Below, piece after piece: positions 1 through 64,000 of a DNA stretch of 64,000 nucleotides. The DNA lies in the IMG/VR virus record IMGVR_UViG_3300020195_000009, positions 124,001 to 188,000 of that record; one strand, given 5' to 3'. The position numbers and the translations under genes were made by a program. The notes beneath the pieces are model-generated. The model ran no database searches. It saw only the letters and a program-made list of their open reading frames with translations, and was not told the origin of the DNA. Numbering within the stretch: position 1 is the first letter of the stretch; the number at the start of each line of letters is the position of its first letter.

Positions 1-387
1 CGATTGCAACGGCCCGGTGAACGGGGGGAGCACCAAGGTTGCCGCCCCCGGTGCCGGAGTGACCATTTCGGCGCTTGCCCCATCGATGTAAACAAGCTTG
101 ATCCAAAACGCATCCGTATCCGACAGGGAGAAGTTGGAAGGCTTGAAAATCATCCGAACGTTCTCGCCCGGTTGAATCACATGCTGAGGGCCCGCTACCT
201 CAGGGTCCACCTTTCCTGTTCTGGGGACGGTCATCACCGTGGTCGCGAAAAGACCCCCTGGGTTGTTGGCGACATCCGCCTTGAGCCGGTACTGTTCAAC
301 CAGCTCCGATGCAGGTCGGATCGGAGTGATGAGATCGATCAGGCCGGGTTTGCGACGAAGGATTGAGAACAGGCGGGGGGCTGTCAT
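1..387 (-). CDS. Hypothetical (probably virion) protein, runs off the window edge
   Basis: Manual translation from ATG at 387 (MTAPRLFSILRRKPGLIDLITP...) is open to base 1; it starts 1 nt after the stop of 389..793. Not in the ORF track because it has no stop inside the window. Confidence 0.7.
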   Translation of the reverse strand, partial: MTAPRLFSILRRKPGLIDLITPIRPASELVEQYRLKADVANNPGGLFATTVMTVPRTGKVDPEVAGPQHVIQPGENVRMIFKPSNFSLSDTDAFWIKLVYIDGASAEMVTPAPGAATLVLPPFTGPLQS

Positions 388-388
388 G

Positions 389-793
389 TCACTTCGACCC
401 GGCTACAAGATGATCATAGGTTGCAGCCGCCTCGTTACCCTTCTCGGTACGGGCCAGCTCTTGGGCCTCCCTCCAGGAGCCGGTCTCAACCCCCTCGTAG
501 TTTGCCTGAAGGTTGGCTTTGAAGACGTGGTCCTTCTCTTTTTTGGCCAGCATGTCCCGCCGCTTCGCCCGGTAGGCGTTCTCTTTGATGGACTTGCTAG
601 CCCACCCCCCAGACTCACCCTCCTTGAGAATGAACCCTAGGTTACCGGGGGCGAAGCCAATTTGAGCTGGAAGGCCGCAGGTCTTGCAGGCGAGGGCTTT
701 GGTGCCAGCTTTTACTTGGTCGTACTCCGAGTACGACAGGCGTTGGTCGTGGGTTTCACCGCATTCAAGGCATTCGATTTGGTACGTCGGCAC
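389..793 (-). CDS. FmdB-family zinc-ribbon protein
   Basis: MPTYQIECLECG...ACKTCG, the typical MPxYxYxCxxCG/CxxCG pattern; SD-like GGGAGA upstream. Confidence 0.75.
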   Translation of the reverse strand: MPTYQIECLECGETHDQRLSYSEYDQVKAGTKALACKTCGLPAQIGFAPGNLGFILKEGESGGWASKSIKENAYRAKRRDMLAKKEKDHVFKANLQANYEGVETGSWREAQELARTEKGNEAAATYDHLVAGSK

Positions 794-806
794 GGTCGAT
801 CTCCCT

Positions 807-1706
807 TCATTTCATTTTCATTTCACGCTGAATAGCGTGGCGGAAAGCATCCTCTGCGGCGGTCTTCTTCTTGGGGATCTCCCACTTACGAACATGACCA
901 ATGACAGCCGATACGTGTTTGCAAACCCGATTGATCCTCTCGGGGTCTTTAATGTTCGGAGTTGAAGCCGTACCCACGGGCTTACCGTCTATGTACGCCT
1001 CACCCTTCGCATGGAACTCGGAACCCAACCATCTCCAAGCATGGCAGGAGCATGAGAAGTGGGCGTCCATCTTGGTCAAGGCTTTCACTACCCCTTTGCG
1101 GGTTGCCTTAAGCTTGACCATCTTGGGGCCGTTACCGCAGTTGACAGAGAAGATCCAACGAAGATTGCCAACATCCACTCGTTTGACGGAAACAGCGCAA
1201 GTTTTGGATCGGTCGACGACCTTGGGGTTCAACCCCTCTTCAATCTCGGGAAACCGGGCAGCAATCCGCACCAAACCCTCAAGTGGTACCAAGACCTCAT
1301 GGGCCGTCCGTAGCAACCAGAGCTGCGTCACAGACTCAACGAGGTGGGCGTTGTGACGGTTGGGGATCTTGTCCCGGTACGGGTAACGGGTCTTGGAATA
1401 GTCGTTGTCGGGTCGTTCACCAAGCCCGTTGTAGCTAGGTTGGGCTTTCGAGTGGTCGATCTCGTCCGCCCGCCCTTGGTCCTTCAACAGATCGTCGGCG
1501 TTGTCGACATGGTAGATCGACTGGTTGTTCATGGAAGGCTCTCGGGGAGGCTCGCCGGGTGGCTTTGCAAACGTAGAGGACCCAGGGATAGCGGGGTCCA
1601 AAGACAAGCCCTTCCCCGCCGGGTCACCACTGGGGAGCTTGGACTCCGAAAGTGCCGACCCACCCGCTGTGCCGTAAGGCGGGCGAATAACAAGCGGCTG
1701 GATCAT
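807..1706 (-). CDS. SWIM-type zinc-finger protein (putative virion morphogenesis)
   Basis: FSCSCHAW...VCKHV (CxC...CxH) in the C-terminal half; carries the VRIAARF motif. Confidence 0.6.
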   Translation of the reverse strand: MIQPLVIRPPYGTAGGSALSESKLPSGDPAGKGLSLDPAIPGSSTFAKPPGEPPREPSMNNQSIYHVDNADDLLKDQGRADEIDHSKAQPSYNGLGERPDNDYSKTRYPYRDKIPNRHNAHLVESVTQLWLLRTAHEVLVPLEGLVRIAARFPEIEEGLNPKVVDRSKTCAVSVKRVDVGNLRWIFSVNCGNGPKMVKLKATRKGVVKALTKMDAHFSCSCHAWRWLGSEFHAKGEAYIDGKPVGTASTPNIKDPERINRVCKHVSAVIGHVRKWEIPKKKTAAEDAFRHAIQREMKMK

Positions 1707-2458
1707 GGGGAGGCTGCCTTCCCCCGCGCTCTCTTCTCGGCCTTGTATATCCGATTCTGTTCTCGCCGTCTTGCTTTACGTGCCCGCTCCTCAGGGGGGA
1801 GATGAGCGTCTCTGGCGATTGCATTCGCAGCAACCGTTTCCCAAGCCTTGCGCAACCCCTCGGCGTTAGCCTTCTGCCACTCAGGATCAGCATGCTGCTT
1901 ACGAAGCTGCTCTAGGTTCTGCTTTCGCCACTCAGGATTGGCGAGCTTTGCTTGAGCACCCCTTGAACAAGCGTCCCTGTACTCAAGGTCAGCCGCTCTC
2001 TTCTTGGCCCCCTCCGCCACATTCTTCCGCCACTCAGGGTTAGCGGTTCGCTTGCGAACACCTTCCCGAAGCTTCTCTTGGCAAACAGGATCAGCCGCCC
2101 TTTTCAATGCGGCTTCTGCCACATTCCTCTGCCACTTGGGATTTGCCGACCGTTTGCGAGCCCCTTCTCTACTACGTTCCAGAATCTCAGGGATAGAAAA
2201 GTCCACACCTTCTCCGCCAGAGGTAAGGTTGTAGCCCTTAGGAGTGAGGCAGTCGTGGGTTGCTATCTGTCGGATTTCTGCCGCAAGGAGGTCTGCGCGA
2301 ACACCTTCAACGACCTCAAGGCAAACTACCGTAAAGTTTGGGACACCATACTTACGCATCGCCCTATGTAGGGGGTAAGAGCTGCCATTTTTGGCGGCGC
2401 TCAAATGCTCCCCCCAACGCTTTGCGATGAGCTTGGTGAGCCCAACGTACCTAGCCAT
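1703..2458 (-). CDS. GIY-YIG homing-endonuclease-like protein, N-terminally truncated, with six 17-aa C-terminal repeats
   Basis: YVGLT, KRWGEH, AEI and GYNLTSGGEG motifs are present; the first GIY motif is absent; repeats are of the type xRKRxA[ND]PEWxxxxxEG. Confidence 0.7.
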   Translation of the reverse strand: MARYVGLTKLIAKRWGEHLSAAKNGSSYPLHRAMRKYGVPNFTVVCLEVVEGVRADLLAAEIRQIATHDCLTPKGYNLTSGGEGVDFSIPEILERSREGARKRSANPKWQRNVAEAALKRAADPVCQEKLREGVRKRTANPEWRKNVAEGAKKRAADLEYRDACSRGAQAKLANPEWRKQNLEQLRKQHADPEWQKANAEGLRKAWETVAANAIARDAHLPPEERARKARRREQNRIYKAEKRARGKAASP

Positions 2459-2467
2459 CCGAGTGCC

Positions 2468-3214
2468 CTACTTGTGCTTGTCTTTGATGACCGATTTGTT
2501 CTTCTCCCAGTTGTCCGCGATCTCCTCCAATTGAGCGTCCGTGAGGGCCGGGTTGGACTTTTTGAAGCCATCCATCACGTCCTCACGTGAATCCGCTTGC
2601 ATCGGTCCCATCGCCTCGACAGCTTCCTGAGCTGTCTGGGATAGGGCCATCTTGACGTAATGGAGGCCAGCGATGACCACGTGCCGGTTGGGAGTGGCCG
2701 TCTTCTCGATGTAGTTCGCAAGTTGGCGGAGATGCGAGGCGATGCGATTGGTCGATGCGAGTTTGAACATGGCCTGCTTCCCTTGACCCATTTGAGGAGT
2801 CGTTTGAATCGGTTGGATGTACGGCGAACGACGATCGATATGCCGGATTCGGACGTCTTTGAGAACCCGCTCCAGCTCTTCAACCTTCTCTGGCTTGAGA
2901 GACTGCTTCAACTCCTCGTAGTCAAGACGAGAGGCCGCTAGAGCCGTAGCGTCCAGCGCCTTGTCAAGCCTGAAAAGAGCATCGGGGAGGCCATAGATGA
3001 CATCCCCGGCAACTTCGTAGAAGTGGTCTCGATGGCTGGATTGCGAGATGAGCCGCACAGCCTTGTCAACGAAGTCTTTGAGTTGAGCACAACGCATGCG
3101 AGCGTCGGTCAGCTCCTCCATTAAATAAACCGTTACCCCAGCCTCTTTTGAGAGGGCAGCCGTCACTAAATCGGGGAGGGAGATACCCTCTTCGAGCTTC
3201 TCGTCTGACGCCAT
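2468..3214 (-). CDS. Hypothetical helical protein (putative internal head protein)
   Basis: 248-aa ORF with late-type motif 16 nt upstream; several KxA motifs (KEAG, KQAM, KLAS, KTAT). Confidence 0.6.
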   Translation of the reverse strand: MASDEKLEEGISLPDLVTAALSKEAGVTVYLMEELTDARMRCAQLKDFVDKAVRLISQSSHRDHFYEVAGDVIYGLPDALFRLDKALDATALAASRLDYEELKQSLKPEKVEELERVLKDVRIRHIDRRSPYIQPIQTTPQMGQGKQAMFKLASTNRIASHLRQLANYIEKTATPNRHVVIAGLHYVKMALSQTAQEAVEAMGPMQADSREDVMDGFKKSNPALTDAQLEEIADNWEKNKSVIKDKHK

Positions 3215-3249
3215 CGCAAGACGAGAAGCTACAAGAGAAGTAGCGGCAC

Positions 3250-4551
3250 CTATGCTGCGAAGGCTTCCGGGAACTCCTCCAGGAGAACCCGCTTGAAGTC
3301 ATCGGATTCCGCAGCGAAGATCGCCCGGATGACGTCCAGACGATCCTCAAAGTTCAGACGGATCATCGCCAACCGACGCTTCCAGTGGTCACTGAACTCG
3401 TACTCGGTTGGGAAATCCTTGCAGATAGCCTTGGCGATGCTCTTTCGGGCGTCCGCCGTCCCATCCTTATCGATCTTGGATTGACCCTCTTCAGGGCCTC
3501 CCTGAAGAGCCCCTTGCTGAGGCTGGACCATCTGCATGTTTCCGAAGGCCTTCTTGGGGCCATTCGTGTTGCGGAAGGTCATCCCTTCGGCTTCGACGAC
3601 GCTCTCCTTGGGCTTACCGCCCATACCCGAGAGGTCGGCAATCTCAGTCCCACCCCCCGTTGAAAGGGTAGTCTGGATGCCCTCGGTCTGGGAGACCCGC
3701 TGGCCTTGGGGGATCTGAGCTACCACCCTGGACTGAGCCGGTGCTGCTTGAACCCGCTGAGGTTGAGCCGAAGCTTGACGCTGGCCCATCCCCGGCTGGT
3801 TGTTGGCCGCCATGTTGTGCGACTGAGCTTGAGGGGGGACGTAGCCGACGCCTCGGCTCATCACGTCGCCCTTATGAGCCTCCTTCTCAGCGAGATACTG
3901 GGAACGCTGATCTTCGGTCATCCTAGCGAGGACCTCTTGCTCCGAGATGCCCTCCCCCGGTCGAACCTTCACCTGTTCGGCAGTTCGGATGGCAGAACCC
4001 ACGGTGTCCGGGGTCACCCTCGTCTCCATCCTGGCGGGAGTCATGAGGGTACGAGCCACGGGAACACCGAACTCCGCGCCCCCCATCTCGATGGCTCCAG
4101 GACCCCCGTTGAAAGAACGAGCAACCCCACCACCTCGGTTCTGCTGAGCCCGAACGGATTGAGTCTGCTGTTGAGCGGCGGCTGCCCGGTCCCCACGGGA
4201 CATCACGATGCGCTCATCCGACTCGACGGTCGTGATGGCGTTCCTCTTGACCGGCTGCATCGGGTTCTGGCCAAAATCGTTGGCCGACCGGACCTGGATG
4301 TTGGCTGAGGGTGCCGCTTGAATGGGGTCGCTCGGGTCGTAAGTCTCGGAGGGGACGAGCCACCCGAGCTTGAGAGCCCCCCGAAGGGTCGGGAGTACGA
4401 ACCTCTGACCGCCGACTTCCACGTTGGTCCCGTCGAACAGGACCTCCATCTCCGTAGCAACCGTGTAACCCGTGCTTCCTAGAGCAAAGGACCGGGTTGA
4501 AACGTACGAAATCATCTGGCCGGGTTTGAATTTGATCTGATCCATCATCAT
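3250..4551 (-). CDS. Hypothetical protein with Q/G-rich low-complexity middle
   Basis: 433-aa ORF with SD-like GAGGAG upstream and genome-typical codon usage. Confidence 0.65.
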   Translation of the reverse strand: MMMDQIKFKPGQMISYVSTRSFALGSTGYTVATEMEVLFDGTNVEVGGQRFVLPTLRGALKLGWLVPSETYDPSDPIQAAPSANIQVRSANDFGQNPMQPVKRNAITTVESDERIVMSRGDRAAAAQQQTQSVRAQQNRGGGVARSFNGGPGAIEMGGAEFGVPVARTLMTPARMETRVTPDTVGSAIRTAEQVKVRPGEGISEQEVLARMTEDQRSQYLAEKEAHKGDVMSRGVGYVPPQAQSHNMAANNQPGMGQRQASAQPQRVQAAPAQSRVVAQIPQGQRVSQTEGIQTTLSTGGGTEIADLSGMGGKPKESVVEAEGMTFRNTNGPKKAFGNMQMVQPQQGALQGGPEEGQSKIDKDGTADARKSIAKAICKDFPTEYEFSDHWKRRLAMIRLNFEDRLDVIRAIFAAESDDFKRVLLEEFPEAFAA

Positions 4552-4616
4552 TTGGAGGCTCCTCTATAGGGGTGCTTACCCCCTACTCATAGGGATCCCA
4601 TAAAAGGATTCATGCC

Positions 4617-5081
4617 CTAGCCAGCCCGGGGGCCACAAAACTCACACGAGGCTTTAGGAACTCGATGCCACCTTACGTGTGTGTGGTAGCGACCTAGCTT
4701 TGACGCCTCTAGGTTCACCTGAGAAGAATCGACGGATCGAGACCAAGGTAGAGGCCCCCCGAAGTCCCATAGCTGCACTTCCTCTATGGCTAGAAACCCA
4801 AGGGAGAGGCGACATTCGTTGATAAAGATGAGCAGCTCTGAAGAAATCCAAAAGAACTCTCTGGTGAGAGTAATGCGGTCCTTCTTAAACTGGAAGTGGA
4901 CCTCTTTTTCAGGGGTGTTGGTCCAAGCGAGGAGGGCGATTCTTCGGAACGTATTTGTTCGGAGGTTGTAGAGCCGAGTGGTGATTCGAGCACTAACTCC
5001 GATCTTTACCACATTTGGCTCAACGAGGGCGATGTAGGTGCCCTTAGTTGCCGGGGCCGGAAGGTCTACGAGGTGAACCAT
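4617..5081 (-). CDS. T5orf172/MUG113-like GIY-YIG nuclease-domain protein
   Basis: TYIA...VKIGVS...RL..L...EKEVH..F...REFF pattern; C-terminal H/H/CxxC; lower GC than its neighbours. Confidence 0.65.
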   Translation of the reverse strand: MVHLVDLPAPATKGTYIALVEPNVVKIGVSARITTRLYNLRTNTFRRIALLAWTNTPEKEVHFQFKKDRITLTREFFWISSELLIFINECRLSLGFLAIEEVQLWDFGGPLPWSRSVDSSQVNLEASKLGRYHTHVRWHRVPKASCEFCGPRAG

Positions 5082-5092
5082 GGCTCTACAAA

Positions 5093-5131
5093 ACGAGCGG
5101 GGGTGGGCCCTCCTCAGGACCCACCCCTCGT
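5093..5131 (-). terminator. Intrinsic terminator after HU
   Basis: Hairpin ACGAGGGGTGGGTCC...GGGCCCACCCCCGCTCGT followed by TTT on the minus strand. Confidence 0.65.
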
Positions 5132-5147
5132 ATCGCCTCGTCGTCGG

Positions 5148-5477
5148 TCACTTCTTGCGGCTGGCTTTGCTCGTATCCGGGAGTTGCCCCACCGTCACCT
5201 TGAGGGCCTTCACGAACCGAGCCTTGAGCTTCTTGGACGCAGGCTTCGCTGGAACGGTCATCGTCGCTCCCGTTGCCGGGTTGCGGGCCTTCCGCTCCTG
5301 CTTCGGGGGGACCTTCACGAGGAGAAGCTTCGCGATCCCAGGGACAACGAACTTCCCATCCTTCTTGAGGGTCTTTCCGCAGACCAAGTTCAAGGCGTTG
5401 AGAAACGCCTTCACATGAGTCTTGGTCGTCCCGTCCATCTCTTCCGCGATTGCAGTGATGAGTTGCGTCTTTGTCAT
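5148..5477 (-). CDS. hup: HU-family DNA-binding protein
   Basis: MTKTQLITAIAE...FVVPGIAKL...RKARNPATG...PAK...KAR..KALK signature. Confidence 0.93.
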   Translation of the reverse strand: MTKTQLITAIAEEMDGTTKTHVKAFLNALNLVCGKTLKKDGKFVVPGIAKLLLVKVPPKQERKARNPATGATMTVPAKPASKKLKARFVKALKVTVGQLPDTSKASRKK

Positions 5478-5575
5478 CTGTTTCCTTCCGATCTAGCTAT
5501 CTTGAGTTAGGGGTACGCTCGTTAGTGAGCTATCTTAGCTTACCTACACCAGCCGTGTCACGTAAAAGCAGAAAA

Positions 5576-6049
5576 TCAAACAGAAGATGTTTGCCCGTTC
5601 ATCGATTCAGCCGCTTCAAGCATTTCCTGAAGGGCCGAATCACCTGACCCGGTTTCAACAGTACCTTGGGCCGGGTCTTCCGTAGACCAAAGCCCAGTGA
5701 GGGCTCCTGAGCCGCTGAGCATCAAAAGAGCCTGCTCTGCAAAGACAGTCTCCGTCTCCCTCAGCCTGTGGAAACCTTGGATGTGCTCCTGGACGGCCTT
5801 GTACGAGTCCTTGATGGCTTCCTCGTCCGTAGGTCCTGTCCCCTCCCAAGATTGATCGAAGGAGACTTGAATCCCCCCAACATCGTCGATCCCCTTGGTC
5901 CCTTGGAGTGAGGCCCTAAATTTCCAACCCCCAAGCCCAATGTCTGAAGGCGAGTGTTGAAACTCGAAGAGTACCTTGGTGACCGATTGAGGATCGATCG
6001 ACTTTCCGAGGAAGAGTAGGGCGTCAGCAAGGACCGAGAGGTGGCTCAT
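5576..6049 (-). CDS. Hypothetical protein
   Basis: 157-aa ORF preceded by GGTGTA motif and SD-like GAGAGG. Confidence 0.6.
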   Translation of the reverse strand: MSHLSVLADALLFLGKSIDPQSVTKVLFEFQHSPSDIGLGGWKFRASLQGTKGIDDVGGIQVSFDQSWEGTGPTDEEAIKDSYKAVQEHIQGFHRLRETETVFAEQALLMLSGSGALTGLWSTEDPAQGTVETGSGDSALQEMLEAAESMNGQTSSV

Positions 6050-6072
6050 GCCGCCTCTCTACACCAGAAGCC

Positions 6073-6681
6073 TCAGACTAGGGCTTGGTTTCCGATCTGC
6101 ACCTTGTGGAAAGTCCCGTTGAAGTCGCTTCCGGTAGCGACCCCACCGACCCCAACGAACACGTAACTAGGCTGAAAAGGAGCCCATGTGGCCGTTGGGT
6201 TGGTCCCCCACGTGGTCGTAGCCGTTTCACTCTGCCGAAACTTGGCGAACCTTGCCCCATCGATGGCTTGCTCAGAGTTCCAGGAGTAGCGAAGCCTCAT
6301 CTGGGCTCCCGCTACCTCTGCGGCGAATTGGCCGGCAGCGACCAAGACCCCCGCAGCGGATCGTTGATGGACGATAGCTTGGTTGTCTGTAGTGAGATAA
6401 ATTTCAAGAAACCGCGTTGGAGAAACGGCGGCATCCGCAAGGACCACAAGAGACCTGGAGGAGCCCGTAGCCCCAGTCGTGATCCACAGGTCAATGGCCC
6501 CTTTGATCCCTGAGATTTGCGTTACCGCGTAACGACCAACCCCAAGACCCGTGAAGACAAGTCCGGGGAGAAGCTCGGTTACCCTCGGTGCCCTCTGAGA
6601 GGCACCAACCATGGGGAGCCCAGGGTTCATCGAGAGGTCCCCGATCATGCCGGTTGGGTAGAGAATGAAGGGCTCGGTCAT
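6073..6681 (-). CDS. Putative virion protein, LamG/concanavalin-like beta-sandwich
   Basis: Beta-rich pattern GAIDLW...LEIYL...YSWN...FVG...FNGTFHKVQI; immediately downstream of the capsid gene; late motif 18 nt upstream. Confidence 0.5.
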   Translation of the reverse strand: MTEPFILYPTGMIGDLSMNPGLPMVGASQRAPRVTELLPGLVFTGLGVGRYAVTQISGIKGAIDLWITTGATGSSRSLVVLADAAVSPTRFLEIYLTTDNQAIVHQRSAAGVLVAAGQFAAEVAGAQMRLRYSWNSEQAIDGARFAKFRQSETATTTWGTNPTATWAPFQPSYVFVGVGGVATGSDFNGTFHKVQIGNQALV

Positions 6682-6699
6682 CGTACCCGAAGGCGGGAT

Positions 6700-6708
6700 A
6701 CAAGAAGA
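6700..6708 (-). promoter_or_regulatory. Putative late promoter motif TCnTCTTRT (representative copy)
   Basis: Similar copies at 3231, 13641, 16419, 21410, 28283, 29203 and 54848; most lie 16-21 nt before a start codon. Confidence 0.55.
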
Positions 6709-6732
6709 TCAGGCGGGAGGGGACGGTACCAC

Positions 6733-6772
6733 AAAGCCGAAAGGCCACCCCGGTTTCCCAGGATGGCCTTTC
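6733..6772 (-). terminator. Intrinsic terminator after major capsid gene
   Basis: GAAAGGCCATCCTGG-GAAA-CCGGGGTGGCCTTTC hairpin followed by GGCTTT. Confidence 0.65.
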
Positions 6773-6800
6773 AACAGTGGCTTATTCAGCCTGCTTCGTG

Positions 6801-7673
6801 TCAGACGCGGGTGACGATCAACCGTGTGAGACCACGTGGGTTGAACGCCCCTATACCCACGTTCTCGAAACATGAGAAGCCGATTGTCCGGGCCTTCGGA
6901 TCGTCCGCGGAAAGCACGGTGAGTTCCGTGCGGACCGGGAAGCGGCCGAAGTTCTCCGGCTCGGCGCAGATGTACACGAACCCGGCTGGAACCAGCCGCG
7001 ACGTGATGATCTGAGCACCCCAGAGAGTGGCCTGGAGGCCAGTCTTGAGGAGGACTGCCTGGCTCTCGATGTCCAGGATGTCCCGACCGAACTTGCGGAT
7101 GTCCGCGTAGTCCGTCGCATTCATGTAGATACGAGCGACCCGGAGGTCGTGACGTTCCACTTCTGCGAAGGCGTCCGCGAGGACCGAGGGGCTGATCGGA
7201 GCCACGACGTTGATGTCGGGGTTCGTCTGGCCGGGGAGGGTGTCGAAGCCCGAGACAGCGATGCTGTCGAGGACGGCGAACACACGCTCATCTTCGGCTG
7301 CCTGGATCTGCGCCTTGGCGAGGTCCTGGCTGCGTTCGATGAGGTCGAAGCGGCGCTCCTTGATCTGCGTGAGCGGGATCTCCGGGTTCGAGGCGATCTC
7401 GAACAGCGGGAAGATCACGCGACGAGGCTTCTGGATGGCGAGAATGTTCTCGCCCTCTTCGCCGACGACGTAGGCCGTGACGTCCGGGTCCTTGTCGTAG
7501 ATCGGAAGGGCTCCGTCCGGGAGCTGCTCCACCAAGAAGGTCTTACGACCCACTGCCGTGTAGTCACGGCGAAGGCGAAGCGGTTGGATCATGGAAGCAG
7601 CGAGCTTCGCTCGGCCAGCGGCCGTTTTGATGTACTCGCTGATGATCTGCTGCTTGATGTCGTTGGATACCAT
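6801..7673 (-). CDS. Major capsid protein (HK97 fold)
   Basis: 290 aa with very strong codon bias, downstream of protease-scaffold-decoration genes. The segment LAASMIQPLRLRRDY...PIYD...FEIASNPEI...AAEDERVF resembles, from recall only, capsids of Bxz1/cluster-C-like large phages. Confidence 0.85.
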   Translation of the reverse strand: MVSNDIKQQIISEYIKTAAGRAKLAASMIQPLRLRRDYTAVGRKTFLVEQLPDGALPIYDKDPDVTAYVVGEEGENILAIQKPRRVIFPLFEIASNPEIPLTQIKERRFDLIERSQDLAKAQIQAAEDERVFAVLDSIAVSGFDTLPGQTNPDINVVAPISPSVLADAFAEVERHDLRVARIYMNATDYADIRKFGRDILDIESQAVLLKTGLQATLWGAQIITSRLVPAGFVYICAEPENFGRFPVRTELTVLSADDPKARTIGFSCFENVGIGAFNPRGLTRLIVTRV

Positions 7674-7696
7674 GTTCGTGCCTTTCTTCCTTCCGC

Positions 7697-8347
7697 TCAG
7701 ATCCGAAGATCCAGCACGAGCATGGGGGTGCTGGCGTCAGGGGCAGCCTTGACGATGCCAACAACAGTTGGGGCGGTCGGAGTGGTGGCGTACGCTACCG
7801 CTGCGAAGAGCTGCTCATAGGCGTCGTCCGGGTTGTTCGTGAGAAGCCCGTTCGCCGAGGCGTAGAGACGGTCACCCGCCGCGTAGACGAGGTCGTCACC
7901 AGCATTGCCGGGACCCGTCGCCTGTTGGATCTTGGTCTCGTAGATCGTGACCCCGATCGTCGAACCCGCCCCACAGACGTAGGAGCCTCGACCAGAAGCC
8001 GGACCTGGGGTGTTCTCGAAGGCGTTGCCGACAGCATCGTTGAGATAGATGCCGAGAGGCATGATGCCAGCGAGGAACACCGGGCCAGCGGTGGTGAACG
8101 CACCTCCGTGGAGGTTGTTGCCGACTTGAGGTCGCGTGAAAGCGACCGATCCACCCAGAACGCCGACCTTGGTGATGCCGGCGAGAGTGGTGCTCTTGGT
8201 TGTTGCGCCCGTGTAGACGACAGGGTTCGCCTGGGTGAAGGCATCTGCCGTGAGGGCACCAACCGCGTTGCGGGTGACCACATGAAACAGATGAACTCGA
8301 CCAGAGGTTTCCTTGAAGTCACCCGAGCTTTGTCCGCGCATGCTCAT
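7697..8347 (-). CDS. Head decoration/cement protein
   Basis: Gly/Ala/Thr-rich 216-aa protein directly upstream of the capsid gene; Y..GDRLY.S.NGLLT...VGIV..AP pattern typical of beta-tulip cement proteins. Confidence 0.65.
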   Translation of the reverse strand: MSMRGQSSGDFKETSGRVHLFHVVTRNAVGALTADAFTQANPVVYTGATTKSTTLAGITKVGVLGGSVAFTRPQVGNNLHGGAFTTAGPVFLAGIMPLGIYLNDAVGNAFENTPGPASGRGSYVCGAGSTIGVTIYETKIQQATGPGNAGDDLVYAAGDRLYASANGLLTNNPDDAYEQLFAAVAYATTPTAPTVVGIVKAAPDASTPMLVLDLRI

Positions 8348-8471
8348 TGAATGCGTCTCCTATGGGCGGGAAAGCGTTGGGGGTCTTCACATCTACATTT
8401 GCATCTAGGCAACCACCGAAGTGATTGAGAGAGTCACCCAATGAAGGGTGATTGAAGGATTATTGAAGACC

Positions 8472-8496
8472 GGAGGGCTTCAAGTTGAAGCCCTCC
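8472..8496 (-). terminator. Hairpin (probable terminator) after scaffold gene
   Basis: Inverted repeat GGAGGGCTTCAA/TTGAAGCCCTCC. Confidence 0.5.
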
Positions 8497-8502
8497 TAAT
8501 CC

Positions 8503-9951
8503 TCAGCGGTCGGGAAGGCCGAAGGCCTCCTTGACGTTGGGTGCCGAACCCCAGAGCGACGAGAGCTTGCCGATCTCGTTGCCGCCACTGGGAGCTGGGC
8601 CGCCACCAATGTGGCTCACACCCTGAGTGGGGCGTGTTCCGACGGTACGGCTGGAAGCTGTACGAACGGCATGAGCCTGCTTCTGTTGCTGCTCACCACC
8701 GTCCTGAGCCTGCTGGGCCTGTTGAGCCTCATCGTTGGAGAAGAGCTGACGAAGGACATCATCCTCCGGTCCGAGTTGAACCTCACCGACGTCCATCGAG
8801 GGGGTTTCGAGTTCGATCTCCATCTCCGCTTTCGGAGCTTGGATGCCACCATCCGAAGCGAGCATCTGATCGATGAGAGCATCATCGCCCATCATCGGCA
8901 TTTGCTGCTGCTGACCCTGCTGAGCAGGCATCTGCTGCTGGTTGCCCTGCTGCTGCATCTGTTGAACGATCTGCTGAGCCGCTTGAACAGGATCCTGACC
9001 CTGTTGAATGGCGGACTGGATGGCCTGCTGCATCTGCTGAGCCTGTTGCTGCTGCTGGGCAAGCTGCTGCTGCTGGGCAAGCTGCTGCTGGTTCGCTTGA
9101 ACCGGCATCTGCCCCTGCTGCTGAGCGAGCTGTTGCTGTAGCTGGGCAACCTGCTGCTGTAGCTGGGCAACCTGCGGGTTCTGCTGAGCCTGCTCCTGCT
9201 GCTGAGCCATCTGTTGCTGCATGGCCTGCTGGACCATCTGCTGAGCAGACTGAGCGTCGCCCTGTTGGAGGGCGAGGACGGCCTGAAGAGCCTGGTTGGC
9301 TTGCTTCTTCTTGTCGTCGTCCTTCTTGGCGGCGGCTTCTTCCTTCTTCTTTTCCGCGTTCTCTTTGAACTGCGGAGGCATCTGACCGGCCTGCTTCTGG
9401 TCCTGCTGACCTTGGGCTTCCTTGTCGTCCTCGCCTTCCTTCTTGTCCTGGGCCTGCTTCTGCTGGTCCTGACCCTGGGCTTCCTTGTCCTTGTCGTCGC
9501 CTTCCTTGTCCTTGTCCTGACCGGCAAGGCGGGTGTACGTCGACATGACCTCCGCATCGGGGAGGTGCATGAAGGAAATCGACTGCTCCTCAACGTCCAG
9601 CTCGGACGCCGTCTTGGGGAGCATCGCCCGAGCGATGGCGACACAGAGGGCCGCCTTCTTGGTGAGGACTTCCTCACTCGCTGTCTTCTCGGGATGATTG
9701 AAGGTGTCGCCCCTCATCTCCGGCATGCCGATCTCGTTCCGCTTCACTTGGCCGCCGCTGTACTCGGCCTCCCAGGTGGAGCCGGAGGGGTGGATGTCCT
9801 CGGCAAACGAGGAGGGGTCACCAGACACGTACTTGTCAGCCGGGGGCTGAACCTTCACGTGATCCTGATTCATCAGGTAGGGGTCCGCCGTTTTGATTGT
9901 CGCCCGCTTGGCGATCTCATCACGGTTCCAGGTTGAACGCTCTCGGGGCAT
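8503..9951 (-). CDS. Capsid scaffolding protein with poly-Q and K/D/E-rich tracts
   Basis: Lies between protease and decoration/capsid genes; low complexity; many K-[TQE]-A motifs. Confidence 0.6.
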   Translation of the reverse strand: MPRERSTWNRDEIAKRATIKTADPYLMNQDHVKVQPPADKYVSGDPSSFAEDIHPSGSTWEAEYSGGQVKRNEIGMPEMRGDTFNHPEKTASEEVLTKKAALCVAIARAMLPKTASELDVEEQSISFMHLPDAEVMSTYTRLAGQDKDKEGDDKDKEAQGQDQQKQAQDKKEGEDDKEAQGQQDQKQAGQMPPQFKENAEKKKEEAAAKKDDDKKKQANQALQAVLALQQGDAQSAQQMVQQAMQQQMAQQQEQAQQNPQVAQLQQQVAQLQQQLAQQQGQMPVQANQQQLAQQQQLAQQQQQAQQMQQAIQSAIQQGQDPVQAAQQIVQQMQQQGNQQQMPAQQGQQQQMPMMGDDALIDQMLASDGGIQAPKAEMEIELETPSMDVGEVQLGPEDDVLRQLFSNDEAQQAQQAQDGGEQQQKQAHAVRTASSRTVGTRPTQGVSHIGGGPAPSGGNEIGKLSSLWGSAPNVKEAFGLPDR

Positions 9952-9996
9952 CGGGGGATCCTTTCCTTTGACTGAAGGACTCGTATAGAAACTTCT

Positions 9997-11664
9997 TTAG
10001 AGTCCGAGGGAGTACAAACGGCCCTTCTCAACGAGTTGGGCTTTTTCGGACTCCATGAGTTCACGACCCACTACCTTCCGACAAGCCGAGAGGTAGAGAT
10101 TTACATCTGAATACTGACCCGTCCCGCCAACGGCGATCACGGTTCGGTAGATCCGAGCATCCCCCGCCATCGAGGAACGTTTGGTTAGCCGATCGATCAA
10201 CCTGGACATCACCAGAATCTCACGGCCAGAGAAGCGATTTGCTCGTCGAACAGCTTCCCAACCACCCAGGTCGTGAAGGATCAACCCAGCCAGAACGGAC
10301 CTTGAAGTTGAAGGCGTCTTGACAGACGCCATGATCACCTTCGCCCGCTCTCGCCACTTGGCGTATCGAAGAGCAGACTTGATGAGAGACTCGTTGGAGC
10401 GGTTCTCATCCAAGATATCTTTGACGTTCCCTGCTTCGTCTTTGGAGATGTCGTCTCTCACACGAGTGACAACATGGTCCTTCAAGACCTTGTAGAGATC
10501 GTCCACGACCTTCTTGAGGGGGTCTTCGGGTTCGGCAGGAGCCACTTGCTCTCCACCCCCCGTATCACTCTCACCGGGGAAGTCCTGTTCGGCCGTTCTA
10601 TTCTCGTACACAGACTGAACTTCTGCGTGACGCTCGGCTCGAAGCTGTTCGGCCTTTGCTTGAGTAGAGAAGGCTGGGGGGGCGTGTAGGGTCCCGATGG
10701 GGGCGCCATCGAACAGGTACGCAAGGTAGTCTGAAGGGACCGCTCGGCTACCAACCCCAATGGGGGCCAACCTAGCTGCCTTCTGAAGCATGGTCGGATC
10801 TGCAACCCGAGTCGGATGAGAGAAGGCTACTTGAATCTTCTTCCGAGTAAGCTCCGCCATCTGGGCCGAAGCTGGGTCCAAGATGTTACGAAGGACAGCT
10901 CCAGTGAAGGCTGGGTTAGCTACCCACGAGCCTTCAATGAACTTGACAGACCCCGGCTCACGGTCGATATGACCGCATAGCTCGGCGATCTTCCGTCTCT
11001 TCCCCATCGGGTCGAGGAAGAAGTTGCCCTTCTGGTACTTGATGTGCCGGCAGAGCTGGAGTTCATCCTCCGCTACGTTGCCGCACTTGGTGCAAACAGT
11101 GAACCCAACGTGGCAACCCATCGAGAGGGTGGCAAGCGAACCGTTGGTGATCGCATCGATCAGAGCCTTGTGTTTCTTATCGGTCGCAACGAGGATGTCG
11201 ACGTAGATTGAGTCTCCAATGTCCCGAGCGGCGGCATCGATGATCTTGCCCTTGCTTAGCTCCGGGATTTGAATGTGCTCGACGTAGTTCTCTGCTCCGA
11301 TGAACGTCTTGTAGGCTGCAAGGAGGAGTTTGCGCTCCCAAGCATCCTGGTTGTTGTTGACGTACTTGGAGGTCCCGACCGTGATGTAGTAGTCGGGGAA
11401 CTGACGATCAATCTGAACCCCATCGAACATCTGCTTCCCGAGCGGCTGCCCAGGCTTCTCGGTATCCACCGAGGCGATGATCGAACAATGGGACAGAAGG
11501 TACTTCGACGGGTCGTACTTCTGGAGGATGACTTGCGCTTGAGTGCCGATTCGTTCATCGAAGTTCGGCCCTAGACCGACAGCCGCATGGCGGATGTCGT
11601 CCCAACCTGCCTTGTTGATGGCGGGTTGAACTACAGAGGCGTTGGCGAACTTCGCGAACCCCAT
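9997..11664 (-). CDS. Prohead (capsid maturation) protease with Zn-finger insert
   Basis: YVEH...KGKIIDA and LSMGC..GFTVCTKCGN...LCRH...EGSWVANPAF, consistent with HK97/herpes-assemblin-type proteases of large phages; gene position supports the call. Confidence 0.7.
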   Translation of the reverse strand: MGFAKFANASVVQPAINKAGWDDIRHAAVGLGPNFDERIGTQAQVILQKYDPSKYLLSHCSIIASVDTEKPGQPLGKQMFDGVQIDRQFPDYYITVGTSKYVNNNQDAWERKLLLAAYKTFIGAENYVEHIQIPELSKGKIIDAAARDIGDSIYVDILVATDKKHKALIDAITNGSLATLSMGCHVGFTVCTKCGNVAEDELQLCRHIKYQKGNFFLDPMGKRRKIAELCGHIDREPGSVKFIEGSWVANPAFTGAVLRNILDPASAQMAELTRKKIQVAFSHPTRVADPTMLQKAARLAPIGVGSRAVPSDYLAYLFDGAPIGTLHAPPAFSTQAKAEQLRAERHAEVQSVYENRTAEQDFPGESDTGGGEQVAPAEPEDPLKKVVDDLYKVLKDHVVTRVRDDISKDEAGNVKDILDENRSNESLIKSALRYAKWRERAKVIMASVKTPSTSRSVLAGLILHDLGGWEAVRRANRFSGREILVMSRLIDRLTKRSSMAGDARIYRTVIAVGGTGQYSDVNLYLSACRKVVGRELMESEKAQLVEKGRLYSLGL

Positions 11665-12428
11665 TACCTAGCTCCTCGTTGCGAAACCACGGGAGGAGCA
11701 AGAGCGGGTGAGGTCTTGAACCAATCGTGGGGCTCTCCCGTCGGACCCAGGATGGAAGGAGGGTCGATCAAGTAGAGGCACTTGGGGCAAGCGAAAACCG
11801 AGTGCTTGGCTCCTTTGTTCATCTTGTAGGTCGCCTTGCGCATCCGAGAGCCACACTTTGGGCAAGTCGGCTTACCGATCTTGAGATCCTCACCCGTGGC
11901 TCGGTACTGCCGGTTCTGGGCGACCCAGTAAGCGCCTGCCTTTTGAATCGCCTGTTGAATCCGAAGCTCCCCTGCGTTGCGGGCGAGACGGTAGAACTTC
12001 CTTACCTCATCTCGGAGGGCTTCATCATCAACGTTGGGTGAGAGGGTTCGGTAAAGGTCATCGTAGGCGATGACCTCCCCGGCTCCCTTATGCCATTGAC
12101 GGGCGAGGTCGATGTAGACCGAAGGCTGAAACTGAGCGTTCCGCCAGAGGGGAGCGGATGCCTTCCGCGCCTTTTCGATCTCGACCGTCGAGTAACTTTG
12201 ATCGAAGGCAGGGGGTAGGTACCGAAGGAAATCCGGGCTGACCCTGACAACGTCATCAGGGAAGACTCGCTCGTTGCCGAACGGCCACTGAACATCCAAG
12301 CAACCGATGCCCCGGTGGACGGCGGTTACGGACCCAACGTAGGGTGAGAGCTGTCCCGTGTTGACGTCGATCTTTTGGACCGCATCCCCTTGGGAGTACT
12401 CTTTTGTCAGCTTCCAGTAATCAATCAC
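11664..12428 (-). CDS. Hypothetical head-module protein with SH3-like N-terminus and C-terminal Zn ribbon
   Basis: CPKCG...CPKC; its stop overlaps the start of the protease gene. Confidence 0.6.
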   Translation of the reverse strand: MIDYWKLTKEYSQGDAVQKIDVNTGQLSPYVGSVTAVHRGIGCLDVQWPFGNERVFPDDVVRVSPDFLRYLPPAFDQSYSTVEIEKARKASAPLWRNAQFQPSVYIDLARQWHKGAGEVIAYDDLYRTLSPNVDDEALRDEVRKFYRLARNAGELRIQQAIQKAGAYWVAQNRQYRATGEDLKIGKPTCPKCGSRMRKATYKMNKGAKHSVFACPKCLYLIDPPSILGPTGEPHDWFKTSPALAPPVVSQRGAR

Positions 12429-12473
12429 GAGCGCCCCACGAAGGGTTAGGGTTGCTTTTGAAGAACCCGAACC

Positions 12474-15400
12474 TCAGGGAGCGAGGGGACGGCCGTTCTC
12501 GGCCTTGCCTGTCTGGACCGCCTGCGACTGGTCATCCTTGTATTGACCCATGTAGGGCTCGTCCGAGTCCGTCTGCTTGGGGGCCGTGGGGGCGTTGAAC
12601 GTCGGCATGTACTTCTCATCCGAGTCCTGCTGGATGACCTTCGCAGACTTGAGGACTTCCACCTGGCGCTTGGCGAGAGACTCATCCCCGTAGGTCGCCT
12701 TCTCGATGTCATCGGCCGTCCGATCGAGATCGTTGACGATGTTCTTGGCGGTCTCGAAGTCCATCCCCCACTTCGTGTGGTTCTCCTGAATGTAACCGGC
12801 GACCTTGTCGAGCCGGTCCAGGATGACGTTGGCTTGCTCCTTGGCGAATTTGACGGTCATGGCGTTTCCCTCTGTCTCTTCCGTTGAGGAGGTCTTTCGG
12901 ACCCCTGGTTTGGTTCCCGAAGTGGCTTTCTCCACCTTGAACCCGAACTTCTTACCTACGTCTTGAAGGGCTTTGAAAGCCTTATCGATGTCCGCTTCGG
13001 GGACTTGAACCCAAACAAGGGTCTCCACACGAAGGCCTTCCTTCTCTTGATGGAAGGTGAGGAAGCCGCCGCCACGGGTGTCCACGACCCGGAGATTAAC
13101 GTCGTGCTCCTTACCGTCGTCACCTTCGGTCGGGATCCACGTCTTGTTGATGGCGTTGATCGTGTCGATGTTGAAGGGAACCGGCTTACGGGTGGGGACA
13201 AAGAGCACGGTGATCGTGTCCACGCCGTAACCGAAACCAGCCGTGTGGACCGTCAACAAGGTCTCGCCCGCAGGTTGCGAGGCCAGTTTGGCGAGCATCA
13301 TGTTGTACAACGGAGCGGAGATCGCTCCGTTGTACTTGCCATCCTCAGCTCGTTGAATCGCGAGGTCCAAAGCGGCTCGGAATCGAGCATCAGGAACCAT
13401 CCCTTCGACGGACTTCGACAGGATGGGGGACTTGAGCCAGTCCTTGGCGGCTGCCAAGAGAGTTCCAAAGTCACTCGGCCCGAGGTCTCGTTGGTGAACC
13501 TGATGCCACTCGGGGTACGAGGCAAACCCCTCGTGACCCTTTGGGTAAGGCTCAACGCCATGATAGATGGCCGTACGGACCGCTTGGCGAGCGTCATCGA
13601 TGGAAAGCGGAGGGGTGCCCATCTGCCAATTTCGGTCCCGATAAGAAGAATAGAGAGAAGCGACCCGTAACGAACGAAGCTCGTCAAATTGCTCCTGACG
13701 GGCCGCTCGCTCCGCCTTGGAGGGCTTACCTTCGTAACCAAGAGGCTTCACTGGAGGCTCCGGGGCGAGCGGGGGTTCAGGTTCAGGAACCTCAAAGGGT
13801 TTTGAGGGGGTCCGATAAGGATCTCCTTTGGCCAACTCCTTCTCATGCTTGATTTTCGCCTTAGTCCACTCGGTGTGCTCTCGTTCAAAGGCCCTGTAGG
13901 CCTTTTTCTGTTCTGCTTCCGCAGCTTTGAACTCACCAATAGACTTCTCGTACGCCTCACCTTCTGCTTGTTTGAGGAACTCCTGGACCTGAGCTTCCTT
14001 TTTGGGATCAAGCCCGCGTAGGGACTGACGGACCCGAACTCGGAAGACCATAGATGGGTCATCAAGCGCAGCCTTTACCTCGGCTGGGTAACGCTTACCT
14101 GCTTTGCGGATCATCTCCGTTGCAGCGGTTAGCTTGTTGGCTATTACTCTCGGGTGGTCCCGCTCGGAGATGACGTCGTTGGACTTTGGATCCAAGAAGC
14201 GCTCATGAGCGGCTCGGTAGTCCTCCCCTTGGAGGTTGGCTACCGCCACCATCTGCGTGTGGGGATCCAGCTCCTTAAGGTTGGATAGGAGCTTATTTCG
14301 CTCTTGGTCCTTCAACGCCTCGCGTTTGGTATTTCTTGAGACCAAGCCAAACCTCTCATCAGGATCCTCACTAACTTGAGGGAACCCGGCAGATGCTTTA
14401 CTAAAGAGGTTTTGAGCTGCCTCTTTAGCTTTGGACTCTCGTTCTTCAGGTGGGAGTGAAGCAGAGGTCAGCGATAGATGAGCGAGGCTGGGTGCTAGGT
14501 GACTGGGAACACCAGACGATTTGAGGGCGTGTGAAACACGCATTTGGGTCGTAACACTAGCCGCTACAACTGCTACCCGATGCTCTTGTACAGCTTGAGC
14601 CTGCTCTTCTTTAGACAGCTCCTCAAATGGCTTTTCAATGCCGTCCGAAGCCTTCCCCTTCTTAGGGAGGGTCTTCACCAGAGCGGGATCCGTGGTGAAT
14701 GAAGCCCCACCATTTTGAATCTCATCTTGCACACTTCGAGGAGCTGGGAGGGACTTGAAGTCTAGGTAGTTCGCAACGACAGCCTTTACATCCTCTGGGT
14801 GCATCAACCTTAATTGAACACGGACCTGAGGAGGTAGGTCTGTGGTAAAGAGTAACTCTGTAGCCTCATGTATCTGTTGCTGAGTGGGGGGCTTTCGCTT
14901 CGGCGGGGGGAAGTCTTGGGCGCTCGTAGGCTTCTTCTCGGGAGCCTTCTCCTTCTCAGGGGCCTTCTCACCTTCAGGAGTCTTCTCACCTTCAGGAGTC
15001 TTCTCGGGGGTTTTCTCTTCCTCGGGGGGTTTCTTGGTGTCGACCTCAGCGGGAGCTTCCTGAGGTCTCTTCGTCCGCTGGGCTTTAGCTACAGGCTTTG
15101 GAACAAGCTCAAGAGCCTTCTTGAGGTCACCAAGGGTTTTGATTTCAGGTGGGAAATCTGCCTTGGGGAAGACCTCTTTTACAGGCTTGCCTGGGTTGCT
15201 ATCGGCGACAGCTTGCAACGCGGTAGCTGGATTTGAAAACGTACCTATGGCGCTCTTTAGGGCCGGGTCGTTCTTCGCTCGCTCTTGAAGCTCTTCCCCT
15301 CCGATACGAGCATCCAATTCCTTGATTGGCTCGTAGGGTGCCTTCGGCTCAGGGTTGAACTTGTCTCGCTTCTTGGGGGCCTCTTGTTTCGATTTAGGCT

Positions 15401-16400
15401 CCTCGGGCTTCTTGGGGGCCTCTTGTTTCGCAGGTCCAGGCTTTTTTTCAGTGTCTTCTGCTGCGGGATCTTCGGGTTTCTCAGTCCCAGGCTTGGGCTC
15501 TTCCTTGGGCTTCTCCTCTTCCTTGGGCTTCTCCTCTTCCTTGGGCTTCGGACCCATCAACTTAGGTGGTGGCTTCCCGTCTCTCTCCGCATCCTCGACC
15601 GCCTCAAAGTGATCATTGATCCACTTCGGGATCGACTTCGACCATGTGACCGCATCCCCCACGGTTTTGAACTTGGCAAGCTCAGGGTGACCTTCGAGCC
15701 CCTTCACCTCCGAAATGGGTGTGTCCTGCGGTAGATCGGAGATCGTTGACAGAGCCTTTTGAAAGACAGGATCCTTCTGGGTCTTTTCAAGAATCCCCTG
15801 GACGAAATCAAATTCCTTACGGTGCTCAGGAGCTAGGGGATCCGGCTCAGTTCCAGGTTTTTCCTCGCGGGTCTCTGGCTTACCCCCCTCGGGCTTATCT
15901 TCAGGCTTCTTATCTTCAGGCTTGACCGGCTTGTATCGGGAGGGGTTGTTCTTCGCCGTCGTCTCGGGAACCGAGACGACCTTTTTCTCCTCCGAATCGA
16001 AGACCGAGACGTACTTCTTGGGACCGGATTGAGCCGGCTTGCGCTCTTTGAGGTCTTTGCGCTTCTGGGTCCGCTTCTCTTTACGTCGCTGTTGGAACTT
16101 CGGGTTGGACTTAGCCTCCAGGTAGCGGCTCACCACCCGGTCCTCGATGGCCGGCTCCAGAAACCGATCCACAACCCTAGCAATCAGACCAACGGAACCC
16201 CCGACCCTTTTGTAATTGAGGGATAGGTCTGGGTCGCTCTTGGTGTCCGGGTCCCCCTCTACATCTGGATCTCGATCCGGCTGCATATCGTCACGACGAC
16301 GATCCCTGCGAGGGGGCTTCTTCTTGGGTTGAGGACGGACAAGGCGCTCCGCCTCATCATCCTCTTTCTCCCCATGCGTCTTCGTGGCCAGAAAATCCAT
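12474..16400 (-). CDS. Large (~1308 aa) putative internal head protein with P/E/K-rich repeats
   Basis: Long ORF between portal and protease genes. ATG at 16400 is 18 nt from a late motif (the track uses GTG at 16406). Two RVVxR[FY]L motifs near the N-terminus. Confidence 0.7.
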   Translation of the reverse strand: MDFLATKTHGEKEDDEAERLVRPQPKKKPPRRDRRRDDMQPDRDPDVEGDPDTKSDPDLSLNYKRVGGSVGLIARVVDRFLEPAIEDRVVSRYLEAKSNPKFQQRRKEKRTQKRKDLKERKPAQSGPKKYVSVFDSEEKKVVSVPETTAKNNPSRYKPVKPEDKKPEDKPEGGKPETREEKPGTEPDPLAPEHRKEFDFVQGILEKTQKDPVFQKALSTISDLPQDTPISEVKGLEGHPELAKFKTVGDAVTWSKSIPKWINDHFEAVEDAERDGKPPPKLMGPKPKEEEKPKEEEKPKEEPKPGTEKPEDPAAEDTEKKPGPAKQEAPKKPEEPKSKQEAPKKRDKFNPEPKAPYEPIKELDARIGGEELQERAKNDPALKSAIGTFSNPATALQAVADSNPGKPVKEVFPKADFPPEIKTLGDLKKALELVPKPVAKAQRTKRPQEAPAEVDTKKPPEEEKTPEKTPEGEKTPEGEKAPEKEKAPEKKPTSAQDFPPPKRKPPTQQQIHEATELLFTTDLPPQVRVQLRLMHPEDVKAVVANYLDFKSLPAPRSVQDEIQNGGASFTTDPALVKTLPKKGKASDGIEKPFEELSKEEQAQAVQEHRVAVVAASVTTQMRVSHALKSSGVPSHLAPSLAHLSLTSASLPPEERESKAKEAAQNLFSKASAGFPQVSEDPDERFGLVSRNTKREALKDQERNKLLSNLKELDPHTQMVAVANLQGEDYRAAHERFLDPKSNDVISERDHPRVIANKLTAATEMIRKAGKRYPAEVKAALDDPSMVFRVRVRQSLRGLDPKKEAQVQEFLKQAEGEAYEKSIGEFKAAEAEQKKAYRAFEREHTEWTKAKIKHEKELAKGDPYRTPSKPFEVPEPEPPLAPEPPVKPLGYEGKPSKAERAARQEQFDELRSLRVASLYSSYRDRNWQMGTPPLSIDDARQAVRTAIYHGVEPYPKGHEGFASYPEWHQVHQRDLGPSDFGTLLAAAKDWLKSPILSKSVEGMVPDARFRAALDLAIQRAEDGKYNGAISAPLYNMMLAKLASQPAGETLLTVHTAGFGYGVDTITVLFVPTRKPVPFNIDTINAINKTWIPTEGDDGKEHDVNLRVVDTRGGGFLTFHQEKEGLRVETLVWVQVPEADIDKAFKALQDVGKKFGFKVEKATSGTKPGVRKTSSTEETEGNAMTVKFAKEQANVILDRLDKVAGYIQENHTKWGMDFETAKNIVNDLDRTADDIEKATYGDESLAKRQVEVLKSAKVIQQDSDEKYMPTFNAPTAPKQTDSDEPYMGQYKDDQSQAVQTGKAENGRPLAP
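15501..15549. repeat. 18-bp tandem repeat (KPKEEE) inside the large ORF
   Basis: ttccttgggcttctcctc x~2.7; similar 18-bp EK[TA]PE[GK] units at ~14930-15010. Confidence 0.7.
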
Positions 16401-16436
16401 GCCCACCCCGGCTGGGCGAAAAGACGAGTATCGGTC

Positions 16437-18245
16437 CTAGAACCGGCCTTCTTCTGCGGCGGCTGGTTCTTCTTTGACGCTAAGGTTGAGGTACTTGGCG
16501 ATCTTGTCCATGATGTCGGTCTTTTCCGCGAGCATCCGGCCGACCTCCCCATAGATCCCGCGAATGACCTCGTTGAACACGGAGTCGTTGACCGAGAACA
16601 TGTCTCGCTCGATCTTCTCTTTCGTATCCGCTGGGTCGATGTTGAACATCTCCAGAATGAGGTCGATGGAGATGCTCCCCTTCTGGTACAAATTGAAGAG
16701 GGCGTCGTAGGTGTCCTGGCTGTCCCGAAGGGCCAGACGAGTGAAGGAGAGCCTTGGGATGAGGACAACCTCATCCCCCCAATCATCCTTCTCCACGAAC
16801 CCCTTGCGTCTTGCTACGGGCTTGAAGAGGTACTCCTCCACATACTCCTGGAGCATCTCTCTGAAGAGCAGATAGCGGGTGTTGAGGACCTCCAGCTTGA
16901 CTCGGTCTCCGGAGAACGTGCTCTCTCCGTTGAGAAGACTCTCGGTCACACCAAGGCCTGCGAAGAGCTGCTTATCCGTGATCTCGTATTCACCAGACAG
17001 ATCAAGGAGACGGTCACGGGCTCCGATCTCTTCCCAGTGGACCTCGTAGTTGGTGACGATCGAGTAGTCCGGGTCCACGAGAGCCAAGTCGACCTGCTCA
17101 CGAAGATCATCCGTATCAATGTCCGAAAGGTTCTCACCCCACACGAGACGCTTGGGCGTCATCGCTCGGTCGGCGATGAGCGTCTGGGCCTGCCGGAGCT
17201 TCTCTCGGTAGTACAGGATACGAAGACAACGATCGAGGAGGCTGGCCCCAAGCTCCTCACCAGCTCCACGTCGGGCCGTGAGATGGTAACAGAACGAACC
17301 CTCATCAGGATCCGTCCCAAGTGGGATCAACTGGCCAGATTCGATGTAGTCCCGCACTTCTTGGGGGATTTCTTCGACCATCCGCTGGGCCTTATCGTCC
17401 CCGATTTTGGCCTGCTCGATGAGGGCTCGGTCCCGGTCTGACGGGATTAGGTCGAGTTGAACCTTGTCCGTGAAGCTAAAAGAAGCGAGCTTGACCTGGT
17501 CGATAGGGAGGATGATGAGCTTGTCCCACCCCTTGTAATGCTGCTGATAGTACGCCAGCTCAAGGTCTTCTCGATCGTTAAGTTCCGTGATCGACTCTTC
17601 GACTTCCTCCACCCCGTTGCCGTCGTCATCGAGGGAAGACTTGACGTTCTTTTCGATCTTGTGCCCAACCTCGGGCGGTACGTCTACGGTCCCATCCTCA
17701 GCAAACAAGAACACGTTTCCATCGAGATGGTAGTGGTGAGCCCCCGTGATCAGCCGTTGAAACAGCTTGATCCGCTTGCACATCTTCTCAAAAAACGAGA
17801 GAATGTAACGGCCGTAATCTTCGGGGCTCTTGAACCTATCCGGGTGTGTCCGAGGGGTCGGTTTCGCTAGGCGAACCTTGGAGAGCGGAAGCTCTGTATG
17901 TAGGTCGATGGCCTGCCCTACAATAGGGTCTGTGTTGTAGAAGTGGCGATAAATCTCTCGCTTCTCACGAAGCGATTGGGGCAGTTGGAGGAAGTCTGTC
18001 GAGAGTTGGGGCGAGAAAAACGCCCCCTGACCCGACAATGTTGTGTGTCCACCACCGGCCCCACCCGTTGGAAACGCCCCGGCCGTCTTGTTCTGGCTCT
18101 GGCTGGCTCGACGAGCCATACGCTCCTTTTCGGTCAAATTGGTGATCCCACCCTTTGCCGAATAGGGGGCATGCAAGTAACGACCGATCTGCGTGTTCGC
18201 TAGAACGATGCCGTTTCGAGCATTGGTGAACCGATCAGCGGGCAC
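16437..18245 (-). CDS. Portal protein
   Basis: 602 aa in the head module; YRHFY..DPIVGQAIDLH, GNVF, G.SLL.R...L, LFAGLGV.ESLL.G segments typical of large-phage portals. Confidence 0.8.
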   Translation of the reverse strand: MPADRFTNARNGIVLANTQIGRYLHAPYSAKGGITNLTEKERMARRASQSQNKTAGAFPTGGAGGGHTTLSGQGAFFSPQLSTDFLQLPQSLREKREIYRHFYNTDPIVGQAIDLHTELPLSKVRLAKPTPRTHPDRFKSPEDYGRYILSFFEKMCKRIKLFQRLITGAHHYHLDGNVFLFAEDGTVDVPPEVGHKIEKNVKSSLDDDGNGVEEVEESITELNDREDLELAYYQQHYKGWDKLIILPIDQVKLASFSFTDKVQLDLIPSDRDRALIEQAKIGDDKAQRMVEEIPQEVRDYIESGQLIPLGTDPDEGSFCYHLTARRGAGEELGASLLDRCLRILYYREKLRQAQTLIADRAMTPKRLVWGENLSDIDTDDLREQVDLALVDPDYSIVTNYEVHWEEIGARDRLLDLSGEYEITDKQLFAGLGVTESLLNGESTFSGDRVKLEVLNTRYLLFREMLQEYVEEYLFKPVARRKGFVEKDDWGDEVVLIPRLSFTRLALRDSQDTYDALFNLYQKGSISIDLILEMFNIDPADTKEKIERDMFSVNDSVFNEVIRGIYGEVGRMLAEKTDIMDKIAKYLNLSVKEEPAAAEEGRF

Positions 18246-18249
18246 TTAT

Positions 18250-18753
18250 TTATACCTCTTCCCCGTACAAATCATCCACTTCGCCAGGGGTAACCAAGTC
18301 CGGAGACAAGGAGACCGGAGGGGAGGGATGGTCAGGGCCAAACAGAGCGGAAAGAGGATCTACTTCTACCTTCTTGCCTTCTTTGGCAGCCTTGGCTTCT
18401 TTGCGAGCTTGTTTTACCTGCTCTTCTTGAGCCAGATCAGCCATGGTTCGCTTGGCCTCAGCCAAGACACGATCAAACGCAGCGGTCCGTTTCAACCCCT
18501 GCGAGACCATGCCCGTAAGGCGTTTTCCCACGTTGGCCAAGTTGAGGTACGTCGGCGTTGCGTAGTCGGGGGTTCCACGACGGACCGTGTGGTACAGGAC
18601 CTCGTAAACCTTATGGAGGCGCTCCGCAGCAACAGACATCTCCTTCTGGAGACGCCGGCCCTCAACACAAAGCTCATCGGGGGTCATCCGCTCAACGGGC
18701 ACCCCCGCTCTGGACCCCGAACGAGTCGGGAGAATTTCATCTAGGTTTGGCAT
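18250..18753 (-). CDS. Hypothetical helical protein
   Basis: 167-aa ORF tightly packed between neighbours. Confidence 0.6.
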   Translation of the reverse strand: MPNLDEILPTRSGSRAGVPVERMTPDELCVEGRRLQKEMSVAAERLHKVYEVLYHTVRRGTPDYATPTYLNLANVGKRLTGMVSQGLKRTAAFDRVLAEAKRTMADLAQEEQVKQARKEAKAAKEGKKVEVDPLSALFGPDHPSPPVSLSPDLVTPGEVDDLYGEEV

Positions 18754-18758
18754 TTGAT

Positions 18759-19271
18759 TTACATAGAAGTCTGAATTCCCAAGAAGTTTCGATTACTTGT
18801 CTTGGGAATTTGAGCCACGAACCCGGTGAAAAAGGCGGGGGCTAGAGGGTGCCCGGATAGGGTCATCTCGTCCTCCTTCGTCCACAAACCACGAAGTGAT
18901 AGATAGAGTATGTCCTGGACTTGGTAGACGAGCGGGACGAGGGGTCCCCCAAGACGGGAGGCATACGTGTACTGCTCGTAGCTGCTCGTAGAGATGAGGC
19001 AGCCTCCCGAGAACATCGTGGCGTAGCGATAGTGGGGTTGCTGGCGGGTGATCGCCGTGAAGCGGTCCCCCTCTTCATCCGAGCCCCAAACAAGGAAACC
19101 CCCGTAGAGACCCTCTGAGTAGGTGACCAACCGTTCATCGCCCGTTGACCCTGCCCATTGAACACCTTGACCCCCAGGCCAACCACCCGTGACCATAGCT
19201 TGAGACACCGCCACGGTCTGAGTGTCGCCTTTGAAAAAAACGACGCAGTCTCGGGAGCGTAGGATCTCCAT
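18759..19271 (-). CDS. Decoration-like protein, tandem paralogue 3
   Basis: RSRDC...KGD...GGWPGGQGVQW...YSEGLYGGFLVWGSDE shared with the two upstream ORFs. Confidence 0.7.
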   Translation of the reverse strand: MEILRSRDCVVFFKGDTQTVAVSQAMVTGGWPGGQGVQWAGSTGDERLVTYSEGLYGGFLVWGSDEEGDRFTAITRQQPHYRYATMFSGGCLISTSSYEQYTYASRLGGPLVPLVYQVQDILYLSLRGLWTKEDEMTLSGHPLAPAFFTGFVAQIPKTSNRNFLGIQTSM

Positions 19272-19273
19272 GG

Positions 19274-19801
19274 TCAGATTGAGGTCTGGAGGGTGATGAA
19301 AAAGTTGTTGTCAGCCGACGGAGCCTGCACCACGCTCGCTACAAAGAAGTTGTTGGGGGCTCTAGGGTCGGCCGTGATCGTCCATTCGTCTTCGCGAGTG
19401 AAAAAACCTCGAAGGGAAAACACGACCCGTTCCCCAACGACGTAGTTGTTTTCGACGAGCGGCCCACCAAGCCTGGAGGCGTAAGTGTAACGCTCGAACG
19501 TTCTCGTAGAGATGAGCCAACCGCCAGCGCAAAGGGTTCCGAATCCGTAGAGGGGTTGATTGCCCGTGAGGGAGGCGAATTTGTCGGAGTCTTCATCAGA
19601 CCCCCAGAGAAGAAAGCCCCCATAGAGCCCATCGGAATACGTGACGATGAACTCATCCAAGGAGGAGTCGATCCACTTGACTCCTTGCCCACCTTGCCAA
19701 CCCCCAGTCTTCATCGCCTGGGATACAGCAACGGGGTACGCATCACCCTTGAAAAGGACGTAGCAGTCTCGCTCACGGGGGAAGCTTTTGATGAAGGCCA
19801 T
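19274..19801 (-). CDS. Decoration-like protein, tandem paralogue 2
   Basis: RERDC...KGDAYPV...GGWQGGQGV...YSDGLYGGFLLWGSDE. Confidence 0.7.
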   Translation of the reverse strand: MAFIKSFPRERDCYVLFKGDAYPVAVSQAMKTGGWQGGQGVKWIDSSLDEFIVTYSDGLYGGFLLWGSDEDSDKFASLTGNQPLYGFGTLCAGGWLISTRTFERYTYASRLGGPLVENNYVVGERVVFSLRGFFTREDEWTITADPRAPNNFFVASVVQAPSADNNFFITLQTSI

Positions 19802-20316
19802 CAGATGCTCACCTGAATTCCCATAAAGAATTCAGTCGAGGCGCTGGGGATCTGTGACACGAATCCGATGAAGTAGCTGTTGGAGCCTCTTGGGTCGCCT
19901 GAGAGCGTCCACTCATCTTCGCGGGTCCAGTAACCCCTTAAACTGAAAACGAGTCGATCACTTGGGGAGTAGACGATCTGAACTAGCGGGCCAGCTTGTC
20001 TGGAGGCGTAGGTGTACTTCTCGTAACTTCGAGTAGAGATATGCCAACCCCCGGCTCCACATGTGGCAAACCTGTAGAACGGTTGGCTTCGGGTTGTAGC
20101 AGTGAACTGATCCGCAGATTCATCCGAACCCCAAAGCATAAATCCTGCGTAGAAGCCGTCCGAGTAGGTGACGAGAAACTCGTCTTTCAGCGGGGGGGCC
20201 CATTGAACCCCTTGGCCCCCTTGCCACCCACCGACAGACATCGCCTCAGAGATCGTGACCGGATAGGCGTCTCCTTTCACGAGAATTATGCAATCTCGGC
20301 TCCTGGGGAGTTCCAT
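19801..20316 (-). CDS. Decoration-like protein, tandem paralogue 1
   Basis: RSRDC...KGDAYPV...GGWQGGQGVQW...YSDGFYAGFMLWGSDE. Confidence 0.7.
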   Translation of the reverse strand: MELPRSRDCIILVKGDAYPVTISEAMSVGGWQGGQGVQWAPPLKDEFLVTYSDGFYAGFMLWGSDESADQFTATTRSQPFYRFATCGAGGWHISTRSYEKYTYASRQAGPLVQIVYSPSDRLVFSLRGYWTREDEWTLSGDPRGSNSYFIGFVSQIPSASTEFFMGIQVSI

Positions 20317-20317
20317 C

Positions 20318-21388
20318 TCAAGCCGACTCCGTCTCCTGTTTGCGGCCCGGCATCTTGCTCCAAACCGTCACGACGGTCTTGAGTAGTTCGTTGTGAATGG
20401 GATCCCCATTGAGGAACTTCTCCCAACTACCCCCACTCTGACGGAAGACCGACCTCATCACTTTGAAGTCGGTCTCTTCTGTAACGGTATCTTCCGACAC
20501 CATGTGATCCACAAGTTGACGGATGACGCGATCCCCAAAATTCAAAGGAACCTCAGGCGGGCAATCGAAGGAAGCTGCCTTCTCGTTCAACTTCTCGATG
20601 ACCGAGCCGTCATGAAGGTAAGCTTCCTCCATGGAAGGCACGAGGTACTGACTACGAAGCGTAGACGCCTCGTGCCCTACCGCTTCGGCAGCCCCTTCGA
20701 TGGCCTTCTTGAACTCGGCCTTGAGGATCTTGTCCTTCTCTTTGCGACCGGCTGGAAGCTTCGGACCCCCTGACCGAATCTTCCTCAGGCGCTCTTGGAC
20801 CTCCGTGTTCGCGTGAAGACCCCGGATGTCCTTGGCCGTGATGTCGAAGTCGGTCAGGTAGGCGTTGACTTCTTTCGCTCCCACGCACCCATCATCGTGG
20901 GAGAAGATGCAGGTCTCGCCCCCCTCCACAGAGTCGTAGGCCTTGCGGAGCGCCTTGAGGATCTGGCCGTCCGAGACCTTTTTCTCGTGCTTGACTCCAG
21001 ACTTGCCAACGTACTTGACCGTTGCTGTCCCCTTGCCGAACGACAAGTGACGCTTCTGCCAGCCTGTCACCCCAAAGTGGCCCTCATCGGCGGACCCGTC
21101 GTTTCCGACTCGCTCGTAGGTGTGGTCAATCAAGGCAACCGCAAGAGCCGTCAGCTTGGTGGACAGGTCCTTGGAACCCATGTCGGATTTGACTTTAGTT
21201 CGGAGCTTCCCCATCGATTGACGAAGCTTCTCGACACGATTGGCCTTCTCGTTGTTGCGGTTCGCGATCTGACGATCGCTATACTCGTAGACCGTCATGT
21301 CCTCACCGGACTCGGTCTTGATCTTCTTCTTGGACTTGTACCTAGCCACAACGCGAAGGGCTATCGGGTCTAGCTGGGGAATCCTCAT
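20318..21388 (-). CDS. DNA topoisomerase IB (poxvirus/bacterial-type catalytic core)
   Basis: Full catalytic pentad: ERVGN (R), GKSG (K), AKDIR (R), VGH (H), RSQYL (Y). Confidence 0.88.
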   Translation of the reverse strand: MRIPQLDPIALRVVARYKSKKKIKTESGEDMTVYEYSDRQIANRNNEKANRVEKLRQSMGKLRTKVKSDMGSKDLSTKLTALAVALIDHTYERVGNDGSADEGHFGVTGWQKRHLSFGKGTATVKYVGKSGVKHEKKVSDGQILKALRKAYDSVEGGETCIFSHDDGCVGAKEVNAYLTDFDITAKDIRGLHANTEVQERLRKIRSGGPKLPAGRKEKDKILKAEFKKAIEGAAEAVGHEASTLRSQYLVPSMEEAYLHDGSVIEKLNEKAASFDCPPEVPLNFGDRVIRQLVDHMVSEDTVTEETDFKVMRSVFRQSGGSWEKFLNGDPIHNELLKTVVTVWSKMPGRKQETESA

Positions 21389-23394
21389 CGTGTTCTCCCC
21401 AAGGGCTTTACAAGACGATCCCGGTGGACCCCGTGTTGACGCATCCGAGCCATCTGGAAGTGCTGCAAGGACCTCGGCCCACCACTCTGCCGTGGGTCAT
21501 TAGGGTTCCTCGGGGCCGTGATCTTCATGGTGCTGATCCGCTCCATTGAGAGCCAAATGGCTCGAATGAGAGCGTCGGATACATCGTCATGAGCCCCGCT
21601 GATCTGCGGCGCCTCCACGACAATCTGGTTACGTGCCGTCTGCTTGGCTTGGAGGCTCAGCATCTCTTCAATGAGAGGAGAATGCTTGGATTGCGACTCA
21701 CCCACCTTGGGCAGCGGGTAGTCGTAGAGGATCACTCGCTTGTCGAAGATGAGAAGCTTCGCCGCCTGGAACATCCGGCTTGTCGCATCACGGTTGTAGA
21801 ACTCACTCTTGAACTGCTTTAGGCCCTTCTTGTGGAGGGCCTCCTCCAAAGGGAGCCCATTCCAACGATCGAACGATCCGGCTGTGATATAGAAACGTTT
21901 CGTGAGGAGAACGATCCACTTGGCGATCTCCTCGAAGTCCAAACGCTCCGCCATCTCCAGCGTCTTTGCGTAATCACATAGAGGGTTCGTGAGGTGCGGG
22001 TTGGACTCCTTCCACGGGACCCCGGCGTACCAAGCCTCGTGGTAATCAAGGATGATCTTCGGACCCTCGGTATGCGTAATCGCAATCGCGGTCCCGTCTC
22101 CTATGAGCCCAACGTCGATCCCCATTTGGTGAGGGAACCTAGGCGGGCCGTACGTTTTGGGCCGTAGGTCTGGGCGAACGCATTCGATGAGGTCGGTCTC
22201 TCGTTCAATCCAACCTCGAACACGATCGGAGAACAGAGCCCCATGCTCCGTCATGAAGACCGTCGGGTCCTCATGGTACTTCTCACGGTAGTAGCTCGTT
22301 GGGATGGTCGGGTTGACCTCCCACGTCGGAGCCTGAATGACGAGCATGTTCTCCGAGCCGGGACCCCGACTCATTCCAAGGTGGAACAGCTCGTAGAACT
22401 TACCAGCCTTGTTCAAGGGAGACGAAATGCAAATGACGCGGGCTTCGGACTGAGTCTCCGATCCGTGAATAGGGAGTCCCGTGTCGAGGTCCTTAGCGGA
22501 GAAGGCAGCCACGGACGGAGTGATAGCGTCGTAAATGTCCTTAGCGCTGGACTTACCTTTATCCTGAAAGTGGGCGATCTCGTCCAGGATGATGACGATG
22601 TTACCAGAGCCTCGAAGGCCCTTTGAAATGCTCGCCTTGAAGGTAACCCGGATACTCGCCTTACCGTTGAACGAGGTGAACTTTCCGTCCGTATGTCGGA
22701 CTGTAGGACCGTAACGCTCGATATCATAAGGGGTTCGGAGCTGAACGTAGGAGAGTGTGTTGTTGGCGATGTACGGTTGGAAGAACTCGCACTTCGCCAT
22801 GTGCGAAGTCACGTCATTAAAGAGAAGGCCTGCTTGGTCCTTATCGGTAGCGACCGAGATGATTTGAATGCGGTTGCCGTTTGGGAGCCCGTAGTACTCC
22901 TGGGGGTTACCAAGAGAGAGCAGGCGGTACAGCTCGTAGCTAGCGAAAACAGCGGACAATGTCGTCTTGCCAGCCCTCCTACCGATGGGAAGCGTGAGCT
23001 GACGACGAAGATGGTCTTGTTCCCCGATGTTGCAACGACCCTCGTTGTAGAGGTAGCTCAGGTACTCCTTCTCCGTGAAAGTGTAGAGCGTTTTTGTGTT
23101 GAACATGTCCGAGATCCGAATCCTTCGGGTCTCGTCTTCTGGAAGCTTATCGTCAAGAGGCAGGTGGTAGTACAGCTTCACGATGAAGCGTTGTACCGGG
23201 AACAACCTCATATTGAGGCCCCAGGCAGACTCAACGTAGTTTAGAACGTTGAAGATACGGGTGGTCCGGCCGCTAGATCCAACAGAGGCTAGATCCCCAT
23301 TACCCGACTGTTCATCAGAGATGACCCGAGCACGATGCCCGGCACTCCGAATCAGATGGGAAATGCTTGACGATGACTTTTGCTCCCGAGCCAC
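21385..23394 (-). CDS. terL: Terminase large subunit
   Basis: Walker A GRRAGKT, Walker B IIILDE, coupling motif ISSP, RNase H-like nuclease GIDVG...DGTA and HDDVSDA. Confidence 0.92.
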   Translation of the reverse strand: MAREQKSSSSISHLIRSAGHRARVISDEQSGNGDLASVGSSGRTTRIFNVLNYVESAWGLNMRLFPVQRFIVKLYYHLPLDDKLPEDETRRIRISDMFNTKTLYTFTEKEYLSYLYNEGRCNIGEQDHLRRQLTLPIGRRAGKTTLSAVFASYELYRLLSLGNPQEYYGLPNGNRIQIISVATDKDQAGLLFNDVTSHMAKCEFFQPYIANNTLSYVQLRTPYDIERYGPTVRHTDGKFTSFNGKASIRVTFKASISKGLRGSGNIVIILDEIAHFQDKGKSSAKDIYDAITPSVAAFSAKDLDTGLPIHGSETQSEARVICISSPLNKAGKFYELFHLGMSRGPGSENMLVIQAPTWEVNPTIPTSYYREKYHEDPTVFMTEHGALFSDRVRGWIERETDLIECVRPDLRPKTYGPPRFPHQMGIDVGLIGDGTAIAITHTEGPKIILDYHEAWYAGVPWKESNPHLTNPLCDYAKTLEMAERLDFEEIAKWIVLLTKRFYITAGSFDRWNGLPLEEALHKKGLKQFKSEFYNRDATSRMFQAAKLLIFDKRVILYDYPLPKVGESQSKHSPLIEEMLSLQAKQTARNQIVVEAPQISGAHDDVSDALIRAIWLSMERISTMKITAPRNPNDPRQSGGPRSLQHFQMARMRQHGVHRDRLVKPLGRTR

Positions 23395-23397
23395 GGA

Positions 23398-24006
23398 TCA
23401 CCTCAGAGCGTTCGTGGCTCGGTCCTCCCAGCCTTCCATCACCGAAGCAAATCGGTTGAAGAAGAGGTTCATCACTTCCTGAGGGAGAGTCTCTTGCGCA
23501 ACTTCACGCATGGTCTCCACCCAAAGGGTGAACAGCTTTTGCATCCGCTCGCTGCTCAAGTTGACGGAGGCCGAATCCAGCTCTTTGATCTTCAACTCGA
23601 TGTCAGCGATCTTCTTGAGGGCTTCGATGCGTCTGGTCGAGACCTGACCCGTTTCCTTTCCGCGCTTCGCAACTTCGAGGCGCTCGAAGTTGAGGCTAGC
23701 CGCTTCGGACGCGACCTCCTTCTTGATGAGGTAGAGGATTTCTAGGGGTGCCCCCTTAGCTTCGATCTTCTGTACAAGAGGGTCGGAGGCGATGAACTTC
23801 TGGCGCTCCCGGACCATCTCAGCATGGTATTCGAGGTCACTCGTTGTTGGCTTTCGCTCGATCTTACGGGGGCGACCTACCCCTCGCTTGACGCTGGCAA
23901 GTTGGTGACCCTCCGAAGTGTTCGGAGCATCCTGTTCCGGGAGGAGACGCAGGACTGCGTCGACACGCTCTTCTTCGGAGTTGGGGTTTGTTCCGTCCTT
24001 CTTCAT
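23398..24006 (-). CDS. Putative terminase small subunit
   Basis: Helical 202-aa ORF immediately upstream of terL; AT-hook-like KRGVGRPRK. Confidence 0.5.
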   Translation of the reverse strand: MKKDGTNPNSEEERVDAVLRLLPEQDAPNTSEGHQLASVKRGVGRPRKIERKPTTSDLEYHAEMVRERQKFIASDPLVQKIEAKGAPLEILYLIKKEVASEAASLNFERLEVAKRGKETGQVSTRRIEALKKIADIELKIKELDSASVNLSSERMQKLFTLWVETMREVAQETLPQEVMNLFFNRFASVMEGWEDRATNALR

Positions 24007-24013
24007 TGTATCC

Positions 24014-24403
24014 TCACTTCACAGGCTTGGTGCCGCCGCCCCCACCTGTCTCGATGAGATATTGGGAGAGGTTCTTCACTGTAGCATAGCCTTTGTCTTT
24101 GGGAATTTGCTTCTCAATGACTTTGGCAAGGTCTTTACCCGTCTCAGCCAAATTGCGAACACTCGTTTGATTCGGCTTGGGGACGAACACATCCTCAGGT
24201 CGGATGTCACGACGATTGGGTGAGACGGTTTCGTCGTGACCATCACCCATGGGCTTGCCGTGCTCTTTGAGGATCGAACGATCAATACCCTTGGGGCGGT
24301 TCACGGGCTTGACCATGTCCTTGTCCTTCTTCCGTTGACCAGGGGGTTGGTCACTTTGAAGGAATCTGGCAGCCACCCGGAGGATGAGAACATCGTCGAT
24401 CAT
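24014..24403 (-). CDS. Small basic protein with N-terminal LRVAARFL motif (putative internal head protein)
   Basis: 129 aa; motif shared with the topoisomerase and the 1310-aa protein. Confidence 0.6.
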   Translation of the reverse strand: MIDDVLILRVAARFLQSDQPPGQRKKDKDMVKPVNRPKGIDRSILKEHGKPMGDGHDETVSPNRRDIRPEDVFVPKPNQTSVRNLAETGKDLAKVIEKQIPKDKGYATVKNLSQYLIETGGGGGTKPVK

Positions 24404-26412
24404 AGGTCGATCTTGGCTCTCCCCAGCTCGACAGATACGGTAGCCGCCTTGGTGGGCTCCGGGTTCAAGTCGATGGTCATCGACTTCATCCCGAACTCCG
24501 CCACGATCGACTTGTTGTTGATCATGAGGTCGGCGAGAGACACCTCATTGGCCTTCCCCGAGTTCAGAATCTCTTGCTGTTGGGCCTTTTTGTCCGCGTA
24601 CGGAGGCTCGATGACGAGCGGCTTGGCATACTTGGAGCAGTGCCCTGGGCTCGTCTGGAGGACACAGCTCCCGCACTTGGATCCCATCTTGACGTAGGGG
24701 ACGAGACGGGAGCGGTGGAGACGGGCTCCTTCGTCGCAGCCCCTACCGTAGTCATCATAGACCGCTGCATTGACGTAGTAGATCCCCTGGAGCCCTTGCT
24801 CGGAAAGGAGCGGCTTCAACTCCGGCCCGGCCGCCACGATGTCTCGGGGATCGAACTGGCGCTTGAGGAGGGCCCCGAGCTGAGACCCGTAGAGGCCCTC
24901 GTTCAAGTACCGAGAGGCGGTCTTCACGATCTCACGCTTGGTGATACCAGCCGTAACGTGGCCGTGGCCCTGACCGTTGAATGCCTGCTCCAAGTAGGAA
25001 CGGACTGTAGTGGTTTCCTGCTTCCCAGCCTTGGATGCAACCCTGTAGATTGCCTTGAGAGCCTCTTTGGGAGTTGACCCCCAAGCCACCTTGTCCGAAC
25101 CCGTCTCCAGCTTACCAGCCAGACGATGCTCCCAGATGACGTTTTTGACGACATCTTCGGTGAAGGCCGCATCGGAAGTTGCCACGAGCGGGCGTCCGTA
25201 GAGGAGACATCGAGCCATCTTGTTGTAGATGCACCCGTTGCACTTACCTCCCGCTACGATCGATTTAACGGATGGGTTGTGCTTGGCGAGGAAGTCGGCT
25301 CCGACGTGGCAATCATCGAACGAAGTCTGTGTGGAGTAGACGGTCCCGTAGTAACCTGCCTCCTTGAAGAGAGGACCCCATGCTTCACGGGTGTTCTTCA
25401 GGTCCTCCGTGGTGAAGGACAGCTTGAGAGCTTGAATCAGCTCAGCTTCCCCTCGACCCTTGAGCATCTCTCGACGAAGGAGGTTAGCGACCTCGAAGCC
25501 CTTCTTGTCCTGGGATGTCTTGATCCCAGCGGTCTTTCCCTCCACGGGAGGCTGCCACGCCTGCTCTGCTTGGGTGAAGCTCTGAGCCTGGCTGTGAAGG
25601 ACCGGAAGGTGAACCTTCCCCGGAGCCTGATTGGCCCGGATGAACTGAGCAGGATTGACGATCGGCTTGGGGGTCTCGTGAGGCCCTGCGATCTTCCCAT
25701 CACCAGCCAAGAACGCCGCTTGGATTCGACCCTTGGCGTCCGTTGTGGACGCTTGGATCTGCTTCCCCTGAGAAGCTTGCGAACGCTCGACAGCATCGGC
25801 CAAGGCTGGCGTGTACGGAACTTCCAGGACAATCTGCTTTTGGAAGACGCCGCAGGTGCTCCCAGAGCTGTGGACGCACCCGGAGCACTGGTCCTTCGCT
25901 TCCACGAACTTCGCATCCGAAGCAAAGCGACGAACGAACGCTACGACCTTCTTGGATCCTTGAGCGCAATCGGTGAAGTCCGAGGCAGAGATGTAGTGTC
26001 GACCAAGAAGCCCACGCTCTTGAAGAAGAGCGGCGAGGACCGGCTTGGCGGCGAGGATGGTGTCCGAGTCGAACCGGGAGGTGAGGGCATGCTTTAGACG
26101 CCTCAGATCCGGCGACTGCATGAGGGCGTATCGAGCCACCCTAACCAATTGCTCGGTGGCTGCTGCTGCCTGCTTGGCATGAGCTTGGCTCAGGTCCGCC
26201 ATCGCGGGGACCTTGTCCTTGTTGGGAACCAGGTAGGCGCTTGCCGGCTTGTCCTTGTGATCCCACATGGCCTGAAGATCAGGTGCAATGTCGAGGTTTT
26301 GCTTCGGGAGCTTGTCCAGTTCTCGATACTGCGTCTCGTTGACGTCGAGCCAGTCGAGGTCGGCGACCGCGCCCTCTTTCAAGAAGTCCGAGATGTCGCC
26401 GAGATCAGCCAT
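24400..26412 (-). CDS. Protein with three internal Cys4 repeat domains
   Basis: Three ExG(L/Y)xGxxY...C..G...CxxC-x6-7-C...(K/R)x(I/L)V units. ATG 26412 (MADLGD) overlaps the upstream stop and is a likelier start than 26451. Confidence 0.7.
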   Translation of the reverse strand: MADLGDISDFLKEGAVADLDWLDVNETQYRELDKLPKQNLDIAPDLQAMWDHKDKPASAYLVPNKDKVPAMADLSQAHAKQAAAATEQLVRVARYALMQSPDLRRLKHALTSRFDSDTILAAKPVLAALLQERGLLGRHYISASDFTDCAQGSKKVVAFVRRFASDAKFVEAKDQCSGCVHSSGSTCGVFQKQIVLEVPYTPALADAVERSQASQGKQIQASTTDAKGRIQAAFLAGDGKIAGPHETPKPIVNPAQFIRANQAPGKVHLPVLHSQAQSFTQAEQAWQPPVEGKTAGIKTSQDKKGFEVANLLRREMLKGRGEAELIQALKLSFTTEDLKNTREAWGPLFKEAGYYGTVYSTQTSFDDCHVGADFLAKHNPSVKSIVAGGKCNGCIYNKMARCLLYGRPLVATSDAAFTEDVVKNVIWEHRLAGKLETGSDKVAWGSTPKEALKAIYRVASKAGKQETTTVRSYLEQAFNGQGHGHVTAGITKREIVKTASRYLNEGLYGSQLGALLKRQFDPRDIVAAGPELKPLLSEQGLQGIYYVNAAVYDDYGRGCDEGARLHRSRLVPYVKMGSKCGSCVLQTSPGHCSKYAKPLVIEPPYADKKAQQQEILNSGKANEVSLADLMINNKSIVAEFGMKSMTIDLNPEPTKAATVSVELGRAKIDL

Positions 26413-27982
26413 TGGAACCCGTCCTGTTTTCGTCTTCGTGTCGGAAGACATCTTGAATGTCGTTGCGGTAGTTGTGCGTGTTCCAGTCGTACTTCACGTA
26501 GGGAGCATCCTGGCGTTCCACCTTATGCCCTACGTCCATGACATCTCGGTCGTAGTTGTAAAGGGCGGGGGCTTGATCCCCAGGCATACGAGACTCACCC
26601 TCAAGGGCGGGCCTCCACGCCTGCCGAGCCCGAGCCCGAAGGTCATTTTCCGTGACGAAGCTACCAGGCCCCTCGGCTTCCAGCTTCGCTCCTCCAAACA
26701 TGTGTTCGTTGTTGTGGGCGGGCCGGGGCTTGAGCGGGGCATCAGGGCTTTGCGGTCCTGAACCAGGAAGCCCGGACTCCCCACGAAGATTCACGTTGAA
26801 TTGGTTTCCCTTGTTTCCCTCGAAGTAGTCCGACCTCGCTATGGGATCCGGGCCGTCAACGGGAAGCTGAGACTCCCCACACGCATGATCGCAAGCCCAA
26901 ACGTTGCGTTCAATTCCGTCCAAGTATGGCCCAGTGCCTTCTTCCGTGTCCCTCGTCGGAGCACCAGGGTTGTTGGGGAGACCGCTGGAGGGGCCAAACA
27001 CCCCACGACCATCAGGAGCTACCGTCCCGTAACCCTCAGACCCACGACCCTTGGCCCCGTAACCGATCCCAAAATCACGAGCTTCCGTCTCCGTAGGCTC
27101 GCTGTTGGCGTCAGGGACCGCAGACTCACCCCAAGTGACCTTCCCGGTCTTGTCGAGGACGTTGTTGGCCCAGTCGGACTCGTAGAGGTAGTCATCTCCT
27201 ACCCCTTCGGTCTGCCCCCATTCATCCTGCGTGAGAGGCTCGCCTTTGTTGTAGGAACCGTAAGGTCCCGTCTGCTCACCACGGTCAAGATGGTCAACAC
27301 GTGGCCCAGGGAGGGTCGTTACAGGAAGCGAGCTGTTGGCGTTGACGCTCCACTTGGAAGTGGCGGTTTTCTGAGGGATCTTACCGAAAGGTTTAGTCTC
27401 AGACGGGATATCCCCACCCTCAGGAACCTGAGAGGCTTCGTCCTTCTTGTTGGGGGTTCCGCCCGGACCATCGTTTTTCTTCTCGATTTGGTCGAGCTTC
27501 TTCTCCCCAAAGCCCTCAGGGTCCTCCAGAACCTCCTCAGCCTCGTCCATGAACTCCGTGACGTCTTCGGCATCGTTCTCCCCAAGATCAGCAAGCTTCG
27601 GCTGCCAGTAGGGGGCATTCATTTCATCATGAATCGTGTCCGTGATGGAGGAGAGAAGCTCGCAAGCTTGCTGGAGCTTTGCTCGCACATCCTTGACCTT
27701 GAGGACGTAGCCCCGACCCCCAAGCATCCCATCCGGGGAGATGCTTGAAGACTTGATTCGAGTAAACTCCTTGTAGGCCGTAACCGCATGCCCCAGTGAA
27801 ACGCTGGATGAGAACAACATCCGAGCCATCGGCTTGAGGGCCTTAGGGTCGAAGTCATGGTTCTTGGGGATGTTTCGCTGGAGAGTCCCATCCGTGACTC
27901 CCCCACCAAATGCCGGCGGCGGGGAGGGATCAAAACCCTCCTCCCTGGCGACAATCATGCGGACTTTTTGGTGTGCCTTCAC
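26405..27982 (-). CDS. Hypothetical protein with repeated GESx[LVM]P motifs
   Basis: 525 aa; helical N-terminus followed by a disordered acidic region with GESAVP, GESQLP, GESGLP and GESRMP; SD GGAGG. Confidence 0.65.
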   Translation of the reverse strand: MKAHQKVRMIVAREEGFDPSPPPAFGGGVTDGTLQRNIPKNHDFDPKALKPMARMLFSSSVSLGHAVTAYKEFTRIKSSSISPDGMLGGRGYVLKVKDVRAKLQQACELLSSITDTIHDEMNAPYWQPKLADLGENDAEDVTEFMDEAEEVLEDPEGFGEKKLDQIEKKNDGPGGTPNKKDEASQVPEGGDIPSETKPFGKIPQKTATSKWSVNANSSLPVTTLPGPRVDHLDRGEQTGPYGSYNKGEPLTQDEWGQTEGVGDDYLYESDWANNVLDKTGKVTWGESAVPDANSEPTETEARDFGIGYGAKGRGSEGYGTVAPDGRGVFGPSSGLPNNPGAPTRDTEEGTGPYLDGIERNVWACDHACGESQLPVDGPDPIARSDYFEGNKGNQFNVNLRGESGLPGSGPQSPDAPLKPRPAHNNEHMFGGAKLEAEGPGSFVTENDLRARARQAWRPALEGESRMPGDQAPALYNYDRDVMDVGHKVERQDAPYVKYDWNTHNYRNDIQDVFRHEDENRTGSNG

Positions 27983-27994
27983 GGGACCTCCGGC

Positions 27995-28264
27995 TCAGTA
28001 ACGAAGAGGCTTTCCGTTGTCGTCAAACTGACGCTCGATGACCATCGAGCCGTCCGCTTCACGTTTGATGGCCCACAGATCCTTCTCCGACTTGTGGATG
28101 AGGGTGTCGTTGCTCAGGCGGATGAAGTTGGAGAGATCCTGGAGGGAACCCACCTTGCGCCTCCCCGAGGGGGTGATCATCTGAGGCTCCCTTGCGAAGA
28201 AGGAGTCCAGGCCGTAGGAGCCTTGGACTTGGAACATGGAGCCGATGTCGAAATCTTTACTCAT
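27995..28264 (-). CDS. Hypothetical protein
   Basis: ATG 28264 (MSKDFDIG) with GAGGG SD and late motif 18 nt upstream; the track start is 28276. Confidence 0.6.
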   Translation of the reverse strand: MSKDFDIGSMFQVQGSYGLDSFFAREPQMITPSGRRKVGSLQDLSNFIRLSNDTLIHKSEKDLWAIKREADGSMVIERQFDDNGKPLRY

Positions 28265-28272
28265 CCTGACCC

Positions 28273-29175
28273 TCACGTAATCACAAGATGAATGTCAATA
28301 TCCAGGTAGCTGTTGGAGCTGTACCCGGAGACCCTGAGTTTCTCCGTGTAGGTCCCCTGGAGGAAGTTGTCTGGGGGCACTGCGGTCACCGTGATGACGT
28401 CCGACCCCAAAGAGGCAAGCGTCCCGGAGGCCGGTAGGAAGCTGGTAAGCCAATCCGAAAGCCCCGTAAGCTTCTGGATTTGGTAATCGAGGATGGACCC
28501 CGCTGGTCCCGAGTTCTGCACCGTGAACGTCTGGACCGGAATCGACGGGAACGGGCCCGAAATAGGCTTCACGACCGAGAAGGTCAGGAGCGTGGGGAGC
28601 AGGAAGATGGTGGCCTTGGGTCGAACCACAATCGTGACCGGGAACATCTGGGGGTTGTTGACCGCCGCAGGATCTTGAACCGCGATGCTTTCAACGTACG
28701 GGCTTGAGGCCGCAAGGAGGTTAGTTGCATCCACTTCAACTTGGAACTGGCCCGATTCATTCAACGCTAGGTTGCCTACGTTGGCCGGGGTGACCCGTAC
28801 GTAGGCCGCTGAGGTGGTGAGAGTCACTCCAAGGATAGACCCGTACACCCCGTCGTTGGTGAGAAGAACAAACTCCCCAGGCCCGAACCCACGGCCCTCG
28901 TCCACGTTGAACGTGAGAGACGAAGGCGGCCCAAGCAGGATGCTCGGGGAGAAGTTGGCTCGAAGCTCGTCGATGGACTCGGCCATCGCGGCCACAACCT
29001 CCCCTGGGATGGGGATGGAGTCTCTCAGCAGGCCATAGGGAGAAACAATGTCGAGCACCGAGTAGACCGGGTTCGACTGCGACACATCCAGCCGTGTTGT
29101 CCATCGCCACTTACCGGCAGCAACGGGCAACTCGAACTTGTAGTCGTGGACCTTCAGGTTCGAGACTAGCGGCAC
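28273..29175 (-). CDS. Virion protein with two Ig-like (BACON-like) domains
   Basis: PSSLTF...TSAAYVRVTP and PTLLTF...QTFTVQNSG...WL...PASGTL...GTYTE; likely GTG start at 29175 after GAGGGA (track start 29199). Confidence 0.6.
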   Translation of the reverse strand: MPLVSNLKVHDYKFELPVAAGKWRWTTRLDVSQSNPVYSVLDIVSPYGLLRDSIPIPGEVVAAMAESIDELRANFSPSILLGPPSSLTFNVDEGRGFGPGEFVLLTNDGVYGSILGVTLTTSAAYVRVTPANVGNLALNESGQFQVEVDATNLLAASSPYVESIAVQDPAAVNNPQMFPVTIVVRPKATIFLLPTLLTFSVVKPISGPFPSIPVQTFTVQNSGPAGSILDYQIQKLTGLSDWLTSFLPASGTLASLGSDVITVTAVPPDNFLQGTYTEKLRVSGYSSNSYLDIDIHLVIT

Positions 29176-29220
29176 TTGCAGTTCCCTCTTGAACCACAAG
29201 CCATAAGAAGAAACGGGGCG

Positions 29221-29386
29221 TTAGGCGGCCTTCGAGCGAAAACTACCCAGATAATCGGCCGCTCCCTGGAGCACCCGGAGGCTCTCCCTGGCATGCCCCA
29301 AGCCGAAGTTGCAGCCTCGACAAAGGAGCCCTCGGACAGCTAGGCCCGAAGGGTCCTGAGCCGCCGCAAGTCGTACAGGCTTTCAC
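29221..29386 (-). pseudogene. Internally deleted, frameshifted endonuclease VII-type HNH homing endonuclease remnant
   Basis: GTG start reads MKACTTCGGSGPFGP; another frame then reads AVRGLLCRGCNFGLGHARESLRVLQGAADYL...TAA, the EndoVII C-terminal signature. The DHDH core is missing. Confidence 0.75.
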
Positions 29387-29398
29387 GTTGATAACCTA

Positions 29399-30028
29399 TC
29401 AGAAACAACCATCCCCACCGCGGTTTGACCACTGCGGCAAGCGAACTTCGCGCAAGATGTTGAACTTCTTGGAAGCTATACTGGAGAAAACCTTGTGGTA
29501 AGGGACGAACTTGCCCTCTTCGCCGGCACGTTTTTCCAGTGTCTTGACGGCCCCAAAGAAACGATGACGCACTCGACCTTGCGTGAGCCCGAGTCGCGTA
29601 GCGACTTCACTCTGGCAGGTCGTTTGCCACATCCCCACGAGGATATCGACGTCGATAGGTTTGAACGGAACGTCGGGGAGGTCCTGACGCATCTCATCTT
29701 CGCTGATTTGCGGAATTGAAAGAAGGAACCGTATGCGTTGTAAGCCCCGATCCAGCCGATAGCTGATCGCCGCTTGCGTGACGCCGAAAATCTCAGCGAT
29801 GTCGGCTTGGCGCTTCTTTTGGATGTAGTAGAGGAAGATGAGATCAGCCTCTCGCTCTGGGATCCGATCCAGTAGGGGCTTGACCTGGTTCTCGTAGTTG
29901 AGGGTTGATAGGAGGGGCTCTACGTTGGGCTCCTCTTCCTCATCAAGATCATCAAAGAGCCGGTCTGGGGCTGCGAATCTGTTGGCGAGTTCTGCCGGGT
30001 CAACCGAAATAGTGAAGCCGCCACTCAT
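29399..30028 (-). CDS. Transcription factor with two tandem sigma70 region-4-like HTH domains
   Basis: IPEREADLIFLYY...QADIAEIFGVTQAAISYRLDRG and QSEVATRLGLTQGRVRHRFFGA; no recognisable region 2. Confidence 0.7.
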   Translation of the reverse strand: MSGGFTISVDPAELANRFAAPDRLFDDLDEEEEPNVEPLLSTLNYENQVKPLLDRIPEREADLIFLYYIQKKRQADIAEIFGVTQAAISYRLDRGLQRIRFLLSIPQISEDEMRQDLPDVPFKPIDVDILVGMWQTTCQSEVATRLGLTQGRVRHRFFGAVKTLEKRAGEEGKFVPYHKVFSSIASKKFNILREVRLPQWSNRGGDGCF

Positions 30029-30049
30029 GGATTCTTCCTCCCGTCAAAG

Positions 30050-32095
30050 TCACTCGGAAAAGGCGAGTTGTTCTTGTCGCTTCGCAAATCCTCGTGAAGC
30101 GGTCTGAAAGAAGGGTTCCACTATCGAGTCGGCTTGGATGCTGAGCCCACCGATGACTTCGGAGGCGATCTTTGCATCAGGACTCGGAGCGATCTCATCA
30201 AACGAGAGATCGTCGCGTAGCTGCATGAGATTCAAATTGAGGCGGACCTGAGCTTCGGCCGCACGGATCTTCGCGTACTGCCCGGCGGTGATGCCAGACA
30301 AGTTGGATGCGAAGACCTCATCAACTGAACCGTAGTTTTTCAAGAGCGCCGTCAGAACTTTCGTAGGTACCCGGCCACCGACACCCGGTACCTCATCTGA
30401 ATCGTCCCCGAGTAACGCCCGAAGTTGGACCATGCGTTCGGGTGTGACTCCATATTCTTCCACAACTTTGTCCCGGTCGTAAAGGGTCTCCTGTCGATTT
30501 CCGACCTTGGGTGATAGCACGATGTCAGTCAATGTCACCAACTGTAAGAAGTCTTGGTCCGTAGAGAGGATGACGTTCCTCTGACCTTTGAGCTTGCCTC
30601 GGACAAGACAAGCGATGACGTCATCCGTTTCTTCCTCGGCGTTGAATGCTTGGGTGACACCCAGGAGGGGGAGGATGTTTCGCAGGCGACTCATCTGGCT
30701 CTCAGGGCCAACAGAGGCACCATTCAAGGACCCGTTGGCCGCTCGCTCGGCTGCTCGCTTCTCACGCCGCTTAATCTTGTACCCCTCAAAGAGGTTGATA
30801 CGACGCTGCGGGGATCCGTCCCAAACAACGTAAATTGAGGCATTTGCAAATCTCTTCTTGAGACTAGCCAGGCTTTTCAAGAACCCAAACACGAGGGAGG
30901 TGGGGTTCCCTTCTGCGTCCGTGAGGGGTTTCTTCATGGCCCCGAGGGCATGAGAGACTCGGTACGCGAGGTTGTGCCCATCGATGATGACGTTCTCGAA
31001 CATGTCCGATCTCCCTGTTAGCGCCTCAACGTTACCCACGTTACGGGCCAGCCCATTCAATCTCTGTACGATGTCTTGGAGCCACTGAGACTCAAGCATT
31101 TTTGCTTCTACTTGAGCGTTGAGTGTCGGTAAGGTGGCGAGAGCTGGGGCCGCTTGGAGGTATTGAAACCAAGCTGGACCTCGTTCTATCAACGAGTCCA
31201 TTTGATGCACAAGGCCGTATTTTTCAGCGACCTTGTCCATCACTGGAGTGGGCTTTACTTGGAGACCGAGCTTACGACTACGATCCAACCAACCACCAAA
31301 GAGTTGAACCCCTTGGTGACTATGCAACAAAAGGGTGATTGGAGGAGGGCCTGAGGGGAGCGTCATCTGACGGCGGATGTGTTTGACGCGATCCAACCGT
31401 ACAAGGCCTAGCTCGATATTACCGAGGTCTCGGACGGCCTGCTCGACCTCCCTAAACCCAGAGGGAACCCACGACAGAATGGGTTGAACCAACCGACTCC
31501 ACTCTCGGATCCGTTCGATCTTCGTCATGAACGGAGAGAATGTGGGAAGATCCGACTGGTCCTTCGAGACGAATCGGAGAAACGACCTGGGGAGCGTGAC
31601 TATGGCTTCTTTGGATCGAAGCTTGATATAGACCTGAACTGAATCGGTCTCTGGGATCTCCTCGATGATCCGGCCGTTGATGCCCTTGTAGGGGCCGTTC
31701 ATCACCTGAACTTCATCCCCTACTTCAATACCTTGTTCTGTTTCAACGTGTATTTGACGACGCATCTTGTCGATGTCCACGTCTCGAACAGTCGCCATCT
31801 CACGGTAGGTGGTCTTTCGGTCCAAAGCCCGAGCTACCGTCAGAACCGAAGCGACGTACCGCGTACCCTCAAGCCGCATATACGCAGAGTCAGGGAGGGT
31901 CCTACGTACAAAGACGTAGTTGTCGATCAGCTTGTGGATGACACGGCTATCTCCGACGATGGACACGGAGGCAGGGATGAAAATCTCGACCGTCTTGTCT
32001 CGGAATACACGAGCTAGAGCGGAGGCGAGGACCTCTGGGTCTTCGTCTTCTCCTTGAGGGGAAAGCTCTAAGACGACCCAATCACGCGTCGCCAC
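30050..32095 (-). CDS. NusG/RfaH-like (NGN+KOW) domain fused to a PolA/T5-FEN-type 5'-3' exonuclease
   Basis: N-terminal WVVL, IFIP, NYVFV and KOW IEVGDEVQVMNGPYKGING; C-terminal IIDGHN, VWDG, ETDDVIA, STDQD, GDDSD and H3TH motif. Confidence 0.85.
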   Translation of the reverse strand: MATRDWVVLELSPQGEDEDPEVLASALARVFRDKTVEIFIPASVSIVGDSRVIHKLIDNYVFVRRTLPDSAYMRLEGTRYVASVLTVARALDRKTTYREMATVRDVDIDKMRRQIHVETEQGIEVGDEVQVMNGPYKGINGRIIEEIPETDSVQVYIKLRSKEAIVTLPRSFLRFVSKDQSDLPTFSPFMTKIERIREWSRLVQPILSWVPSGFREVEQAVRDLGNIELGLVRLDRVKHIRRQMTLPSGPPPITLLLHSHQGVQLFGGWLDRSRKLGLQVKPTPVMDKVAEKYGLVHQMDSLIERGPAWFQYLQAAPALATLPTLNAQVEAKMLESQWLQDIVQRLNGLARNVGNVEALTGRSDMFENVIIDGHNLAYRVSHALGAMKKPLTDAEGNPTSLVFGFLKSLASLKKRFANASIYVVWDGSPQRRINLFEGYKIKRREKRAAERAANGSLNGASVGPESQMSRLRNILPLLGVTQAFNAEEETDDVIACLVRGKLKGQRNVILSTDQDFLQLVTLTDIVLSPKVGNRQETLYDRDKVVEEYGVTPERMVQLRALLGDDSDEVPGVGGRVPTKVLTALLKNYGSVDEVFASNLSGITAGQYAKIRAAEAQVRLNLNLMQLRDDLSFDEIAPSPDAKIASEVIGGLSIQADSIVEPFFQTASRGFAKRQEQLAFSE

Positions 32096-33602
32096 GAGAT
32101 ATCACTCCTCGATTCAACCAGAGTGTTTCAAAACCCCTTCGCCAAACGGATGGGCTAACGATGTCTCTCCCATCCCTCAACCGATGCTCATCCCAGAGGA
32201 TGGGCGCCTTTGCGTGTTTGTTCGCCGGTAAAGGGCCGGGAACTGCAAAATGATCAAACTCCCCGAGCGCACACGGATCTTGACCTGAAGGGCCCACTCC
32301 ATCGGCACGGACATCCGGCCCAACGGATCTTGGTTGAGGTATGAATTTCTGAGGTGGGGCTGGAGCTGCCAAGACCTGCGGTAGTGGAGCCTGAGCTGGG
32401 GCCGCCACTGGGAGTACAGGGGCCTGCACGGGGACCTCAGGGGTTGAGGCTGGCTCGGGTGAGATTTGTAGAGGTGCTGGGACCGCTACTGGACTTGGAG
32501 CTGGACCCAACGGTTGAAGCGGTGGGGGTTGCTGCTGTTGACGTGGAGCGATTGGGTGCTCTGAGGTGAGTTCCTCTGCCGCCATCAACACATCACAGAT
32601 CAAGCCGACTTTGGTTACATACCTTGACCGAAGGAAGCGTTCTGCGAGGCGAACAAGCCTTTGCCCCCCGTACGCCTGGAAAGCCTTTTGACCGAGATCC
32701 TTGTCGGCGAATGTGAAGTCAGCGGTCATCCCGGTTGCCAACCGGAACGAATTCATCGCGGCTTCTGCGAGACCGGAAGCCACTTCTTCGGGGGTGACTC
32801 GATCACAAGCCTTGTCTACGTAGGACAAAGCCTCTTTGGTGTCCGAGGCGATGCGCAGAAGGATCTCGTAGTAGGTCGATACAACGGAGAGGTTGAGGTT
32901 GGCTCGTACGCTCTCCACCGTTACAGGACCCATCTGGGCAACCATCTCCAGACGGTTGATTACGTCACGTACGTGACCCCCAGAGAAGTCGATGACGATG
33001 AGAAGGGCATCATCCTCGTGCTCAACCTTCTCTGACGTGAGGATGCTCTTCACCCGAGCAAGGATATCCTCTCGGGTCACCTTACGGATTGCGTACTCCT
33101 CACACCTCGACCGGATGGCGCCACGTACCTTCTCAGGTTCCGTCGTACAGAACATCCCAACGAGCTTCTTTTCCTCCAAGGGTTTGAGAAGAACGTCTTG
33201 GGCGTCCTTGCTCATCCGGTGGCACTCGTCGATGACGTAGATGCGCTTCTTGGCTCCGAAGACAGCGAAGGGGAGGTCGTCTACGATCTTTCGTACGTGT
33301 TCGATCGTCCCACGGCTAGCCGCATCCAGTTCGACGAAAGCACCGAGGTTATCATCCAAGACCCCCTTGCAGTTCTCACACTCGTTACAAGGCTCAGGGT
33401 TCGCAGGGTCGAGCTGTTGACAAAGCACGGCCCTCGCAAGGATCCGGGCTAGGGTAGTCTTCCCTTGTCCCGGACCCCCGCAAAAGATGTAGCTCGTGTC
33501 TAGGGCCGTCCCGTTACGAAGCCTCGATTTGAGGACTTGAACGGTGCCTTCTTGACCGAGGACATCGGCGAACTTGAGCGGCCTATACTTCGTATCCCAC
33601 AC
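32082..33602 (-). CDS. dnaX: DNA polymerase III clamp-loader subunit gamma/tau
   Basis: KYRP..F..V.GQ, GQGKTT, PCNECENC, ELDAAS, IDECH, LLKPLEE, IRSRC; Pro-rich tail. Confidence 0.92.
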   Translation of the reverse strand: MWDTKYRPLKFADVLGQEGTVQVLKSRLRNGTALDTSYIFCGGPGQGKTTLARILARAVLCQQLDPANPEPCNECENCKGVLDDNLGAFVELDAASRGTIEHVRKIVDDLPFAVFGAKKRIYVIDECHRMSKDAQDVLLKPLEEKKLVGMFCTTEPEKVRGAIRSRCEEYAIRKVTREDILARVKSILTSEKVEHEDDALLIVIDFSGGHVRDVINRLEMVAQMGPVTVESVRANLNLSVVSTYYEILLRIASDTKEALSYVDKACDRVTPEEVASGLAEAAMNSFRLATGMTADFTFADKDLGQKAFQAYGGQRLVRLAERFLRSRYVTKVGLICDVLMAAEELTSEHPIAPRQQQQPPPLQPLGPAPSPVAVPAPLQISPEPASTPEVPVQAPVLPVAAPAQAPLPQVLAAPAPPQKFIPQPRSVGPDVRADGVGPSGQDPCALGEFDHFAVPGPLPANKHAKAPILWDEHRLRDGRDIVSPSVWRRGFETLWLNRGVISRGDA

Positions 33603-33612
33603 GTGGTGAACC

Positions 33613-34122
33613 TCAGTGGGCTGCTGGGGCTCCAGCGGAACGGGTGGTTGTTCGGGTCGGGTCGGCCTCGGTCACACCAGCCGTCATGAAGCTGAGGTCG
33701 AGGGTTTGAGCCACGGAGACGAAACCAACGAGGTCCTCGTTCCAGGTCCCATGTCGACGAAGGATGGAAGAGAACTCTTGGACGTCCGGCTCCCGGAGCT
33801 TCCACTTCATCTCTGCCGTCTCTTCATCTTCTTCCCCGAGGCAACGCTCCAGAAGATGATCGACCAGGGCGGTACGCTTGCTCGCATCGAGAGGGGTCCA
33901 AGAGTCGAGTGCGATCTCAACTAGGTAATCAGCGTCGATGAGGAAGATCATGAGATCGCTCATCTTCTTGACCGTACCGTACACGGTCTTCCCGCCTTTT
34001 TTACCGGCCTTCTCCTTGAAGACGTACCGGAATCGTGCCGTTGCAAGTTCCGGGTGGTGCGACGGGATGAGGGTCTTGGCGAGGGCTTCGACAGCCTCGG
34101 CATTTTCGTAGGTCTGAGGCAT
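33613..34122 (-). CDS. Phage metallopeptidase-like protein with degenerate active site
   Basis: ALVDHLLERC...LREPDVQEF..I.RRHG, against the usual ALxDHELxH...HDVEEF pattern. Confidence 0.55.
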   Translation of the reverse strand: MPQTYENAEAVEALAKTLIPSHHPELATARFRYVFKEKAGKKGGKTVYGTVKKMSDLMIFLIDADYLVEIALDSWTPLDASKRTALVDHLLERCLGEEDEETAEMKWKLREPDVQEFSSILRRHGTWNEDLVGFVSVAQTLDLSFMTAGVTEADPTRTTTRSAGAPAAH

Positions 34123-34128
34123 GGTCTC

Positions 34129-34830
34129 TCACTCCATTTGGGCTTGAAGAAACGACTTGAAACGATCATCACCCCAGGCTTCCCAGAGGTCACCAGGGTC
34201 CTTAATAGCTTTACCGTTCGGTAGTTTGACTCCTATCGGGTAGCCCACCGACCGGACTTCTTCAAATTGACCTCCGTACTCTTTAACGAAGGCCGAGTAA
34301 ACACGAATGCCGATCGCATCGTTATCATAGAAGAAGCGCCACCGCTTTACAATACGCCGGCAGGCTCGGAGGAGGTTCCCACTCACCTTGGCCGTGAGCG
34401 TTGACACTGAGTACGGCACAACGCGCTGCGTTGGGAAGTAATCAAACACACCCTCTACGGGCATGATTGCCTCATGCTCCCAGATCGAAGGCATCGCTTG
34501 CCCCAACCCAAAGTAGACGGGCTCCGCTCGGGTGAGGAAGTAGTCCGAGTAGGTCGAGGACCTCTCAACCCCTCGAAATTGAAACCCCAGCACTTCACCA
34601 AGAGGGTTGGTCAGAGGGAAGACGAAGGAGTCAGCCAGCTTCCTCCCGTGCCAGCACCATTCCAAGAAGTCGGCGGGATACTCGGCCGGGGGCAGCTCTT
34701 TGTTTAGGTACCCGATCTGGAGGAGATCGATTTGGTCCTCTGACGCCCCACGAGTCCAAAGGGCTTCCCGGACTCGCTCGTCCAGGCCACCCTTCGCGTA
34801 GTTCACCAGAGTTTCAACCCAAGCTGCCAT
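34129..34830 (-). CDS. dnaG: DnaG-type primase catalytic core (TOPRIM), no zinc-binding domain
   Basis: VFPL..PLGEVLGFQFR, VEGVFD, YDND..G, KDPGD. Confidence 0.75.
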   Translation of the reverse strand: MAAWVETLVNYAKGGLDERVREALWTRGASEDQIDLLQIGYLNKELPPAEYPADFLEWCWHGRKLADSFVFPLTNPLGEVLGFQFRGVERSSTYSDYFLTRAEPVYFGLGQAMPSIWEHEAIMPVEGVFDYFPTQRVVPYSVSTLTAKVSGNLLRACRRIVKRWRFFYDNDAIGIRVYSAFVKEYGGQFEEVRSVGYPIGVKLPNGKAIKDPGDLWEAWGDDRFKSFLQAQME

Positions 34831-35437
34831 TCGGTCGGACCACCATCAACGTTCGGGGAACGTTGTAAAGTTGGAGCCCGAGATGGTCCCCAACCCTCGT
34901 ATAGACACCGAGGGCGGGTGGACTTGCAGCAACTAACGCAGATCCTTCAGGAAGTGAGGGGGAGGTCACAACTTGGACTCCCTCCACAGAAGCGTACCCT
35001 TCGGGTAACTCCTGCCCTGTAGGTAGAACCACGGTCTTCGGTTGGACTGGAGAGGCTTTCATCGAGGCAAGAGCCTCTGGGATTGAAGCGAAAACGTTGG
35101 GCCAGTTGAGTTCAAGAGCCAGGTTCAACACCCTCAAGAAAAGGCGGTTCAGTACTTCCCCCTCCTCGGCCGGAGGGCAGGGGAAGAATCCGTACCTAGC
35201 GACCCCCTCGGAGCCACGCCGAACCTGGAGAAAGGCCCCCCGCATACTCGATGCCAGGATGGGTTCGGCACTCGCAGGGACCGCCCGCTCCTCCATCGCT
35301 GGTACAGAGAACCCACCCTGGCTCGTCGCCCGTTGACGAAGACGCTCCGTCACCAGCAAGTAGGAGAGAGGTGAGAAGTTCAACTCAACCTCTTGGGCTC
35401 CGCCCCAAGAAGCCGGAGAAGCCAAGCCTTCCACCAT
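34814..35437 (-). CDS. Hypothetical protein
   Basis: ORF overlapping both neighbours in the replication operon; start uncertain. Confidence 0.5.
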   Translation of the reverse strand: MVEGLASPASWGGAQEVELNFSPLSYLLVTERLRQRATSQGGFSVPAMEERAVPASAEPILASSMRGAFLQVRRGSEGVARYGFFPCPPAEEGEVLNRLFLRVLNLALELNWPNVFASIPEALASMKASPVQPKTVVLPTGQELPEGYASVEGVQVVTSPSLPEGSALVAASPPALGVYTRVGDHLGLQLYNVPRTLMVVRPNGSLG

Positions 35438-36039
35438 GGAACCGGCGAGGCTGCTGTACCTGTCGAGTCGTACGGATCCGCAGGCGGGGTGATCGGATCT
35501 GGCTCAGGCGGATCTGGCTCAGGCTTAGGGGCCGGAGGCTTAGGGGCCTCTTCCTGTTGAATCAACCTCTCTATCTTCTCTTGAGTTTCGACGATCTGTG
35601 GCTGATCCTTGGCCTCAGCCTCTTCCAAGAGCCAAAGTAGGGAGAATACTTCGGGTAGGTTCCCCCGTGTCCACGACTCATCTCGAAGCTGCTCCCGGAA
35701 CTCTTTGAGTAGATCAGCCTTCTTTCGGGCGGGCTCAAAGACAGGACAACGGATGGCGTCAAGGGGCTCTTCGCAGATGGTACCACCCCACATCTCCGGG
35801 TCCTTGGATCCGAGCATGCAGAGCCCGATCGTCTGGAGGACAGGGAGCCCACGATTGTCCGTGATGCGGTTGTAAGTCTCGTTAGACTCCCCATCGACCT
35901 TCTTTCGTTGGTCCAAAGGATGCCGGTAGTTGTGAACACAACGACACGGAAGCTTCTCTGTGGCTGACGCGATGCGGCGATTCAACTCTTCGCTGAGGAG
36001 TTGGTTCAACCTACCTCGGATTTCGGTTTCACCTTTCAT
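35380..36039 (-). CDS. Hypothetical Cys-containing protein with Pro-rich linker and amphipathic C-terminus
   Basis: C.C.HN...C...C...CP.F; PWWKAWLLRLLG tail; ATGA overlap with the upstream gene. Confidence 0.6.
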   Translation of the reverse strand: MKGETEIRGRLNQLLSEELNRRIASATEKLPCRCVHNYRHPLDQRKKVDGESNETYNRITDNRGLPVLQTIGLCMLGSKDPEMWGGTICEEPLDAIRCPVFEPARKKADLLKEFREQLRDESWTRGNLPEVFSLLWLLEEAEAKDQPQIVETQEKIERLIQQEEAPKPPAPKPEPDPPEPDPITPPADPYDSTGTAASPVPWWKAWLLRLLGAEPKRLS

Positions 36040-36725
36040 GCCCCTCGCAACCTCTTCACCACGAACTCACTCTTTACACCTACCGGCTTGGAGTCCCCTT
36101 GATATGAGACGCTAGCGTGCTCAAGGAACGCCGGCTTGTGAGTCACCATGAGAAGGGAGAGGTTGCTTGTGTCGGCTAACTTCTGGAGGAAATGCCCCGT
36201 CGCCTCGATGTAGTCGTCCGAAACTGCCGCAAGAGTCTCATCCAAGAGCAGGATCTTCTTACGCTTCAATCGGAGAAGAGTGAGGATTCGCAGGATGAGG
36301 CTAGCGATGCTAGACGGACCTCCGCCGAACGAATCCAGCGGGGAACCCTTGATCCCACCATTGTCAGGATCCCCTTGGCAGATGTAGAACTCGACGCTGA
36401 TTTTGTTGTACTTCTGCGACACTTCCGCTCGGAAGCTGAGGTCTTGATCGAAGAAGATGGTTCGCAGCCCTTCCGATACGATCGTTTCGATCATACGGAC
36501 TTGCCCCATCACCATCTGATCCATGAGGACCCGGTACAACTCAGAGACCTTCGTGAGGATCTCTTGCCGACGCGTAAGCTCCTCAATCTCTTCTTCCTTG
36601 ACGGTCAGCTCGTCAGCGAGTTGGTCCCTAACCACCCTCAGCCGAATGGCTGAGTTTTGGAGATGTTGAACACGCTGAGACCAGCCGTTTACTCTTTCGA
36701 CGGCATGAAGCGTGTCACTCTGCAT
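36036..36725 (-). CDS. SbcC/Rad50-like ABC ATPase, C-terminal half
   Basis: Short coiled coil, signature SFGGG, Walker B LLLDE, H-loop MVTH; no Walker A. Confidence 0.8.
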   Translation of the reverse strand: MQSDTLHAVERVNGWSQRVQHLQNSAIRLRVVRDQLADELTVKEEEIEELTRRQEILTKVSELYRVLMDQMVMGQVRMIETIVSEGLRTIFFDQDLSFRAEVSQKYNKISVEFYICQGDPDNGGIKGSPLDSFGGGPSSIASLILRILTLLRLKRKKILLLDETLAAVSDDYIEATGHFLQKLADTSNLSLLMVTHKPAFLEHASVSYQGDSKPVGVKSEFVVKRLRGA

Positions 36726-37939
36726 TTGTACGTGTCCTCTGGCTCGAAGACGGACTTCCCGGCGGCATCCAGGCGGAAGTCGTCGAGGGTTCGGAACATT
36801 CCGACCTCCTTCCTACCTCCTTCTGGGGCCAGAATCAAAACGTGAAGCTCTACGTCGACCGATTTCACCCGCTCGATCAGGTCGATCATGTGGTCGATGT
36901 TGATACTGAAGGCCCAGTCGCGAGCCTCCATCCAGTCCTTGCCGTCGATCTGCTTCGGTCGGACCGTAACGGGTAGGCTGTCGGTCTTGGAAGTACCTTC
37001 GGAAACCCCGAACTGAACCCGTCGCAGCTCGTGGTTGAACTGGATCTTGATCTTGTCCCGGCTCTTCTCAAGCTCACTTCGCGTGTACTTGAGGGAGTTC
37101 AAGAGCTGCACCTTGTCGATGAGAAAGATGTTCTTGTCACTCTTGAGCGGGTAGTACTTGAACTGAGCGTGAACCTTGGCGTGTTTCGGCCAGCCAAGGA
37201 CGTGCCCCTTTGCGTTCTCGACAAACGTGAAGTGTGCCCCCATGCGGAAGGTCACCTCCTTATCAGCACTCTTGCTGAGGAACGAGATCAAAGCAGGCAA
37301 GTGTTGGGAGTGGATTTCGAGCCCCTTACCCGCAAATGCCTCGCACCAGAAGTAGTAGGCTCGGACACTGTCCGAAGCCAACAGGTGCCCATCTCCCTTG
37401 ACGTACTCCGGCTTTGAGGCGTCGAAGACCTGAAGGGCCTTGTACTGCTCCTCGATCCGGGTGTCCGTAGTCTTCGCCAGGAAGGGGCGGCTCATGTCGA
37501 TCGCCTCCTTCAAGATGGCCGTGGGGTAGTTGTGCGTCGTCGTTGTGGCGTTGAGATCATCGTCACAGGTGGACAGGAGCTTCGGGTTAAACGAGGTTCG
37601 CTCCGTACGGGCTCCATTGGACGACTCGTATCGAACAATGAAACGCTCATCTTCCTTGGCTTCGGCCTCAAACGTGAGGGTCTGGCCATCCAGGTACCTG
37701 AGCGCGTCGATGAACTCTGCCGGATATACGAAAGACCCGTCCTCATCCACCTCGACAAGATCGAAACTCGCTCTTGCCACGCACTGGTCGTCACGGGAGT
37801 AGACGTGGCACTTGGTACCTTGGACCATGAAAAGGTACCCAGCTCCGCCTTGTGCCGTCACGGCCCGAGGGGTGACGATCTTCACCACGTCGAGAGCGGC
37901 GATCAGGTCTGACGCGTTTAGCTTGAATTTCATCTTCAT
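36689..37939 (-). CDS. DNA polymerase III beta-type sliding clamp (divergent)
   Basis: MKFKLNASDLIAAL..V start, ASDSVR (cf. ATDGHR), SINIDHMIDLI; 416 aa; clamp-loader genes nearby. Confidence 0.65.
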   Translation of the reverse strand: MKMKFKLNASDLIAALDVVKIVTPRAVTAQGGAGYLFMVQGTKCHVYSRDDQCVARASFDLVEVDEDGSFVYPAEFIDALRYLDGQTLTFEAEAKEDERFIVRYESSNGARTERTSFNPKLLSTCDDDLNATTTTHNYPTAILKEAIDMSRPFLAKTTDTRIEEQYKALQVFDASKPEYVKGDGHLLASDSVRAYYFWCEAFAGKGLEIHSQHLPALISFLSKSADKEVTFRMGAHFTFVENAKGHVLGWPKHAKVHAQFKYYPLKSDKNIFLIDKVQLLNSLKYTRSELEKSRDKIKIQFNHELRRVQFGVSEGTSKTDSLPVTVRPKQIDGKDWMEARDWAFSINIDHMIDLIERVKSVDVELHVLILAPEGGRKEVGMFRTLDDFRLDAAGKSVFEPEDTYKCRVTRFMPSKE

Positions 37940-37943
37940 CTCC

Positions 37944-38219
37944 TCATTTCTTGTCGTAGGAGGTCAGGCTGTTTTCAGCCTCGATGAGACCTCGCTCGAA
38001 CTCATCCATGAGGGATTCGAGTTCCTGTTGCGCCTTGTTGCGGTCTTCGACGAGCGTTTTGGGGTTGTACCCTGCTGCCTGGATCTCCTTTACGAGAGAT
38101 TGCAGCTCGTCCTTCTTGGACTTTAGCTCCCCACCCAGCTCCGCCTTTCGTTTGAGAACGCGAGCATGTCGGGTTTGAAGGTCTTGGATCTTGGTGTTCA
38201 ACTCTTCAGGGGAGAGCAT
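37944..38219 (-). CDS. Small coiled-coil protein
   Basis: 91 aa with heptad pattern; SD GAGGA. Confidence 0.7.
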   Translation of the reverse strand: MLSPEELNTKIQDLQTRHARVLKRKAELGGELKSKKDELQSLVKEIQAAGYNPKTLVEDRNKAQQELESLMDEFERGLIEAENSLTSYDKK

Positions 38220-38228
38220 GCTGGTTCC

Positions 38229-39224
38229 TCACTCGTCATCGTCCAAACTCAAACCAGGTTCTACTACACCGGGGTCTGGAAGTGGTGTTCGGGGTTTGCG
38301 GCTCATCGCAGCGACCTTCTTAGTCCCGGCTTCACACTTGCTCACGTAAGAGCAAAGACGGCAATGACCTCCTGCTTGAGCTGGGAAGCGCTCTTGACGG
38401 AGTTCATCATAGCTCTTCGATTGACCAGAGAGCTTATCCAGGGAGGTAACAGAAGACGCGATTCGATCCGCCGCCGCTAGTACCTCTATTTGCGTGTTAT
38501 CTAAATCACCATTGTCGAACGAGATCCATTCCATGGCTTCAAAGGACTCGCTGTACTTATCGGTCCACCACTCGGGACGGGTACCATCAAAATGCCAGAA
38601 GATGTACCCCAACCTATCAGGAACGATTCCAGTCTTGGCTCGATAGAGGGCCGCATACAGCTTGAGCTGCACCCCTTCGACCCTCTGGCCTGACTTCTTG
38701 GGGTCCCCATCGACGTACTTTTCGCGCCATTTGGACCCCTTCCCATCAAGGATCACCAGGTCCTCATAGGGAGCAATCCTACGGATCACGAAGTCCGCTC
38801 GACCCCCAATCAGATGATTCCCAAACTGCGTGTCCAGTTTCAACTCAGCAGAAGCATCCGACCCAAGAAGGCGGTTCTTTCGTATCGTTTGAATCCCTCG
38901 GGGGATCGCTAACCGTACGTCTGCAACGACGTCTTCTCTACTGTGATAGTTCGACTTCTCGTCGGCCCAGTCATAGACACGACCTCTCTGGTCCCGGATA
39001 GCCTTGTCGAAACAGGGCTCCACAATGGATTGAAGGAAGTCGAGATAGTCGACCTTACGCCATAGGCGATCTCGGTAGAAGGTCTCGAAGACCAACCCTA
39101 CAACGCTGCCATAGAGGGCGTTGACCCCGTTGTCCGGGGGGATCGACGTCTTGTTCACATACTTGTGCCAGTATTCGTAGGGGCACTGACCGTAGGTCTT
39201 GAATCCAGAGTAGGACAGGTACAA
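38229..39224 (-). CDS. PD-(D/E)XK (RecB/AddB/Cas4-like) nuclease with 1+3 Cys Fe-S motif
   Basis: LSYSG...QCP, GRADFV, ILDGK, QLKLY, HCRLCSY..KC. Confidence 0.8.
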   Translation of the reverse strand: MYLSYSGFKTYGQCPYEYWHKYVNKTSIPPDNGVNALYGSVVGLVFETFYRDRLWRKVDYLDFLQSIVEPCFDKAIRDQRGRVYDWADEKSNYHSREDVVADVRLAIPRGIQTIRKNRLLGSDASAELKLDTQFGNHLIGGRADFVIRRIAPYEDLVILDGKGSKWREKYVDGDPKKSGQRVEGVQLKLYAALYRAKTGIVPDRLGYIFWHFDGTRPEWWTDKYSESFEAMEWISFDNGDLDNTQIEVLAAADRIASSVTSLDKLSGQSKSYDELRQERFPAQAGGHCRLCSYVSKCEAGTKKVAAMSRKPRTPLPDPGVVEPGLSLDDDE

Positions 39225-39228
39225 AGGA

Positions 39229-40206
39229 TTACCCCACAGCTTCTACGAGTTCTAGGTAACGAAGAGCCTCACGACGAACATCATCAGCAAAGTTGAGGCC
39301 GTGGATGTTGGCTTCGATGCTGGCCGTAGGATCAATCCCACCATCCGCAAGAAGCTGGAGGACGAACTGATCGATATCGTGACGCTCCTTCTCTTGAGCG
39401 GCCTTTTTCTCCAGATCAAACACATCCTCGGCTGGTGCAACTGACAAGGCGATGGGGGTGATTCGCACATCACCCCCATCGATCTCGATCAGGGCGACTT
39501 TGGGGATTCGCTGGAGGTTCTCGCGAACCAGAGCCCCACGAGACACGGCCCCAAGGTTCACGAAATGCTTGCCTCTGATAACCTCGATGCCTTGATCCCT
39601 ATGCCAGTGCCCAAAACACCAGACATCGGGTCCATTTCTGGTCACCAAGGCTTCGTAGGGGAAGACCGGCTCGTTGAAGAAGTCTTCTACTTGAGGGGGA
39701 GGGTTCTTAGCGGCTAGAGCATGGACAATAGCGATGAGGTGCGTGTCCCCAGGCTGCTTCTGGATGCGATGCAGGTCCTCCATGGTCCGCGTGGGATTGT
39801 AGGGGACTCCGACAATCCGGACCTGGAGGTTTCCGTCCTTGAAGACTTGATCACGTAGTTGGTGGAACACCCCGCTGGTGTAGAGAACCCCAAGAGGCTG
39901 CTTTCCAATGGATTCCAGGTTGTTGTAGGCAAGATCGTGGTTACCCTCGACCTCATACGTCTCACACGGGTACGCTTTCTGAATCCTGGCTGAGCGCTCT
40001 ACAAGGTGATGGGGGTTCTTTGAGGACGCTTTGACGTGGAAGTAGTCACCTCCATCCAGCACGGCGTTAGCCTCGTGTTGCCTCGCAAACTGGCCGATCT
40101 GCTCCAGGTTGGACCAAATTTCGGCCGGGTAGTCACCCTTCCACGAGATCGGACTTCGATCCGTGACGTGCGTGTCCGTTCGGTACAAGAAGGCGAGTCT
40201 AGGCAT
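39229..40206 (-). CDS. sbcD: SbcD/Mre11-like metallophosphoesterase nuclease
   Basis: TDTH, GGDYFH, GNHD, H, FGHWH; likely start MPRLAFL at 40206 (track start 40254). Confidence 0.85.
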   Translation of the reverse strand: MPRLAFLYRTDTHVTDRSPISWKGDYPAEIWSNLEQIGQFARQHEANAVLDGGDYFHVKASSKNPHHLVERSARIQKAYPCETYEVEGNHDLAYNNLESIGKQPLGVLYTSGVFHQLRDQVFKDGNLQVRIVGVPYNPTRTMEDLHRIQKQPGDTHLIAIVHALAAKNPPPQVEDFFNEPVFPYEALVTRNGPDVWCFGHWHRDQGIEVIRGKHFVNLGAVSRGALVRENLQRIPKVALIEIDGGDVRITPIALSVAPAEDVFDLEKKAAQEKERHDIDQFVLQLLADGGIDPTASIEANIHGLNFADDVRREALRYLELVEAVG

Positions 40207-41422
40207 GGGCATGTCCGGTCTGAACGGGTTGCGTACAGGTAGGACAGACACCAAGGGCTTCTACTTCTCCTTGAACTAGCCCCTCTTCCTTTGAAACTCC
40301 TTCAAGATCAGCTTGGACTTGCTGGATGGCCTTAGCGATGGCCATCTGACGAGAGGTAAAACGAGCCAGGTCCCGAAGCCGGTCCTTCTTGTTTTCAAGA
40401 GAGACCACGGCCGGAAGGGTGATGGCTCCAGCCGCCTCCAGGGCTGCGAAGCGAGCCCGGTACGATCGAAGCCGGTGAATCCAAAGGTCCAACTGCTGGA
40501 GTCTTTTAGCAGCCTCCTGGAAGGCTTCGATCGCAGGGATCAAATCCAGGAACTTCTCAACCCAGGCGATCGACTTGTAACCTTCTACTCGGCGAGTAAG
40601 ATCGCTGACGAAACGAACCAGAACCCCAACCTTGACGGCCCCTTTGGCAAGGGGGGTGACATCCGGGACAAGGATAGAACCTACCTCCCACAAGCCTCTG
40701 ATTCGCTTGACGAGGTCCTCCGTCGTTGCGACGTAGTGACTCAGAGCGTTGACCCTACGGAGGGCCTTCTCCACACCACCGAGGGTGACCGCAGCTTGAG
40801 TGGCCATCGTGAGAGCCGTATCTAAGCCCTCGTAGGCGGTAAGCCGAAGGCGTAACCCCTCGGCATCCTTCTCTCGGATCTTCTTGGTCGAGACAACCTC
40901 GCGACGGTCTTTCTCGACAAGCTTCGTGGCTGCACTGACACGATCAAGCCGTGCCACGTCCGAGATGGCTTCGGCAATCGCTGGACCTGATTGGTTGAGC
41001 AGGAAGATGGGGAAGAACTGGTCAGCAACTTGAATGCTACCGACCTCATCTCCTACTTTGATAGGGGCAAACCCATGGCTTAAGAGAAACTCTGGGATCC
41101 CTTGCCCTGGCTTATCATACCGTTCACCGTTGAACGTGTACCTGTTGATCGCATCCCCCTTCTCCCACCGAAGGTCGAACCCTTCGGTTTGAAGGCGGAC
41201 CGTCGATTGACACTTGCAGGCTTTAGCCTTGCGAAGGGTTCGAGCACAGTCATCCCCGTGACGAACGAAGGAGGTACCGAGGGAGTTGGTGAGGGCGCAT
41301 TTGATGGCCCTCACCACGGCACTCTTACCGATGTTGGATCGCCCAACAAGAGCAGTAAAGCCGTCAATCTGAATCGAGAGGTGCTCGATTGATTGAAACC
41401 CTCTGATCTCAACTTCAATCAT
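40199..41422 (-). CDS. SbcC/Rad50-like ABC ATPase, N-terminal half ending in a zinc hook
   Basis: IRGFQS, Walker A GRSNIGKS, Q-loop ADQF, coiled coil, terminal CPTCTQ. Confidence 0.82.
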   Translation of the reverse strand: MIEVEIRGFQSIEHLSIQIDGFTALVGRSNIGKSAVVRAIKCALTNSLGTSFVRHGDDCARTLRKAKACKCQSTVRLQTEGFDLRWEKGDAINRYTFNGERYDKPGQGIPEFLLSHGFAPIKVGDEVGSIQVADQFFPIFLLNQSGPAIAEAISDVARLDRVSAATKLVEKDRREVVSTKKIREKDAEGLRLRLTAYEGLDTALTMATQAAVTLGGVEKALRRVNALSHYVATTEDLVKRIRGLWEVGSILVPDVTPLAKGAVKVGVLVRFVSDLTRRVEGYKSIAWVEKFLDLIPAIEAFQEAAKRLQQLDLWIHRLRSYRARFAALEAAGAITLPAVVSLENKKDRLRDLARFTSRQMAIAKAIQQVQADLEGVSKEEGLVQGEVEALGVCPTCTQPVQTGHAHA

Positions 41423-41425
41423 TGA

Positions 41426-42667
41426 CTAGCTGGCCTCAGCCTCCGCACTGCCACCCTCGGTTTCCATATCGGCGAGGATGTTTTCGATCTCTTCGACATC
41501 CACCCCCTCAGCGATATCATCATCAGTGATGCCTTCCCGATCATCCGATTGGATGTCCTCATCCTCAACCGTGCCGGTGACCGCCTGCGGAGCTTCAGAG
41601 GTCAAAGCGGCGATGACCTTGGCTCGGAGATCAGCCATAACCTTGGGGTTGTCGATGAGATACTTCCGAACCCGCTCCTTGCCTTTGATGGCCTCACCGT
41701 TGAGGGTGTAGTTGGAGCCATCCTTTTTGATGAGCTTCCGAGGGATGGCGGACTCGATGAGCGAGTGATATTCATCGATGCCGTACCCGAAGCGAATGAA
41801 GACTTGAGCGCTGTGACCTTGCTTGCCGTCAAGTTTGTTCTTGACGACCTTCACCTGAACCACGTTGCCGTAGGGGATGCGCTTCTTGATGAGGCTCACC
41901 GGGTCTTTTTGCTCCACTACATCCGCCCGAATCTTCGTGAGCTTGAGCCGGTGGGTTGCGTAGAACTTGACGGCTTTACCTCCAGACGTGTTGTCATCCT
42001 CTCCGGCGTGACTACCGGCCTTGATGACAGCACGCGTCTGGTTGATGAGCATGACGCACGTGGGGGAGTCCTTGAGCCACTGAACCATCTTGGAGAGGTT
42101 TTGACTCATCGCTCGGGCAAGGGCTCCGATACGGGCCTCTTCCCCGAGTTTTCGCTCCAACTCCAACTTGGGCACCATCGCGGCAACAGAGTCAACAACC
42201 ACGAGGTCGTAGATCCCACTTGTGATGGCGATGTAGAGCATCTGGTATCCCATCTCTAAGGTATCCGGGGAGAAGAGGATGCACTTGTCCTTGTTGAAAT
42301 TCACACCAATAGCCTTGGCGTAGGGGTGGGCGATGGCGTTCTCGAAGTCGAGGAACATAGACAGACCACCTTGCCTCTGGACCGCAGCAAGAGCCCCCAA
42401 GGCTAGGGTCGTCTTCCCGCTCGACTCGGCCCCGAAGACCTCGATGACGCGACCACGGGCGTAACCGGGACACACCATACCTCCCCCATTAGGGAGAGGC
42501 GTACCCCCGAGAAGGTTGTCGATCTGGATGATCCCTGACGGGATGTGAGGGAACGTTGTGTTCTGGCCCCCGAGCGGCTTCTGACCCGTGACCTTCTCGA
42601 TCAAAGCGAGGGTTTTGGCGAGGATTTGGTCTCTTGTTTCCTTCTTAGCTGCTGCCGCTTTGCTCAT
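41426..42667 (-). CDS. recA: RecA recombinase
   Basis: GRVIEVFGAESSGKTT, FLDFE, VVVDSVAA, ARAMSQ, INQTR, SGGKAVKFY, KVVKNK. Confidence 0.93.
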   Translation of the reverse strand: MSKAAAAKKETRDQILAKTLALIEKVTGQKPLGGQNTTFPHIPSGIIQIDNLLGGTPLPNGGGMVCPGYARGRVIEVFGAESSGKTTLALGALAAVQRQGGLSMFLDFENAIAHPYAKAIGVNFNKDKCILFSPDTLEMGYQMLYIAITSGIYDLVVVDSVAAMVPKLELERKLGEEARIGALARAMSQNLSKMVQWLKDSPTCVMLINQTRAVIKAGSHAGEDDNTSGGKAVKFYATHRLKLTKIRADVVEQKDPVSLIKKRIPYGNVVQVKVVKNKLDGKQGHSAQVFIRFGYGIDEYHSLIESAIPRKLIKKDGSNYTLNGEAIKGKERVRKYLIDNPKVMADLRAKVIAALTSEAPQAVTGTVEDEDIQSDDREGITDDDIAEGVDVEEIENILADMETEGGSAEAEAS

Positions 42668-43314
42668 TGGGACTCCGGGAGTTGAGAGAATCTGTAGAAA
42701 CGCTCACCTTCACGGAACAAAGTCCCGCGTTGGTGAGTCTCGCCCGCATGCTTGCCCTTGGAGAAGGTCTTTTCATTGAAGAAGACGTGTTGCTCTGAAG
42801 GTAGAAGCACGTCTTTATCAATCCTTCCTGTCAAGAGGAGCCAGAACCGGGCAGCAAACCTTGAGATATGGTAGGCGTCAGCTTCGTCCCCATTCCACCG
42901 GGCGATCCCAGTGTCGGCCTTCGCCATCGCCACCATATCAGCCTTGAACATCATTCCTTTACGGACCGTGGGGTCCTCCTTTGCGAGGAGCTTCACGGTC
43001 AGAGGATCGAAGTACACCACATCCTTACGACGTGTGAAGATCGCCTCATTTACATAGAGAAATAGACCATACAGACCCTCAGACCAGAGTTCCCCAAATG
43101 GCGGAGATTCGACCCCTACGATTTGAATCTCTGGCCAGTCGTCGAGCAGGTTCTCTACGCACTCACGTAGACCTATATATCTTGCGACGAATACATCTGA
43201 AGCGGGGCTCGCAAAGCGACCTTTATCCACGACACGCTTCTTTCCAGAAGCATTCGCATCATGGATGCACCAACCGAACCCCGTTAAAGACGGATCCAAC
43301 CCAAGAGACAGCAT
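42664..43314 (-). CDS. ruvC: RuvC-like Holliday junction resolvase
   Basis: LGLDPSLTGFG, GVE, K..M, DEADA. Confidence 0.8.
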   Translation of the reverse strand: MLSLGLDPSLTGFGWCIHDANASGKKRVVDKGRFASPASDVFVARYIGLRECVENLLDDWPEIQIVGVESPPFGELWSEGLYGLFLYVNEAIFTRRKDVVYFDPLTVKLLAKEDPTVRKGMMFKADMVAMAKADTGIARWNGDEADAYHISRFAARFWLLLTGRIDKDVLLPSEQHVFFNEKTFSKGKHAGETHQRGTLFREGERFYRFSQLPESQ

Positions 43315-43376
43315 CTCGTGTCGAGGGGAAAGGGAGCCGAAGGCCGCAACCTGCGGCCCCCTCCACCCCGCCTCAA

Positions 43377-44246
43377 CTAGACGTTACCCAGGATGTTCGA
43401 GAAGTCCTCGCCTGAGATGTCGGATCCGGGAGCTGCGGTTCCACCACCACCAGGCATCAAGCCGAGCTTCTCACGAATCTCATCGACACTCAGCTCGCGG
43501 AACGGGCTCATCTTCTTGTAGAAGGTGACGGCCTTCTCCAGGATCTTGCGCTTGAACTGCTCGTTCTTGGAGTACAGCGCCGGACCGGCCTGGGTGATCG
43601 TGATCTTCTGGAACTGGGTATCCGAGCACGACATGTGAAGGTCGATGCCCGAGAGGGAAGTGCTGCTCTCCAGAAGCCCTCGGTTGATCTTCCGAAGCAC
43701 TTCGTACTTGTCCGGCGAGAAGCGCCAGGGTTTGATCTGCCACTTACGGGCGAGCGCTTCCTTGTCAATCTCCCCATCCCGGTCGGTCGGGTAGATGAGC
43801 AGGAGCGAGATCACGTAGTCCTTCTTCTCCCCCAGCTTCGCAAAGACCTTCTGGTCTTCGGTGGAGATTGGACCCTTCGGCGCCGCAACGTAACCGACGT
43901 CCTTCTTGTAGTAGCCGGAGGCGGTTCGGAACCTCGCCTCACTCAGGTCGAGAAGGTCCACCTGGTCAAGCTGGTCGGCCGATTTGTTGAGCTTCGTAGC
44001 GACGGCAACCCGAACCTTTTCGACGAGGTCCTTCTTCTGAGCGGGGGTGAGGTCAGGCTTCGCAAGGACCGCCTTGCGCAACTGTGATTGCTCGTGGCTG
44101 TTGAAATACACGAAGGCAACCCGGTCCGTACGACCCTTCTCACCCTTGTACCAATCGGTCTGGTTGGACTGGACCTTACCCTTGTCCTCTTCGCCGAGAC
44201 CGATTTCGTTGTCGTCGAGTTCAATCTGAGATTCGCTGTCACTCAT
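43377..44246 (-). CDS. Putative single-stranded DNA-binding protein (gp32-like)
   Basis: 289 aa with strong codon bias, aromatic-rich core and acidic-hydrophobic tail; next to recA/ruvC. Confidence 0.55.
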   Translation of the reverse strand: MSDSESQIELDDNEIGLGEEDKGKVQSNQTDWYKGEKGRTDRVAFVYFNSHEQSQLRKAVLAKPDLTPAQKKDLVEKVRVAVATKLNKSADQLDQVDLLDLSEARFRTASGYYKKDVGYVAAPKGPISTEDQKVFAKLGEKKDYVISLLLIYPTDRDGEIDKEALARKWQIKPWRFSPDKYEVLRKINRGLLESSTSLSGIDLHMSCSDTQFQKITITQAGPALYSKNEQFKRKILEKAVTFYKKMSPFRELSVDEIREKLGLMPGGGGTAAPGSDISGEDFSNILGNV

Positions 44247-44414
44247 TGGAATGGCTCCTTAAACATGCCGCCCGGATACATCACTACGGATAGGTATTGC
44301 CGGGAACAGGCTGGTTAGTGGAGTACGGACACTGGACAGTGTGTGAGGTTGCCCTCTGACATGGTCGTGTGCCGTACCCCACTTGGATATACACCACTCC
44401 AACTTTGATGGCCG

Positions 44415-45494
44415 TTAGATGTTCTTGAGAAGGTCAGAGAAATCAAAGTCCCCATCCTCACCCGCGGGTGAGGATTTAGCCTCATTCAATTGAGGTTTGG
44501 GCTTCTCTTCCTTCTTCTTGGCTTTGACGTCAGACTTTGATGTCGAGCCATTCGCCTTATCACTGATTTCAGAGCCAAGGAAGCGGTTGATGTCCGCTTC
44601 TTCTGTAGAAGGGGTGGCTGCTGGAATAGGACTGCCGGAAAGCAGCATATCTGCAAGGTCAAGAGCAGACTCTTCCTTCCCGGACGGAGCCATAACGACA
44701 GGCTCTTCTTTCATAGGAGGGGCGGCCGGAGGCTCGACCTTTGGGGATGACGCTACCACTTCTGGCTTGGGATCTGGTACCGGCTCAGGCTTGGCTTCAA
44801 CCACGGGGAGCTTGGGTTCCGAAACCTTGGGCTCGGGCACGGGTAGCTTAAGCTCAGAGGCTTCCGCCTCGACCACGGGAGCTTCGGAGCTATCGCTGCA
44901 ACCCGCCCCTAAGTTCCCTGCTTCGGCTCGCATGAGTCGATCAATTTCACCCTCGTCGATACCATTATCTTCCATTGGAAGGGCTCGACCTTTGCCGTCT
45001 CTGGGGCCGTCAAACTCATCACCGTAGCCCGCACCTGACACACGATCCGCAAGAAGAAGAGAGCGCTGCGTCTTGATGTTGTCGCTCGTCCGTACAAGCT
45101 CCTTGTGCCTCAGGAGGACTGCCTTCTCGATCGTATCAAGGTCACTGATCTCTTGCTTGAGCGTCACGACTCGACTGATCCGATCCCGTAAGGCCATGTT
45201 GGCCGAAGCTTCGCGATCCTTGATGTTCGGGAGCCTACGGATGGTCTCGTTCTCAGATAAAAGCTGGTTCAGTTCGATCTGGTAAGCCGCTTCTTGTCCC
45301 GCGAGGTCCTGACTGAAGCCACGCTTCTCCCTTTGAATCTGAAGAAGGAGCATCGTGGCCCGGTTCAAGTAGTTGCGGCACTGGGAGATGACTTGGTTTA
45401 GGTACCTCGGACCCAAGACCGTCGGGTCGGGCTCCAGCTCGATCCCCATACCCAAGATTTCTTCGTAGATCGCATTGACTTGTTTCAGGTCCAT
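44415..45494 (-). CDS. Coiled-coil protein with disordered linker and SSB-like tail (possible recombination mediator)
   Basis: N-terminal coiled coil, P/E-rich middle, C-terminus DFDFSDLLKNI. Confidence 0.55.
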   Translation of the reverse strand: MDLKQVNAIYEEILGMGIELEPDPTVLGPRYLNQVISQCRNYLNRATMLLLQIQREKRGFSQDLAGQEAAYQIELNQLLSENETIRRLPNIKDREASANMALRDRISRVVTLKQEISDLDTIEKAVLLRHKELVRTSDNIKTQRSLLLADRVSGAGYGDEFDGPRDGKGRALPMEDNGIDEGEIDRLMRAEAGNLGAGCSDSSEAPVVEAEASELKLPVPEPKVSEPKLPVVEAKPEPVPDPKPEVVASSPKVEPPAAPPMKEEPVVMAPSGKEESALDLADMLLSGSPIPAATPSTEEADINRFLGSEISDKANGSTSKSDVKAKKKEEKPKPQLNEAKSSPAGEDGDFDFSDLLKNI

Positions 45495-45503
45495 AGGGGC
45501 GCC

Positions 45504-47765
45504 TCAAGGTTTGGTCGGCGCCTCCTCTGAAGAGTCACCGGACCCCCTACTCACACCGGAAACCGTGTTCGCGATCAACTTACCCTGGATATCGTTGAAA
45601 GCTCTCGTGATAGCCCGCTCGAAACCCGTGTTGCGTTGGACCACCTGGTCGTTAGCGATAGCCTTGGAAACGGCGATGTTGTCCCCAAGCAACCAAACTC
45701 GCTTACGAGCCCTTGTCACAGCCGTATAGAACAGGTTTCGTTGAAGCATCCTGCCTTGGGCTCGAACGATTGGAAGGATGACCGTATCGAACTCAGAGCC
45801 TTGGCACTTGTGGACGGTGATCGCGTAGGCCAACCGGAGCTTCTGAGGGATCTCCTTGCGGGGGAACTCAACGAGCATATCAAGCCCATCCTCACCGGCT
45901 CCGTGAACTTTGACGATCACGTGATCGGTACGAATGGTCATGAGTTTCCCCATGTCCCCGTTGTAGACGCCAAGTTCGTAATCGTTCCTGATGACCATGA
46001 CACGGTCACCCTCTCTGAATCTGAGCGCACCGATGACAAGCTCCTTCTTCCCTGGGGAGCTTGGGTTCAACGCCTCACGCAGCTTGTCGTTGAGGTTGCT
46101 TACCCCCACGGTTCCTTCATACTTTGGCGAAAGGACCTGGAAGTTGGCATCCCTGTCTTTCAACTTAAGAGCCATACGGACAACCAAGTCGACAAGCTTT
46201 TCTTCGTCTCCGATAGACACGAAGCGGAAATCGGAGCCTTCAACCCCTGGGACGATCGCCTCCCCTCGGTTGATTCGATGGGAGTTCAGGATGATGTCGC
46301 TGGTCTCTGCCTGACGGAAGATTTGAGTCAGCCGGACCGTTGGGACCTCGGGGCACCGAATCAGCCCCCTAAGGACATTCCCTGGCCCTACCGAGGGGAG
46401 CTGAGCGTCATCCCCCACGAGGACCAAGATGGTACCTTCTTCCAGAGCATCGAGGATGCGGAAGAACAGCTCTTGGTCCACCATCGACATCTCATCGACG
46501 ATGACAGCTCCGACGGGGAACTTGTTGTTGACGTTGTACCCCCAGCGTTCCCCATCGTAACGGAACGTACGGTGAATCGTTGCGGCTGAGTGTCCCGTCA
46601 CCTCGGACAGACGCTTTGAGGCAATGCCCGTGGGTGCCATGAGCGTGAACGTGATCCCGGCCTGCTGGAACAAGCTCACGAAGGTCTTCACCACAGTCGT
46701 CTTGCCTGTCCCAGGCAGCCCCGTGAGGACCAGGACCCGGCTGCTCAAAAGCTTCTCTACGGCTCCCCGCTGAGCCTCTGAGAGGCTGATCTGGTGGATG
46801 GTCTCGTACGACCTCAAGAACTCGTGAGGCTCTACGTCAAGTTGAACGGGCGTAAGGAACCTAGCAAGGTACTCCGCTGACTGGCGTTCGTGACGGAAGT
46901 GGTTGGGGAGGTAGACCCCGACATCGGGGTCCACTCGAACCCCCTCTCGATCTTGAAGCCGGAGAACCGCTTTGTTTAGCTCCTCCGTGAGGCTCCCATC
47001 TCCGAAAGCATCAACGTCCGTCCCCTGGAGCAACTCTCGAAGCTGAGCTGAGATGTCCCCACGACGAACACAGAGGTGCCCTGACTTGGCCGCCTCTCGT
47101 AGGACCCATAGGACAGCCCCTTCAAATCGTCGGGGGTCTCCTCGTTCGACTCCCATGCTATCAGCGACCTCATCGACCTCCCCAAAAGAGAACCCTTCGA
47201 CCTCTAACAGCCGGTAGGGGTTCTCTTGCAGGACCTTCTTGGCCTCGGACCCGAAGGCTTCAAAGAGAGCCTTCATTTGGGTTGAGGAGACCGTATGGTG
47301 AGAGAAGAAGGCAGATAACTCAGAGCTGGTTCGAGCGTAAGCCCAGTCTTCCAGTAGAGAGATGATTGAATCGTCCGTGAGGCCGGGGAGATCCCGAAGC
47401 TTGTCCGGCTCCTCGGAGAGAACGCGGAACAAGTCCACCCCGAACGCATCCACAAGGGTGACTGTTTGGATCTCATCCAGCTCCAAACAGACCCGAAGAA
47501 ACGTATCTACCCCCGCATCCGTGTCGGCCCAAGGCCCCCACCCATGAAGGTCGAACTGACGCCCAAACTTGGGGTGGGAAGTCCATTTCCCAAAGACCTC
47601 AAGAGAGACGCCAGCCGTTATCTGCTGTACACCAAAGATTCGACCCTTGCAGACGATCTTGCGTCCATAGTTGAGAGCATCTCGACCCGAAGGCTCAAGA
47701 GAGAAAATGTAGAAGTCGTCGGTCTTGTGGATGACACTCCACACCCGACCTCGAAGAGACTCCAT
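45504..47765 (-). CDS. recD2: RecD2-like SF1B helicase
   Basis: HPKFGRQF, NPYRL, GLPGTGKTT, APTGIA, TIHR, VDEMSM, GDDAQLPSVGPG, YAITVHKCQGSE, YTAVTRA. Confidence 0.92.
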   Translation of the reverse strand: MESLRGRVWSVIHKTDDFYIFSLEPSGRDALNYGRKIVCKGRIFGVQQITAGVSLEVFGKWTSHPKFGRQFDLHGWGPWADTDAGVDTFLRVCLELDEIQTVTLVDAFGVDLFRVLSEEPDKLRDLPGLTDDSIISLLEDWAYARTSSELSAFFSHHTVSSTQMKALFEAFGSEAKKVLQENPYRLLEVEGFSFGEVDEVADSMGVERGDPRRFEGAVLWVLREAAKSGHLCVRRGDISAQLRELLQGTDVDAFGDGSLTEELNKAVLRLQDREGVRVDPDVGVYLPNHFRHERQSAEYLARFLTPVQLDVEPHEFLRSYETIHQISLSEAQRGAVEKLLSSRVLVLTGLPGTGKTTVVKTFVSLFQQAGITFTLMAPTGIASKRLSEVTGHSAATIHRTFRYDGERWGYNVNNKFPVGAVIVDEMSMVDQELFFRILDALEEGTILVLVGDDAQLPSVGPGNVLRGLIRCPEVPTVRLTQIFRQAETSDIILNSHRINRGEAIVPGVEGSDFRFVSIGDEEKLVDLVVRMALKLKDRDANFQVLSPKYEGTVGVSNLNDKLREALNPSSPGKKELVIGALRFREGDRVMVIRNDYELGVYNGDMGKLMTIRTDHVIVKVHGAGEDGLDMLVEFPRKEIPQKLRLAYAITVHKCQGSEFDTVILPIVRAQGRMLQRNLFYTAVTRARKRVWLLGDNIAVSKAIANDQVVQRNTGFERAITRAFNDIQGKLIANTVSGVSRGSGDSSEEAPTKP

Positions 47766-47770
47766 GGGTT

Positions 47771-49663
47771 CTACCCTTCTACCAACCCAAGGAACTCGTC
47801 TTCCGTGAGGATCTTGGTTCCGTTTTTCTGAGCCGCTGCCGCCTTCGTCGTCGAAGCAGCACTAGCTACGAGGTATGTCAGCTTCTTTGACACCGACGCT
47901 TTCACCTCCCCGCCGTTGCTCGTAACGAGAGCCTCCAACTCAGGACGCTTACGACTCATCGAACCCGTAAAACAGAAGCTCATCCCGGTCAGTTTGCCCC
48001 GGATCTTATCTTGGATAGCCACACCTGCAAGCTCCAAGTCCTCTACGATCCGACCGTGCGTTTGCAACCACTTGAACAAGGACTCAGCCTTTACGGGGCC
48101 GATACCATTCACCTTGACGAGCTGCTCCAGCGTGGCCGATTTGAGAGTCGCGAACGTGTCGTACCCGGCGTCCATCGCCATCTTGATCGTGCTAGTTGCT
48201 ACGCCGGGAATCGAGAGAGCCCCGAGAACCGTCTCCAAGGGGAGGTCTTTCTTCTCGTTGAGGTTTTCAAGAACCTTGGCCGCAACCTTAGGTCCCATGC
48301 GGTCGAGTCCCGCGATCTGCTCTTCCGTGAGTACATAGAGATCGGGGACCGACTTCACGAGACCGGAAGTCACCAACTTCTCCAGAAGCACGTCACCCCA
48401 TTCCAGAATGTTGAGCGTCGAGATCCATTGGGCGAGGCGCCCGACCACCTGAGCCGGACAAGCCCCCCAGTTCGGGCAAACATGGTACTCCCCGTCTTGA
48501 ACCACCTTCACCCCGCAAACGTCGCAGGTCTCTGGAGGTTGGTTGAGGGTGTCGACACCTCGAACCAGAGCCACAACCCGAGGGATCACATCGTTTGCCC
48601 GAGCCACAAGGACCCGAGCCCCAACGTCGATCTTGAGGTCTCGGATGTACTTCCAGTTGTAGAGGCTAGCGTTGGTGACGACCGCACCCATCAGGTTAAC
48701 GGGATCAAACACGGCCACGGGGGTGATGCGTCCAGTTCCTCCGGTCTGCCGTAGAATCTGACGGAGCACTGTCTCCCTCGTGATGGGAGCGAACTTGAAG
48801 GCAACGGCACCTTTAGGTCGGAGGTCCTTCTCTCCCAAGGAAATCTGCTTGGTGAGGTTGTTGATGCGAACAACCAGGCCGTCAATGTCGTAATCAAGCC
48901 GGTCCCGCTTCGACTGCTGGTAGTCGACCCAGATGTCATGGGGGGTTTTGATCCCCACCCACATCCCTGAGAGCGTCCACCATGGCGTCAAAAAACCAAA
49001 CTCCTGAATGAACCGGAACTGGTCTTCTTCCGTTGTGAAGCTGACGCCGTCCGTCACCTGATAAAACATGACCGACAGGTGTTCACACCCTCGACCATCG
49101 TACCGTTTGGCGATTCCACTCGCAGCATTACGCGTGTTGGCGTAGTCGTCTTTGAACCACGCTTGGTGGTCGCTCTTGAGAAGGACGATCTCACCCCGAA
49201 GGGAGAACGAGAGCCTCTTTTGGAGCTTCTCTTTGATCCCCTTCATCTTCAAGACGTTGAGGGTGATGTCCTCGCCAGTATACCCGTCCCCTCGGGTAGT
49301 CGCTTGCGTGAGCTTGCCGTTCAGGTAGCGAACGTGAAGGCTGATCCCATCGAGCTTCTCGGTGACGAAGAGAGACTCCCCACGAGCGTAAGAGTTCACC
49401 CAATCAGTCATCTCTTCAAGGGCGTTCACCTTGTCGAGGGATCCCATCGGGTTCTCGTGTTTGACTTTTTTCCACTCGGAAACAGGGGCGGCCCCGATCG
49501 AAATGACGACCCGATTGATGGCGTCCAACTCCGATAGTTCATCTAACCAAGCATCGTAGACGTCGTCTGTAACTGCCGGTTGCTTGTTGTAGTAGTCGTC
49601 TTTCGCTTTCGCGATGAGACCCTCCAACTCTGCAATCCGAGCCCGCCGCTCCTCGTCAGTCAT
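47771..49663 (-). CDS. ligA: NAD-dependent DNA ligase
   Basis: YY...D..YD, EKLDG, TRGDG, RGE, RNAASG, DGLV, AFKF, Zn finger, HhH, C-terminal BRCT. Confidence 0.95.
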   Translation of the reverse strand: MTDEERRARIAELEGLIAKAKDDYYNKQPAVTDDVYDAWLDELSELDAINRVVISIGAAPVSEWKKVKHENPMGSLDKVNALEEMTDWVNSYARGESLFVTEKLDGISLHVRYLNGKLTQATTRGDGYTGEDITLNVLKMKGIKEKLQKRLSFSLRGEIVLLKSDHQAWFKDDYANTRNAASGIAKRYDGRGCEHLSVMFYQVTDGVSFTTEEDQFRFIQEFGFLTPWWTLSGMWVGIKTPHDIWVDYQQSKRDRLDYDIDGLVVRINNLTKQISLGEKDLRPKGAVAFKFAPITRETVLRQILRQTGGTGRITPVAVFDPVNLMGAVVTNASLYNWKYIRDLKIDVGARVLVARANDVIPRVVALVRGVDTLNQPPETCDVCGVKVVQDGEYHVCPNWGACPAQVVGRLAQWISTLNILEWGDVLLEKLVTSGLVKSVPDLYVLTEEQIAGLDRMGPKVAAKVLENLNEKKDLPLETVLGALSIPGVATSTIKMAMDAGYDTFATLKSATLEQLVKVNGIGPVKAESLFKWLQTHGRIVEDLELAGVAIQDKIRGKLTGMSFCFTGSMSRKRPELEALVTSNGGEVKASVSKKLTYLVASAASTTKAAAAQKNGTKILTEDEFLGLVEG

Positions 49664-49986
49664 GCGTTCATCTTCCCTTTGCCACCAGACATGGCAGAGG
49701 TGATCTCGATCTTTCGACCCCCATTCGGGGACTCTCCGACCTCGACCTTCTCACCTTGAGCTTGCTGTTCTTTGACGATCCGCTCCATCTCCTCGATGGT
49801 CGCCAATGGCGCCAGAACCACCCGAACCTCACGGCCCTTGAAGGTACCCAAGGCTTGTTGGACGTCGAAAGAGAACGGCTTTCCTGCCTGGTCTACCGTG
49901 CGAAGGATGAACCGATCCGACATCGGGTCTTGCTCCACAAGACCTTCGACGAGAAAGACACCCATACCGACTACACCTTGCGTCAT
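49660..49986 (-). CDS. Hypothetical protein
   Basis: 108-aa ORF with ATGA overlap with ligA; an alternative start at MGVFL is possible. Confidence 0.6.
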   Translation of the reverse strand: MTQGVVGMGVFLVEGLVEQDPMSDRFILRTVDQAGKPFSFDVQQALGTFKGREVRVVLAPLATIEEMERIVKEQQAQGEKVEVGESPNGGRKIEITSAMSGGKGKMNA

Positions 49987-50005
49987 TTACGCCTCCAAAA
50001 TGGCC

Positions 50006-50036
50006 AAGCCCCCTCTAGTAACACCAGAGGGGGCTT
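50006..50036 (-). terminator. Hairpin after ribonucleotide reductase gene
   Basis: AAGCCCCCTCT...AGAGGGGGCTT inverted repeat. Confidence 0.55.
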
Positions 50037-50061
50037 AGTAGGAGAGGTTGTTCGCAAAAAG

Positions 50062-52002
50062 TCAGCGGACCGGGCAGATTCCACCCTGACACTCTTCAAC
50101 TTCGATCTCCCCGCCTCGAACAAGCGGGTGATCGTGTTTGATCTGAGCGTAGAGGTTCTGGAACTTGTCTTGCTGAATCTCCTCGTACGGAGCCTGCTTG
50201 TAGCCGTGCTTCTTTGGAAGGCAGCTCGTTGATTTGAGGAACGGTACATACTCCTTCAAGCAGCCGGCCAACTCGTCCTTCTCTTCGTCGGTGAACGAGA
50301 GGGTTGCACTGACCGCATTGTCGGCCCAAGAGTCCTGAACGTCCTTCTGGCGCTCGAACTGCTGACGGATGGTCTCGGATTGAACCGTGACCTCCGTATG
50401 AGCTGACTTCGTGGGGAACGCGAAAACCCAGGTGTGTCCAGACTTGTCGTAGATGTCCTCCTCGTAAGGTACTCCCGCTTCCATCATGGCTCCCGCCATG
50501 GGGTCGTTCTTTGCGATGCGGGTCCGACGAAGGTAGTAGGCGGCGTAGGGAGCGTGAATCCCAGGGCTTGAGCCATTCAAGAGGGAGATGGTCCCTGAGG
50601 GCTTGACTGTTGTGACCGTGATGGGGGCGTTGACGCCAAGCTCCTTGGCGTAGCGGCTCGCCTCATCCCGACAGGCGCCATACCAGTGACGAAGCTGGGG
50701 CTTGTTCCACGCAAAGTCGCAGAGACCCCCAAGGCCGACTCCGACACGCATGTTGTTGAACCCGACTTCTTGGCTCCTTGGATCCGTGAGAGGCGAGAGC
50801 CGCTGCCGGAGACAGTACCTCGTGATGAGGCGGAAGACCGTATCCGGGTCGGTTGAGTCCTCAAACTTGGCCGGGAAGACCTCAGCAAGGTTACAGGCCT
50901 CACGATCATGTAGGAGCTGCTCTCCGCACGGATTTACGCCTTTTGCGCCAGGATCCGTCTTCCAACCAAGAGGGAGATTCAGGATACCCGGCTCCCCGAA
51001 GATGGCGTTGTCCTCCACGAGGGACTTCCAGTCGAACTTCTCGATCTGCTCCCACGACCGGAACGCAAGGGAGTTGTTACTCGTGTGCCGGTGGCTCGTG
51101 ACCTTGTCCCAGTCCTTCTTCGCATCCCGGAAGGGTTGGTCCTCCGCATCCCCAAGAACGATGAGAGCGGATCGACGAACGTTGCCGGCCTTGATGCAGA
51201 GCCCGATGTAGTTGGTGATGTCCAAGCACTCTACAGAGTTGAGGTGGCGTCCCACCGCTCCCCGAATGATGTTCCAGGCAGATCGAAGAAGGTGGGTGAG
51301 GGGGCCGGGGCCGCAAGCGATCCCACCAAACGTCTTGATGGGGAGACCACGAGCCCGAACCTGAGAGACATCCACGATGAGACCCTTGGCCGTGAACGCC
51401 GCCTGTAGGACCTGGCGAAGGGCTTCGACCCACCCCTCACGAGAGTCAGGCACCGTGTAGATCGGGGTCTGGCCGTTGAGAACTTCTTTGCCGTCTGGCT
51501 TGACTTCAGTGATGTCCGGGTGATGCTCAAAGCACCGAACTGCGAGCCTCGCAGCCGGCTCACGTTGAACTATAGGGAGGGTCCTGATGTCGCTCAAACC
51601 GACACCCACGCCGCCTCCGAGCATGAGGCAGTTTGTCGTCCAGCACCAGTCATCGATGCTGTAAAGAGTCGTGAACCAGCAATTGAAACGAGCGTCGGCC
51701 GGGATACCATCGACCCCACCCGTCCAAAGCCCACGACCCGGAGGGAGGGCTTGCCCGGTCCAGAAGAGGTGGAAGAGAAGCTCCGCCTCTTTCTCATCCG
51801 TATGTGATGCGAACGAGATGTTAGACTCGACAACTCGACGAATCGTATCCGTCCACGTCTCTCCACCGCGACAGTACTTGGTGAGGTAAGTCGACCTCGC
51901 CAGGAGGGACTGAAACGGATCCCCCTTGCGGTAGTATGGGCTCAGAAATTCTCTTGAGAACCGAAAGGGGTTCGGTTGCGGCGTCTTTGAGACGATCATC
52001 AT
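50062..52002 (-). CDS. nrdJ: Class II (adenosylcobalamin-dependent, RTPR-type) ribonucleotide reductase
   Basis: PPGRGLW, FNC, GGGVG, GNVRRSA, NPCGE, CNLAE, TVKPSGT, C-terminal ECQGGICPVR; no beta subunit adjacent. Confidence 0.9.
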   Translation of the reverse strand: MMIVSKTPQPNPFRFSREFLSPYYRKGDPFQSLLARSTYLTKYCRGGETWTDTIRRVVESNISFASHTDEKEAELLFHLFWTGQALPPGRGLWTGGVDGIPADARFNCWFTTLYSIDDWCWTTNCLMLGGGVGVGLSDIRTLPIVQREPAARLAVRCFEHHPDITEVKPDGKEVLNGQTPIYTVPDSREGWVEALRQVLQAAFTAKGLIVDVSQVRARGLPIKTFGGIACGPGPLTHLLRSAWNIIRGAVGRHLNSVECLDITNYIGLCIKAGNVRRSALIVLGDAEDQPFRDAKKDWDKVTSHRHTSNNSLAFRSWEQIEKFDWKSLVEDNAIFGEPGILNLPLGWKTDPGAKGVNPCGEQLLHDREACNLAEVFPAKFEDSTDPDTVFRLITRYCLRQRLSPLTDPRSQEVGFNNMRVGVGLGGLCDFAWNKPQLRHWYGACRDEASRYAKELGVNAPITVTTVKPSGTISLLNGSSPGIHAPYAAYYLRRTRIAKNDPMAGAMMEAGVPYEEDIYDKSGHTWVFAFPTKSAHTEVTVQSETIRQQFERQKDVQDSWADNAVSATLSFTDEEKDELAGCLKEYVPFLKSTSCLPKKHGYKQAPYEEIQQDKFQNLYAQIKHDHPLVRGGEIEVEECQGGICPVR

Positions 52003-52017
52003 GAGTGCCCAACTCCT

Positions 52018-53001
52018 TCAACTTGCAAGGTCGAGAATAGCCAGCTCAAGGAGCGTCCTCCGAGAGTGGCTCGTTCGTTTCAGGTCTACATCTAATTTAC
52101 ATAGGTTCTGCATCACGGAGGACAGCCTCCGTTTACTGTGCTTCCCGACTTGCTGGAGAAGAGTCAGTTTGAATCGGTAGGGGTGCATCCCGATACGAGC
52201 GGCGATGTCATCTGGAGCTACACCTGAGTCGAGCATCGTCCGGGTGACGAACAGCTTTTCAGCCTGTTTCATCATGGAATACAATACAGGCATGGCCGGA
52301 TCCTCCGCCACGTGCCGGTACATAGAGGAAAGGGCGTTCAGAGCTTTCTTCGAGTTCTTCTCGAACGCAGCTTCGGCGACGGTCCAAGGTTCTGCCGTGG
52401 ACCCAGGCGACATGACCAACTTGAGGTGGTCGACCGTAACGGGAACCCCAACCGGAACAATGAGCCGAAGCTTCTGAAGCTCACTGGCTAGCCGATAGAG
52501 ATCACCACCCCCGGCTTGGAACATGACACTAGCGGTGCGGTAGTCGATCAAAAGACCAAGCGGCTTGGCCTCCTCTTGGATCCACTTGACGACTTCGTTG
52601 TTGGTGTCGAACGTCTTGAGTTTCTTGAACTCGCGAATCGTTATCTTGTCCCCAAGCTTGGACCAGAAGGCCAACAGCTTTTCGTCTCGAACGATGAAGG
52701 CAAGAACACACCCTAGGTCCCTAGGACCTTTGCCTTCCAGGTACGCCTTCATTGCCTTTTCAGGCTTGAACTTGTTGGCGTTATCAACGACGATGACCCT
52801 TGGCTTAGTGCTAGCCGGATCGTCCAGGTCGACGATCATCGTGGCGCAGATTGAAGCTAGGGCGCTGTCATCTACCGACGGACCATCAACGACCACTACA
52901 GTCCTGGTGGGTTGATCCCGGAAACTGTTGAAGTCGCGATCGAGGAAGTATTCCTCTTCCCCATAGGTCGCAACAACAGGCGTAGTGAATCGGAAGCCCA
53001 T
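52018..53001 (-). CDS. holA: DNA polymerase III delta subunit
   Basis: YGEEEYFL, W..EEAK..G..I, GGDLYRLASELQKL, MHPYR, LCKLD..LK; adjacent to holB. Confidence 0.8.
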   Translation of the reverse strand: MGFRFTTPVVATYGEEEYFLDRDFNSFRDQPTRTVVVVDGPSVDDSALASICATMIVDLDDPASTKPRVIVVDNANKFKPEKAMKAYLEGKGPRDLGCVLAFIVRDEKLLAFWSKLGDKITIREFKKLKTFDTNNEVVKWIQEEAKPLGLLIDYRTASVMFQAGGGDLYRLASELQKLRLIVPVGVPVTVDHLKLVMSPGSTAEPWTVAEAAFEKNSKKALNALSSMYRHVAEDPAMPVLYSMMKQAEKLFVTRTMLDSGVAPDDIAARIGMHPYRFKLTLLQQVGKHSKRRLSSVMQNLCKLDVDLKRTSHSRRTLLELAILDLAS

Positions 53002-53005
53002 GCCC

Positions 53006-53953
53006 TTACCCGCAAAATGCGGCAGCGATGGCCGACTTCAGTTGGAAGGACAGGTTAACGTAAGAGGATTCGTACCTCTCGCTGAGAGTTTTTAACTCCC
53101 CCCACAATTGAAACCATCTGTCGGATTTTGCTCGGTTTCGCATTGTAGTTAGGTCTTCAAGCACGTCCTGGTTGATAGCTCTTTGAGGGTCGACTCGGAC
53201 CACCAGCACGTCATGAACGAGGAAACAAAGGAATCGAAACGCTAGAGGCAACTCTTTGCTAAGTTCGTCGATAGACGCGAAAGAGGACGAAAAGTCCCCC
53301 GTCGCACCCGCAAGCAAAAGCCCGAGTACGGAGTCACGAATTGCGATCCGGTTCGAGCCCCAATACCGGGCGGCTCTACCTACCGAACCTTCTCCCATAC
53401 GGGTGTAGACAAGAGCTTTATCGGGATCCGACTCGAACCTAGAAATTCGCTCAAAGATGAACGAATCACTGAGTTTTCGGAAGGGGACTCTCCCGCAACG
53501 CGACCGGATGGTGGGGAGTACACGCTCGTAGGATTCGGCAAGCATGAAGAAGCGGGAAGCTGCTGGGGGTTCCTCCAAGGTCTTGAGGATTGCGTTAGCT
53601 GCCGGGATCGTCATTCGATCGGCACCATCCACGATGAAGAAGCGGTATGGTGCCGAGGTCGGGTACGAGAAGGATTGCGTAACAATCGCTCGGATTGCGT
53701 CGACTCCTATCTCTTTGTCTGATGGGGCGGACACGACGACTACGTCCGGGTGGGCTCCATGTTCTACTTGAACGTACTCCGGGCTGCCCACACCCCGTTG
53801 CTTGCTGATCAGTTCTTTGACAGCGGAGGTGACCGAGAACTTACGACCCGTACCCTCTTCCCCGATGAGGAGTAACGGAGAAGAGATTTGACCCTCGATC
53901 ACTCTCCGCAGGTAACCCACGGCCTCGTCTTGGCCCACCACATCACTCAACAC
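53006..53953 (-). CDS. holB: DNA polymerase III delta-prime subunit
   Basis: VVGQ, GEEGTGR, HPDV, IGVDAIR, ADRMTIPAANAILKTLEEPP, LPTIRSRC. Confidence 0.9.
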   Translation of the reverse strand: MLSDVVGQDEAVGYLRRVIEGQISSPLLLIGEEGTGRKFSVTSAVKELISKQRGVGSPEYVQVEHGAHPDVVVVSAPSDKEIGVDAIRAIVTQSFSYPTSAPYRFFIVDGADRMTIPAANAILKTLEEPPAASRFFMLAESYERVLPTIRSRCGRVPFRKLSDSFIFERISRFESDPDKALVYTRMGEGSVGRAARYWGSNRIAIRDSVLGLLLAGATGDFSSSFASIDELSKELPLAFRFLCFLVHDVLVVRVDPQRAINQDVLEDLTTMRNRAKSDRWFQLWGELKTLSERYESSYVNLSFQLKSAIAAAFCG

Positions 53954-54140
53954 GACCCACCGGAAGACTGTTTGGCGCAGACTTGGGTTCCACGGGCTCG
54001 ATGACGAGACGAACGAAGTAGTTCTGCTCGCATTGACCGCAGATCATCCTGAAGACTTCCTGCCCGCTTTGACCTAGAACCCCCGCACATCCTGTACGGG
54101 TACACCGCATCATACCTACACGGGAGTCAGAGCCATCCAT
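53943..54140 (-). CDS. Small zinc-ribbon protein
   Basis: CTRTGC...CGQC; overlaps both neighbours. Confidence 0.55.
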   Translation of the reverse strand: MDGSDSRVGMMRCTRTGCAGVLGQSGQEVFRMICGQCEQNYFVRLVIEPVEPKSAPNSLPVGRVE

Positions 54141-54826
54141 TAGAGCTTCACTTTACCCCGAGACTGCAAGAATCGAAGAACCGAACCGTAGACCTCATCC
54201 CCAGCAGCAAGGGTACCGTTGCGGATAGATCGGTCGGTTGCATCCAACCACTTGTCGATGGTTTCTTGGCTCCACGACATCTTGTAGTAGGCCATGCTGA
54301 GGAATTGTTTGCGGATTGAATCCTTCCGCTCGAAGGGGATGTTCCCCGTAAGCCAGAACAGAACAGCCATCGACATGGCGTAGCCCCGCTGCTCCAGGCG
54401 GACTCTCCCTGGGGAGGGCCAAGGGATCAGGCAGGCTAGACCCAAACCAAAGGCGATGAGGGACCACCAACCAAAGAAAAAAGCGAGCACCATCCCCGTG
54501 ATGAGGAACGGGATCAGAAGTACTTGGGGGAGGGCGTAGCTCAGGCGAAACCAAAGCGGGCTCGCCTTCGTGTCGAGAAGGTGGACCCGCTCATGAGCCA
54601 GCGTGATGAGAGATCGGCCCGGATCCTTCTCGTAGGACTCCTGGGTGGGGAACCAGACCATCGGGTAGAAGGTCGTCGTGTACGACGTCATATAGCCGGG
54701 GTTGAACGGCTTCATGATCAGACCAAGCAGCTTGTGGAAGTTCGACGTGTTCTTCCAGTCGAGCTTGAAGCCCGGTACCACTGCGGCTGTGTCTGCTTCA
54801 AATGCCCGAAGGTCGGTCAGGTCCAT
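54140..54826 (-). CDS. Membrane-anchored HExxH zinc metallopeptidase-like protein
   Basis: LAHERVH, then two hydrophobic helices and a downstream E (RLEQRGY). Confidence 0.6.
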   Translation of the reverse strand: MDLTDLRAFEADTAAVVPGFKLDWKNTSNFHKLLGLIMKPFNPGYMTSYTTTFYPMVWFPTQESYEKDPGRSLITLAHERVHLLDTKASPLWFRLSYALPQVLLIPFLITGMVLAFFFGWWSLIAFGLGLACLIPWPSPGRVRLEQRGYAMSMAVLFWLTGNIPFERKDSIRKQFLSMAYYKMSWSQETIDKWLDATDRSIRNGTLAAGDEVYGSVLRFLQSRGKVKL

Positions 54827-54856
54827 TGCGGCAAGGGAGCCTTGCCCAAAAGGAGA

Positions 54857-55090
54857 TTAGAGGTTGACCGACCCCCCTACCGACAGGTGCCATGTGTGGT
54901 TGCACTTGACGCACTGATACAGGCGTTGATGAGACGCTCCTGACCCTTCAGGCGCAGCACCAGAGGTGATTTCGGTTGCTTGGATCGAAGTGCAGCTATC
55001 GTTGCGGCACTTCATGTGGATCATCTTCGGTCCTGGCTTGGCTTCCGGCACCAAACCGGGGCTCACACCTGTTTTGTCGAAGCTCATCAT
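54857..55090 (-). CDS. TFIIS/RPB9-like zinc-ribbon protein
   Basis: KCRNDSC...RLYQCVKCNHTW. Confidence 0.55.
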   Translation of the reverse strand: MMSFDKTGVSPGLVPEAKPGPKMIHMKCRNDSCTSIQATEITSGAAPEGSGASHQRLYQCVKCNHTWHLSVGGSVNL

Positions 55091-55095
55091 GACTC

Positions 55096-55503
55096 CTAGA
55101 GGTTTGAAATTGGGAACTCAATCGTGAAGAGATCCCGCAGTATCATCAACACTCTCTCGTAAAGCTCAGGTTCCCATATCTCTGAAGCCGAGGGATCGAA
55201 GAAGTTGTTGGGGTAGAGAACAACAGAGGTGTCTACTGGAAATTGCCTCGTATCCAGCGTCCCATCTTTGAGAAATGGGACGATTTTGGCCCAATCGTCC
55301 GACCTCACGAGGATGTTGATCCCCCCGCTAGGGTTGAAAAGTCGGATGCACGGGGTGTCGTAAACAACATGACAATCTACCCTTGCCCGACCTCGAAGAA
55401 CCGCCACGATACCCCTAGCTAAGGCCGGGACCTCATTGCGTGTAAGTCGTTGTGGCCTTGACCCATAAACCTGGGAAAGTCGATTGTCCACGCTCAAGAC
55501 CAA
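55096..55503 (-). CDS. Hypothetical protein
   Basis: 135-aa ORF filling the gap between neighbours; lower GC. Confidence 0.55.
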   Translation of the reverse strand: MVLSVDNRLSQVYGSRPQRLTRNEVPALARGIVAVLRGRARVDCHVVYDTPCIRLFNPSGGINILVRSDDWAKIVPFLKDGTLDTRQFPVDTSVVLYPNNFFDPSASEIWEPELYERVLMILRDLFTIEFPISNL

Positions 55504-55515
55504 GGATAACTAGAT

Positions 55516-57572
<2,057 letters not shown>

Positions 57573-57586
57573 GGAGGACCCCTAGC

Positions 57587-57790
57587 TTACACCCGCTCCA
57601 GCCTGGACTTCACCTGGAGGTGCTCCAGATACCCCCGCTGCTCCGTGGCGTCCTTGACCGCCTTGCGGCACATCCGGCAAAGACCGTCAGGGGGAGGTGG
57701 CATGTCGAAGCCGACTTCTTCCCATTCCGCGAAGGGCCTGGGCTTGAGAAGGGGGACGCAGATGGAGCACTTGACCTCGTGACCCATCAT
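57587..57790 (-). CDS. Small Cys4 protein
   Basis: CSIC...CRMC; 67 aa, directly after rtcB. Confidence 0.5.
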   Translation of the reverse strand: MMGHEVKCSICVPLLKPRPFAEWEEVGFDMPPPPDGLCRMCRKAVKDATEQRGYLEHLQVKSRLERV

Positions 57791-57793
57791 GGA

Positions 57794-59200
57794 TCATTCG
57801 GCCCCTTTGATGTTCGCGACCGGCATCATGCGGTGGGCGATCTTGGCGATGCCTTCATCTTCGAGAACCGCAAGAACGGCATCGAGGTCCTTGTAGACGT
57901 GCTTGCATTCGTCGACCGGGATGTTCTTGTGGTTCGAGATGATCCCTTCGATCGTCACACCTGCAAACGTTCGCTGGACGTCGTGCATCTCAGCGTTGAT
58001 TCGATCCTGCTTGGGACCCAGGCTCTTCTTTGCCTTGCTTCGCCCAAGAGTCCGACCCGACCCGTGGTTGACGGAGTACCCGGACTTGGAGGCTCCAGCC
58101 TGAGCGAATAGGATCGCAGCTCCGTCGTACATCGAACCGGGGATGCAGCACGGGTGTCCTGTGTCCGCCCACTTCGTCCCCACGAGATCGGGATGCCCAG
58201 CCGGGAAGGCACGGGTTGCCCCTTTACGGTGGACGAAGCCCTTCTTCGTGGTGCCGTCGGGGAGGACCAGGGTTTCCTCTTGGACGAGGTTGTGGCTGAT
58301 CTCGTAGTAGACCTCGCCCTCAACGTTGAAAACCTCTTGGAGAGCCTCCTGGATGCCTTTGACGATGACGTGGCGGTTGGCCACGGCAAAGTTGGCAGCG
58401 CTGTTGTGGTAGCGCCAGTAGTCCTTCCCAACCTGCTCGTCCATCCGAAGCCAGGACTCTTCACGTCGGTTACTGGGAAGACCACGGGCCTTGGCCCCCT
58501 CGAAGAAGAAGTGATCGGCGGTTTGCCAGCCGTACCCCCGGCTCCCGCAATGGATCATCACCCAGACTTCTGCTGTGTCCCGATCCACCTGCATCTCGAT
58601 GAAATGGTTGCCTCCGCCGACACTACCAAGCTGAGGGATGACCTTCGAGTAGGCCTTCTGGACCATCTTGAAGTCGGTACCCTCCGGGATCGGGATGTAC
58701 TGACGTTCGCATAGGTCGGCTGAGACCCCCAAGGCCTTGGCTCCGAACCGGAGGATCTCATCGGCCTGGTTCTGGTTGAAGTGGGGCATGAGGTTGGGTC
58801 GTTCGGACCCAACCCCGGTCGCGATTCGCTTCTCGACCTCCTTGACCCAACGCTCCCGAGGGTACCGACCCCGAACCCCACTCGCCGTGAGCCCAGGGAC
58901 CTTCATGTAAAGGACCCCACACGAAATGTCGTAACCAGAACCCGACTGGATGATCGTGTCCTCGGTTACAACGACCCCACCGACAGGAATTCCGTATCCG
59001 ATATGACAATCGGGCATAAGGTAGGCGCCGATGACTCCCTCATAGGAGGCGCTCGTCTTGATCTGCTCCCACATGTTCTCTTCCGAGGAGTTGTAGAGAT
59101 CCTCGGACAAAAAGGCGTGCGCCTCCACCTTCATCTCGCCGACTTTTGGCAAGACATAGTGGTTGGAGCCGACCTTTTGCGCTGTGTACTTGAGGGACAT
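57794..59200 (-). CDS. rtcB: RtcB RNA ligase
   Basis: MPDCHIGYGIPVG, GYDISCG, GSVGGGNHFIE, HCGSRG, HN, HRKGAT, PGSM, HGSGR, YKD. Confidence 0.95.
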   Translation of the reverse strand: MSLKYTAQKVGSNHYVLPKVGEMKVEAHAFLSEDLYNSSEENMWEQIKTSASYEGVIGAYLMPDCHIGYGIPVGGVVVTEDTIIQSGSGYDISCGVLYMKVPGLTASGVRGRYPRERWVKEVEKRIATGVGSERPNLMPHFNQNQADEILRFGAKALGVSADLCERQYIPIPEGTDFKMVQKAYSKVIPQLGSVGGGNHFIEMQVDRDTAEVWVMIHCGSRGYGWQTADHFFFEGAKARGLPSNRREESWLRMDEQVGKDYWRYHNSAANFAVANRHVIVKGIQEALQEVFNVEGEVYYEISHNLVQEETLVLPDGTTKKGFVHRKGATRAFPAGHPDLVGTKWADTGHPCCIPGSMYDGAAILFAQAGASKSGYSVNHGSGRTLGRSKAKKSLGPKQDRINAEMHDVQRTFAGVTIEGIISNHKNIPVDECKHVYKDLDAVLAVLEDEGIAKIAHRMMPVANIKGAE

Positions 59201-59279
59201 GTGTGATCCGATTTACGTGATGTTACTAGAGAAGCGGGAAGTTTGAGATTCGCTAACGTTGGGTTGGTTCTGCAACCAG

Positions 59280-59364
59280 CGGAAGATGGAGGTCCCGACC
59301 CCCTAAGCCTTTCAGCTCTCATCCGATTTCAAATCGGCTCCCGGCCCTGCCGAGTTCATCTTCC
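59280..59364 (-). tRNA. Non-canonical 8/4-fold tRNA-Ser(TGA)
   Basis: 8-bp acceptor GGAAGATG/CATCTTCC plus discriminator G; long D-stem CTCGGC/GCCGGG; anticodon loop TT-TGA-AA; long variable arm with GAAA loop; 4-bp T-stem GGGG/CCTC with loop GTCGGGA. Confidence 0.72.
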
Positions 59365-59368
59365 AGTT

Positions 59369-59839
59369 TCAGGCCACCCCGCGTGGGTTGCCCCAGGACT
59401 CGGAGAGCCGAGCCTTGAGAATGTTCATGAATAGACCACCCTGCTCCTTGGCATCATCGAGGGCGATGTGTGTGTGTCTGGCGTCCGGGAACCAGACCTT
59501 GGGCATGTTCCGCTTCGTGGACTGGCGGAACTCGATGCCAAGATACGCCGCCACGTAGGTCTTGATGTCCAAGGCGGAGAAGCTGAAAGGGCTCTCCAGC
59601 CCGCAGTTGACGATATACCAGTAGATGAACATGAAATCGAAGGTGGCTGGGTACCCGACGAACACAGGCTTCCCAGGCAAGGACTTCACCCAATTCACGT
59701 ACCGCTTCATCGTCTCCCCGATCGGCATCGGGTCTTTCCGGCAAGCCACCCAAGCGTTCGGGTTCTTGTCCCAAAACTCGCTCTTCGTGAGCGGGTGCAT
59801 CGAAGCCCCCGGAAAGTGCAACCCCCTCTCCCGTTTCAA
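59369..59839 (-). pseudogene. N-terminally truncated DEDD 3'-5' exo(ribo)nuclease (Rv2179c/RNase AS-like)
   Basis: ExoII (ATFDFMF), LDIKTY and ExoIII (HIALDDA..Q) are present. The ExoI DxE motif is absent and there is no room for it before the vWA stop. Confidence 0.6.
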
Positions 59840-59855
59840 CTTTGGTTACGCTGAT

Positions 59856-61445
59856 TTACCAGCGCTTGCTGCGGACCTTACCGACTTTTGCCTTGGAGGG
59901 CTCCGCAGGTGAGGCCGAGAGGGGCTCCCCTGAGGGTGCTACTAGGGACGGCCCCAGAGAGACCCCCCCAAGCAAGATGCTACCTCCGGCGCCATCCCCC
60001 ACCCCGCCGCTCCACGAGCCCCCTACGAGACCCCCAAGGTCGACGGGCGGGGCCGGGACTGCCGGGACTGCCGGGTCTGGTACCACCGGACCCGTGAACT
60101 CCTGGACCATCATGTCCTGCTGGGCGTTCGAGACCGAGTAGTTGTTCGAGACGAGGACCTCTTGATCCTCGGATGCCAGGCCGGAAGCTCGAAGGCCCCG
60201 CGTCATGGCCCTCCTCATCCCTGCCCGGTTTCCAGAGGTATCTCGATAGGAATCCTGGTTCAGATACATGGCGTTGACGTGCCCAGCAACAGCGGCAACA
60301 CCGACATGCCCTCGGGTATTAATCTCACCCCGAACATCCGCTAGAGCCGCCGCAGCCGCCACGAAGTTGCCACCACGGGCAAACTTCTCGGCTTCGACCT
60401 GAGCTTCCACGAGTTGGGCTCGGGCCACGACCTCATCGACTTCCTTCGTGGGGGTCTTCTGCTCGTCCCCGGCCTTGACGAACTGAACTTTAGCCTTGGC
60501 TTCGGCCGTCTTTGTGACGAGCTTCCCATCGGCGTCGATGACCTGGTACTTGAGCTTCACGTCAACAGCGTTGACCTGACGAGGCCCTGGTTGCTTCTGG
60601 GAGGCCAGCTTCACCATCAAGACGAGGTTCACATTCTCCTCGCTGAGAATGTGTGGAATCTTGACCTGAACTTCACCCGTGGTCTCCTCTTCGACATCGG
60701 CATCCGAGAGGACTTTTGTAACGAGGTGCCCGTTGTGAGGAATCACCTCAATCACGACGTCTTGAGCGTAGGTGGAAAGCAGACCCCCAAGCTCCTTCCC
60801 GAAGGCGGCAAGAGCCCCATCCGGGTCTCGGACGTAAGCGTAGTTGCCGTTCCCCTTCGTGGAGAGAGCCTGTAGGAGGTCTTGGTTGGCGTCGTCGCCG
60901 TACCCGAAGGCGGACACAGACGCCCTCCCAGCCTGCTTCTCCAGAAGACCATTCAAGCCCACAGGGTCCGTCACGCCATGGGTAGGCTGACCGTCCGTGA
61001 ACATGATGACCCGGACGAGGGTAGCCTCGGGAAGGTCCATCTCGTTCGCCGTTTGGAGACCGAGGAGCATCCCCGACGAGAAGTTGGTACCGCCTTCGAC
61101 CTTGAACCGGCCGACGAGGGCTTTGAGAGCCTCCTTGTTCTCGGGGATCATCTTCACCGGCTTGGCGTCGACACGAGCCGAATTGGAGAAGCTGATAATA
61201 CCGAGGTAATCCTCGGAGGAGAGGTGCTCAATGAGCTTCAGGATTGACTGCTTGGCGTAGGCCAGCTTGTCACCACCCATCGACCCCGAGATGTCGAGGA
61301 CCGGGAGGATGCAAAGCGGTGGGCGCTTGGCCTGCCAGTCGCCCTTGGGGGCGGTAAGGGAGACGACCAGGTGGAGGTCGTTGTCCTTGTCGTGGCGGAC
61401 GGATTCGTACGTGAATTGGGGCTTGATTTCCATGGGCTTCACCAT
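59856..61445 (-). CDS. von Willebrand factor A domain protein
   Basis: MIDAS LDISGSM, GGTN, FTDG, GYG, GNY; Ig-like flanks and low-complexity tail. Confidence 0.88.
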   Translation of the reverse strand: MVKPMEIKPQFTYESVRHDKDNDLHLVVSLTAPKGDWQAKRPPLCILPVLDISGSMGGDKLAYAKQSILKLIEHLSSEDYLGIISFSNSARVDAKPVKMIPENKEALKALVGRFKVEGGTNFSSGMLLGLQTANEMDLPEATLVRVIMFTDGQPTHGVTDPVGLNGLLEKQAGRASVSAFGYGDDANQDLLQALSTKGNGNYAYVRDPDGALAAFGKELGGLLSTYAQDVVIEVIPHNGHLVTKVLSDADVEEETTGEVQVKIPHILSEENVNLVLMVKLASQKQPGPRQVNAVDVKLKYQVIDADGKLVTKTAEAKAKVQFVKAGDEQKTPTKEVDEVVARAQLVEAQVEAEKFARGGNFVAAAAALADVRGEINTRGHVGVAAVAGHVNAMYLNQDSYRDTSGNRAGMRRAMTRGLRASGLASEDQEVLVSNNYSVSNAQQDMMVQEFTGPVVPDPAVPAVPAPPVDLGGLVGGSWSGGVGDGAGGSILLGGVSLGPSLVAPSGEPLSASPAEPSKAKVGKVRSKRW

Positions 61446-61610
61446 CGAGAACGTGGGAGGTGCCGAGACGCGGAGGGTTGGACAAACCTCCCAAATCTCA
61501 ACGGTTTTCCGTTACGTCCGCGACTTCGCCCAAACCCTAAGGTGCGGCTCCGTCGAAATGAGACCCCAAGCCGAGGCGCGGTCCCGGATGATCATATTAC
61601 ACCGAAATGA

Positions 61611-61648
61611 CGGCAGGGCTCCACCTTTTTCAAAGTGGAGCCCTGCCG
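61611..61648 (-). terminator. Hairpin after HNH gene
   Basis: CGGCAGGGCTCCAC...GTGGAGCCCTGCCG perfect 14-bp stem. Confidence 0.6.
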
Positions 61649-61677
61649 GGGCCAGTAGGTCTCCCTTTCAGGAGTTG

Positions 61678-62241
61678 TTACGCTGCGTGAGCGCCTACCA
61701 CGTAGTAGCCGTCACCGTGCTTGTGGGCCTTCGAGAGGTCCAGGTACGGCCCCCACGCTTCCGGGATCTTCCCCGCATCAATGAAGACCGGGTGAAGGGG
61801 GAGTGCATGAGGCTTGGCCGGCTTGCGGAGGAGGGTCATCTTGGCCTGCTCTGGTGTGCGCCCGCCCTTTCGGTCGTTGCACGGATAGCAGGAGGTCACG
61901 ATGTTGTCCCAGACCGTCTTTCCACCCTGCTTACGCGGGAGGACGTGGTCGTAGTTCAACTCCCTCATGGTGTACCGACCGCCGCAATACTGGCAGCGGA
62001 AGCCGTCACGGGTGAAGACGTTGATGCGGGAGAACTTGACACCCTTCTTGAAACCGCGAACCTGCTCTTTGAGCTGGAGTACGGCGGGGATGAAATACGA
62101 GGTCGACGGAGAACTGACCGTCTCTTCGTAATCCTCCAACACGGTGGCCTTCTCCTGGTACATGAGGCAGATCGCCTCCTCCCAGTTCAGGATCGCGTGG
62201 GGGAGTCCCCAGGAATTCAGAAGCAGTGTACGAGTCTCCAT
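61678..62241 (-). CDS. HNH endonuclease (McrA/HNH_5-like)
   Basis: LLLN...W.EA, FSRINVFTRDGFRCQYCG, DHVLP..QGG..W.N.V.SC..CN..KG.RTP. Confidence 0.9.
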   Translation of the reverse strand: METRTLLLNSWGLPHAILNWEEAICLMYQEKATVLEDYEETVSSPSTSYFIPAVLQLKEQVRGFKKGVKFSRINVFTRDGFRCQYCGGRYTMRELNYDHVLPRKQGGKTVWDNIVTSCYPCNDRKGGRTPEQAKMTLLRKPAKPHALPLHPVFIDAGKIPEAWGPYLDLSKAHKHGDGYYVVGAHAA

Positions 62242-62350
62242 GACACACCTACCTTCGCCTTCTCTTCCTCATGACAGGCCTTCTTTCTGTTCGATGGCCA
62301 CCGAATTGAAGACGCTCACCATGAGCGTCTTCTGACATTGAAGGGGGCGT

Positions 62351-62560
62351 CTAGGACGCTCGACCACTTGTCTGCTTACCCCTCGGGCGTCGGTACCAGA
62401 CAAAGAGCGCCTGACCGTAGGGGGTAGGGACCACATCCCTACCTAAGACCCTCACGCGGGTCTTCTTCTTCCAGTCAGCGTAGGCCCGGAACAGGTCCGG
62501 GGTCACCGGGAAGGGCTCCATCCCATCCGCAGGAGGGTTGAAGGAGGAGAGCAGTTTCAT
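62351..62560 (-). CDS. Small hypothetical protein
   Basis: The track start (62632) lies inside the tmRNA, so ATG 62560 (MKLLSS) is the plausible start. Confidence 0.45.
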   Translation of the reverse strand: MKLLSSFNPPADGMEPFPVTPDLFRAYADWKKKTRVRVLGRDVVPTPYGQALFVWYRRPRGKQTSGRAS

Positions 62561-62578
62561 GACTTTAGACCTAATTTG

Positions 62579-62925
62579 TGGAGCTGCGGGGTACTGCCCC
62601 CCGGTCCTCCAGAAGTCCGATGACGCCTTCATTCACGTACGTAGTCGAAGTATCCCCCTCGACTGAGTTCGTAGATTCGGCCACGACCTATTCCCGCTGT
62701 TCCTCTCGACCTTTGCACCGCAAGACACGTGCTCGGTCCAGCCCTAGTGGTTGACAGGCTCTCCGCTACCAGGACGATCTGGCGGGAACCCGGCCTTCAG
62801 GCCGCCTTGAGAGCGGTGAAAGCGAAAGCGTTGTCGTTGGCGACTAGCTTGTGCTCGATTGAACAGGTCGAGCGCTGTTGTACGCAGATGTCACTTCTTT
62901 CCAGAGTCGAATCTATTTCAGCCCC
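62579..62925 (-). ncRNA. ssrA: tmRNA (one-piece), tag peptide ANDNAFAFTALKAA
   Basis: 5' GGGGCTGAAATAGATTCGAC; 3' CAGCTCC-A with G3-U wobble; resume codon GCC at 62841 to TGA at 62797; T-arm CGGGG-GGCAGTA-CCCCG. Confidence 0.9.
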
Positions 62926-62973
62926 TTTCGTACTCCTACCCTACACCAAGAAGCATCGAAGAGCTAGTGCTAG

Positions 62974-63058
62974 TACCCGTAGAGGGAGTCGAACCCTCAG
63001 CGCCCACAAGGAGCCGCGAATTTTAAATTCACTGCGTCTGCCATTCCGCCACACGGGC
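62974..63058 (-). tRNA. tRNA-Leu(TAA)
   Basis: GCCCGTG/TACGGGT acceptor, TGGCGGAATGGCAGACGC D-arm, loop TT-TAA-AA, long variable arm, GGTTCGACTCC. Confidence 0.9.
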
Positions 63059-63062
63059 CTAG

Positions 63063-63143
63063 TACTCAGGAAGGGGATCGAACCCTCACGGTTTTACCCG
63101 GTGGATTTTGAATCCACTGCGTCTGCCATTCCGCCACCTGAGC
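63063..63143 (-). tRNA. tRNA-Leu(CAA)
   Basis: GCTCAGG/CCTGAGT acceptor, loop TT-CAA-AA, variable arm CGGGTAAAACCG, GGTTCGATCCC. Confidence 0.9.
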
Positions 63144-63152
63144 AAGAAACAG

Positions 63153-63224
63153 TGCGCCATCTAGGAGTTGAACCTAGCCACCCCGCATATCAGACGGGGC
63201 CGTTCACCGGAAACATCATGGCGC
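63153..63224 (-). tRNA. Atypical tRNA-Ile(GAT)
   Basis: GCGCCAT/ATGGCGC acceptor plus A, loop CT-GAT-AT, T-arm CTAGG-TTCAACT-CCTAG; G at position 8 and an unusual D-arm. Confidence 0.7.
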
Positions 63225-63388
63225 AAACGGGAAGGGAACAGGAGCAAGAACAACTCTGCCCGACGTGACTTGCCTTGTTCGCCGATGCTTGGGAGAACCC
63301 AAGAACTCACGGAGAGCTAAGCCGGCCGTCACGTGACGGAGTGAGTCGGCCAACGGTTTTACCCGTTCCAGGTAGGCCCCTTCCCGAA

Positions 63389-63412
63389 ACGAGGCTCCAG
63401 AAGAAGCCTCGT
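63389..63412 (-). terminator. Hairpin/terminator after 63423..63941
   Basis: ACGAGGCTTC-TTCT-GGAGCCTCGT followed by TT. Confidence 0.5.
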
Positions 63413-63422
63413 CCTAGACCCA

Positions 63423-63941
63423 TCACTCGAAGAGCGACGGATCCAAGTCTTCTACCTCGATCTCCCTGCCGTTGGCGACTGCAATAGCCGCCCTCAGCGA
63501 GCCGGCCTTCTTGCCGGTCTGGATGGCGAGCTTCACCGCATCTGCGGCGGTGATGGTGCGGATCGCACGGATCTGGTTTGGATCCCGCGTATCCACATCG
63601 TCCATATAGGACGGACGGCTGTTCTTCTCACTGACGGTGCTCTTCCACATCTTCTCGATGCGACCGACACCACCGATGCGCTTGATGGCCTCAGCGAGAG
63701 ACATCCTCTCCCCGTTCGCCTCAACCTGCACAGCGAGGTTGTACCTCATTTGAACGACCTGGAGCTTGGCCAAGGCCGCTTCCGCCTTGGCAAAGGTCTC
63801 GATCACCTCTTGAGGTGTCTCCTTTTGCTCGTCGGGGAACTTCTTGAGAGACTGATTGAAGGTCCCGGACGCCGTATCCCTTCTCAGCTCGTACTGTTTG
63901 ATCGCCTCTCTCAAGGCGTACCCTGACGTTTTCATCTTCAT
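63423..63941 (-). CDS. Helical protein, possibly DIP1984-like
   Basis: L.EA......R...; L..L...MRYNL...MSLAEAI pattern; embedded in the tRNA cluster; SD GGAGAG. Confidence 0.5.
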   Translation of the reverse strand: MKMKTSGYALREAIKQYELRRDTASGTFNQSLKKFPDEQKETPQEVIETFAKAEAALAKLQVVQMRYNLAVQVEANGERMSLAEAIKRIGGVGRIEKMWKSTVSEKNSRPSYMDDVDTRDPNQIRAIRTITAADAVKLAIQTGKKAGSLRAAIAVANGREIEVEDLDPSLFE

Positions 63942-63959
63942 CTCTCCGTTCCAAGTTAC

Positions 63960-63965
63960 TACACC
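63960..63965 (-). promoter_or_regulatory. Putative early/middle promoter motif GGTGTA (representative copy)
   Basis: Copies at or near gene boundaries at 5545, 6060, 36075, 38265, 44390, 49972, 57211, 57588, 61598 and 62942. Confidence 0.55.
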
Positions 63966-63967
63966 AG

Positions 63968-64000
63968 TACGAGGTGCGGGACTCGAACCCGCCTGGTCTA
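63968..64000 (-). tRNA. 3' part of a tRNA (identity outside window)
   Basis: GCGGG-TTCGAGT-CCCGC T-arm followed by acceptor strand ACCTCGT-A. Confidence 0.75.

What the first reader, a model, noticed from the sequence alone, without database searches (positions are those of the whole stretch)
1250..24385. Shared RV[AV]xR[FY] peptide in unrelated head-module proteins: candidate capsid-targeting signal
Seen: LRVAARFL (24014..24403, aa 8-15), LRVVARYK (TopIB, aa 11-18), ARVVDRFL and DRVVSRYL (1310-aa protein N-terminal region), VRIAARFP (807..1706, just before the SWIM domain), with looser copies in 24400..26412 and 2468..3214. I did not notice it in replication proteins. Known: T4 internal proteins use a short N-terminal capsid-targeting sequence. 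Inference: a portable helix that docks cargo on the scaffold or inner capsid.
Basis: partly seen in the sequence, partly recalled or inferred. Interest (0 to 1): 0.66.

Follow-up and report, generated by a model that had tools for sequence, protein, structure and literature searches.

The report
Shared N-terminal address peptide, huge phage
About ten otherwise unrelated proteins per genome in a large group of uncultivated huge phages start with the same short helix (R-V-A-x-R-F/Y), a real and portable "address label" that most likely loads them into the capsid, although that destination is inferred and not shown.

Summary
RV[AV]xR[FY] occurs 4 times in 3 window proteins: the 129-aa protein, TopIB and the 1310-aa protein. 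It occurs 9 times in 7 proteins of the 286-kb record, against 0.25 expected. Two related huge-phage genomes give 8 and 9 hits against 0.3-0.4 expected. Hits sit almost always at residues 4-25 of the ORF, use different synonymous codons, and are conserved in orthologues whose flanks diverge. Carriers are mostly unrelated to one another: TopIB, J-domain proteins, an HD/CCA-type nucleotidyltransferase, small basic proteins and unknowns. The leader is gained, lost and duplicated. A 485-kb relative instead puts a different ~30-aa leader on at least 9 proteins, and one cargo domain wears either leader. Three window carriers lie inside the head module (TerL, portal, protease, scaffold candidate, MCP). 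Capsid targeting of the T4-CTS kind is the best reading (about 0.5), but nothing here shows it directly. No receptor was identified, no cleavage site was found, and the complex prediction gave no verdict. The internal RIAARF copy (807..1706) and the two "looser copies" are chance. Carriers are also not confined to the head module.

The parts
24353..24394 (-). Leader helix of the 129-aa small basic protein (aa 4-17; core RVAARF = 24362..24379)
   Evidence: Conserved in 11 of 12 orthologues and in most of 21 representative clusters.
24014..24403 (-). 129-aa carrier: leader plus a Lys/Arg/Pro-rich, pI 9.7 protein. Its start overlaps the stop of the upstream 683-aa gene, and it lies just upstream of the 202-aa gene and TerL.
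   Evidence: No Pfam or PHROG family.
21338..21355 (-). Leader core RVVARY of TopIB (aa 12-17), followed by a Lys-rich linker
   Evidence: 59 of 120 homologues carry a strict and 86 of 120 a relaxed N-terminal leader. Modelled as helix 8-16 with pLDDT<50 while the core is confident.
20318..21388 (-). Type IB topoisomerase carrier (356 aa); its start overlaps the TerL stop
   Evidence: PF01028 E 6e-22. Fold Z 23.2 to variola TopIB and 22.1 to a bacterial TopIB, whose alignments begin at model residues 43-47.
16122..16178 (-). Two tandem leader cores (RVVDRF aa 77-82, RVVSRY aa 90-95) in the 1310-aa protein
   Evidence: The same position (aa 73-80) is conserved in orthologues and degenerate in the most distant ones.
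12474..16406 (-). 1310-aa carrier directly downstream of the portal. It is highly charged with Pro/Glu/Lys-rich repeats in its first ~500 aa and has no known family.
16437..18245 (-). Portal protein (context)
   Evidence: phrog_16240 E 1.9e-26.
21385..23394 (-). Terminase large subunit (context)
   Evidence: phrog_2 E 2e-20; tblastn.
9997..11664 (-). Prohead protease with a long helical C-terminal extension (context; candidate receptor or processor)
   Evidence: phrog_18299 E 4e-12. No Peptidase_S77 or S78 match.
8503..9951 (-). 482-aa acidic Gln/Ala/Glu-rich low-complexity protein between protease and MCP: scaffold candidate and favoured receptor (inference)
6801..7673 (-). Major capsid protein, HK97 type, 290 aa (context)
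   Evidence: phrog_2522 E 1.6e-51. Database homologues carry PF05065.
1251..1268 (-). RIAARF inside the 299-aa protein: chance match, not part of the system

Best explanation
The motif is the core of a ~14-residue N-terminal amphipathic helix with consensus hydrophobic-hydrophobic-x-R-V-A-x-R-F/Y-L-x-A-K. It has a hydrophobic stripe flanked by two near-invariant arginines and is joined to its cargo by a poorly conserved, often basic linker. It behaves as a portable address label. It sits on roughly 7-17 unrelated proteins per genome across a large clade of uncultivated huge phages, and it is gained, lost, duplicated in tandem and swapped. SHOWN: it is non-random, selected at the peptide level, biased to the N-terminus, conserved across relatives, modular, and predicted helical but not packed on the cargo. 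INFERRED: the helix docks on a phage-encoded receptor in the assembling prohead. That receptor is most likely a fast-evolving core component, such as the Gln-rich scaffold candidate or the protease's C-terminal extension, rather than the nearly invariant shell protein. Docking would enclose the carriers in the capsid for delivery into the next host with the DNA, as with the T4 capsid-targeting sequence and the P1 DarB signal. Whether the leader is later cut off by the prohead protease is unknown.
For: Statistics and replication. Peptide-level selection through diverse codons. Conservation in orthologues of the 129-aa, TopIB and 1310-aa families. Leader at residues 4-12 in three further relatives. 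Carriers unrelated to each other, with carrier sets differing between genomes. Gain and loss on orthologues: the J-domain protein has the leader here and in G004 but not in G002. TopIB fusions with an added N-terminal domain regain a copy at the new N-terminus. A parallel system exists: at least 9 N-terminal carriers in LR745208.1 share only a ~30-aa different leader. One cargo domain carries that leader there, an NVVARW variant in G004, and a J-domain in G002. Head-module position: the 129-aa gene lies just upstream of TerL, the TopIB start overlaps the TerL stop, and the 1310-aa gene lies between portal and protease. That last position is where T4 encodes its prohead core proteins gp67 and gp68 (textbook T4 gene order, from memory). 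Cargo is heterogeneous, as with T4 internal proteins and Alt: TopIB, J-domains, an HD + PolyA_pol nucleotidyltransferase, and small basic proteins. The models show a helix of low confidence next to a confident core. The definitions of the T4 and P1 signals fit: PMC9026906 and PMC9024508.
Against: There is no direct evidence that any carrier is in a virion. No receptor was identified. The one complex prediction (leader with scaffold candidate and MCP) gave no verdict. No conserved protease-type site follows the leader. The protease matches neither Peptidase_S77 nor S78. Many carriers are encoded far from structural genes. No shared promoter motif links them to head genes. In TopIB the segment is kept directly upstream of the catalytic core even when it is internal, so there it may also have an enzyme-intrinsic role such as DNA contact. 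In the 1310-aa protein and some 129-aa relatives the motif is not at the extreme N-terminus.
Confidence: 0.5

Rival explanations
1. The helix is a docking motif for a different common hub, not the capsid. Candidates are a host or phage chaperone (DnaK or GroEL), a replication or transcription factory, or self-association into a condensate. It would co-localise carriers in the infected cell.
For: Several carriers are J-domain co-chaperones, which typically use a separate element to localise Hsp70. Cargo includes enzymes that act in the cytoplasm, namely TopIB and the nucleotidyltransferase. Many carriers are encoded outside structural modules. The T4 gp23 N-terminus is reported to direct proteins to GroEL (cited in PMC10052503).
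Against: Three carriers, including the best-conserved ones, lie inside the head gene cluster, with the 129-aa and TopIB gene starts overlapping the stop of the gene upstream. The leader type changes between related phages while host chaperones would stay the same. That argues for a phage-encoded, co-evolving receptor.
Confidence: 0.25
2. It is an N-terminal degron or processing tag recognised by a phage or host protease, used to time the abundance of accessory proteins.
For: It is short, N-terminal and portable, and sits on accessory proteins whose repertoire turns over.
Against: Tandem duplication and retention behind added domains fit avidity for a binding site better than a degron. The head-module context also argues against it. 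No known N-degron or ClpX N-motif resemblance was noted (from memory, not tested).
Confidence: 0.1
3. It is an import signal for a phage-built compartment of the chimallivirus 'phage nucleus' type.
For: These are huge phages. TopIB would be useful beside the DNA.
Against: phiKZ gp54 (chimallin) finds nothing at E<=1 in this record or in four relatives, two of them complete. That is a sequence search without a positive control, so the evidence is weak. A sigma-70 region-2-like gene suggests use of host RNA polymerase. No linear import signal is known for chimalliviruses (from memory).
Confidence: 0.05
4. The similarity is convergent or inherited structural sequence with no common function: a basic DNA-binding helix in TopIB and unrelated helices elsewhere.
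For: In TopIB the segment stays attached to the core even in fusions. The MCP itself has a similar internal LRVARIY segment.
Against: The same six-residue core appears at the same N-terminal position on more than 30 unrelated ORFs in five genomes, with out-of-sample P values of 1e-6 or lower. Extended TopIB fusions re-acquire it at their new N-terminus.
Confidence: 0.05

Closest known systems
T4 capsid-targeting sequence (CTS) of internal proteins IPI-III, Alt and others
   Same: It is a short N-terminal peptide shared by otherwise unrelated, fast-turnover accessory proteins. The carriers include small basic proteins and enzymes. The phage has a separate scaffold and a prohead protease, and one carrier is encoded between portal and protease (PMC9026906).
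   Different: There is no sequence resemblance (from memory, not tested). Here the consensus is Arg-rich. It is often in tandem and sometimes lies behind another domain. No protease site is evident. The protease is not detectably gp21-like. Packaging is unproven.
P1 DarB N-terminal capsid-targeting signal
   Same: The N-terminal ~30 residues suffice to direct a large enzyme into the head (PMC9024508).
   Different: The P1 authors found no consensus among the Dar protein N-termini. Here one consensus is shared by many proteins.
Encapsulin cargo-loading peptides; HK97 protease C-terminal capsid-targeting tail
   Same: A short peptide on a flexible linker loads diverse cargo into an HK97-fold shell. 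The MCP here is HK97-type.
   Different: Those peptides are usually C-terminal and bind the shell protein itself (from memory). Here the shell protein is 84% identical in a phage that uses a completely different leader, which argues against the shell as receptor.
Bacterial microcompartment encapsulation peptides
   Same: An N-terminal amphipathic helix plus a poorly conserved linker on unrelated enzymes.
   Different: That is a different kind of shell (from memory). The context here is a phage head module.
Propeptides of giant-phage head proteins (phiKZ, SPN3US)
   Same: Huge capsids carry many packaged proteins, some with short 20-24-residue N-terminal propeptides (PMC10052503).
   Different: Those are defined by A-x-E cleavage sites and not by a shared leader sequence. 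No such site is conserved here.

Membership tests
T4-type capsid-targeting sequence system | Short (10-19 aa) N-terminal peptide shared by otherwise unrelated proteins | tested here: met
T4-type capsid-targeting sequence system | Peptide removed by the prohead protease at a consensus site just after it | tested here: inconclusive
   No conserved residue or Glu position follows the leader in 38 aligned instances. The specificity of this protease is unknown.
T4-type capsid-targeting sequence system | gp21-family (Peptidase_S77) prohead protease and a separate scaffolding core | tested here: not met
   A protease is present (phrog_18299), but there is no S77 match at E<=1. The scaffold candidate is identified only by composition and position.
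T4-type capsid-targeting sequence system | Carriers found inside proheads or virions, and the peptide sufficient to load a foreign protein | not testable with these tools
   The clade is uncultivated and has no proteome. The complex prediction gave no verdict.
Encapsulin-type cargo-loading peptide | Peptide binds the inner face of the HK97-fold shell protein | tested here: inconclusive
   No verdict. Co-variation argues against it, since the MCP is 84% identical where the leader is entirely different.
Chimallivirus nuclear import | Presence of a chimallin shell protein | tested here: not met
   No hit in this record or in G001-G004. This was sequence-level only.
Sec/Tat signal peptide | Hydrophobic h-region after a basic n-region (twin-Arg for Tat) | tested here: not met
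   The aligned leaders are followed by charged or polar linkers with no long hydrophobic run, and the two Arg are four residues apart.
Type IB topoisomerase (the carrier at 20318..21388) | TopIB catalytic core by sequence and fold | tested here: met
   PF01028 E 6e-22. Z 23.2, rmsd 4.9 over 261 residues to 2h7f.

The most novel reading that the evidence does not exclude
Uncultivated huge phages with a near-invariant 290-aa HK97 shell protein run a general cargo-loading system. Interchangeable N-terminal address labels (the RVAxRF/Y helix here, a ~30-aa TLRSKLIRLAH...LLPLLKEA leader in a sister lineage) load a changing set of 10-17 effector proteins into the capsid for injection, including a topoisomerase, J-domain co-chaperones and a tRNA-type nucleotidyltransferase. 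The label co-evolves with a core or scaffold receptor.
Probability: 0.4. Interest if true: 0.8.

Novelty: new variant of a known kind. Interest (0 to 1): 0.68.

Why it matters
If the leader is a capsid address, it identifies by sequence alone the injected-protein repertoire of a very abundant but uncultivated clade of huge phages. More than 2000 database proteins are at least 85% identical to this MCP, on contigs up to 620 kb. It would show that capsid-targeting signals, proven so far only in T4 and P1, are a general and evolvable mechanism. It would also give a 14-residue tag that could be tested for loading foreign proteins into large capsids. Even if the destination is not the capsid, a conserved short linear motif on about 10 unrelated phage proteins defines a hub interaction worth finding. 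A practical point: gene callers sometimes start these genes at a downstream Met and so clip the leader off.

Tried and rejected
1. Complex prediction of the leader (129-aa protein, residues 1-40) with the scaffold candidate and MCP gave no verdict (ipSAE 0.13 and 0.11, mark 0.34; all chains folded without alignments). It is not evidence either way.
2. A 9-mer search for a promoter motif shared by carriers and head genes found nothing.
3. A search for a conserved cleavage motif after the leader found none.
4. The function of the always-leadered 385/416-aa cargo family remains unknown. The model is confident (pLDDT 90), but there is no Foldseek match at E<=0.001 and the best VIA Z is 6.7, to generic helical hairpins. 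An invariant C-x2-C...H...C site is the only clue.
5. The 1310-aa protein has no Pfam, PHROG or phage-database match.
6. PDB sequence searches of the 433-aa and 482-aa proteins and the protease found nothing meaningful.
7. PHROGs on the neighbours of the 184-aa carrier found nothing.
8. A leader-swap test on the 416-aa family in LR745208.1 showed that the orthologue has only a degenerate K-I-A-A-K-P and not the other leader.
9. The second leader matches no Pfam family.
10. A DNA-level repeat or regulatory element was rejected because the codons differ.
11. A Tat or Sec signal was rejected on sequence.
12. MCP as receptor was down-weighted on co-variation.
13. The reads tools and alternative genetic codes were not used.
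Full report
CONTEXT. The window is bases 124001-188000 of a single 286,005-bp viral contig with 57% GC. IMG/VR classes it as linear and about 60% complete. Almost all genes in the window are on the minus strand. The large terminase (21385..23394) is closest to a 485-kb uncultured phage, LR745208.1 (46% identity), and to the 309-kb Tunturiibacter phage Tunturi_5 (27%). Fifteen IMG/VR loci have TerL 57-100% identical, several on contigs of 230-437 kb. This is therefore a member of an uncultivated clade of huge phages.

HEAD MODULE. In transcription order on the minus strand, the module is as follows.
- 525-aa and 683-aa proteins of unknown function.
- 129-aa protein (24014..24403).
- 202-aa protein.
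- TerL.
- TopIB (20318..21388; PF01028).
- Three paralogous 170-175-aa proteins, then a 167-aa ORF.
- Portal (16437..18245; phrog_16240).
- 1310-aa protein (12474..16406).
- 254-aa protein.
- Prohead protease (9997..11664; phrog_18299).
- An acidic, Gln-rich 482-aa protein (8503..9951), which I take as the scaffold candidate.
- 216-aa protein.
- HK97-type major capsid protein of 290 aa (6801..7673; phrog_2522, E 1.6e-51).

- The rest of the same contig has 5 hits in 4 proteins against 0.20 expected (P 2e-6).
- Two relatives fetched whole give 9 against 0.32 (G002, 363 kb) and 8 against 0.41 (G004, 380 kb).
- Using the rate in non-coding reading frames as background, which allows for GC-rich composition, the excess in genes has P of 9e-6, 6e-7 and 3e-11.
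- Among 240 permutations of the same six pattern elements, the real order scores highest (9, with a mean of 0.53).
- The codons encoding the motif differ freely (five Arg codons, four Val codons), so the constraint is on the peptide and not on a DNA or RNA element.

POSITION. In the three genomes, 6 of 9, 8 of 9 and 5 of 8 strict hits lie within the first 25 residues of the ORF, where only 10-11% of residues lie (P 7e-5, 1e-7, 7e-4). Some of the exceptions become N-terminal if an internal Met with an orthologue-supported start is used. With a relaxed pattern ([RNQK][VI][VAI]xR[FYW]) in the first 30 residues there are 7, 14 and 9 carriers against 0.2-0.4 expected. Three further relatives show the same thing, with leaders at residues 4-12.

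WHAT FAILED. The internal RIAARF in the 299-aa protein (807..1706) scores within the null and is not conserved in orthologues. The 'looser copies' in 24400..26451 and 2468..3214 score below zero.

ANATOMY. Thirty-eight aligned instances give a consensus with hydrophobic residues at -3, -2, +1, +2, +5, +6 and +8, near-invariant Arg at 0 and +4, and often Asp at -5 and Lys at +9. That spacing is what a four-turn amphipathic helix with an Arg-lined edge would show (inference). AlphaFold2 models of two carriers agree. In TopIB (mean pLDDT 83.5) residues 8-16 are helical but have pLDDT below 50. In the 385-aa cargo (mean pLDDT 90.2) residues 5-25 are helical at pLDDT 51-68 next to a core at 94 or above. 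Solved bacterial TopIB structures align only from model residue 43-47 onward. The leader is thus a helix that the models do not pack onto the cargo. What follows it is variable and often basic, and no conserved cleavage-type position was found.

MODULARITY. Carriers are mostly unrelated to each other outside the leader. Those with recognisable domains are:
- TopIB.
- J-domain proteins: this genome at 5815..7170, plus G002 and G004.
- An HD + poly(A)-polymerase/CCA-type nucleotidyltransferase in G002.
- A family with a weak Zn-peptidase motif.
The rest are unknown, and several are small and basic.

The carrier set differs between genomes. The J-domain orthologue has a tandem leader here, a degenerate one in G004, and none in G002. 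Carriers partly cluster in islands, at 4.8-9.5 kb here and 214-224 kb in G002. Of 120 database TopIB homologues, 59 have the strict and 86 the relaxed N-terminal leader. Where another domain has been fused in front, the RVAARY-KxKKK segment stays next to the catalytic core. At least five such proteins carry a further copy at their new extreme N-terminus. This speaks for selection on an exposed N-terminal copy. It also warns that in TopIB the segment may have a second, enzyme-intrinsic role. The 129-aa family (21 clusters at 50% identity in 1.8 billion proteins) mostly keeps the leader, sometimes in tandem and sometimes behind an added domain.

A PARALLEL LEADER. LR745208.1 lacks the motif near TerL. 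In it, at least 9 ORFs begin with a different, roughly 30-residue leader (TLRSKLIRLAH...LLPLLKEA), a tenth ORF carries it internally, and all of them are similar to each other only in that leader. One of these ORFs lies between the scaffold-candidate orthologue and the MCP gene. The cargo domain of another (L096) is 45% identical to a G004 protein whose N-terminus is an NVVARW variant of the present leader. It is also 43% identical to the C-terminal part of a J-domain protein in G002. Homologous cargo can therefore wear either label, which is what interchangeable targeting modules would predict.

WHERE DOES IT SEND THE CARGO? This step is inferred. Five points favour the capsid.
- Three of the best-conserved carriers lie inside the head-morphogenesis cluster.
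- The starts of the 129-aa gene and TopIB overlap the stop of the gene upstream (the 683-aa gene and TerL).
- The 1310-aa protein sits between portal and protease, the position of the prohead-core genes 67 and 68 in T4 (from memory of the T4 map).
- The cargo is heterogeneous and turns over quickly, as described for T4 internal proteins.
- The phage has a separate scaffold candidate and a prohead protease.
The published definitions fit. T4 CTSs are 10-19-residue N-terminal propeptides with affinity for the scaffolding core, and they can load foreign proteins (PMC9026906). In P1, the first 30 residues of DarB do the same (PMC9024508).

As to the receptor, the MCP is 97-98% identical within the clade and still 84% identical in LR745208.1, which uses the other leader. 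The scaffold candidate, protease and 216-aa protein there are only 32-41% identical. I therefore favour a fast-evolving core component over the shell protein. This is a weak argument, because a few interior residues could differ.

Against the capsid reading, there is no proteome and no receptor. The complex prediction gave no verdict. No cleavage site was found. The protease matches neither Peptidase_S77 nor S78. Many carriers are encoded far from structural genes, and no shared promoter motif was found.

RIVALS. The main rival is a docking motif for some other hub. The J-domain carriers make a chaperone-related hub conceivable, but a host hub would not explain why related phages use different leaders. 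A phage-nucleus import signal is unlikely, since phiKZ chimallin finds nothing in five records (sequence-level only) and a sigma-70-like gene is present. A degron cannot be excluded. Pure chance or convergence is excluded by the replication.

VERDICT. The motif is a genuine, portable N-terminal leader of a huge-phage clade. The capsid-targeting interpretation is the best-supported mechanism, at about 0.5, but it remains an inference. As a kind of system it is a new variant of the T4 and P1 capsid-targeting signals. It has a new consensus, many carriers per genome, and an interchangeable sister leader.

Noticed in passing
LR745208.1 (loci L091-L094, L096-L101; L089:33242-33646 and L089:40869-41699): At least 9 unrelated ORFs of this 485-kb phage begin with a shared ~30-aa leader (TLRSKLIRLAH...LLPLLKEA), and a tenth (L094) carries it internally. 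One lies between the scaffold-candidate orthologue and the MCP gene. No Pfam family covers it.
   Followed up: partly
window 6801..7673: The 290-aa HK97-type MCP is extraordinarily conserved. More than 2000 database proteins match at E<=1e-10, the best 120 at 85-99% identity, on contigs up to 620 kb. It is 84% identical even where TerL is only 46% identical. It also contains an internal leader-like LRVARIY (aa 177-183) that is conserved in LR745208.1.
   Followed up: partly
window 18759..20316: Three tandem paralogues (170-175 aa, 57-60% identical to each other, 85% to relatives) lie between TopIB and the portal. No family matches, and there is no counterpart near TerL in LR745208.1.
   Followed up: partly
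window 20318..20560 (TopIB C-terminal ~80 aa); L007:11992-12237, L011:11750-12004, L015:1003-1254: The C-terminal extension of TopIB lies outside the TopIB fold. It exists as a free-standing 81-84-aa ORF right after TerL in relatives that lack TopIB.
   Followed up: no
window 24400..26451: The 683-aa protein upstream of the 129-aa carrier has three repeats of a Cys-rich unit (C-x-G-C ... C ... P-L-V) and matches no known family.
   Followed up: no
window 1703..2458: A GIY-YIG homing-endonuclease-like gene (phrog_314, E 2e-19) sits among genes downstream of the head module.
   Followed up: no
window 12474..16406, aa 1-75 and 100-500: The 1310-aa protein has a conserved, highly charged N-terminal ~70 aa ending in L-N-Y-K-x-V-G-G-S just before the leader. 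It then has Pro/Glu/Lys-rich repeats. Its length varies from 940 to 1356 aa among relatives.
   Followed up: partly
genome 218879..219094 (outside the window; L018:6880-7095): A 71-aa ORF has two tandem leaders followed by the start of an 'FFNVGD' small domain that is complete in database homologues (e.g. P0293, P0281). It looks like a truncated remnant. The FFNVGD domain is another module that combines with the leader.
   Followed up: partly
P0244 versus G002 11630..12736: The database gene call for a cargo protein starts at a downstream Met and clips off the conserved leader. Leaders may be under-reported in automatic annotations.
   Followed up: partly
L089:18665-19966 and L089:22134-23417: Two ~430-aa ORFs flanking TerL in LR745208.1 resemble each other and, by their N-terminal sequence, look like TnpB-type transposon-associated proteins. 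This was not verified.
   Followed up: no
L089:26090-27616: TopIB of LR745208.1 is fused behind a HAD-like N-terminal domain (DxDGT motif) and keeps an internal, degenerate NVAAKY at aa 178.
   Followed up: partly

What the first reader, a model, noticed from the sequence alone, without database searches (positions are those of the whole stretch)
3231..54856. Putative phage late promoter TCnTCTTRT with near-fixed spacing to start codons
Seen on the minus strand, with distance to start: TTCTCTTGT 3231 (16 nt), TCTTCTTGT 6700 (18), TCTTCTTAT 13641 (18), TCGTCTTTT 16419 (18), TCGTCTTGT 21410 (21), TCATCTTGT 28283 (18), TCTTCTTAT 29203 (27), TCTCCTTTT 54848 (21). Looser copies occur near 4600, 8451-8468 and 19823. 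Nearly all are before virion-module genes, several without a clear SD. Inference: a single-box promoter unlike sigma70, giving very short leaders.
Basis: partly seen in the sequence, partly recalled or inferred. Interest (0 to 1): 0.6.

Follow-up and report, generated by a model that had tools for sequence, protein, structure and literature searches.

The report
Virion-gene promoter box in huge phages

Summary
The window is part of a 286-kb contig from an uncultivated huge phage (microbial-mat metagenome).

A data-driven consensus is rATCTTcTT(A/G)T(A/G), which I call "class B". It is about 10-fold denser in sense-oriented upstream intergenic DNA than in coding or antisense DNA. That holds when each genome is left out of training. 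It is conserved at orthologous positions in relatives (19/40 vs 12/257 pairs). It is concentrated in the virion/giant-protein block.

- **Well supported sites:** 4600, 6700, 13641 and 29203.
- **Supported by conservation:** 3231, 16419, 54848 and about 8451.
- **Probably codon-driven:** 21410 and 28283.

Spacing to the start ranges from 2 to 106 nt (mode 10-19). Sites within 22 nt lack Shine-Dalgarno (SD) sequences (14%); farther ones carry them (65%). This suggests the mRNA 5' end lies just downstream of the box.

A second box, yGGTGTA ("class A"), sits 15-16 nt before start codons of non-virion genes in all four genomes. Its spacer lacks SD sequences, and it also precedes the phage tmRNA. 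This fits a -10-like promoter that makes leaderless mRNAs.

No RNA data exist, so promoter function and late timing are inferred.

The parts
6699..6709 (-). Class B box ATCTTCTTGTA, 18 nt before the ATG of gene 6073-6681. It lies about 25 nt after the strong terminator hairpin that follows the major capsid gene.
   Evidence: 14.7 bits; terminator at 6736-6775; no SD in the leader
4599..4609 (-). Class B box ATCCTTTTATG, about 47 nt before the ATG of the 433-aa gene 3250-4551. The leader carries the SD GAGGAG.
   Evidence: 14.0 bits; CTTGTC/TTTGTC variants at the same place in G001, G003 and G004 while the flanks diverge
29202..29212 (-). Class B box TTCTTCTTATG, 27 nt before GTG 29175 of gene 28273-29175. 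The leader carries the SD GAGGG.
   Evidence: 14.7 bits; a CTT(G/A/T)TA-type box is kept in 10 related loci with otherwise diverged spacers; sequence
13640..13650 (-). Class B box TTCTTCTTATC inside the 1310-aa ORF (12474-16406), 18 nt before the in-frame ATG at 13622. Candidate internal promoter for a nested 382-aa C-terminal product.
   Evidence: 14.2 bits. The nucleotides are identical (codons TAT TCT TCT TAT) in G001, G004, L011 and L013, although the surrounding protein is only 38-54% identical. The downstream Met (WQM) is conserved in most.
3230..3240 (-). Weaker class B box CTTCTCTTGTA, 16 nt before the ATG of gene 2468-3214. Followed at once by a strong hairpin (3195-3230) with the AUG in its loop.
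   Evidence: 6.3 bits; CTCTTGTAG conserved in G001 intergenic DNA; hairpin z=-5.0, G001 counterpart z=-3.6
54847..54857 (-). Class B-like box ATCTCCTTTTG, 21 nt before the ATG of gene 54140-54826.
   Evidence: 9.3 bits; TCTCCTTGTCC in G001 and TCTCTTGTGA in G003 at the orthologous place, with diverged flanks
16419..16427 (-). Conserved T-rich block TCGTCTTTT before the 1310-aa gene (start ATG 16400). A poor match to the matrix.
   Evidence: 3.3 bits; TA(G/C)T..CTTTTGG block conserved in seven related loci
8450..8460 (-). Loose class B copy ATCCTTCAATC after a hairpin, about 113 nt before gene 7697-8347 (the gene ahead of the capsid gene).
   Evidence: 7.5 bits; G001 has a 12.4-bit box ATCTACTTGTA at the orthologous place; sequence
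21409..21419 (-). ATCGTCTTGTA inside the last codons of the large terminase gene (TerL). Probably not functional.
   Evidence: Codes for DRLV of TerL; reads CGTATTGCA in L002 and is absent in L003 and L006; the SD GGGGAGA follows
28283..28291 (-). TCATCTTGT inside the last codons of gene 28273-29175. Probably codon-driven.
   Evidence: Conserved as coding I(H/R)LVI; the SD GAGGG follows; 6.9 bits
6060..6065 (-). Class A box GGTGTA, 16 nt (box start to ATG) before gene 5576-6049. No SD.
   Evidence: Conserved in G001 (TTCTGGTGTA); genome-wide spacing peak at 15-16 nt
62942..62947 (-). Class A box GGTGTA, 16 nt before the mature 5' end of the phage tmRNA.
   Evidence: tmRNA at 62576-62925, 76.9 bits; GGTGTA 16-18 nt upstream also in G002 and G003; a TTGACA-N17-TACTTA promoter at that place in G004 and G005
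63960..63965 (-). Class A box GGTGTA directly after a tRNA gene (tRNA-Val(gac), mapped only on locus L094) and 24 nt before ATG 63941. Here an SD (GGAG) is present.
   Evidence: Same arrangement in G001; tRNA map
6736..6775 (-). Strong intrinsic terminator hairpin after the major capsid gene (6801-7673).
   Evidence: 18-bp stem; -37 to -46 kcal/mol hairpins at the same place in all four genomes, with different stem sequences
29399..30028 (-). Gene for a 209-aa protein with sigma-70 region 4 only (two helix-turn-helix units). Candidate transcription factor.
   Evidence: PF04545 E=1e-13; TIGR02937 positions 108-162, 50.2 bits; conserved in all relatives
30050..32095 (-). Gene for a NusG-like (NGN+KOW) domain fused to a 5'-3' exonuclease. 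Implies use of a multisubunit (host) RNA polymerase.
   Evidence: Pfam PF02357, PF00467, PF02739, PF01367

Best explanation

It is most likely read by the host's multisubunit RNA polymerase, redirected by phage factors. The clade encodes three candidates: an ECF-like sigma factor, a protein with sigma region 4 only, and a NusG-like protein.

Transcription would begin a few nucleotides downstream of the box. Genes with the box within about 22 nt of the start codon would then get leaders too short for an SD. Genes with the box farther away would get ordinary SD-bearing leaders.

A sister element, yGGTGTA (class A), acts as a -10-like box placed so that transcription starts at or beside the start codon, giving leaderless mRNA. 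It serves mostly non-virion genes and the phage tmRNA.

**Shown:** existence of both boxes, strand bias, conservation, gene-class bias and the SD dichotomy.
**Inferred:** promoter function, TSS position, late timing, and which protein reads each box.
For: **Class B**
- Hits of 11 bits or more occur at 0.82/kb in sense-oriented upstream intergenic DNA. The rates are 0.05-0.08/kb in coding DNA and 0.06/kb in other intergenic DNA.
- With matrices trained on the other three genomes, the enrichment is still 4-12-fold.
- Orthologous conservation is 19/40 against 12/257 pairs (p=1.7e-11). Twelve column-permuted matrices gave p=0.015-0.94.
- The box is kept in otherwise diverged spacers before the orthologs of genes 28273, 12474, 54140, 2468 and 3250.
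- The internal site 13641 is kept at synonymous positions.
- No upstream terminator stem precedes the sites, so the box is not a terminator U-tract.
- The 6700 box lies between a strong conserved terminator and a start codon.
- SD 4-mers are present in 4/29 sites spaced 22 nt or less and in 24/37 sites spaced farther. The rate for other genes is 46%.
- Virion-block bias: G000 12 in / 4 out against 79/178 for other genes (p=5.5e-4); G001 11/7 against 92/258.

**Class A**
- It is the top upstream hexamer in all four genomes.
- Spacing peaks sharply at 15-16 nt.
- GGTGTA-N9-10-ATG counts against the reversed-pattern control are 15 vs 1, 48 vs 5 and 47 vs 3.
- SD is present in only 10/90 genes.
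- A T lies four nucleotides after the A in 30/36 G003 sites, giving TANNNT.
- The box lies 16-18 nt before the tmRNA in three genomes, where G004 and G005 have a canonical -35/-10 promoter.

**Factors and precedents**
- Sigma-like and NusG-like genes are present.
- The sigma gene has TTGACA-N17/18-TAnnnn upstream.
- phiEco32 offers a single-element precedent, tAATGTAtA, with the TSS 6-8 bp downstream (PMC8948821).
- A TANNNT signal about 12 nt before the start is a known mark of leaderless genes (PMC3160421).
Against: - No transcript data exist. Only DNA runs hold this phage.
- The box carries only about 10 bits. Coding DNA holds more hits in absolute number (171 against 58), so sequence alone cannot define a promoter.
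- A free-running EM drifts to a diffuse SD-like motif. A pyrimidine-rich motif of similar likelihood appears on the antisense strand (LLR 146 vs 123).
- The hairpin that begins immediately after the 3231 box, and after its G001 ortholog, would be truncated by a TSS 6-8 nt downstream.
- The 435-aa sigma has a region 4, yet no -35-like element accompanies either box.
- A T7-like RNA polymerase cannot be excluded, because the PF00940 control rang nowhere.
- The virion-block boundaries were set by eye.
Confidence: 0.6

Rival explanations
1. The box acts in RNA, not DNA. It could be a pyrimidine-rich 5'-UTR element, such as a binding site for ribosomal protein S1 or a translational enhancer. It could also be a processing or stability site that sets the mRNA 5' end in long polycistronic transcripts.
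For: - It is sense-strand specific and lies close to start codons.
- Genes are tightly packed on one strand over about 185 kb, so many are probably co-transcribed.
- Hairpins begin right after some boxes.
- Six GGTGTA boxes start 0-25 nt after tRNA 3' ends, where RNA processing would create a 5' end.
Against: - The conserved positions (A1, T2, C3, T10) look like sequence-specific recognition rather than a mere U-rich tract.
- The 6700 box follows a strong terminator, so that gene needs new initiation.
- Class A, and a class B-like word in G001, precede the untranslated tmRNA at the place where G004 and G005 have a canonical promoter.
- The absence of SD specifically at short spacing is what a transcription start predicts.
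Confidence: 0.15
2. The box is an operator or activator site for a phage DNA-binding protein, for example the 209-aa protein with sigma region 4 only. It would act like the MotA box of T4 middle promoters. The true core promoter would lie elsewhere.
For: - The box is a contiguous 11-nt element of about 10 bits, typical of a helix-turn-helix site.
- A conserved sigma-region-4/HTH protein is encoded inside the virion-gene region.
- Some GGTGTA boxes occur as inverted pairs (TACACC..GGTGTA), especially in G003.
Against: - No second conserved element (-10-like or otherwise) lies at fixed distance from the box between -35 and +30.
- At several sites there is no room for a separate -10 between the box and the start codon: 16-18 nt at 3231, 6700 and 13641.
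Confidence: 0.15
3. There is no signal. The reader assembled chance and codon-driven pyrimidine-rich words that happen to lie near start codons.
For: - One-mismatch copies are abundant (115 in the window, 81 expected).
- Sites 21410 and 28283 sit in conserved codons.
- Sites 16419 and 3231 score poorly.
- The pattern was defined after looking at the sequence.
Against: - Leave-one-genome-out enrichment.
- Orthologous conservation against permuted-matrix controls.
- Sense:antisense ratio of 23:4 for TCTTAT in intergenic DNA of four genomes.
- Synonymous-site conservation at 13641.
Confidence: 0.07

Closest known systems
phiEco32 middle/late promoters read by host RNA polymerase with phage sigma gp36 (tAATGTAtA)
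   Same: Both are single conserved elements without a -35 and lie upstream of middle/late phage genes. The known TSS is 6-8 bp downstream of the element (PMC8948821). A T-R-T-A / TGTA core is shared with GGTGTA and CTTGTA.
   Different: The flanks differ: ATCTTCTT or GG here, against tAA there. gp36 lacks region 4, whereas the 435-aa sigma here has one plus an HNH-like insert. No homology to gp36 was tested. Nothing here is experimentally mapped.
T4-type late promoters (TATAAATA, read by gp55/gp33/sliding clamp)
   Same: Both are single -10-region boxes that switch host polymerase to virion genes, without a -35.
   Different: The sequence is unrelated. No gp55, gp33 or clamp dependence was examined. 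Many leaders here are far shorter.
TANNNT promoters of leaderless genes (Actinobacteria, Deinococcus-Thermus)
   Same: For class A, the T of TA lies 11-12 nt before the start codon, as in leaderless genes (PMC3160421). SD is absent. G003 sites read TAyrGT.
   Different: The invariant GGTG directly abutting TA is not the usual TGn extended -10. T at -7 is weak outside G003.
T4 MotA box of middle promoters
   Same: Both are single conserved upstream boxes recognised by a phage factor.
   Different: The MotA box sits at -30 and needs a sigma70 -10 element 12-13 bp downstream. No such partner element is found here.

Membership tests
Sigma70-type -35/-10 promoter | TTGACA-like hexamer 16-18 nt upstream of a TATAAT-like hexamer | tested here: not met
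   No position from -35 to -1 of the class B box reaches 0.25 bits. The same holds for class A. Consensus scan of window 1-20000 found 2 sites against 4.5 expected. Canonical TTGACA-N17/18-TAnnnn does occur elsewhere, before the sigma gene and before the G004 tmRNA.
Single-element phage promoters (phiEco32 gp36 type) | One conserved box, no -35 | tested here: met
   An 11-nt box with no second element
Single-element phage promoters (phiEco32 gp36 type) | TSS 6-8 bp downstream of the box | not testable with these tools
   No RNA run holds the phage. Indirect support comes from the SD dichotomy. Indirect evidence against comes from the hairpin at 3231.
Single-element phage promoters (phiEco32 gp36 type) | Read by a phage sigma lacking region 4 | tested here: not met
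   The clade's 435-aa sigma aligns to TIGR02937 through region 4 (alignment). Which protein reads the box is unknown.
T4-type late promoter | TATAAATA box | tested here: not met
   The consensus is rATCTTcTTrTr.
Leaderless-gene TANNNT promoter (class A only) | TA about 12 nt upstream of the start codon, no SD | tested here: met
   Spacing of 15-16 nt from the box start puts TA at -12/-11. SD present in 11% against 46%.
Leaderless-gene TANNNT promoter (class A only) | T at the sixth position of the hexamer | tested here: inconclusive
   30/36 in G003, 11/27 in G001, 5/16 in G000, 3/11 in G004
Intrinsic terminator U-tract | GC-rich stem immediately upstream of the T-run | tested here: not met
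   Upstream 42-45 nt fold like background at the eight sites and at 66 sites overall (8% below the 5th percentile).
Shine-Dalgarno ribosome-binding site | Complementarity to the 16S 3' tail, 5-9 nt before the start | tested here: not met
   The box is pyrimidine-rich and 2-106 nt from the start. Ordinary GGAG/AGGA SDs are used by 46% of other genes.

The most novel reading that the evidence does not exclude
A clade of 290-440-kb phages runs its own two-tier promoter code on the host polymerase. About a quarter of its intergenic regions carry GGTGTA boxes that start transcription at the start codon, giving mass leaderless expression of non-virion genes and the phage tmRNA. Virion genes, including a nested product inside a 1310-aa gene, use ATCTTCTTRTA boxes. 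Both codes would be read through an early-expressed ECF-like sigma that carries an HNH-like insertion, helped by a sigma-region-4-only protein and a NusG-exonuclease fusion.
Probability: 0.3. Interest if true: 0.65.

Novelty: new variant of a known kind. Interest (0 to 1): 0.5.

Why it matters
Huge phages from metagenomes have almost no mapped regulatory signals. Two conserved, easily scanned boxes would let one split their hundreds of unknown genes into expression classes. They would also help correct start codons, flag nested genes such as the 382-aa product inside the 1310-aa ORF, and choose templates for in vitro work with the clade's unusual sigma factor. The leaderless geometry also constrains the unknown host to one that translates leaderless mRNA well.

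Tried and rejected
- **Near-identical phage records.** None found.
- **Free ZOOPS EM.** It drifted to a diffuse SD-like motif. Only fixed-occupancy EM held the box. Mononucleotide shuffles gave far lower likelihood, but the antisense strand gave a comparable pyrimidine motif.
- **Terminator U-tract.** Rejected.
- **General hairpin association.** Rejected: 8% against 5% expected.
- **-35-like partner element.** None found.
- **Phage RNA polymerase.** No PF00562 or PF00623 hit in five genomes. The PF00940 search is uninformative because its control rang nowhere. No conserved DxDGD-type motif in large proteins.
- **Sigma identification.** PDB sequence search with the sigma alone gave nothing. A profile found only the HNH-like insert. 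No phage-record homolog.
- **Cultured relative.** Tunturiibacter phage Tunturi_5 (capsid 48% identical) shows no GGTGTA-N9-10-ATG enrichment (4 vs 3). LR745208 shows only mild enrichment (13 vs 5).
- **tRNA genes.** Their upstream regions show no shared box.
- **Host inference from GroEL.** Ambiguous: 44-48% identity to Armatimonadota, Actinomycetota and Nitrospirota.
- **Literature.** Text searches found no report of these motifs.

Full report
**Context**

The window is bases 124,001-188,000 of a 286,005-bp IMG/VR viral contig (57% GC; CheckV estimates about 60% complete). All window genes lie on the minus strand, inside a roughly 185-kb one-strand block.

Identified genes:

| Coordinates | Product |
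|---|---|
| 6801-7673 | major capsid protein |
| 9997-11664 | head protease |
| 16437-18245 | portal |
| 21385-23394 | large terminase (TerL) |
| 45504-47765 | RecD-like helicase |
| 47771-49663 | NAD ligase |
| 50062-52002 | ribonucleotide reductase |
| 55516-57195 | GroEL |
| 30050-32095 | NusG-like/5'-3' exonuclease fusion |
| 29399-30028 | protein with sigma region 4 only |

Relatives with 57-84% identical terminase exist in IMG/VR. Three of them have direct terminal repeats: G001 (407 kb), G003 (437 kb) and G004 (380 kb); CheckV rates G001 and G003 100% complete and G004 79%. I fetched these (G004 whole, the first 400 kb each of G001 and G003) for comparison. The capsid protein is 84% identical to that of an uncultured 485-kb phage, 48% to Tunturiibacter phage Tunturi_5 and 38% to Bacillus phage G. 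The DNA occurs in microbial-mat and sediment metagenomes, and no RNA run holds it.

**Checking the observation**

Only five of the eight fit TCnTCTTRT exactly.
- Exact matches are 9 against 3.5 expected.
- With one mismatch there are 115 against 81 expected, so loose copies carry no weight alone.

**Refining the motif**

Expectation-maximisation on 736 intergenic regions of the four genomes, with occupancy held low, converged from several seeds on gATCTTcTT(A/G)T (about 10 bits). The G000 sites make the pattern plain: ATCCTTTTATG, ATCTTCTTGTA, TTCTTCTTATG, ATCTTTTGATA and similar.

Scored with this matrix:
- Sites 4600, 6700, 13641 and 29203 are top-tier (14.0-14.7 bits; genome frequency 1e-5 or less).
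- Sites 21410, 54848, 19823, 405, 8451, 28283 and 3231 are intermediate.
- Site 16419 is poor.

**Is the box more than chance?**

- *Orientation and location.* Hits of 11 bits or more are 0.82/kb in sense-oriented upstream intergenic DNA. They are 0.05-0.08/kb in coding DNA and 0.06/kb in the remaining intergenic DNA.
- *Cross-validation.* Matrices trained without the tested genome still give 4-12-fold enrichment.
- *Simple word counts.* TCTTAT is 23 sense against 4 antisense in intergenic DNA of the four genomes, with 3.6 expected from genome density.
- *Orthology.* When a G000 gene has a hit, its orthologs in G001, G003 or G004 have one in 19 of 40 pairs, against 12 of 257 otherwise (p=1.7e-11). 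Twelve column-permuted matrices gave 2-8 conserved pairs (p=0.015-0.94).

By eye, the box survives in spacers that have otherwise diverged. This holds before the orthologs of genes 28273-29175, 12474-16400, 54140-54826, 2468-3214 and 3250-4551.

- Site 21410 encodes DRLV at the terminase C-terminus. It is altered in L002, absent in L003 and L006, and followed by a good SD.
- Site 28283 encodes I(H/R)LVI of the upstream gene and is also followed by an SD.

**The internal site**

Site 13641 lies inside the 1310-aa ORF. The word cta-TTCTTCTTATC is nucleotide-identical in G001, G004, L011 and L013, even though the surrounding protein segment is only 38-54% identical. All use the codons TAT TCT TCT TAT for YSSY in 52-58% GC genomes. 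An in-frame Met (WQM) 18 nt downstream is kept in most. This points to selection on the DNA or RNA word itself. It suggests an internal start producing a 382-aa C-terminal product.

**What the box is not**

- It is not a terminator U-tract. The 42-45 nt upstream fold like background.
- It is not an SD. It is pyrimidine-rich and variably spaced, and the genome uses ordinary GGAG/AGGA SDs.
- It has no -35-like or other partner element.
- Sigma70-type sites are not enriched nearby.

**Evidence bearing on mechanism**

- *Spacing.* The distance from box to start is 2-106 nt (median 24.5, mode 10-19).
- *SD dichotomy.* SD 4-mers are present in 4/29 sites spaced 22 nt or less, in 24/37 sites spaced farther, and in 46% of other genes. 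This is what one expects if the mRNA 5' end lies shortly downstream of the box.
- *Terminator context.* The 6700 box sits between a very strong terminator after the capsid gene and a start codon. That terminator is conserved as a structure in all four genomes, at -37 to -46 kcal/mol.
- *Gene class.* Class B genes concentrate in the virion/giant-protein block: G000 12 in / 4 out against 79/178 (p=5.5e-4); G001 11/7 against 92/258. I set the block limits by eye.
- *A counter-indication.* A strong hairpin begins immediately after the 3231 box (z=-5.0) and after its G001 ortholog (z=-3.6). A TSS 6-8 nt downstream would truncate it. The exact TSS is therefore open.

The strongest upstream signal in all four genomes is yGGTGTA. 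EM places it in about 28% of intergenic regions.

- *Spacing.* Its distance to the start codon is sharply 15-16 nt. GGTGTA-N9-10-ATG counts are 15, 48 and 47 in G000, G001 and G003. The reversed-pattern control gives 1, 5 and 3. At N13-14 the counts drop to 3, 11 and 12.
- *SD.* The spacer lacks SD: 10/90 genes against 46%.
- *Position -1.* It is a pyrimidine in 80/90 sites.
- *TANNNT in G003.* A T lies four bases after the A in 30/36 sites, giving GGTG-TAyrGT.
- *Geometry.* The TA lies 11-12 nt before the start codon. This is the published signature of leaderless genes (PMC3160421).
- *Conservation.* Class A is conserved at orthologs (p=9e-9).
- *Gene class.* It avoids the virion block: 3/13 in G000 and 2/25 in G001.
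- *An untranslated gene.* The box also sits 16-18 nt before the mature 5' end of the phage tmRNA in G000, G002 and G003. At that place G004 and G005 carry a canonical TTGACA-N17-TACTTA, and G001 carries a class B-like CCTTGTCA. A box that serves an RNA gene not translated from its 5' end is a transcription signal, not a translation signal.
- *SD at longer spacing.* When GGTGTA is farther from the start (window 63960, 24 nt), an SD is present, and this too is conserved.

**Who reads the boxes**

Pfam searches found no multisubunit polymerase domains in five genomes. The T7-type search is uninformative, because its control failed.

The clade encodes a 435-aa ECF-like sigma. Regions 2.1-2.2 and 2.3-4 match TIGR02937, and they are split by an HNH-like insert related to ZRANB3. 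Its gene is preceded by TTGACA-N17/18-TAnnnn in three genomes. This suggests early expression by unmodified host holoenzyme.

Together with the region-4-only protein and the NusG-like fusion in the window, this points to a host polymerase reprogrammed by phage factors. Which factor reads which box is unknown.

**Comparison with known systems**

The nearest precedent is phiEco32. Its middle and late promoters are a single element, tAATGTAtA, read with phage sigma gp36, and the TSS lies 6-8 bp downstream (PMC8948821). The T-R-T-A core is shared, but the flanks and the sigma architecture differ.

T4 late promoters are analogous in logic but unrelated in sequence. Text searches found no report of either box.

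I class the finding as a new variant of a known kind.

**Limits**

- Gene calls came from my own crude caller, so some starts are wrong.
- The four genomes are related, so counts are not fully independent.
- Function, timing and TSS are inferred, not shown.

Noticed in passing
window 62576-62925 (-): A phage-encoded tmRNA (Rfam 76.9 bits) lies next to three tRNA genes (62973-63224). All five relatives checked also carry a tmRNA. My ORF call 62351-62632 overlaps it and is probably spurious.
   Followed up: partly
G000:C1:186001-199000 (locus L094; starts at window 62001): A cluster of 24 tRNA genes, all on the minus strand, is interleaved with ORFs. Six ORFs have their GGTGTA box starting 0-25 nt after a tRNA 3' end.
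   Followed up: partly
window 30050-32095 (-): One 681-aa protein joins a NusG-like NGN+KOW module to a 5'-3' exonuclease (FEN-type) domain. This is an unusual fusion for a transcription elongation factor.
   Followed up: no
G000:C1:208445-209752 (-) = L001:439-1746: An ECF-like sigma factor is split between regions 2.2 and 2.3 by an insert of about 100-230 aa. The insert has CxxC pairs and matches the HNH domain of ZRANB3 (E=9e-6). The protein is conserved in G001, G002, G004 and G005.
   Followed up: partly
window 8385-8412 (-): The word ATGTAGAT (in ...CTAGATG..ATGTAGATG...) is perfectly conserved in all four genomes, about 55 nt before the gene that precedes the capsid gene, in an otherwise variable spacer. 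ATGTAG is 30 sense against 7 antisense in intergenic DNA. It may be a third TGTA-type promoter for the capsid operon.
   Followed up: partly
window 3195-3230 (-): A 12-bp perfect-stem hairpin (-25 kcal/mol, z=-5) presents the AUG of gene 2468-3214 in its loop. The G001 ortholog has a hairpin starting at the same base, but its AUG lies after the stem.
   Followed up: partly
G003, many loci (e.g. C1:204275-204292, 215618-215635): In G003 many GGTGTA boxes are the 3' arm of a perfect palindrome (..CCATACACC-N4-GGTGTATGG..). A family of small paralogous genes there shares a longer upstream repeat (GGGTTAAGATCC...GGTGTA). G003's version of the class B box appears to be tATTTGT(C/G)TG.
   Followed up: no
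window 19822-19847 (-): The class B-like word AATTCTTTATG sits in the loop of an 8-bp palindrome made of two EcoRI sites (CTGAATTC...GAATTCAG). It lies inside the 3' end of gene 19801-20316, just before the next start codon.
   Followed up: no
window 29200-29398: A GC-rich spacer of about 200 nt, without an ORF call, lies between the sigma-region-4 gene and the class B box at 29203. Rfam found nothing there.
   Followed up: no

Follow-up and report, generated by a model that had tools for sequence, protein, structure and literature searches.

The window analysed here is a 64,000-nucleotide stretch (positions 124,001 to 188,000) of the IMG/VR virus record IMGVR_UViG_3300020195_000009, a 286-kb fragment of a huge phage which is rated 60% complete and whose closest GenBank phage is a 485-kb uncultured phage. 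On the minus strand of the window, a gene of 356 codons with an ATG start lies between the genes for the large terminase subunit (TerL) and the portal protein, its start overlapping the TerL stop in an ATGA (ATG at 21388–21386, TGA at 21387–21385), with the portal gene four genes further downstream (Table 1). The gene encodes a protein with a type IB topoisomerase (TopIB) core fused to a small C-terminal domain. An earlier note, made from the sequence alone, had described an intact R-K-R-H-Y pentad, a short leader with LRVVARY in place of the usual N-terminal domain, a C-terminal extension after EKAAS, the ATGA overlap with terL and a TCGTCTTGT motif 21 nt upstream. The observation itself was confirmed, as its sequence-level statements checked out.

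Table 1. Features of the TopIB locus and the surrounding head genes (window coordinates, all on the minus strand)
Position	Feature	Basis
6801..7673	Major head protein	phrog_2522 1.6e-51; PF05065
9997..11664	Prohead (head maturation) protease	phrog_18299 4e-12; phrog_2774 6e-23
12474..16406	1310-aa protein, likely remainder of the ancestral polyvalent protein; RVVSRY at residue 90	N-terminus is the linker that follows the TopIB domain in polyvalent relatives; no Pfam or PHROG hit
16437..18245	Portal protein	phrog_16240 1.9e-26
18250..20316	Four small ORFs between TopIB and portal, the first three being tandem paralogues	59–60% identity between paralogues; no Pfam or PHROG hit
20318..21388	TopIB gene (356 aa)	ORF; PF01028 E=6.2e-22; predicted TopIB fold
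20321..20563	Residues 276–356, predicted 4-helix domain	Homologous to a stand-alone ~85-aa protein encoded directly after TerL in relatives
20579..21337	Residues 18–270, beta-hairpin and TopIB catalytic core	Alignment to D. radiodurans TopIB; invariant columns; model and fold search
21338..21358	Residues 11–17, LRVVARY, one instance of the RVAARY-type motif	Enrichment and conservation of the motif
21385..23394	Large terminase subunit (TerL)	phrog_2 2e-20; phrog_17415 2e-19
21410..21418	TCGTCTTGT, candidate regulatory motif inside the TerL coding end	Only exact copy in the window
23398..24006	Conserved 202-aa gene immediately upstream of TerL in both arrangements, at the position of a small terminase	Synteny only; no family hit
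24014..24403	129-aa protein	LRVAARF at residues 8–14

Sequence and predicted structure of the topoisomerase

The protein matched Pfam Topoisom_I (PF01028) over residues 43–245 with 78.5 bits, against a cut-off of 23.7. An AF2 model (mean pLDDT 85.6) was closest in a Foldseek search to the TopIB of Deinococcus radiodurans (3m4a, E 4e-11) and variola virus (3igc, E 4e-11), followed by human Top1, with TopIB structures scoring from 4e-11 to 8e-6, whereas tyrosine recombinases scored only about 1e-3 (XerH, Cre and integrases 2e-3 or worse). In a phmmer alignment, R93 (ERVGN), K129 (GKSG), R189 (AKDIRG), H239 (VGHE) and Y248 (QYLVP) aligned with the R-K-R-N-Y catalytic positions of the D. radiodurans enzyme (DraTopIB), and all five were invariant in 40 locus homologues and in a 42-row alignment. 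The pentad, the profile match and the predicted fold hence all place the protein among type IB topoisomerases.

Only 47 residues precede the catalytic core, compared with about 90 in DraTopIB, and in the model residues 1–14 are disordered and followed by a single beta-hairpin (residues 19–35), where type IB enzymes have an N-terminal beta-sheet domain that completes the C-shaped clamp around DNA. This domain is an accessory feature, as the vaccinia catalytic fragment alone is active. The reading of LRVVARY as a short, cleavable leader replacing this domain was rejected, as residues 12–47 are conserved even when the TopIB domain lies more than 1000 residues inside a larger protein. Instead, it is one instance of a recurrent RVAARY-type motif marking module starts in these proteins, with 10 hits in 9 proteins of the 286-kb record compared with 0.71 in shuffled sequences, and 150 hits compared with 2.4 expected (60-fold) in 150 library relatives. 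Four of the nine motif proteins in the record lie in the 24-kb head block (binomial P = 0.005).

The C-terminal extension after EKAAS (residues 269–273) is real, and consists in the model of a disordered linker (272–282) and a 4-helix domain (284–344, pLDDT 81–93). It is a fused copy of a small protein which relatives otherwise encode separately, right after TerL. An HMM of this part hit small ORFs after TerL in nine related loci and, in a tenth, a longer open frame just after the TerL match (E 2e-12 to 9e-7), and the alignment was collinear from end to end (model pLDDT 85). Pfam and PHROG scans of the small protein gave no match, and an Atlas search gave nothing usable. A fold search of the C-terminal domain against 48,161 PDB chains gave a best Z of 5.3, below the noise level for helical bundles. 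Seven of the 50 listed entries were phage head-to-tail connector or adaptor chains (Z 3.7–4.5), which we regard only as a lead. An Atlas search with the whole protein without PF01028 returned nothing, and one with the tandem paralogue downstream returned only beta-rich, porin-like look-alikes with low shared-feature counts, treated as compositional.

The core of the upstream motif, TCTTGTA, was enriched within 60 nt upstream of genes in the 286-kb record (8 observed, 1.6 expected), and five of these copies lie 15–20 nt from the start codon. Here, however, the motif lies inside the TerL coding end, and its conservation in relatives cannot be separated from conservation of the TerL residues HRDRLV, hence we rejected this conservation as evidence for a promoter. 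The late promoter proposed in the earlier note remains unsupported so far, with the motif a candidate only.

Genomic context in related phages

Random genomic position in relatives had been named beforehand as a result that would count against a head-related role. In 31 of 38 distinct related loci the TopIB lies in the head module, in one of two collinear arrangements, TerL-TopIB-portal or TerL-portal-TopIB-protease, across TopIB identities of 50–99%. The first arrangement is strictly conserved in 13 distinct TopIB domain sequences of this clade (the window and 12 loci). In most relatives, however, TopIB is not next to TerL but downstream of the portal. Seven distinct relatives carry the TopIB polyvalent gene outside the head module, beside RNase HII and macrodomain genes.

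In the second, more distant arrangement TopIB is embedded in proteins of 700–2800 aa with partner domains including PolyA_pol (CCA/polyA polymerase), 2H, HAD_SAK_1, GNAT, NUDIX, PAP2, LPD1 and DUF5661. A search of the protein library gave 529 cluster representatives at E≤1e-30, and most of the top 150 were 500–3400 aa long with TopIB at variable internal positions. A domain census of 31 long representatives, out of 2171 library hits, and the 47 loci examined showed that the commonest fusion partners are RNA-end enzymes (in the 31 representatives: HAD_SAK_1, n = 6; PolyA_pol, n = 6; 2H, n = 4; RNA_ligase, n = 1). LPD1 occurred at the related locus L022 and in one library representative, whereas no LPD domain was found in the window protein, which comprises TopIB and one small domain only.

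A conserved TKTxxE linker follows TopIB in these relatives, and the 1310-aa gene after the portal starts with the linker which follows TopIB in them. The direction of change, from an ancestral polyvalent protein to separate genes, rests on this linker, as a tree of the TopIB domain with the Xanthomonas phage protein as outgroup had an unresolved backbone and a very long outgroup branch, and no direction of transfer is claimed from it. No other topoisomerase, either type IA or type II, was found in the 286-kb fragment, although 40% of the genome is missing. In a search for expression evidence no RNA run was listed, the phage being an uncultured one from microbial-mat and sediment metagenomes, and no cultured close relative was found.

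A putative capsid cargo

Our analysis suggests that the gene encodes a type IB topoisomerase predicted to be active, belonging to the head-module “cargo” proteins of a clade of huge phages, a reading in which we place a confidence of about 0.5. Such enzymes need neither ATP nor Mg2+, and use a tyrosine to nick, swivel and reseal DNA. In this view, the module was separated in this phage’s lineage from a giant polyvalent protein encoded between portal and prohead protease, the remainder being the 1310-aa gene, and was fused to the small conserved protein encoded right after TerL. The enzyme would be made together with head proteins, incorporated into the capsid and ejected with the ~0.5-Mb genome, and the RVAARY-type motif and/or the C-terminal domain may act as the loading or anchoring determinant. 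Once inside the cell it would remove torsional stress from the entering DNA and help the first transcription before any phage protein is made, much as poxvirus cores carry TopIB. The intact core and pentad, the head-module position, the polyvalent fusions, the match of the C-terminal domain to the small protein encoded after TerL, the post-TopIB linker at the start of the 1310-aa protein, and the motif enrichment are all shown by our analysis, whereas catalytic activity, late expression, incorporation into the capsid and ejection are inferred. For late expression with head genes, the inference rests only on the shared strand, the ATGA coupling to TerL and a candidate upstream motif.

The earlier note’s interpretation, of a late-made enzyme which is either packaged and ejected or relieves torsion during DNA packaging, was partly supported. 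The non-random placement and the giant polyvalent relatives favour the packaged and ejected branch, as polyvalent proteins beside portal and terminase genes are proposed to be packaged and injected (PMC5512222), however such packaging is itself mostly a prediction. The alternative that TopIB works as a swivel at the terminase-portal motor, tethered through its C-terminal domain and releasing the twist that accumulates when a ~0.5-Mb genome is pumped from a concatemer, without delivery to the next host, appears unlikely. The ATGA overlap suggests coupled translation with TerL, the C-terminal domain is a protein always encoded directly after TerL, and the arrangement is strictly conserved in this clade. 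However, the position of TopIB in most relatives, inside proteins with RNA-repair, GNAT and NUDIX domains that have no link to packaging, speaks against this, and no phage packaging motor is known to need a topoisomerase.

It is also possible, though we consider it doubtful, that this is an ordinary intracellular topoisomerase serving replication, transcription or recombination of the huge genome, with its place in the head operon and its fusions reflecting gene shuffling. The absence of another topoisomerase from the fragment means that it could be the phage’s general enzyme, the seven non-head loci are in keeping with this, and TopIB genes of cultured jumbo phages are currently read as DNA-topology genes (PMC7824862), with that of phiRSL1 lying among metabolic genes. 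Against this are the conserved position in two independent head-module arrangements, the repeated fusion into giant multi-enzyme proteins between portal and protease, and the RVAARY motif shared with other head-block proteins. Least likely is a nucleic-acid end-processing or counter-defence module, in which TopIB would act with its RNA-repair-type partners (HAD_SAK_1, 2H, CCA/polyA polymerase, RNA ligase) to cleave and join at ribonucleotides, RNA-DNA junctions or broken ends rather than relax supercoils. The RNA-end fusion partners and the RNase HII neighbours of the non-head loci would fit, and vaccinia TopIB can cleave at ribonucleotides and join RNA to DNA. However, domains of polyvalent proteins need not cooperate (PMC5512222), the window protein carries none of these partners, and the full DNA-relaxation pentad and core are conserved at 50–66% identity, as expected for a standard TopIB.

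How very large phage genomes survive and start up in the first moments after entry is poorly understood. A topoisomerase type that needs no ATP, conserved at 50–66% identity across hundreds of otherwise variable giant proteins and encoded with the capsid genes, points to a delivered “starter kit” with a topoisomerase at its centre. More speculatively, and unlikely on present evidence although of considerable interest if true, the RVAARY-type motif with its conserved linker would be a cargo-loading or processing signal directing TopIB and a changing set of enzyme modules into the capsids of a large clade of huge phages, comparable in logic to encapsulin cargo peptides. TopIB would then be the constant cargo because it acts on the genome itself, either swivelling the entering 0.5-Mb DNA, or being held covalently at a genome end and resealing or circularising it in the new cell without ATP. 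The analysis thus yields a recurrent motif that may be a capsid-loading signal, a conserved linker that may be a protease site, and a small TerL-adjacent protein that can carry an enzyme. If the motif loads cargo, it could be used to load proteins of choice into phage capsids.

Comparison with known systems

The protein shares its predicted catalytic-domain fold with bacterial and poxviral type IB topoisomerases (D. radiodurans 2f4q/3m4a; variola and vaccinia 3igc, 2h7f and 1a41; Foldseek E about 1e-11), and its catalytic positions match, with His at the fourth as in the pox and human enzymes, where the Deinococcus enzyme has Asn. It differs in showing only 19–22% identity, in the reduction of the ~80-aa N-terminal beta-sheet domain to one hairpin preceded by an RVAARY motif, in the extra C-terminal 4-helix domain, and in being encoded in a phage head module and, in relatives, inside giant multi-domain proteins.

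The relatives resemble the polyvalent proteins of phages and conjugative elements (Iyer et al. 2017, PMC5512222), which combine two to 15 unrelated effector or enzymatic domains in one polypeptide, in that they are 0.5–3.4-kaa proteins stringing together unrelated enzymatic domains (2H, GNAT, NUDIX, LPD1, a peptidase-like domain) and encoded beside portal and terminase genes, the context from which packaging and injection were predicted. A TopIB module is not part of the repertoire described there, the word topoisomerase occurring only in the reference list of that paper. Here TopIB is the constant module in every protein retrieved, though these were retrieved by TopIB.

TopIB proteins are also encoded by cultured jumbo phages (phiRSL1 ORF108, PaBG gp84, Lu11 gp197, Xanthomonas PhiXhv-15; phrog_23460). 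The window protein hit phrog_23460 (5e-7) and the Xanthomonas phage protein at 27% identity. Those proteins are 560–670 aa with a long N-terminal region, have no RVAARY motif and show no polyvalent fusions. The PaBG and Xanthomonas genes lie near head or connector genes, PaBG gp84 being beside virion protein gp83 and four genes from the major capsid protein gp80, whereas phiRSL1 ORF108 lies among metabolic genes (NAD and NUDIX) and not head genes. A DNA topoisomerase is reported in the phiRSL1 virion proteome (PMC7247149), and the original description (Yamada 2010) reportedly names topoisomerase IB as a virion protein in its abstract, however phiRSL1 also has a type II topoisomerase, so the virion enzyme may be either.

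Finally, the proposed role follows the concept of virion-packaged enzymes delivered at infection, such as the phage N4 virion RNA polymerase and T4 Alt and internal proteins (PMC5512222), in which an enzyme is made late, loaded into the particle and active before new gene expression. No sequence relation to T4 capsid-targeting peptides was seen, the candidate signal here being a different motif. For TopIB, poxviruses are the direct precedent and the only established one known, their TopIB being packaged in the virion core and aiding early transcription.

A type IB topoisomerase core between the terminase and portal genes

All genes in this part of the window lie on the minus strand. The ORF following the large terminase gene (356 aa, ATG start) matched Pfam Topoisom_I (PF01028) at E=6.2e-22, 78.5 bits against a curated cut-off of 23.7. 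An AlphaFold2 model built on 42 homologues (mean pLDDT 85.6) had its best PDB matches to the Deinococcus radiodurans and variola type IB topoisomerases (TopIB, E about 4e-11), followed by human Top1, with tyrosine recombinases following only at about 1e-3. The catalytic pentad named in an earlier note on the sequence is R93, K129, R189, H239 and Y248; in a phmmer alignment these residues fall on the catalytic R-K-R-N-Y positions of the Deinococcus enzyme, and they were invariant in every homologue examined. The ATG overlaps the TGA of the upstream gene, which is the large terminase (TerL, phrog_2 2e-20). The portal gene (phrog_16240 2e-26) follows after four small ORFs, and further downstream lie a 1310-aa protein, a prohead protease and the major head protein. 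The sequence TCGTCTTGT lies 21 nt upstream of the ATG and occurs once in the window. The observation made in the earlier note is therefore confirmed in all its sequence-level parts.

The window (bases 124001-188000) comes from a 286-kb IMG/VR virus record (G000) rated 60% complete. The closest GenBank phage is a 485-kb uncultured phage (52% identity to the TopIB), related contigs are mostly 100-510 kb, and DNA of this phage was found in microbial-mat and sediment metagenomes. It is a huge phage with no cultured close relative.

Coordinates of the features described (window positions unless a record is named; G000, the 286-kb record; L-numbers, loci encoding a relative)
Feature	Record	Position
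TopIB ORF	window	20318..21388
TopIB ATG	window	21388-21386
TerL TGA	window	21387-21385
LRVVARY codons (RVAARY-type motif)	window	21338-21358
129-aa protein with RVAARY-type motif	window	24014-24403
1310-aa protein with RVAARY-type motif	window	12474-16406
299-aa protein with RVAARY-type motif	window	807-1706
Further RVAARY-type motif positions	G000	4880-9513, 111665-112219, 218879-219094
Further RVAARY-type motif loci	L019-L045	
Conserved linker, start of the 1310-aa gene	window	16100-16406
Conserved linker, just after the TopIB domain	L024, L028, L032, L033, L041, L001	
RNase HII and macrodomain protein	G000	4228-4893 and 243907-244464
Three tandem paralogues	window	18759-20316
NusG/KOW-like and 5'-3' exonuclease protein	window	30050-32095
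Clamp loader	window	32082-33602
GGTGTA[AG], example upstream regions	window	5576-6049, 57192-57572, 63423-63941
TnpB/IS605-OrfB genes	L001 (485-kb GenBank relative)	2057-3358 and 5526-6809
GIY-YIG homing endonuclease	L001	12235-13095
Intein-containing polyvalent protein	L034	5141-13555
TopIB gene of PaBG (gp84)	KF147891	56209-57897
TopIB gene of Xanthomonas phage PhiXhv-15	L049	7119-9125

Position of the TopIB gene in related phages

We fetched 46 IMG/VR loci and one GenBank locus that encode a relative, and located TerL, portal, protease and other neighbours by tblastn and then by iterated profiles. These loci were found through peptides of the query and are biased towards its relatives; 38 of the TopIB domain sequences are distinct. 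Twelve loci plus the window (57–99% identity) are strictly collinear, with three upstream genes, TerL, TopIB, four small ORFs, portal, large protein, 254-aa gene and protease. Nineteen more distant loci (50–60% identity) have TerL, portal, then TopIB 1-5 kb further on, then the 254-aa gene and the protease. Seven distinct loci have no head gene within 10 kb. The position is thus far from random, a random position in relatives having been named beforehand as grounds for rejecting the interpretation, but it is not universal either.

In the loci without head genes, the TopIB polyvalent genes occur in a third conserved context (L016-L018, L022, L023, L026, L031 and L038), beside homologues of an RNase HII (PDB 5y9p, 1.5e-23) and a macrodomain protein (5e3b, 6e-51) of this phage. 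In the window's own genome, three RVAARY-motif proteins, one with a DnaJ domain, lie next to that RNase HII. An ordinary intracellular topoisomerase remains a possible but unlikely reading, and a survey of jumbo phages lists TopIB in phiRSL1, Lu11, PaBG and others simply as a DNA-topology gene (PMC7824862).

Of the small ORFs between TopIB and portal, three are tandem paralogues (170-175 aa, 59–60% identical) which are conserved in the close clade, are beta-rich and gave no family match, with one copy lying between TerL and portal in locus L048. Elsewhere in the window, a 681-aa protein next to a clamp loader combines an N-terminal NusG/KOW-like region (KOW 2e-5; phrog_6386 antiterminator 1.5e-7) with a 5'-3' exonuclease (PF02739 2e-26). 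In the 485-kb GenBank relative, two TnpB/IS605-OrfB genes flank TerL, one just upstream and one between TerL and portal, and a GIY-YIG homing endonuclease lies between TopIB and the protease.

TopIB as a domain of giant polyvalent proteins

In the distant arrangement and in the non-head loci, the open frame containing TopIB is mostly 700-2800 aa, with a few shorter (311-688 aa), and TopIB sits anywhere from the N-terminus to residue 1600. Pfam searches of these proteins found polyA/CCA nucleotidyltransferase, 2H phosphoesterase, HAD_SAK_1, GNAT, NUDIX, PAP2, LPD1 (large polyvalent-protein-associated domain 1), DUF5661 and an intein. In the 485-kb GenBank relative TopIB is fused to an N-terminal HAD_SAK_1 domain, whilst the 2805-aa polyvalent protein of locus L034 carries an intein with a LAGLIDADG endonuclease inside its polyA/CCA nucleotidyltransferase domain, together with 2H, TopIB and GNAT domains.

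An exhaustive search of 1.84 billion cluster representatives, which carry no genomic context, gave 2171 hits, 529 of them at E<=1e-30. Most of the best 150 are 500-3400 aa with TopIB at variable internal positions, yet the domain stays 54–66% identical to the window protein. A domain census limited to 31 long representatives found TopIB in all (by construction), HAD_SAK_1 (n = 6), PolyA_pol (n = 6), 2H (n = 4), DUF5661 (n = 3) and GNAT (n = 2 or more). RNA ligase (2.6e-33), a complete Fe/Mn superoxide dismutase, a Ham1-type nucleotide pyrophosphatase, PAP2, LPD1 and an ATLF-type metallopeptidase domain each occurred once; the RNA ligase, superoxide dismutase, Ham1-type and ATLF-type domains are unusual modules, seen fused to TopIB in library protein P0009 and others. 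An end-processing role together with the RNA-repair-type partner domains is improbable, and we regard it as the least likely of the readings considered.

This is the architecture and gene context of the polyvalent proteins of Iyer et al. 2017, which those authors propose are packaged in the capsid and injected (PMC5512222). In that paper, “topoisomerase” occurs only in the reference list. Full-text searches for TopIB together with jumbo phages, or for an injected or internal topoisomerase I of phages, found nothing relevant.

Anatomy of the window protein and a recurrent motif

The N-terminal segment, described in the earlier note as a short leader containing LRVVARY, is not a leader. Residues 12-47 (RVAARYKxKKK...TVYEYS...) are conserved even when the domain starts more than 1000 residues into a larger protein. 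In the model, residues 1-14 are disordered and residues 19-35 form one beta-hairpin, all that remains of the usual N-terminal domain.

LRVVARY is one instance of a recurrent motif, [RK][VILM][VAL][AS][RK][YFW] (“RVAARY”), which is 14- to 60-fold over-represented in the polyvalent and head-block proteins of this phage group. It occurs 10 times in nine proteins of the 286-kb record, against 0.71 in shuffles (maximum 4 in 200), and 150 times in the 150 library relatives, against 2.4 (maximum 6 in 100). About half of the occurrences examined in context (59 of 108) sit at the start of the TopIB domain, the others sit elsewhere in the same proteins, often after “(S)LNYK” and before charged linkers. 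Three further window proteins (129, 1310 and 299 aa) carry it, and four of the nine motif proteins of the record lie in the 24-kb head block (P=0.005). The motif is absent from the TopIBs of the cultured jumbo phages phiRSL1, Lu11 and the Xanthomonas phage. The suggestion of a head-protein motif in the earlier note therefore has substance, but as a motif that marks module starts; it could be a loading, docking or processing signal.

The extension after EKAAS is a separate, predicted 4-helix domain. A profile of this domain found an ~85-aa ORF located immediately after TerL in the distant-arrangement loci (E 2e-12 to 9e-7), and the alignment is collinear from end to end. The window gene is therefore a fusion of the TopIB module with this small post-TerL protein, for which our searches returned no family. 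A role as a swivel at the packaging motor is conceivable, although we consider it doubtful.

The 1310-aa protein after the portal begins with the conserved ~80-aa linker (ATKTxxE, an acidic stretch, PKKKPPR, DPD, LSLNYK, RVAARYL) that directly follows TopIB in the polyvalent relatives. On sequence alone, the TKTxxE part resembles the A/S/G-x-E prohead-protease sites of other large phages. The simplest history is that TopIB left the polyvalent gene and was joined to the small gene after TerL, however, a tree of the domain could not confirm the direction.

Candidate regulatory motifs

The heptamer TCTTGTA was found within 60 nt upstream of eight predicted genes of the record, against 1.6 expected, with genes called by simple ORF picking. 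In five cases it lies 15-20 nt from the start codon, including the gene just downstream of the major head protein. This is compatible with a regulatory element, however, upstream of TopIB it lies in the last codons of TerL and is kept only in relatives that also keep the TerL residues HRDRLV. The late promoter proposed in the earlier note remains a guess. The most enriched heptamer upstream of genes across the record was GGTGTA[AG], often CGGTGTAG/A (GGTGTAA: 10 observed against 0.7 expected). In about half of the cases it lies 8-11 nt before the start codon, and it is a candidate promoter or translation-initiation signal of this phage.

Possible packaging and delivery of the enzyme

Our analysis establishes a conserved, apparently active TopIB, its head-module context, its kinship with polyvalent proteins and its fusion to a TerL-adjacent protein. 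DNA relaxation by this protein, its co-expression with head proteins, its loading into the capsid and its ejection with the DNA are inferred. On ejection, an enzyme that needs no ATP or Mg2+ could relieve twist in a 0.5-Mb genome and support the first transcription, as in poxvirus cores. The interpretation in the earlier note, of a late-made enzyme that is packaged and ejected or that relieves torsion during packaging, is partly supported, and we put the probability of the packaged-and-ejected reading at about 0.5.

There is some outside support from cultured jumbo phages of other lineages. A DNA topoisomerase is reported in the phiRSL1 virion proteome (PMC7247149, citing Yamada et al. 2010), and phiRSL1 encodes a TopIB (ORF108), but it also has a type II enzyme; the original study reportedly names topoisomerase IB. 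ORF108 lies among NAD and NUDIX genes, an exception to the proximity to structural genes seen in the two other phages. In PaBG the TopI gene gp84 lies beside virion protein gp83 and four genes from the major capsid protein gp80, though gp84 was not among the 14 Coomassie-visible bands. In Xanthomonas phage PhiXhv-15 the TopIB gene lies about 3 kb from the head-tail connector gene.

TopIB in a phage, packaged enzymes and polyvalent proteins are each already known. What appears undescribed is that TopIB is the constant module of a very large family of head-module polyvalent proteins of huge phages, that this module has an apparently reduced N-terminal domain, that a recurrent short motif marks module starts, and that in this lineage the module was moved onto a small TerL-adjacent protein.
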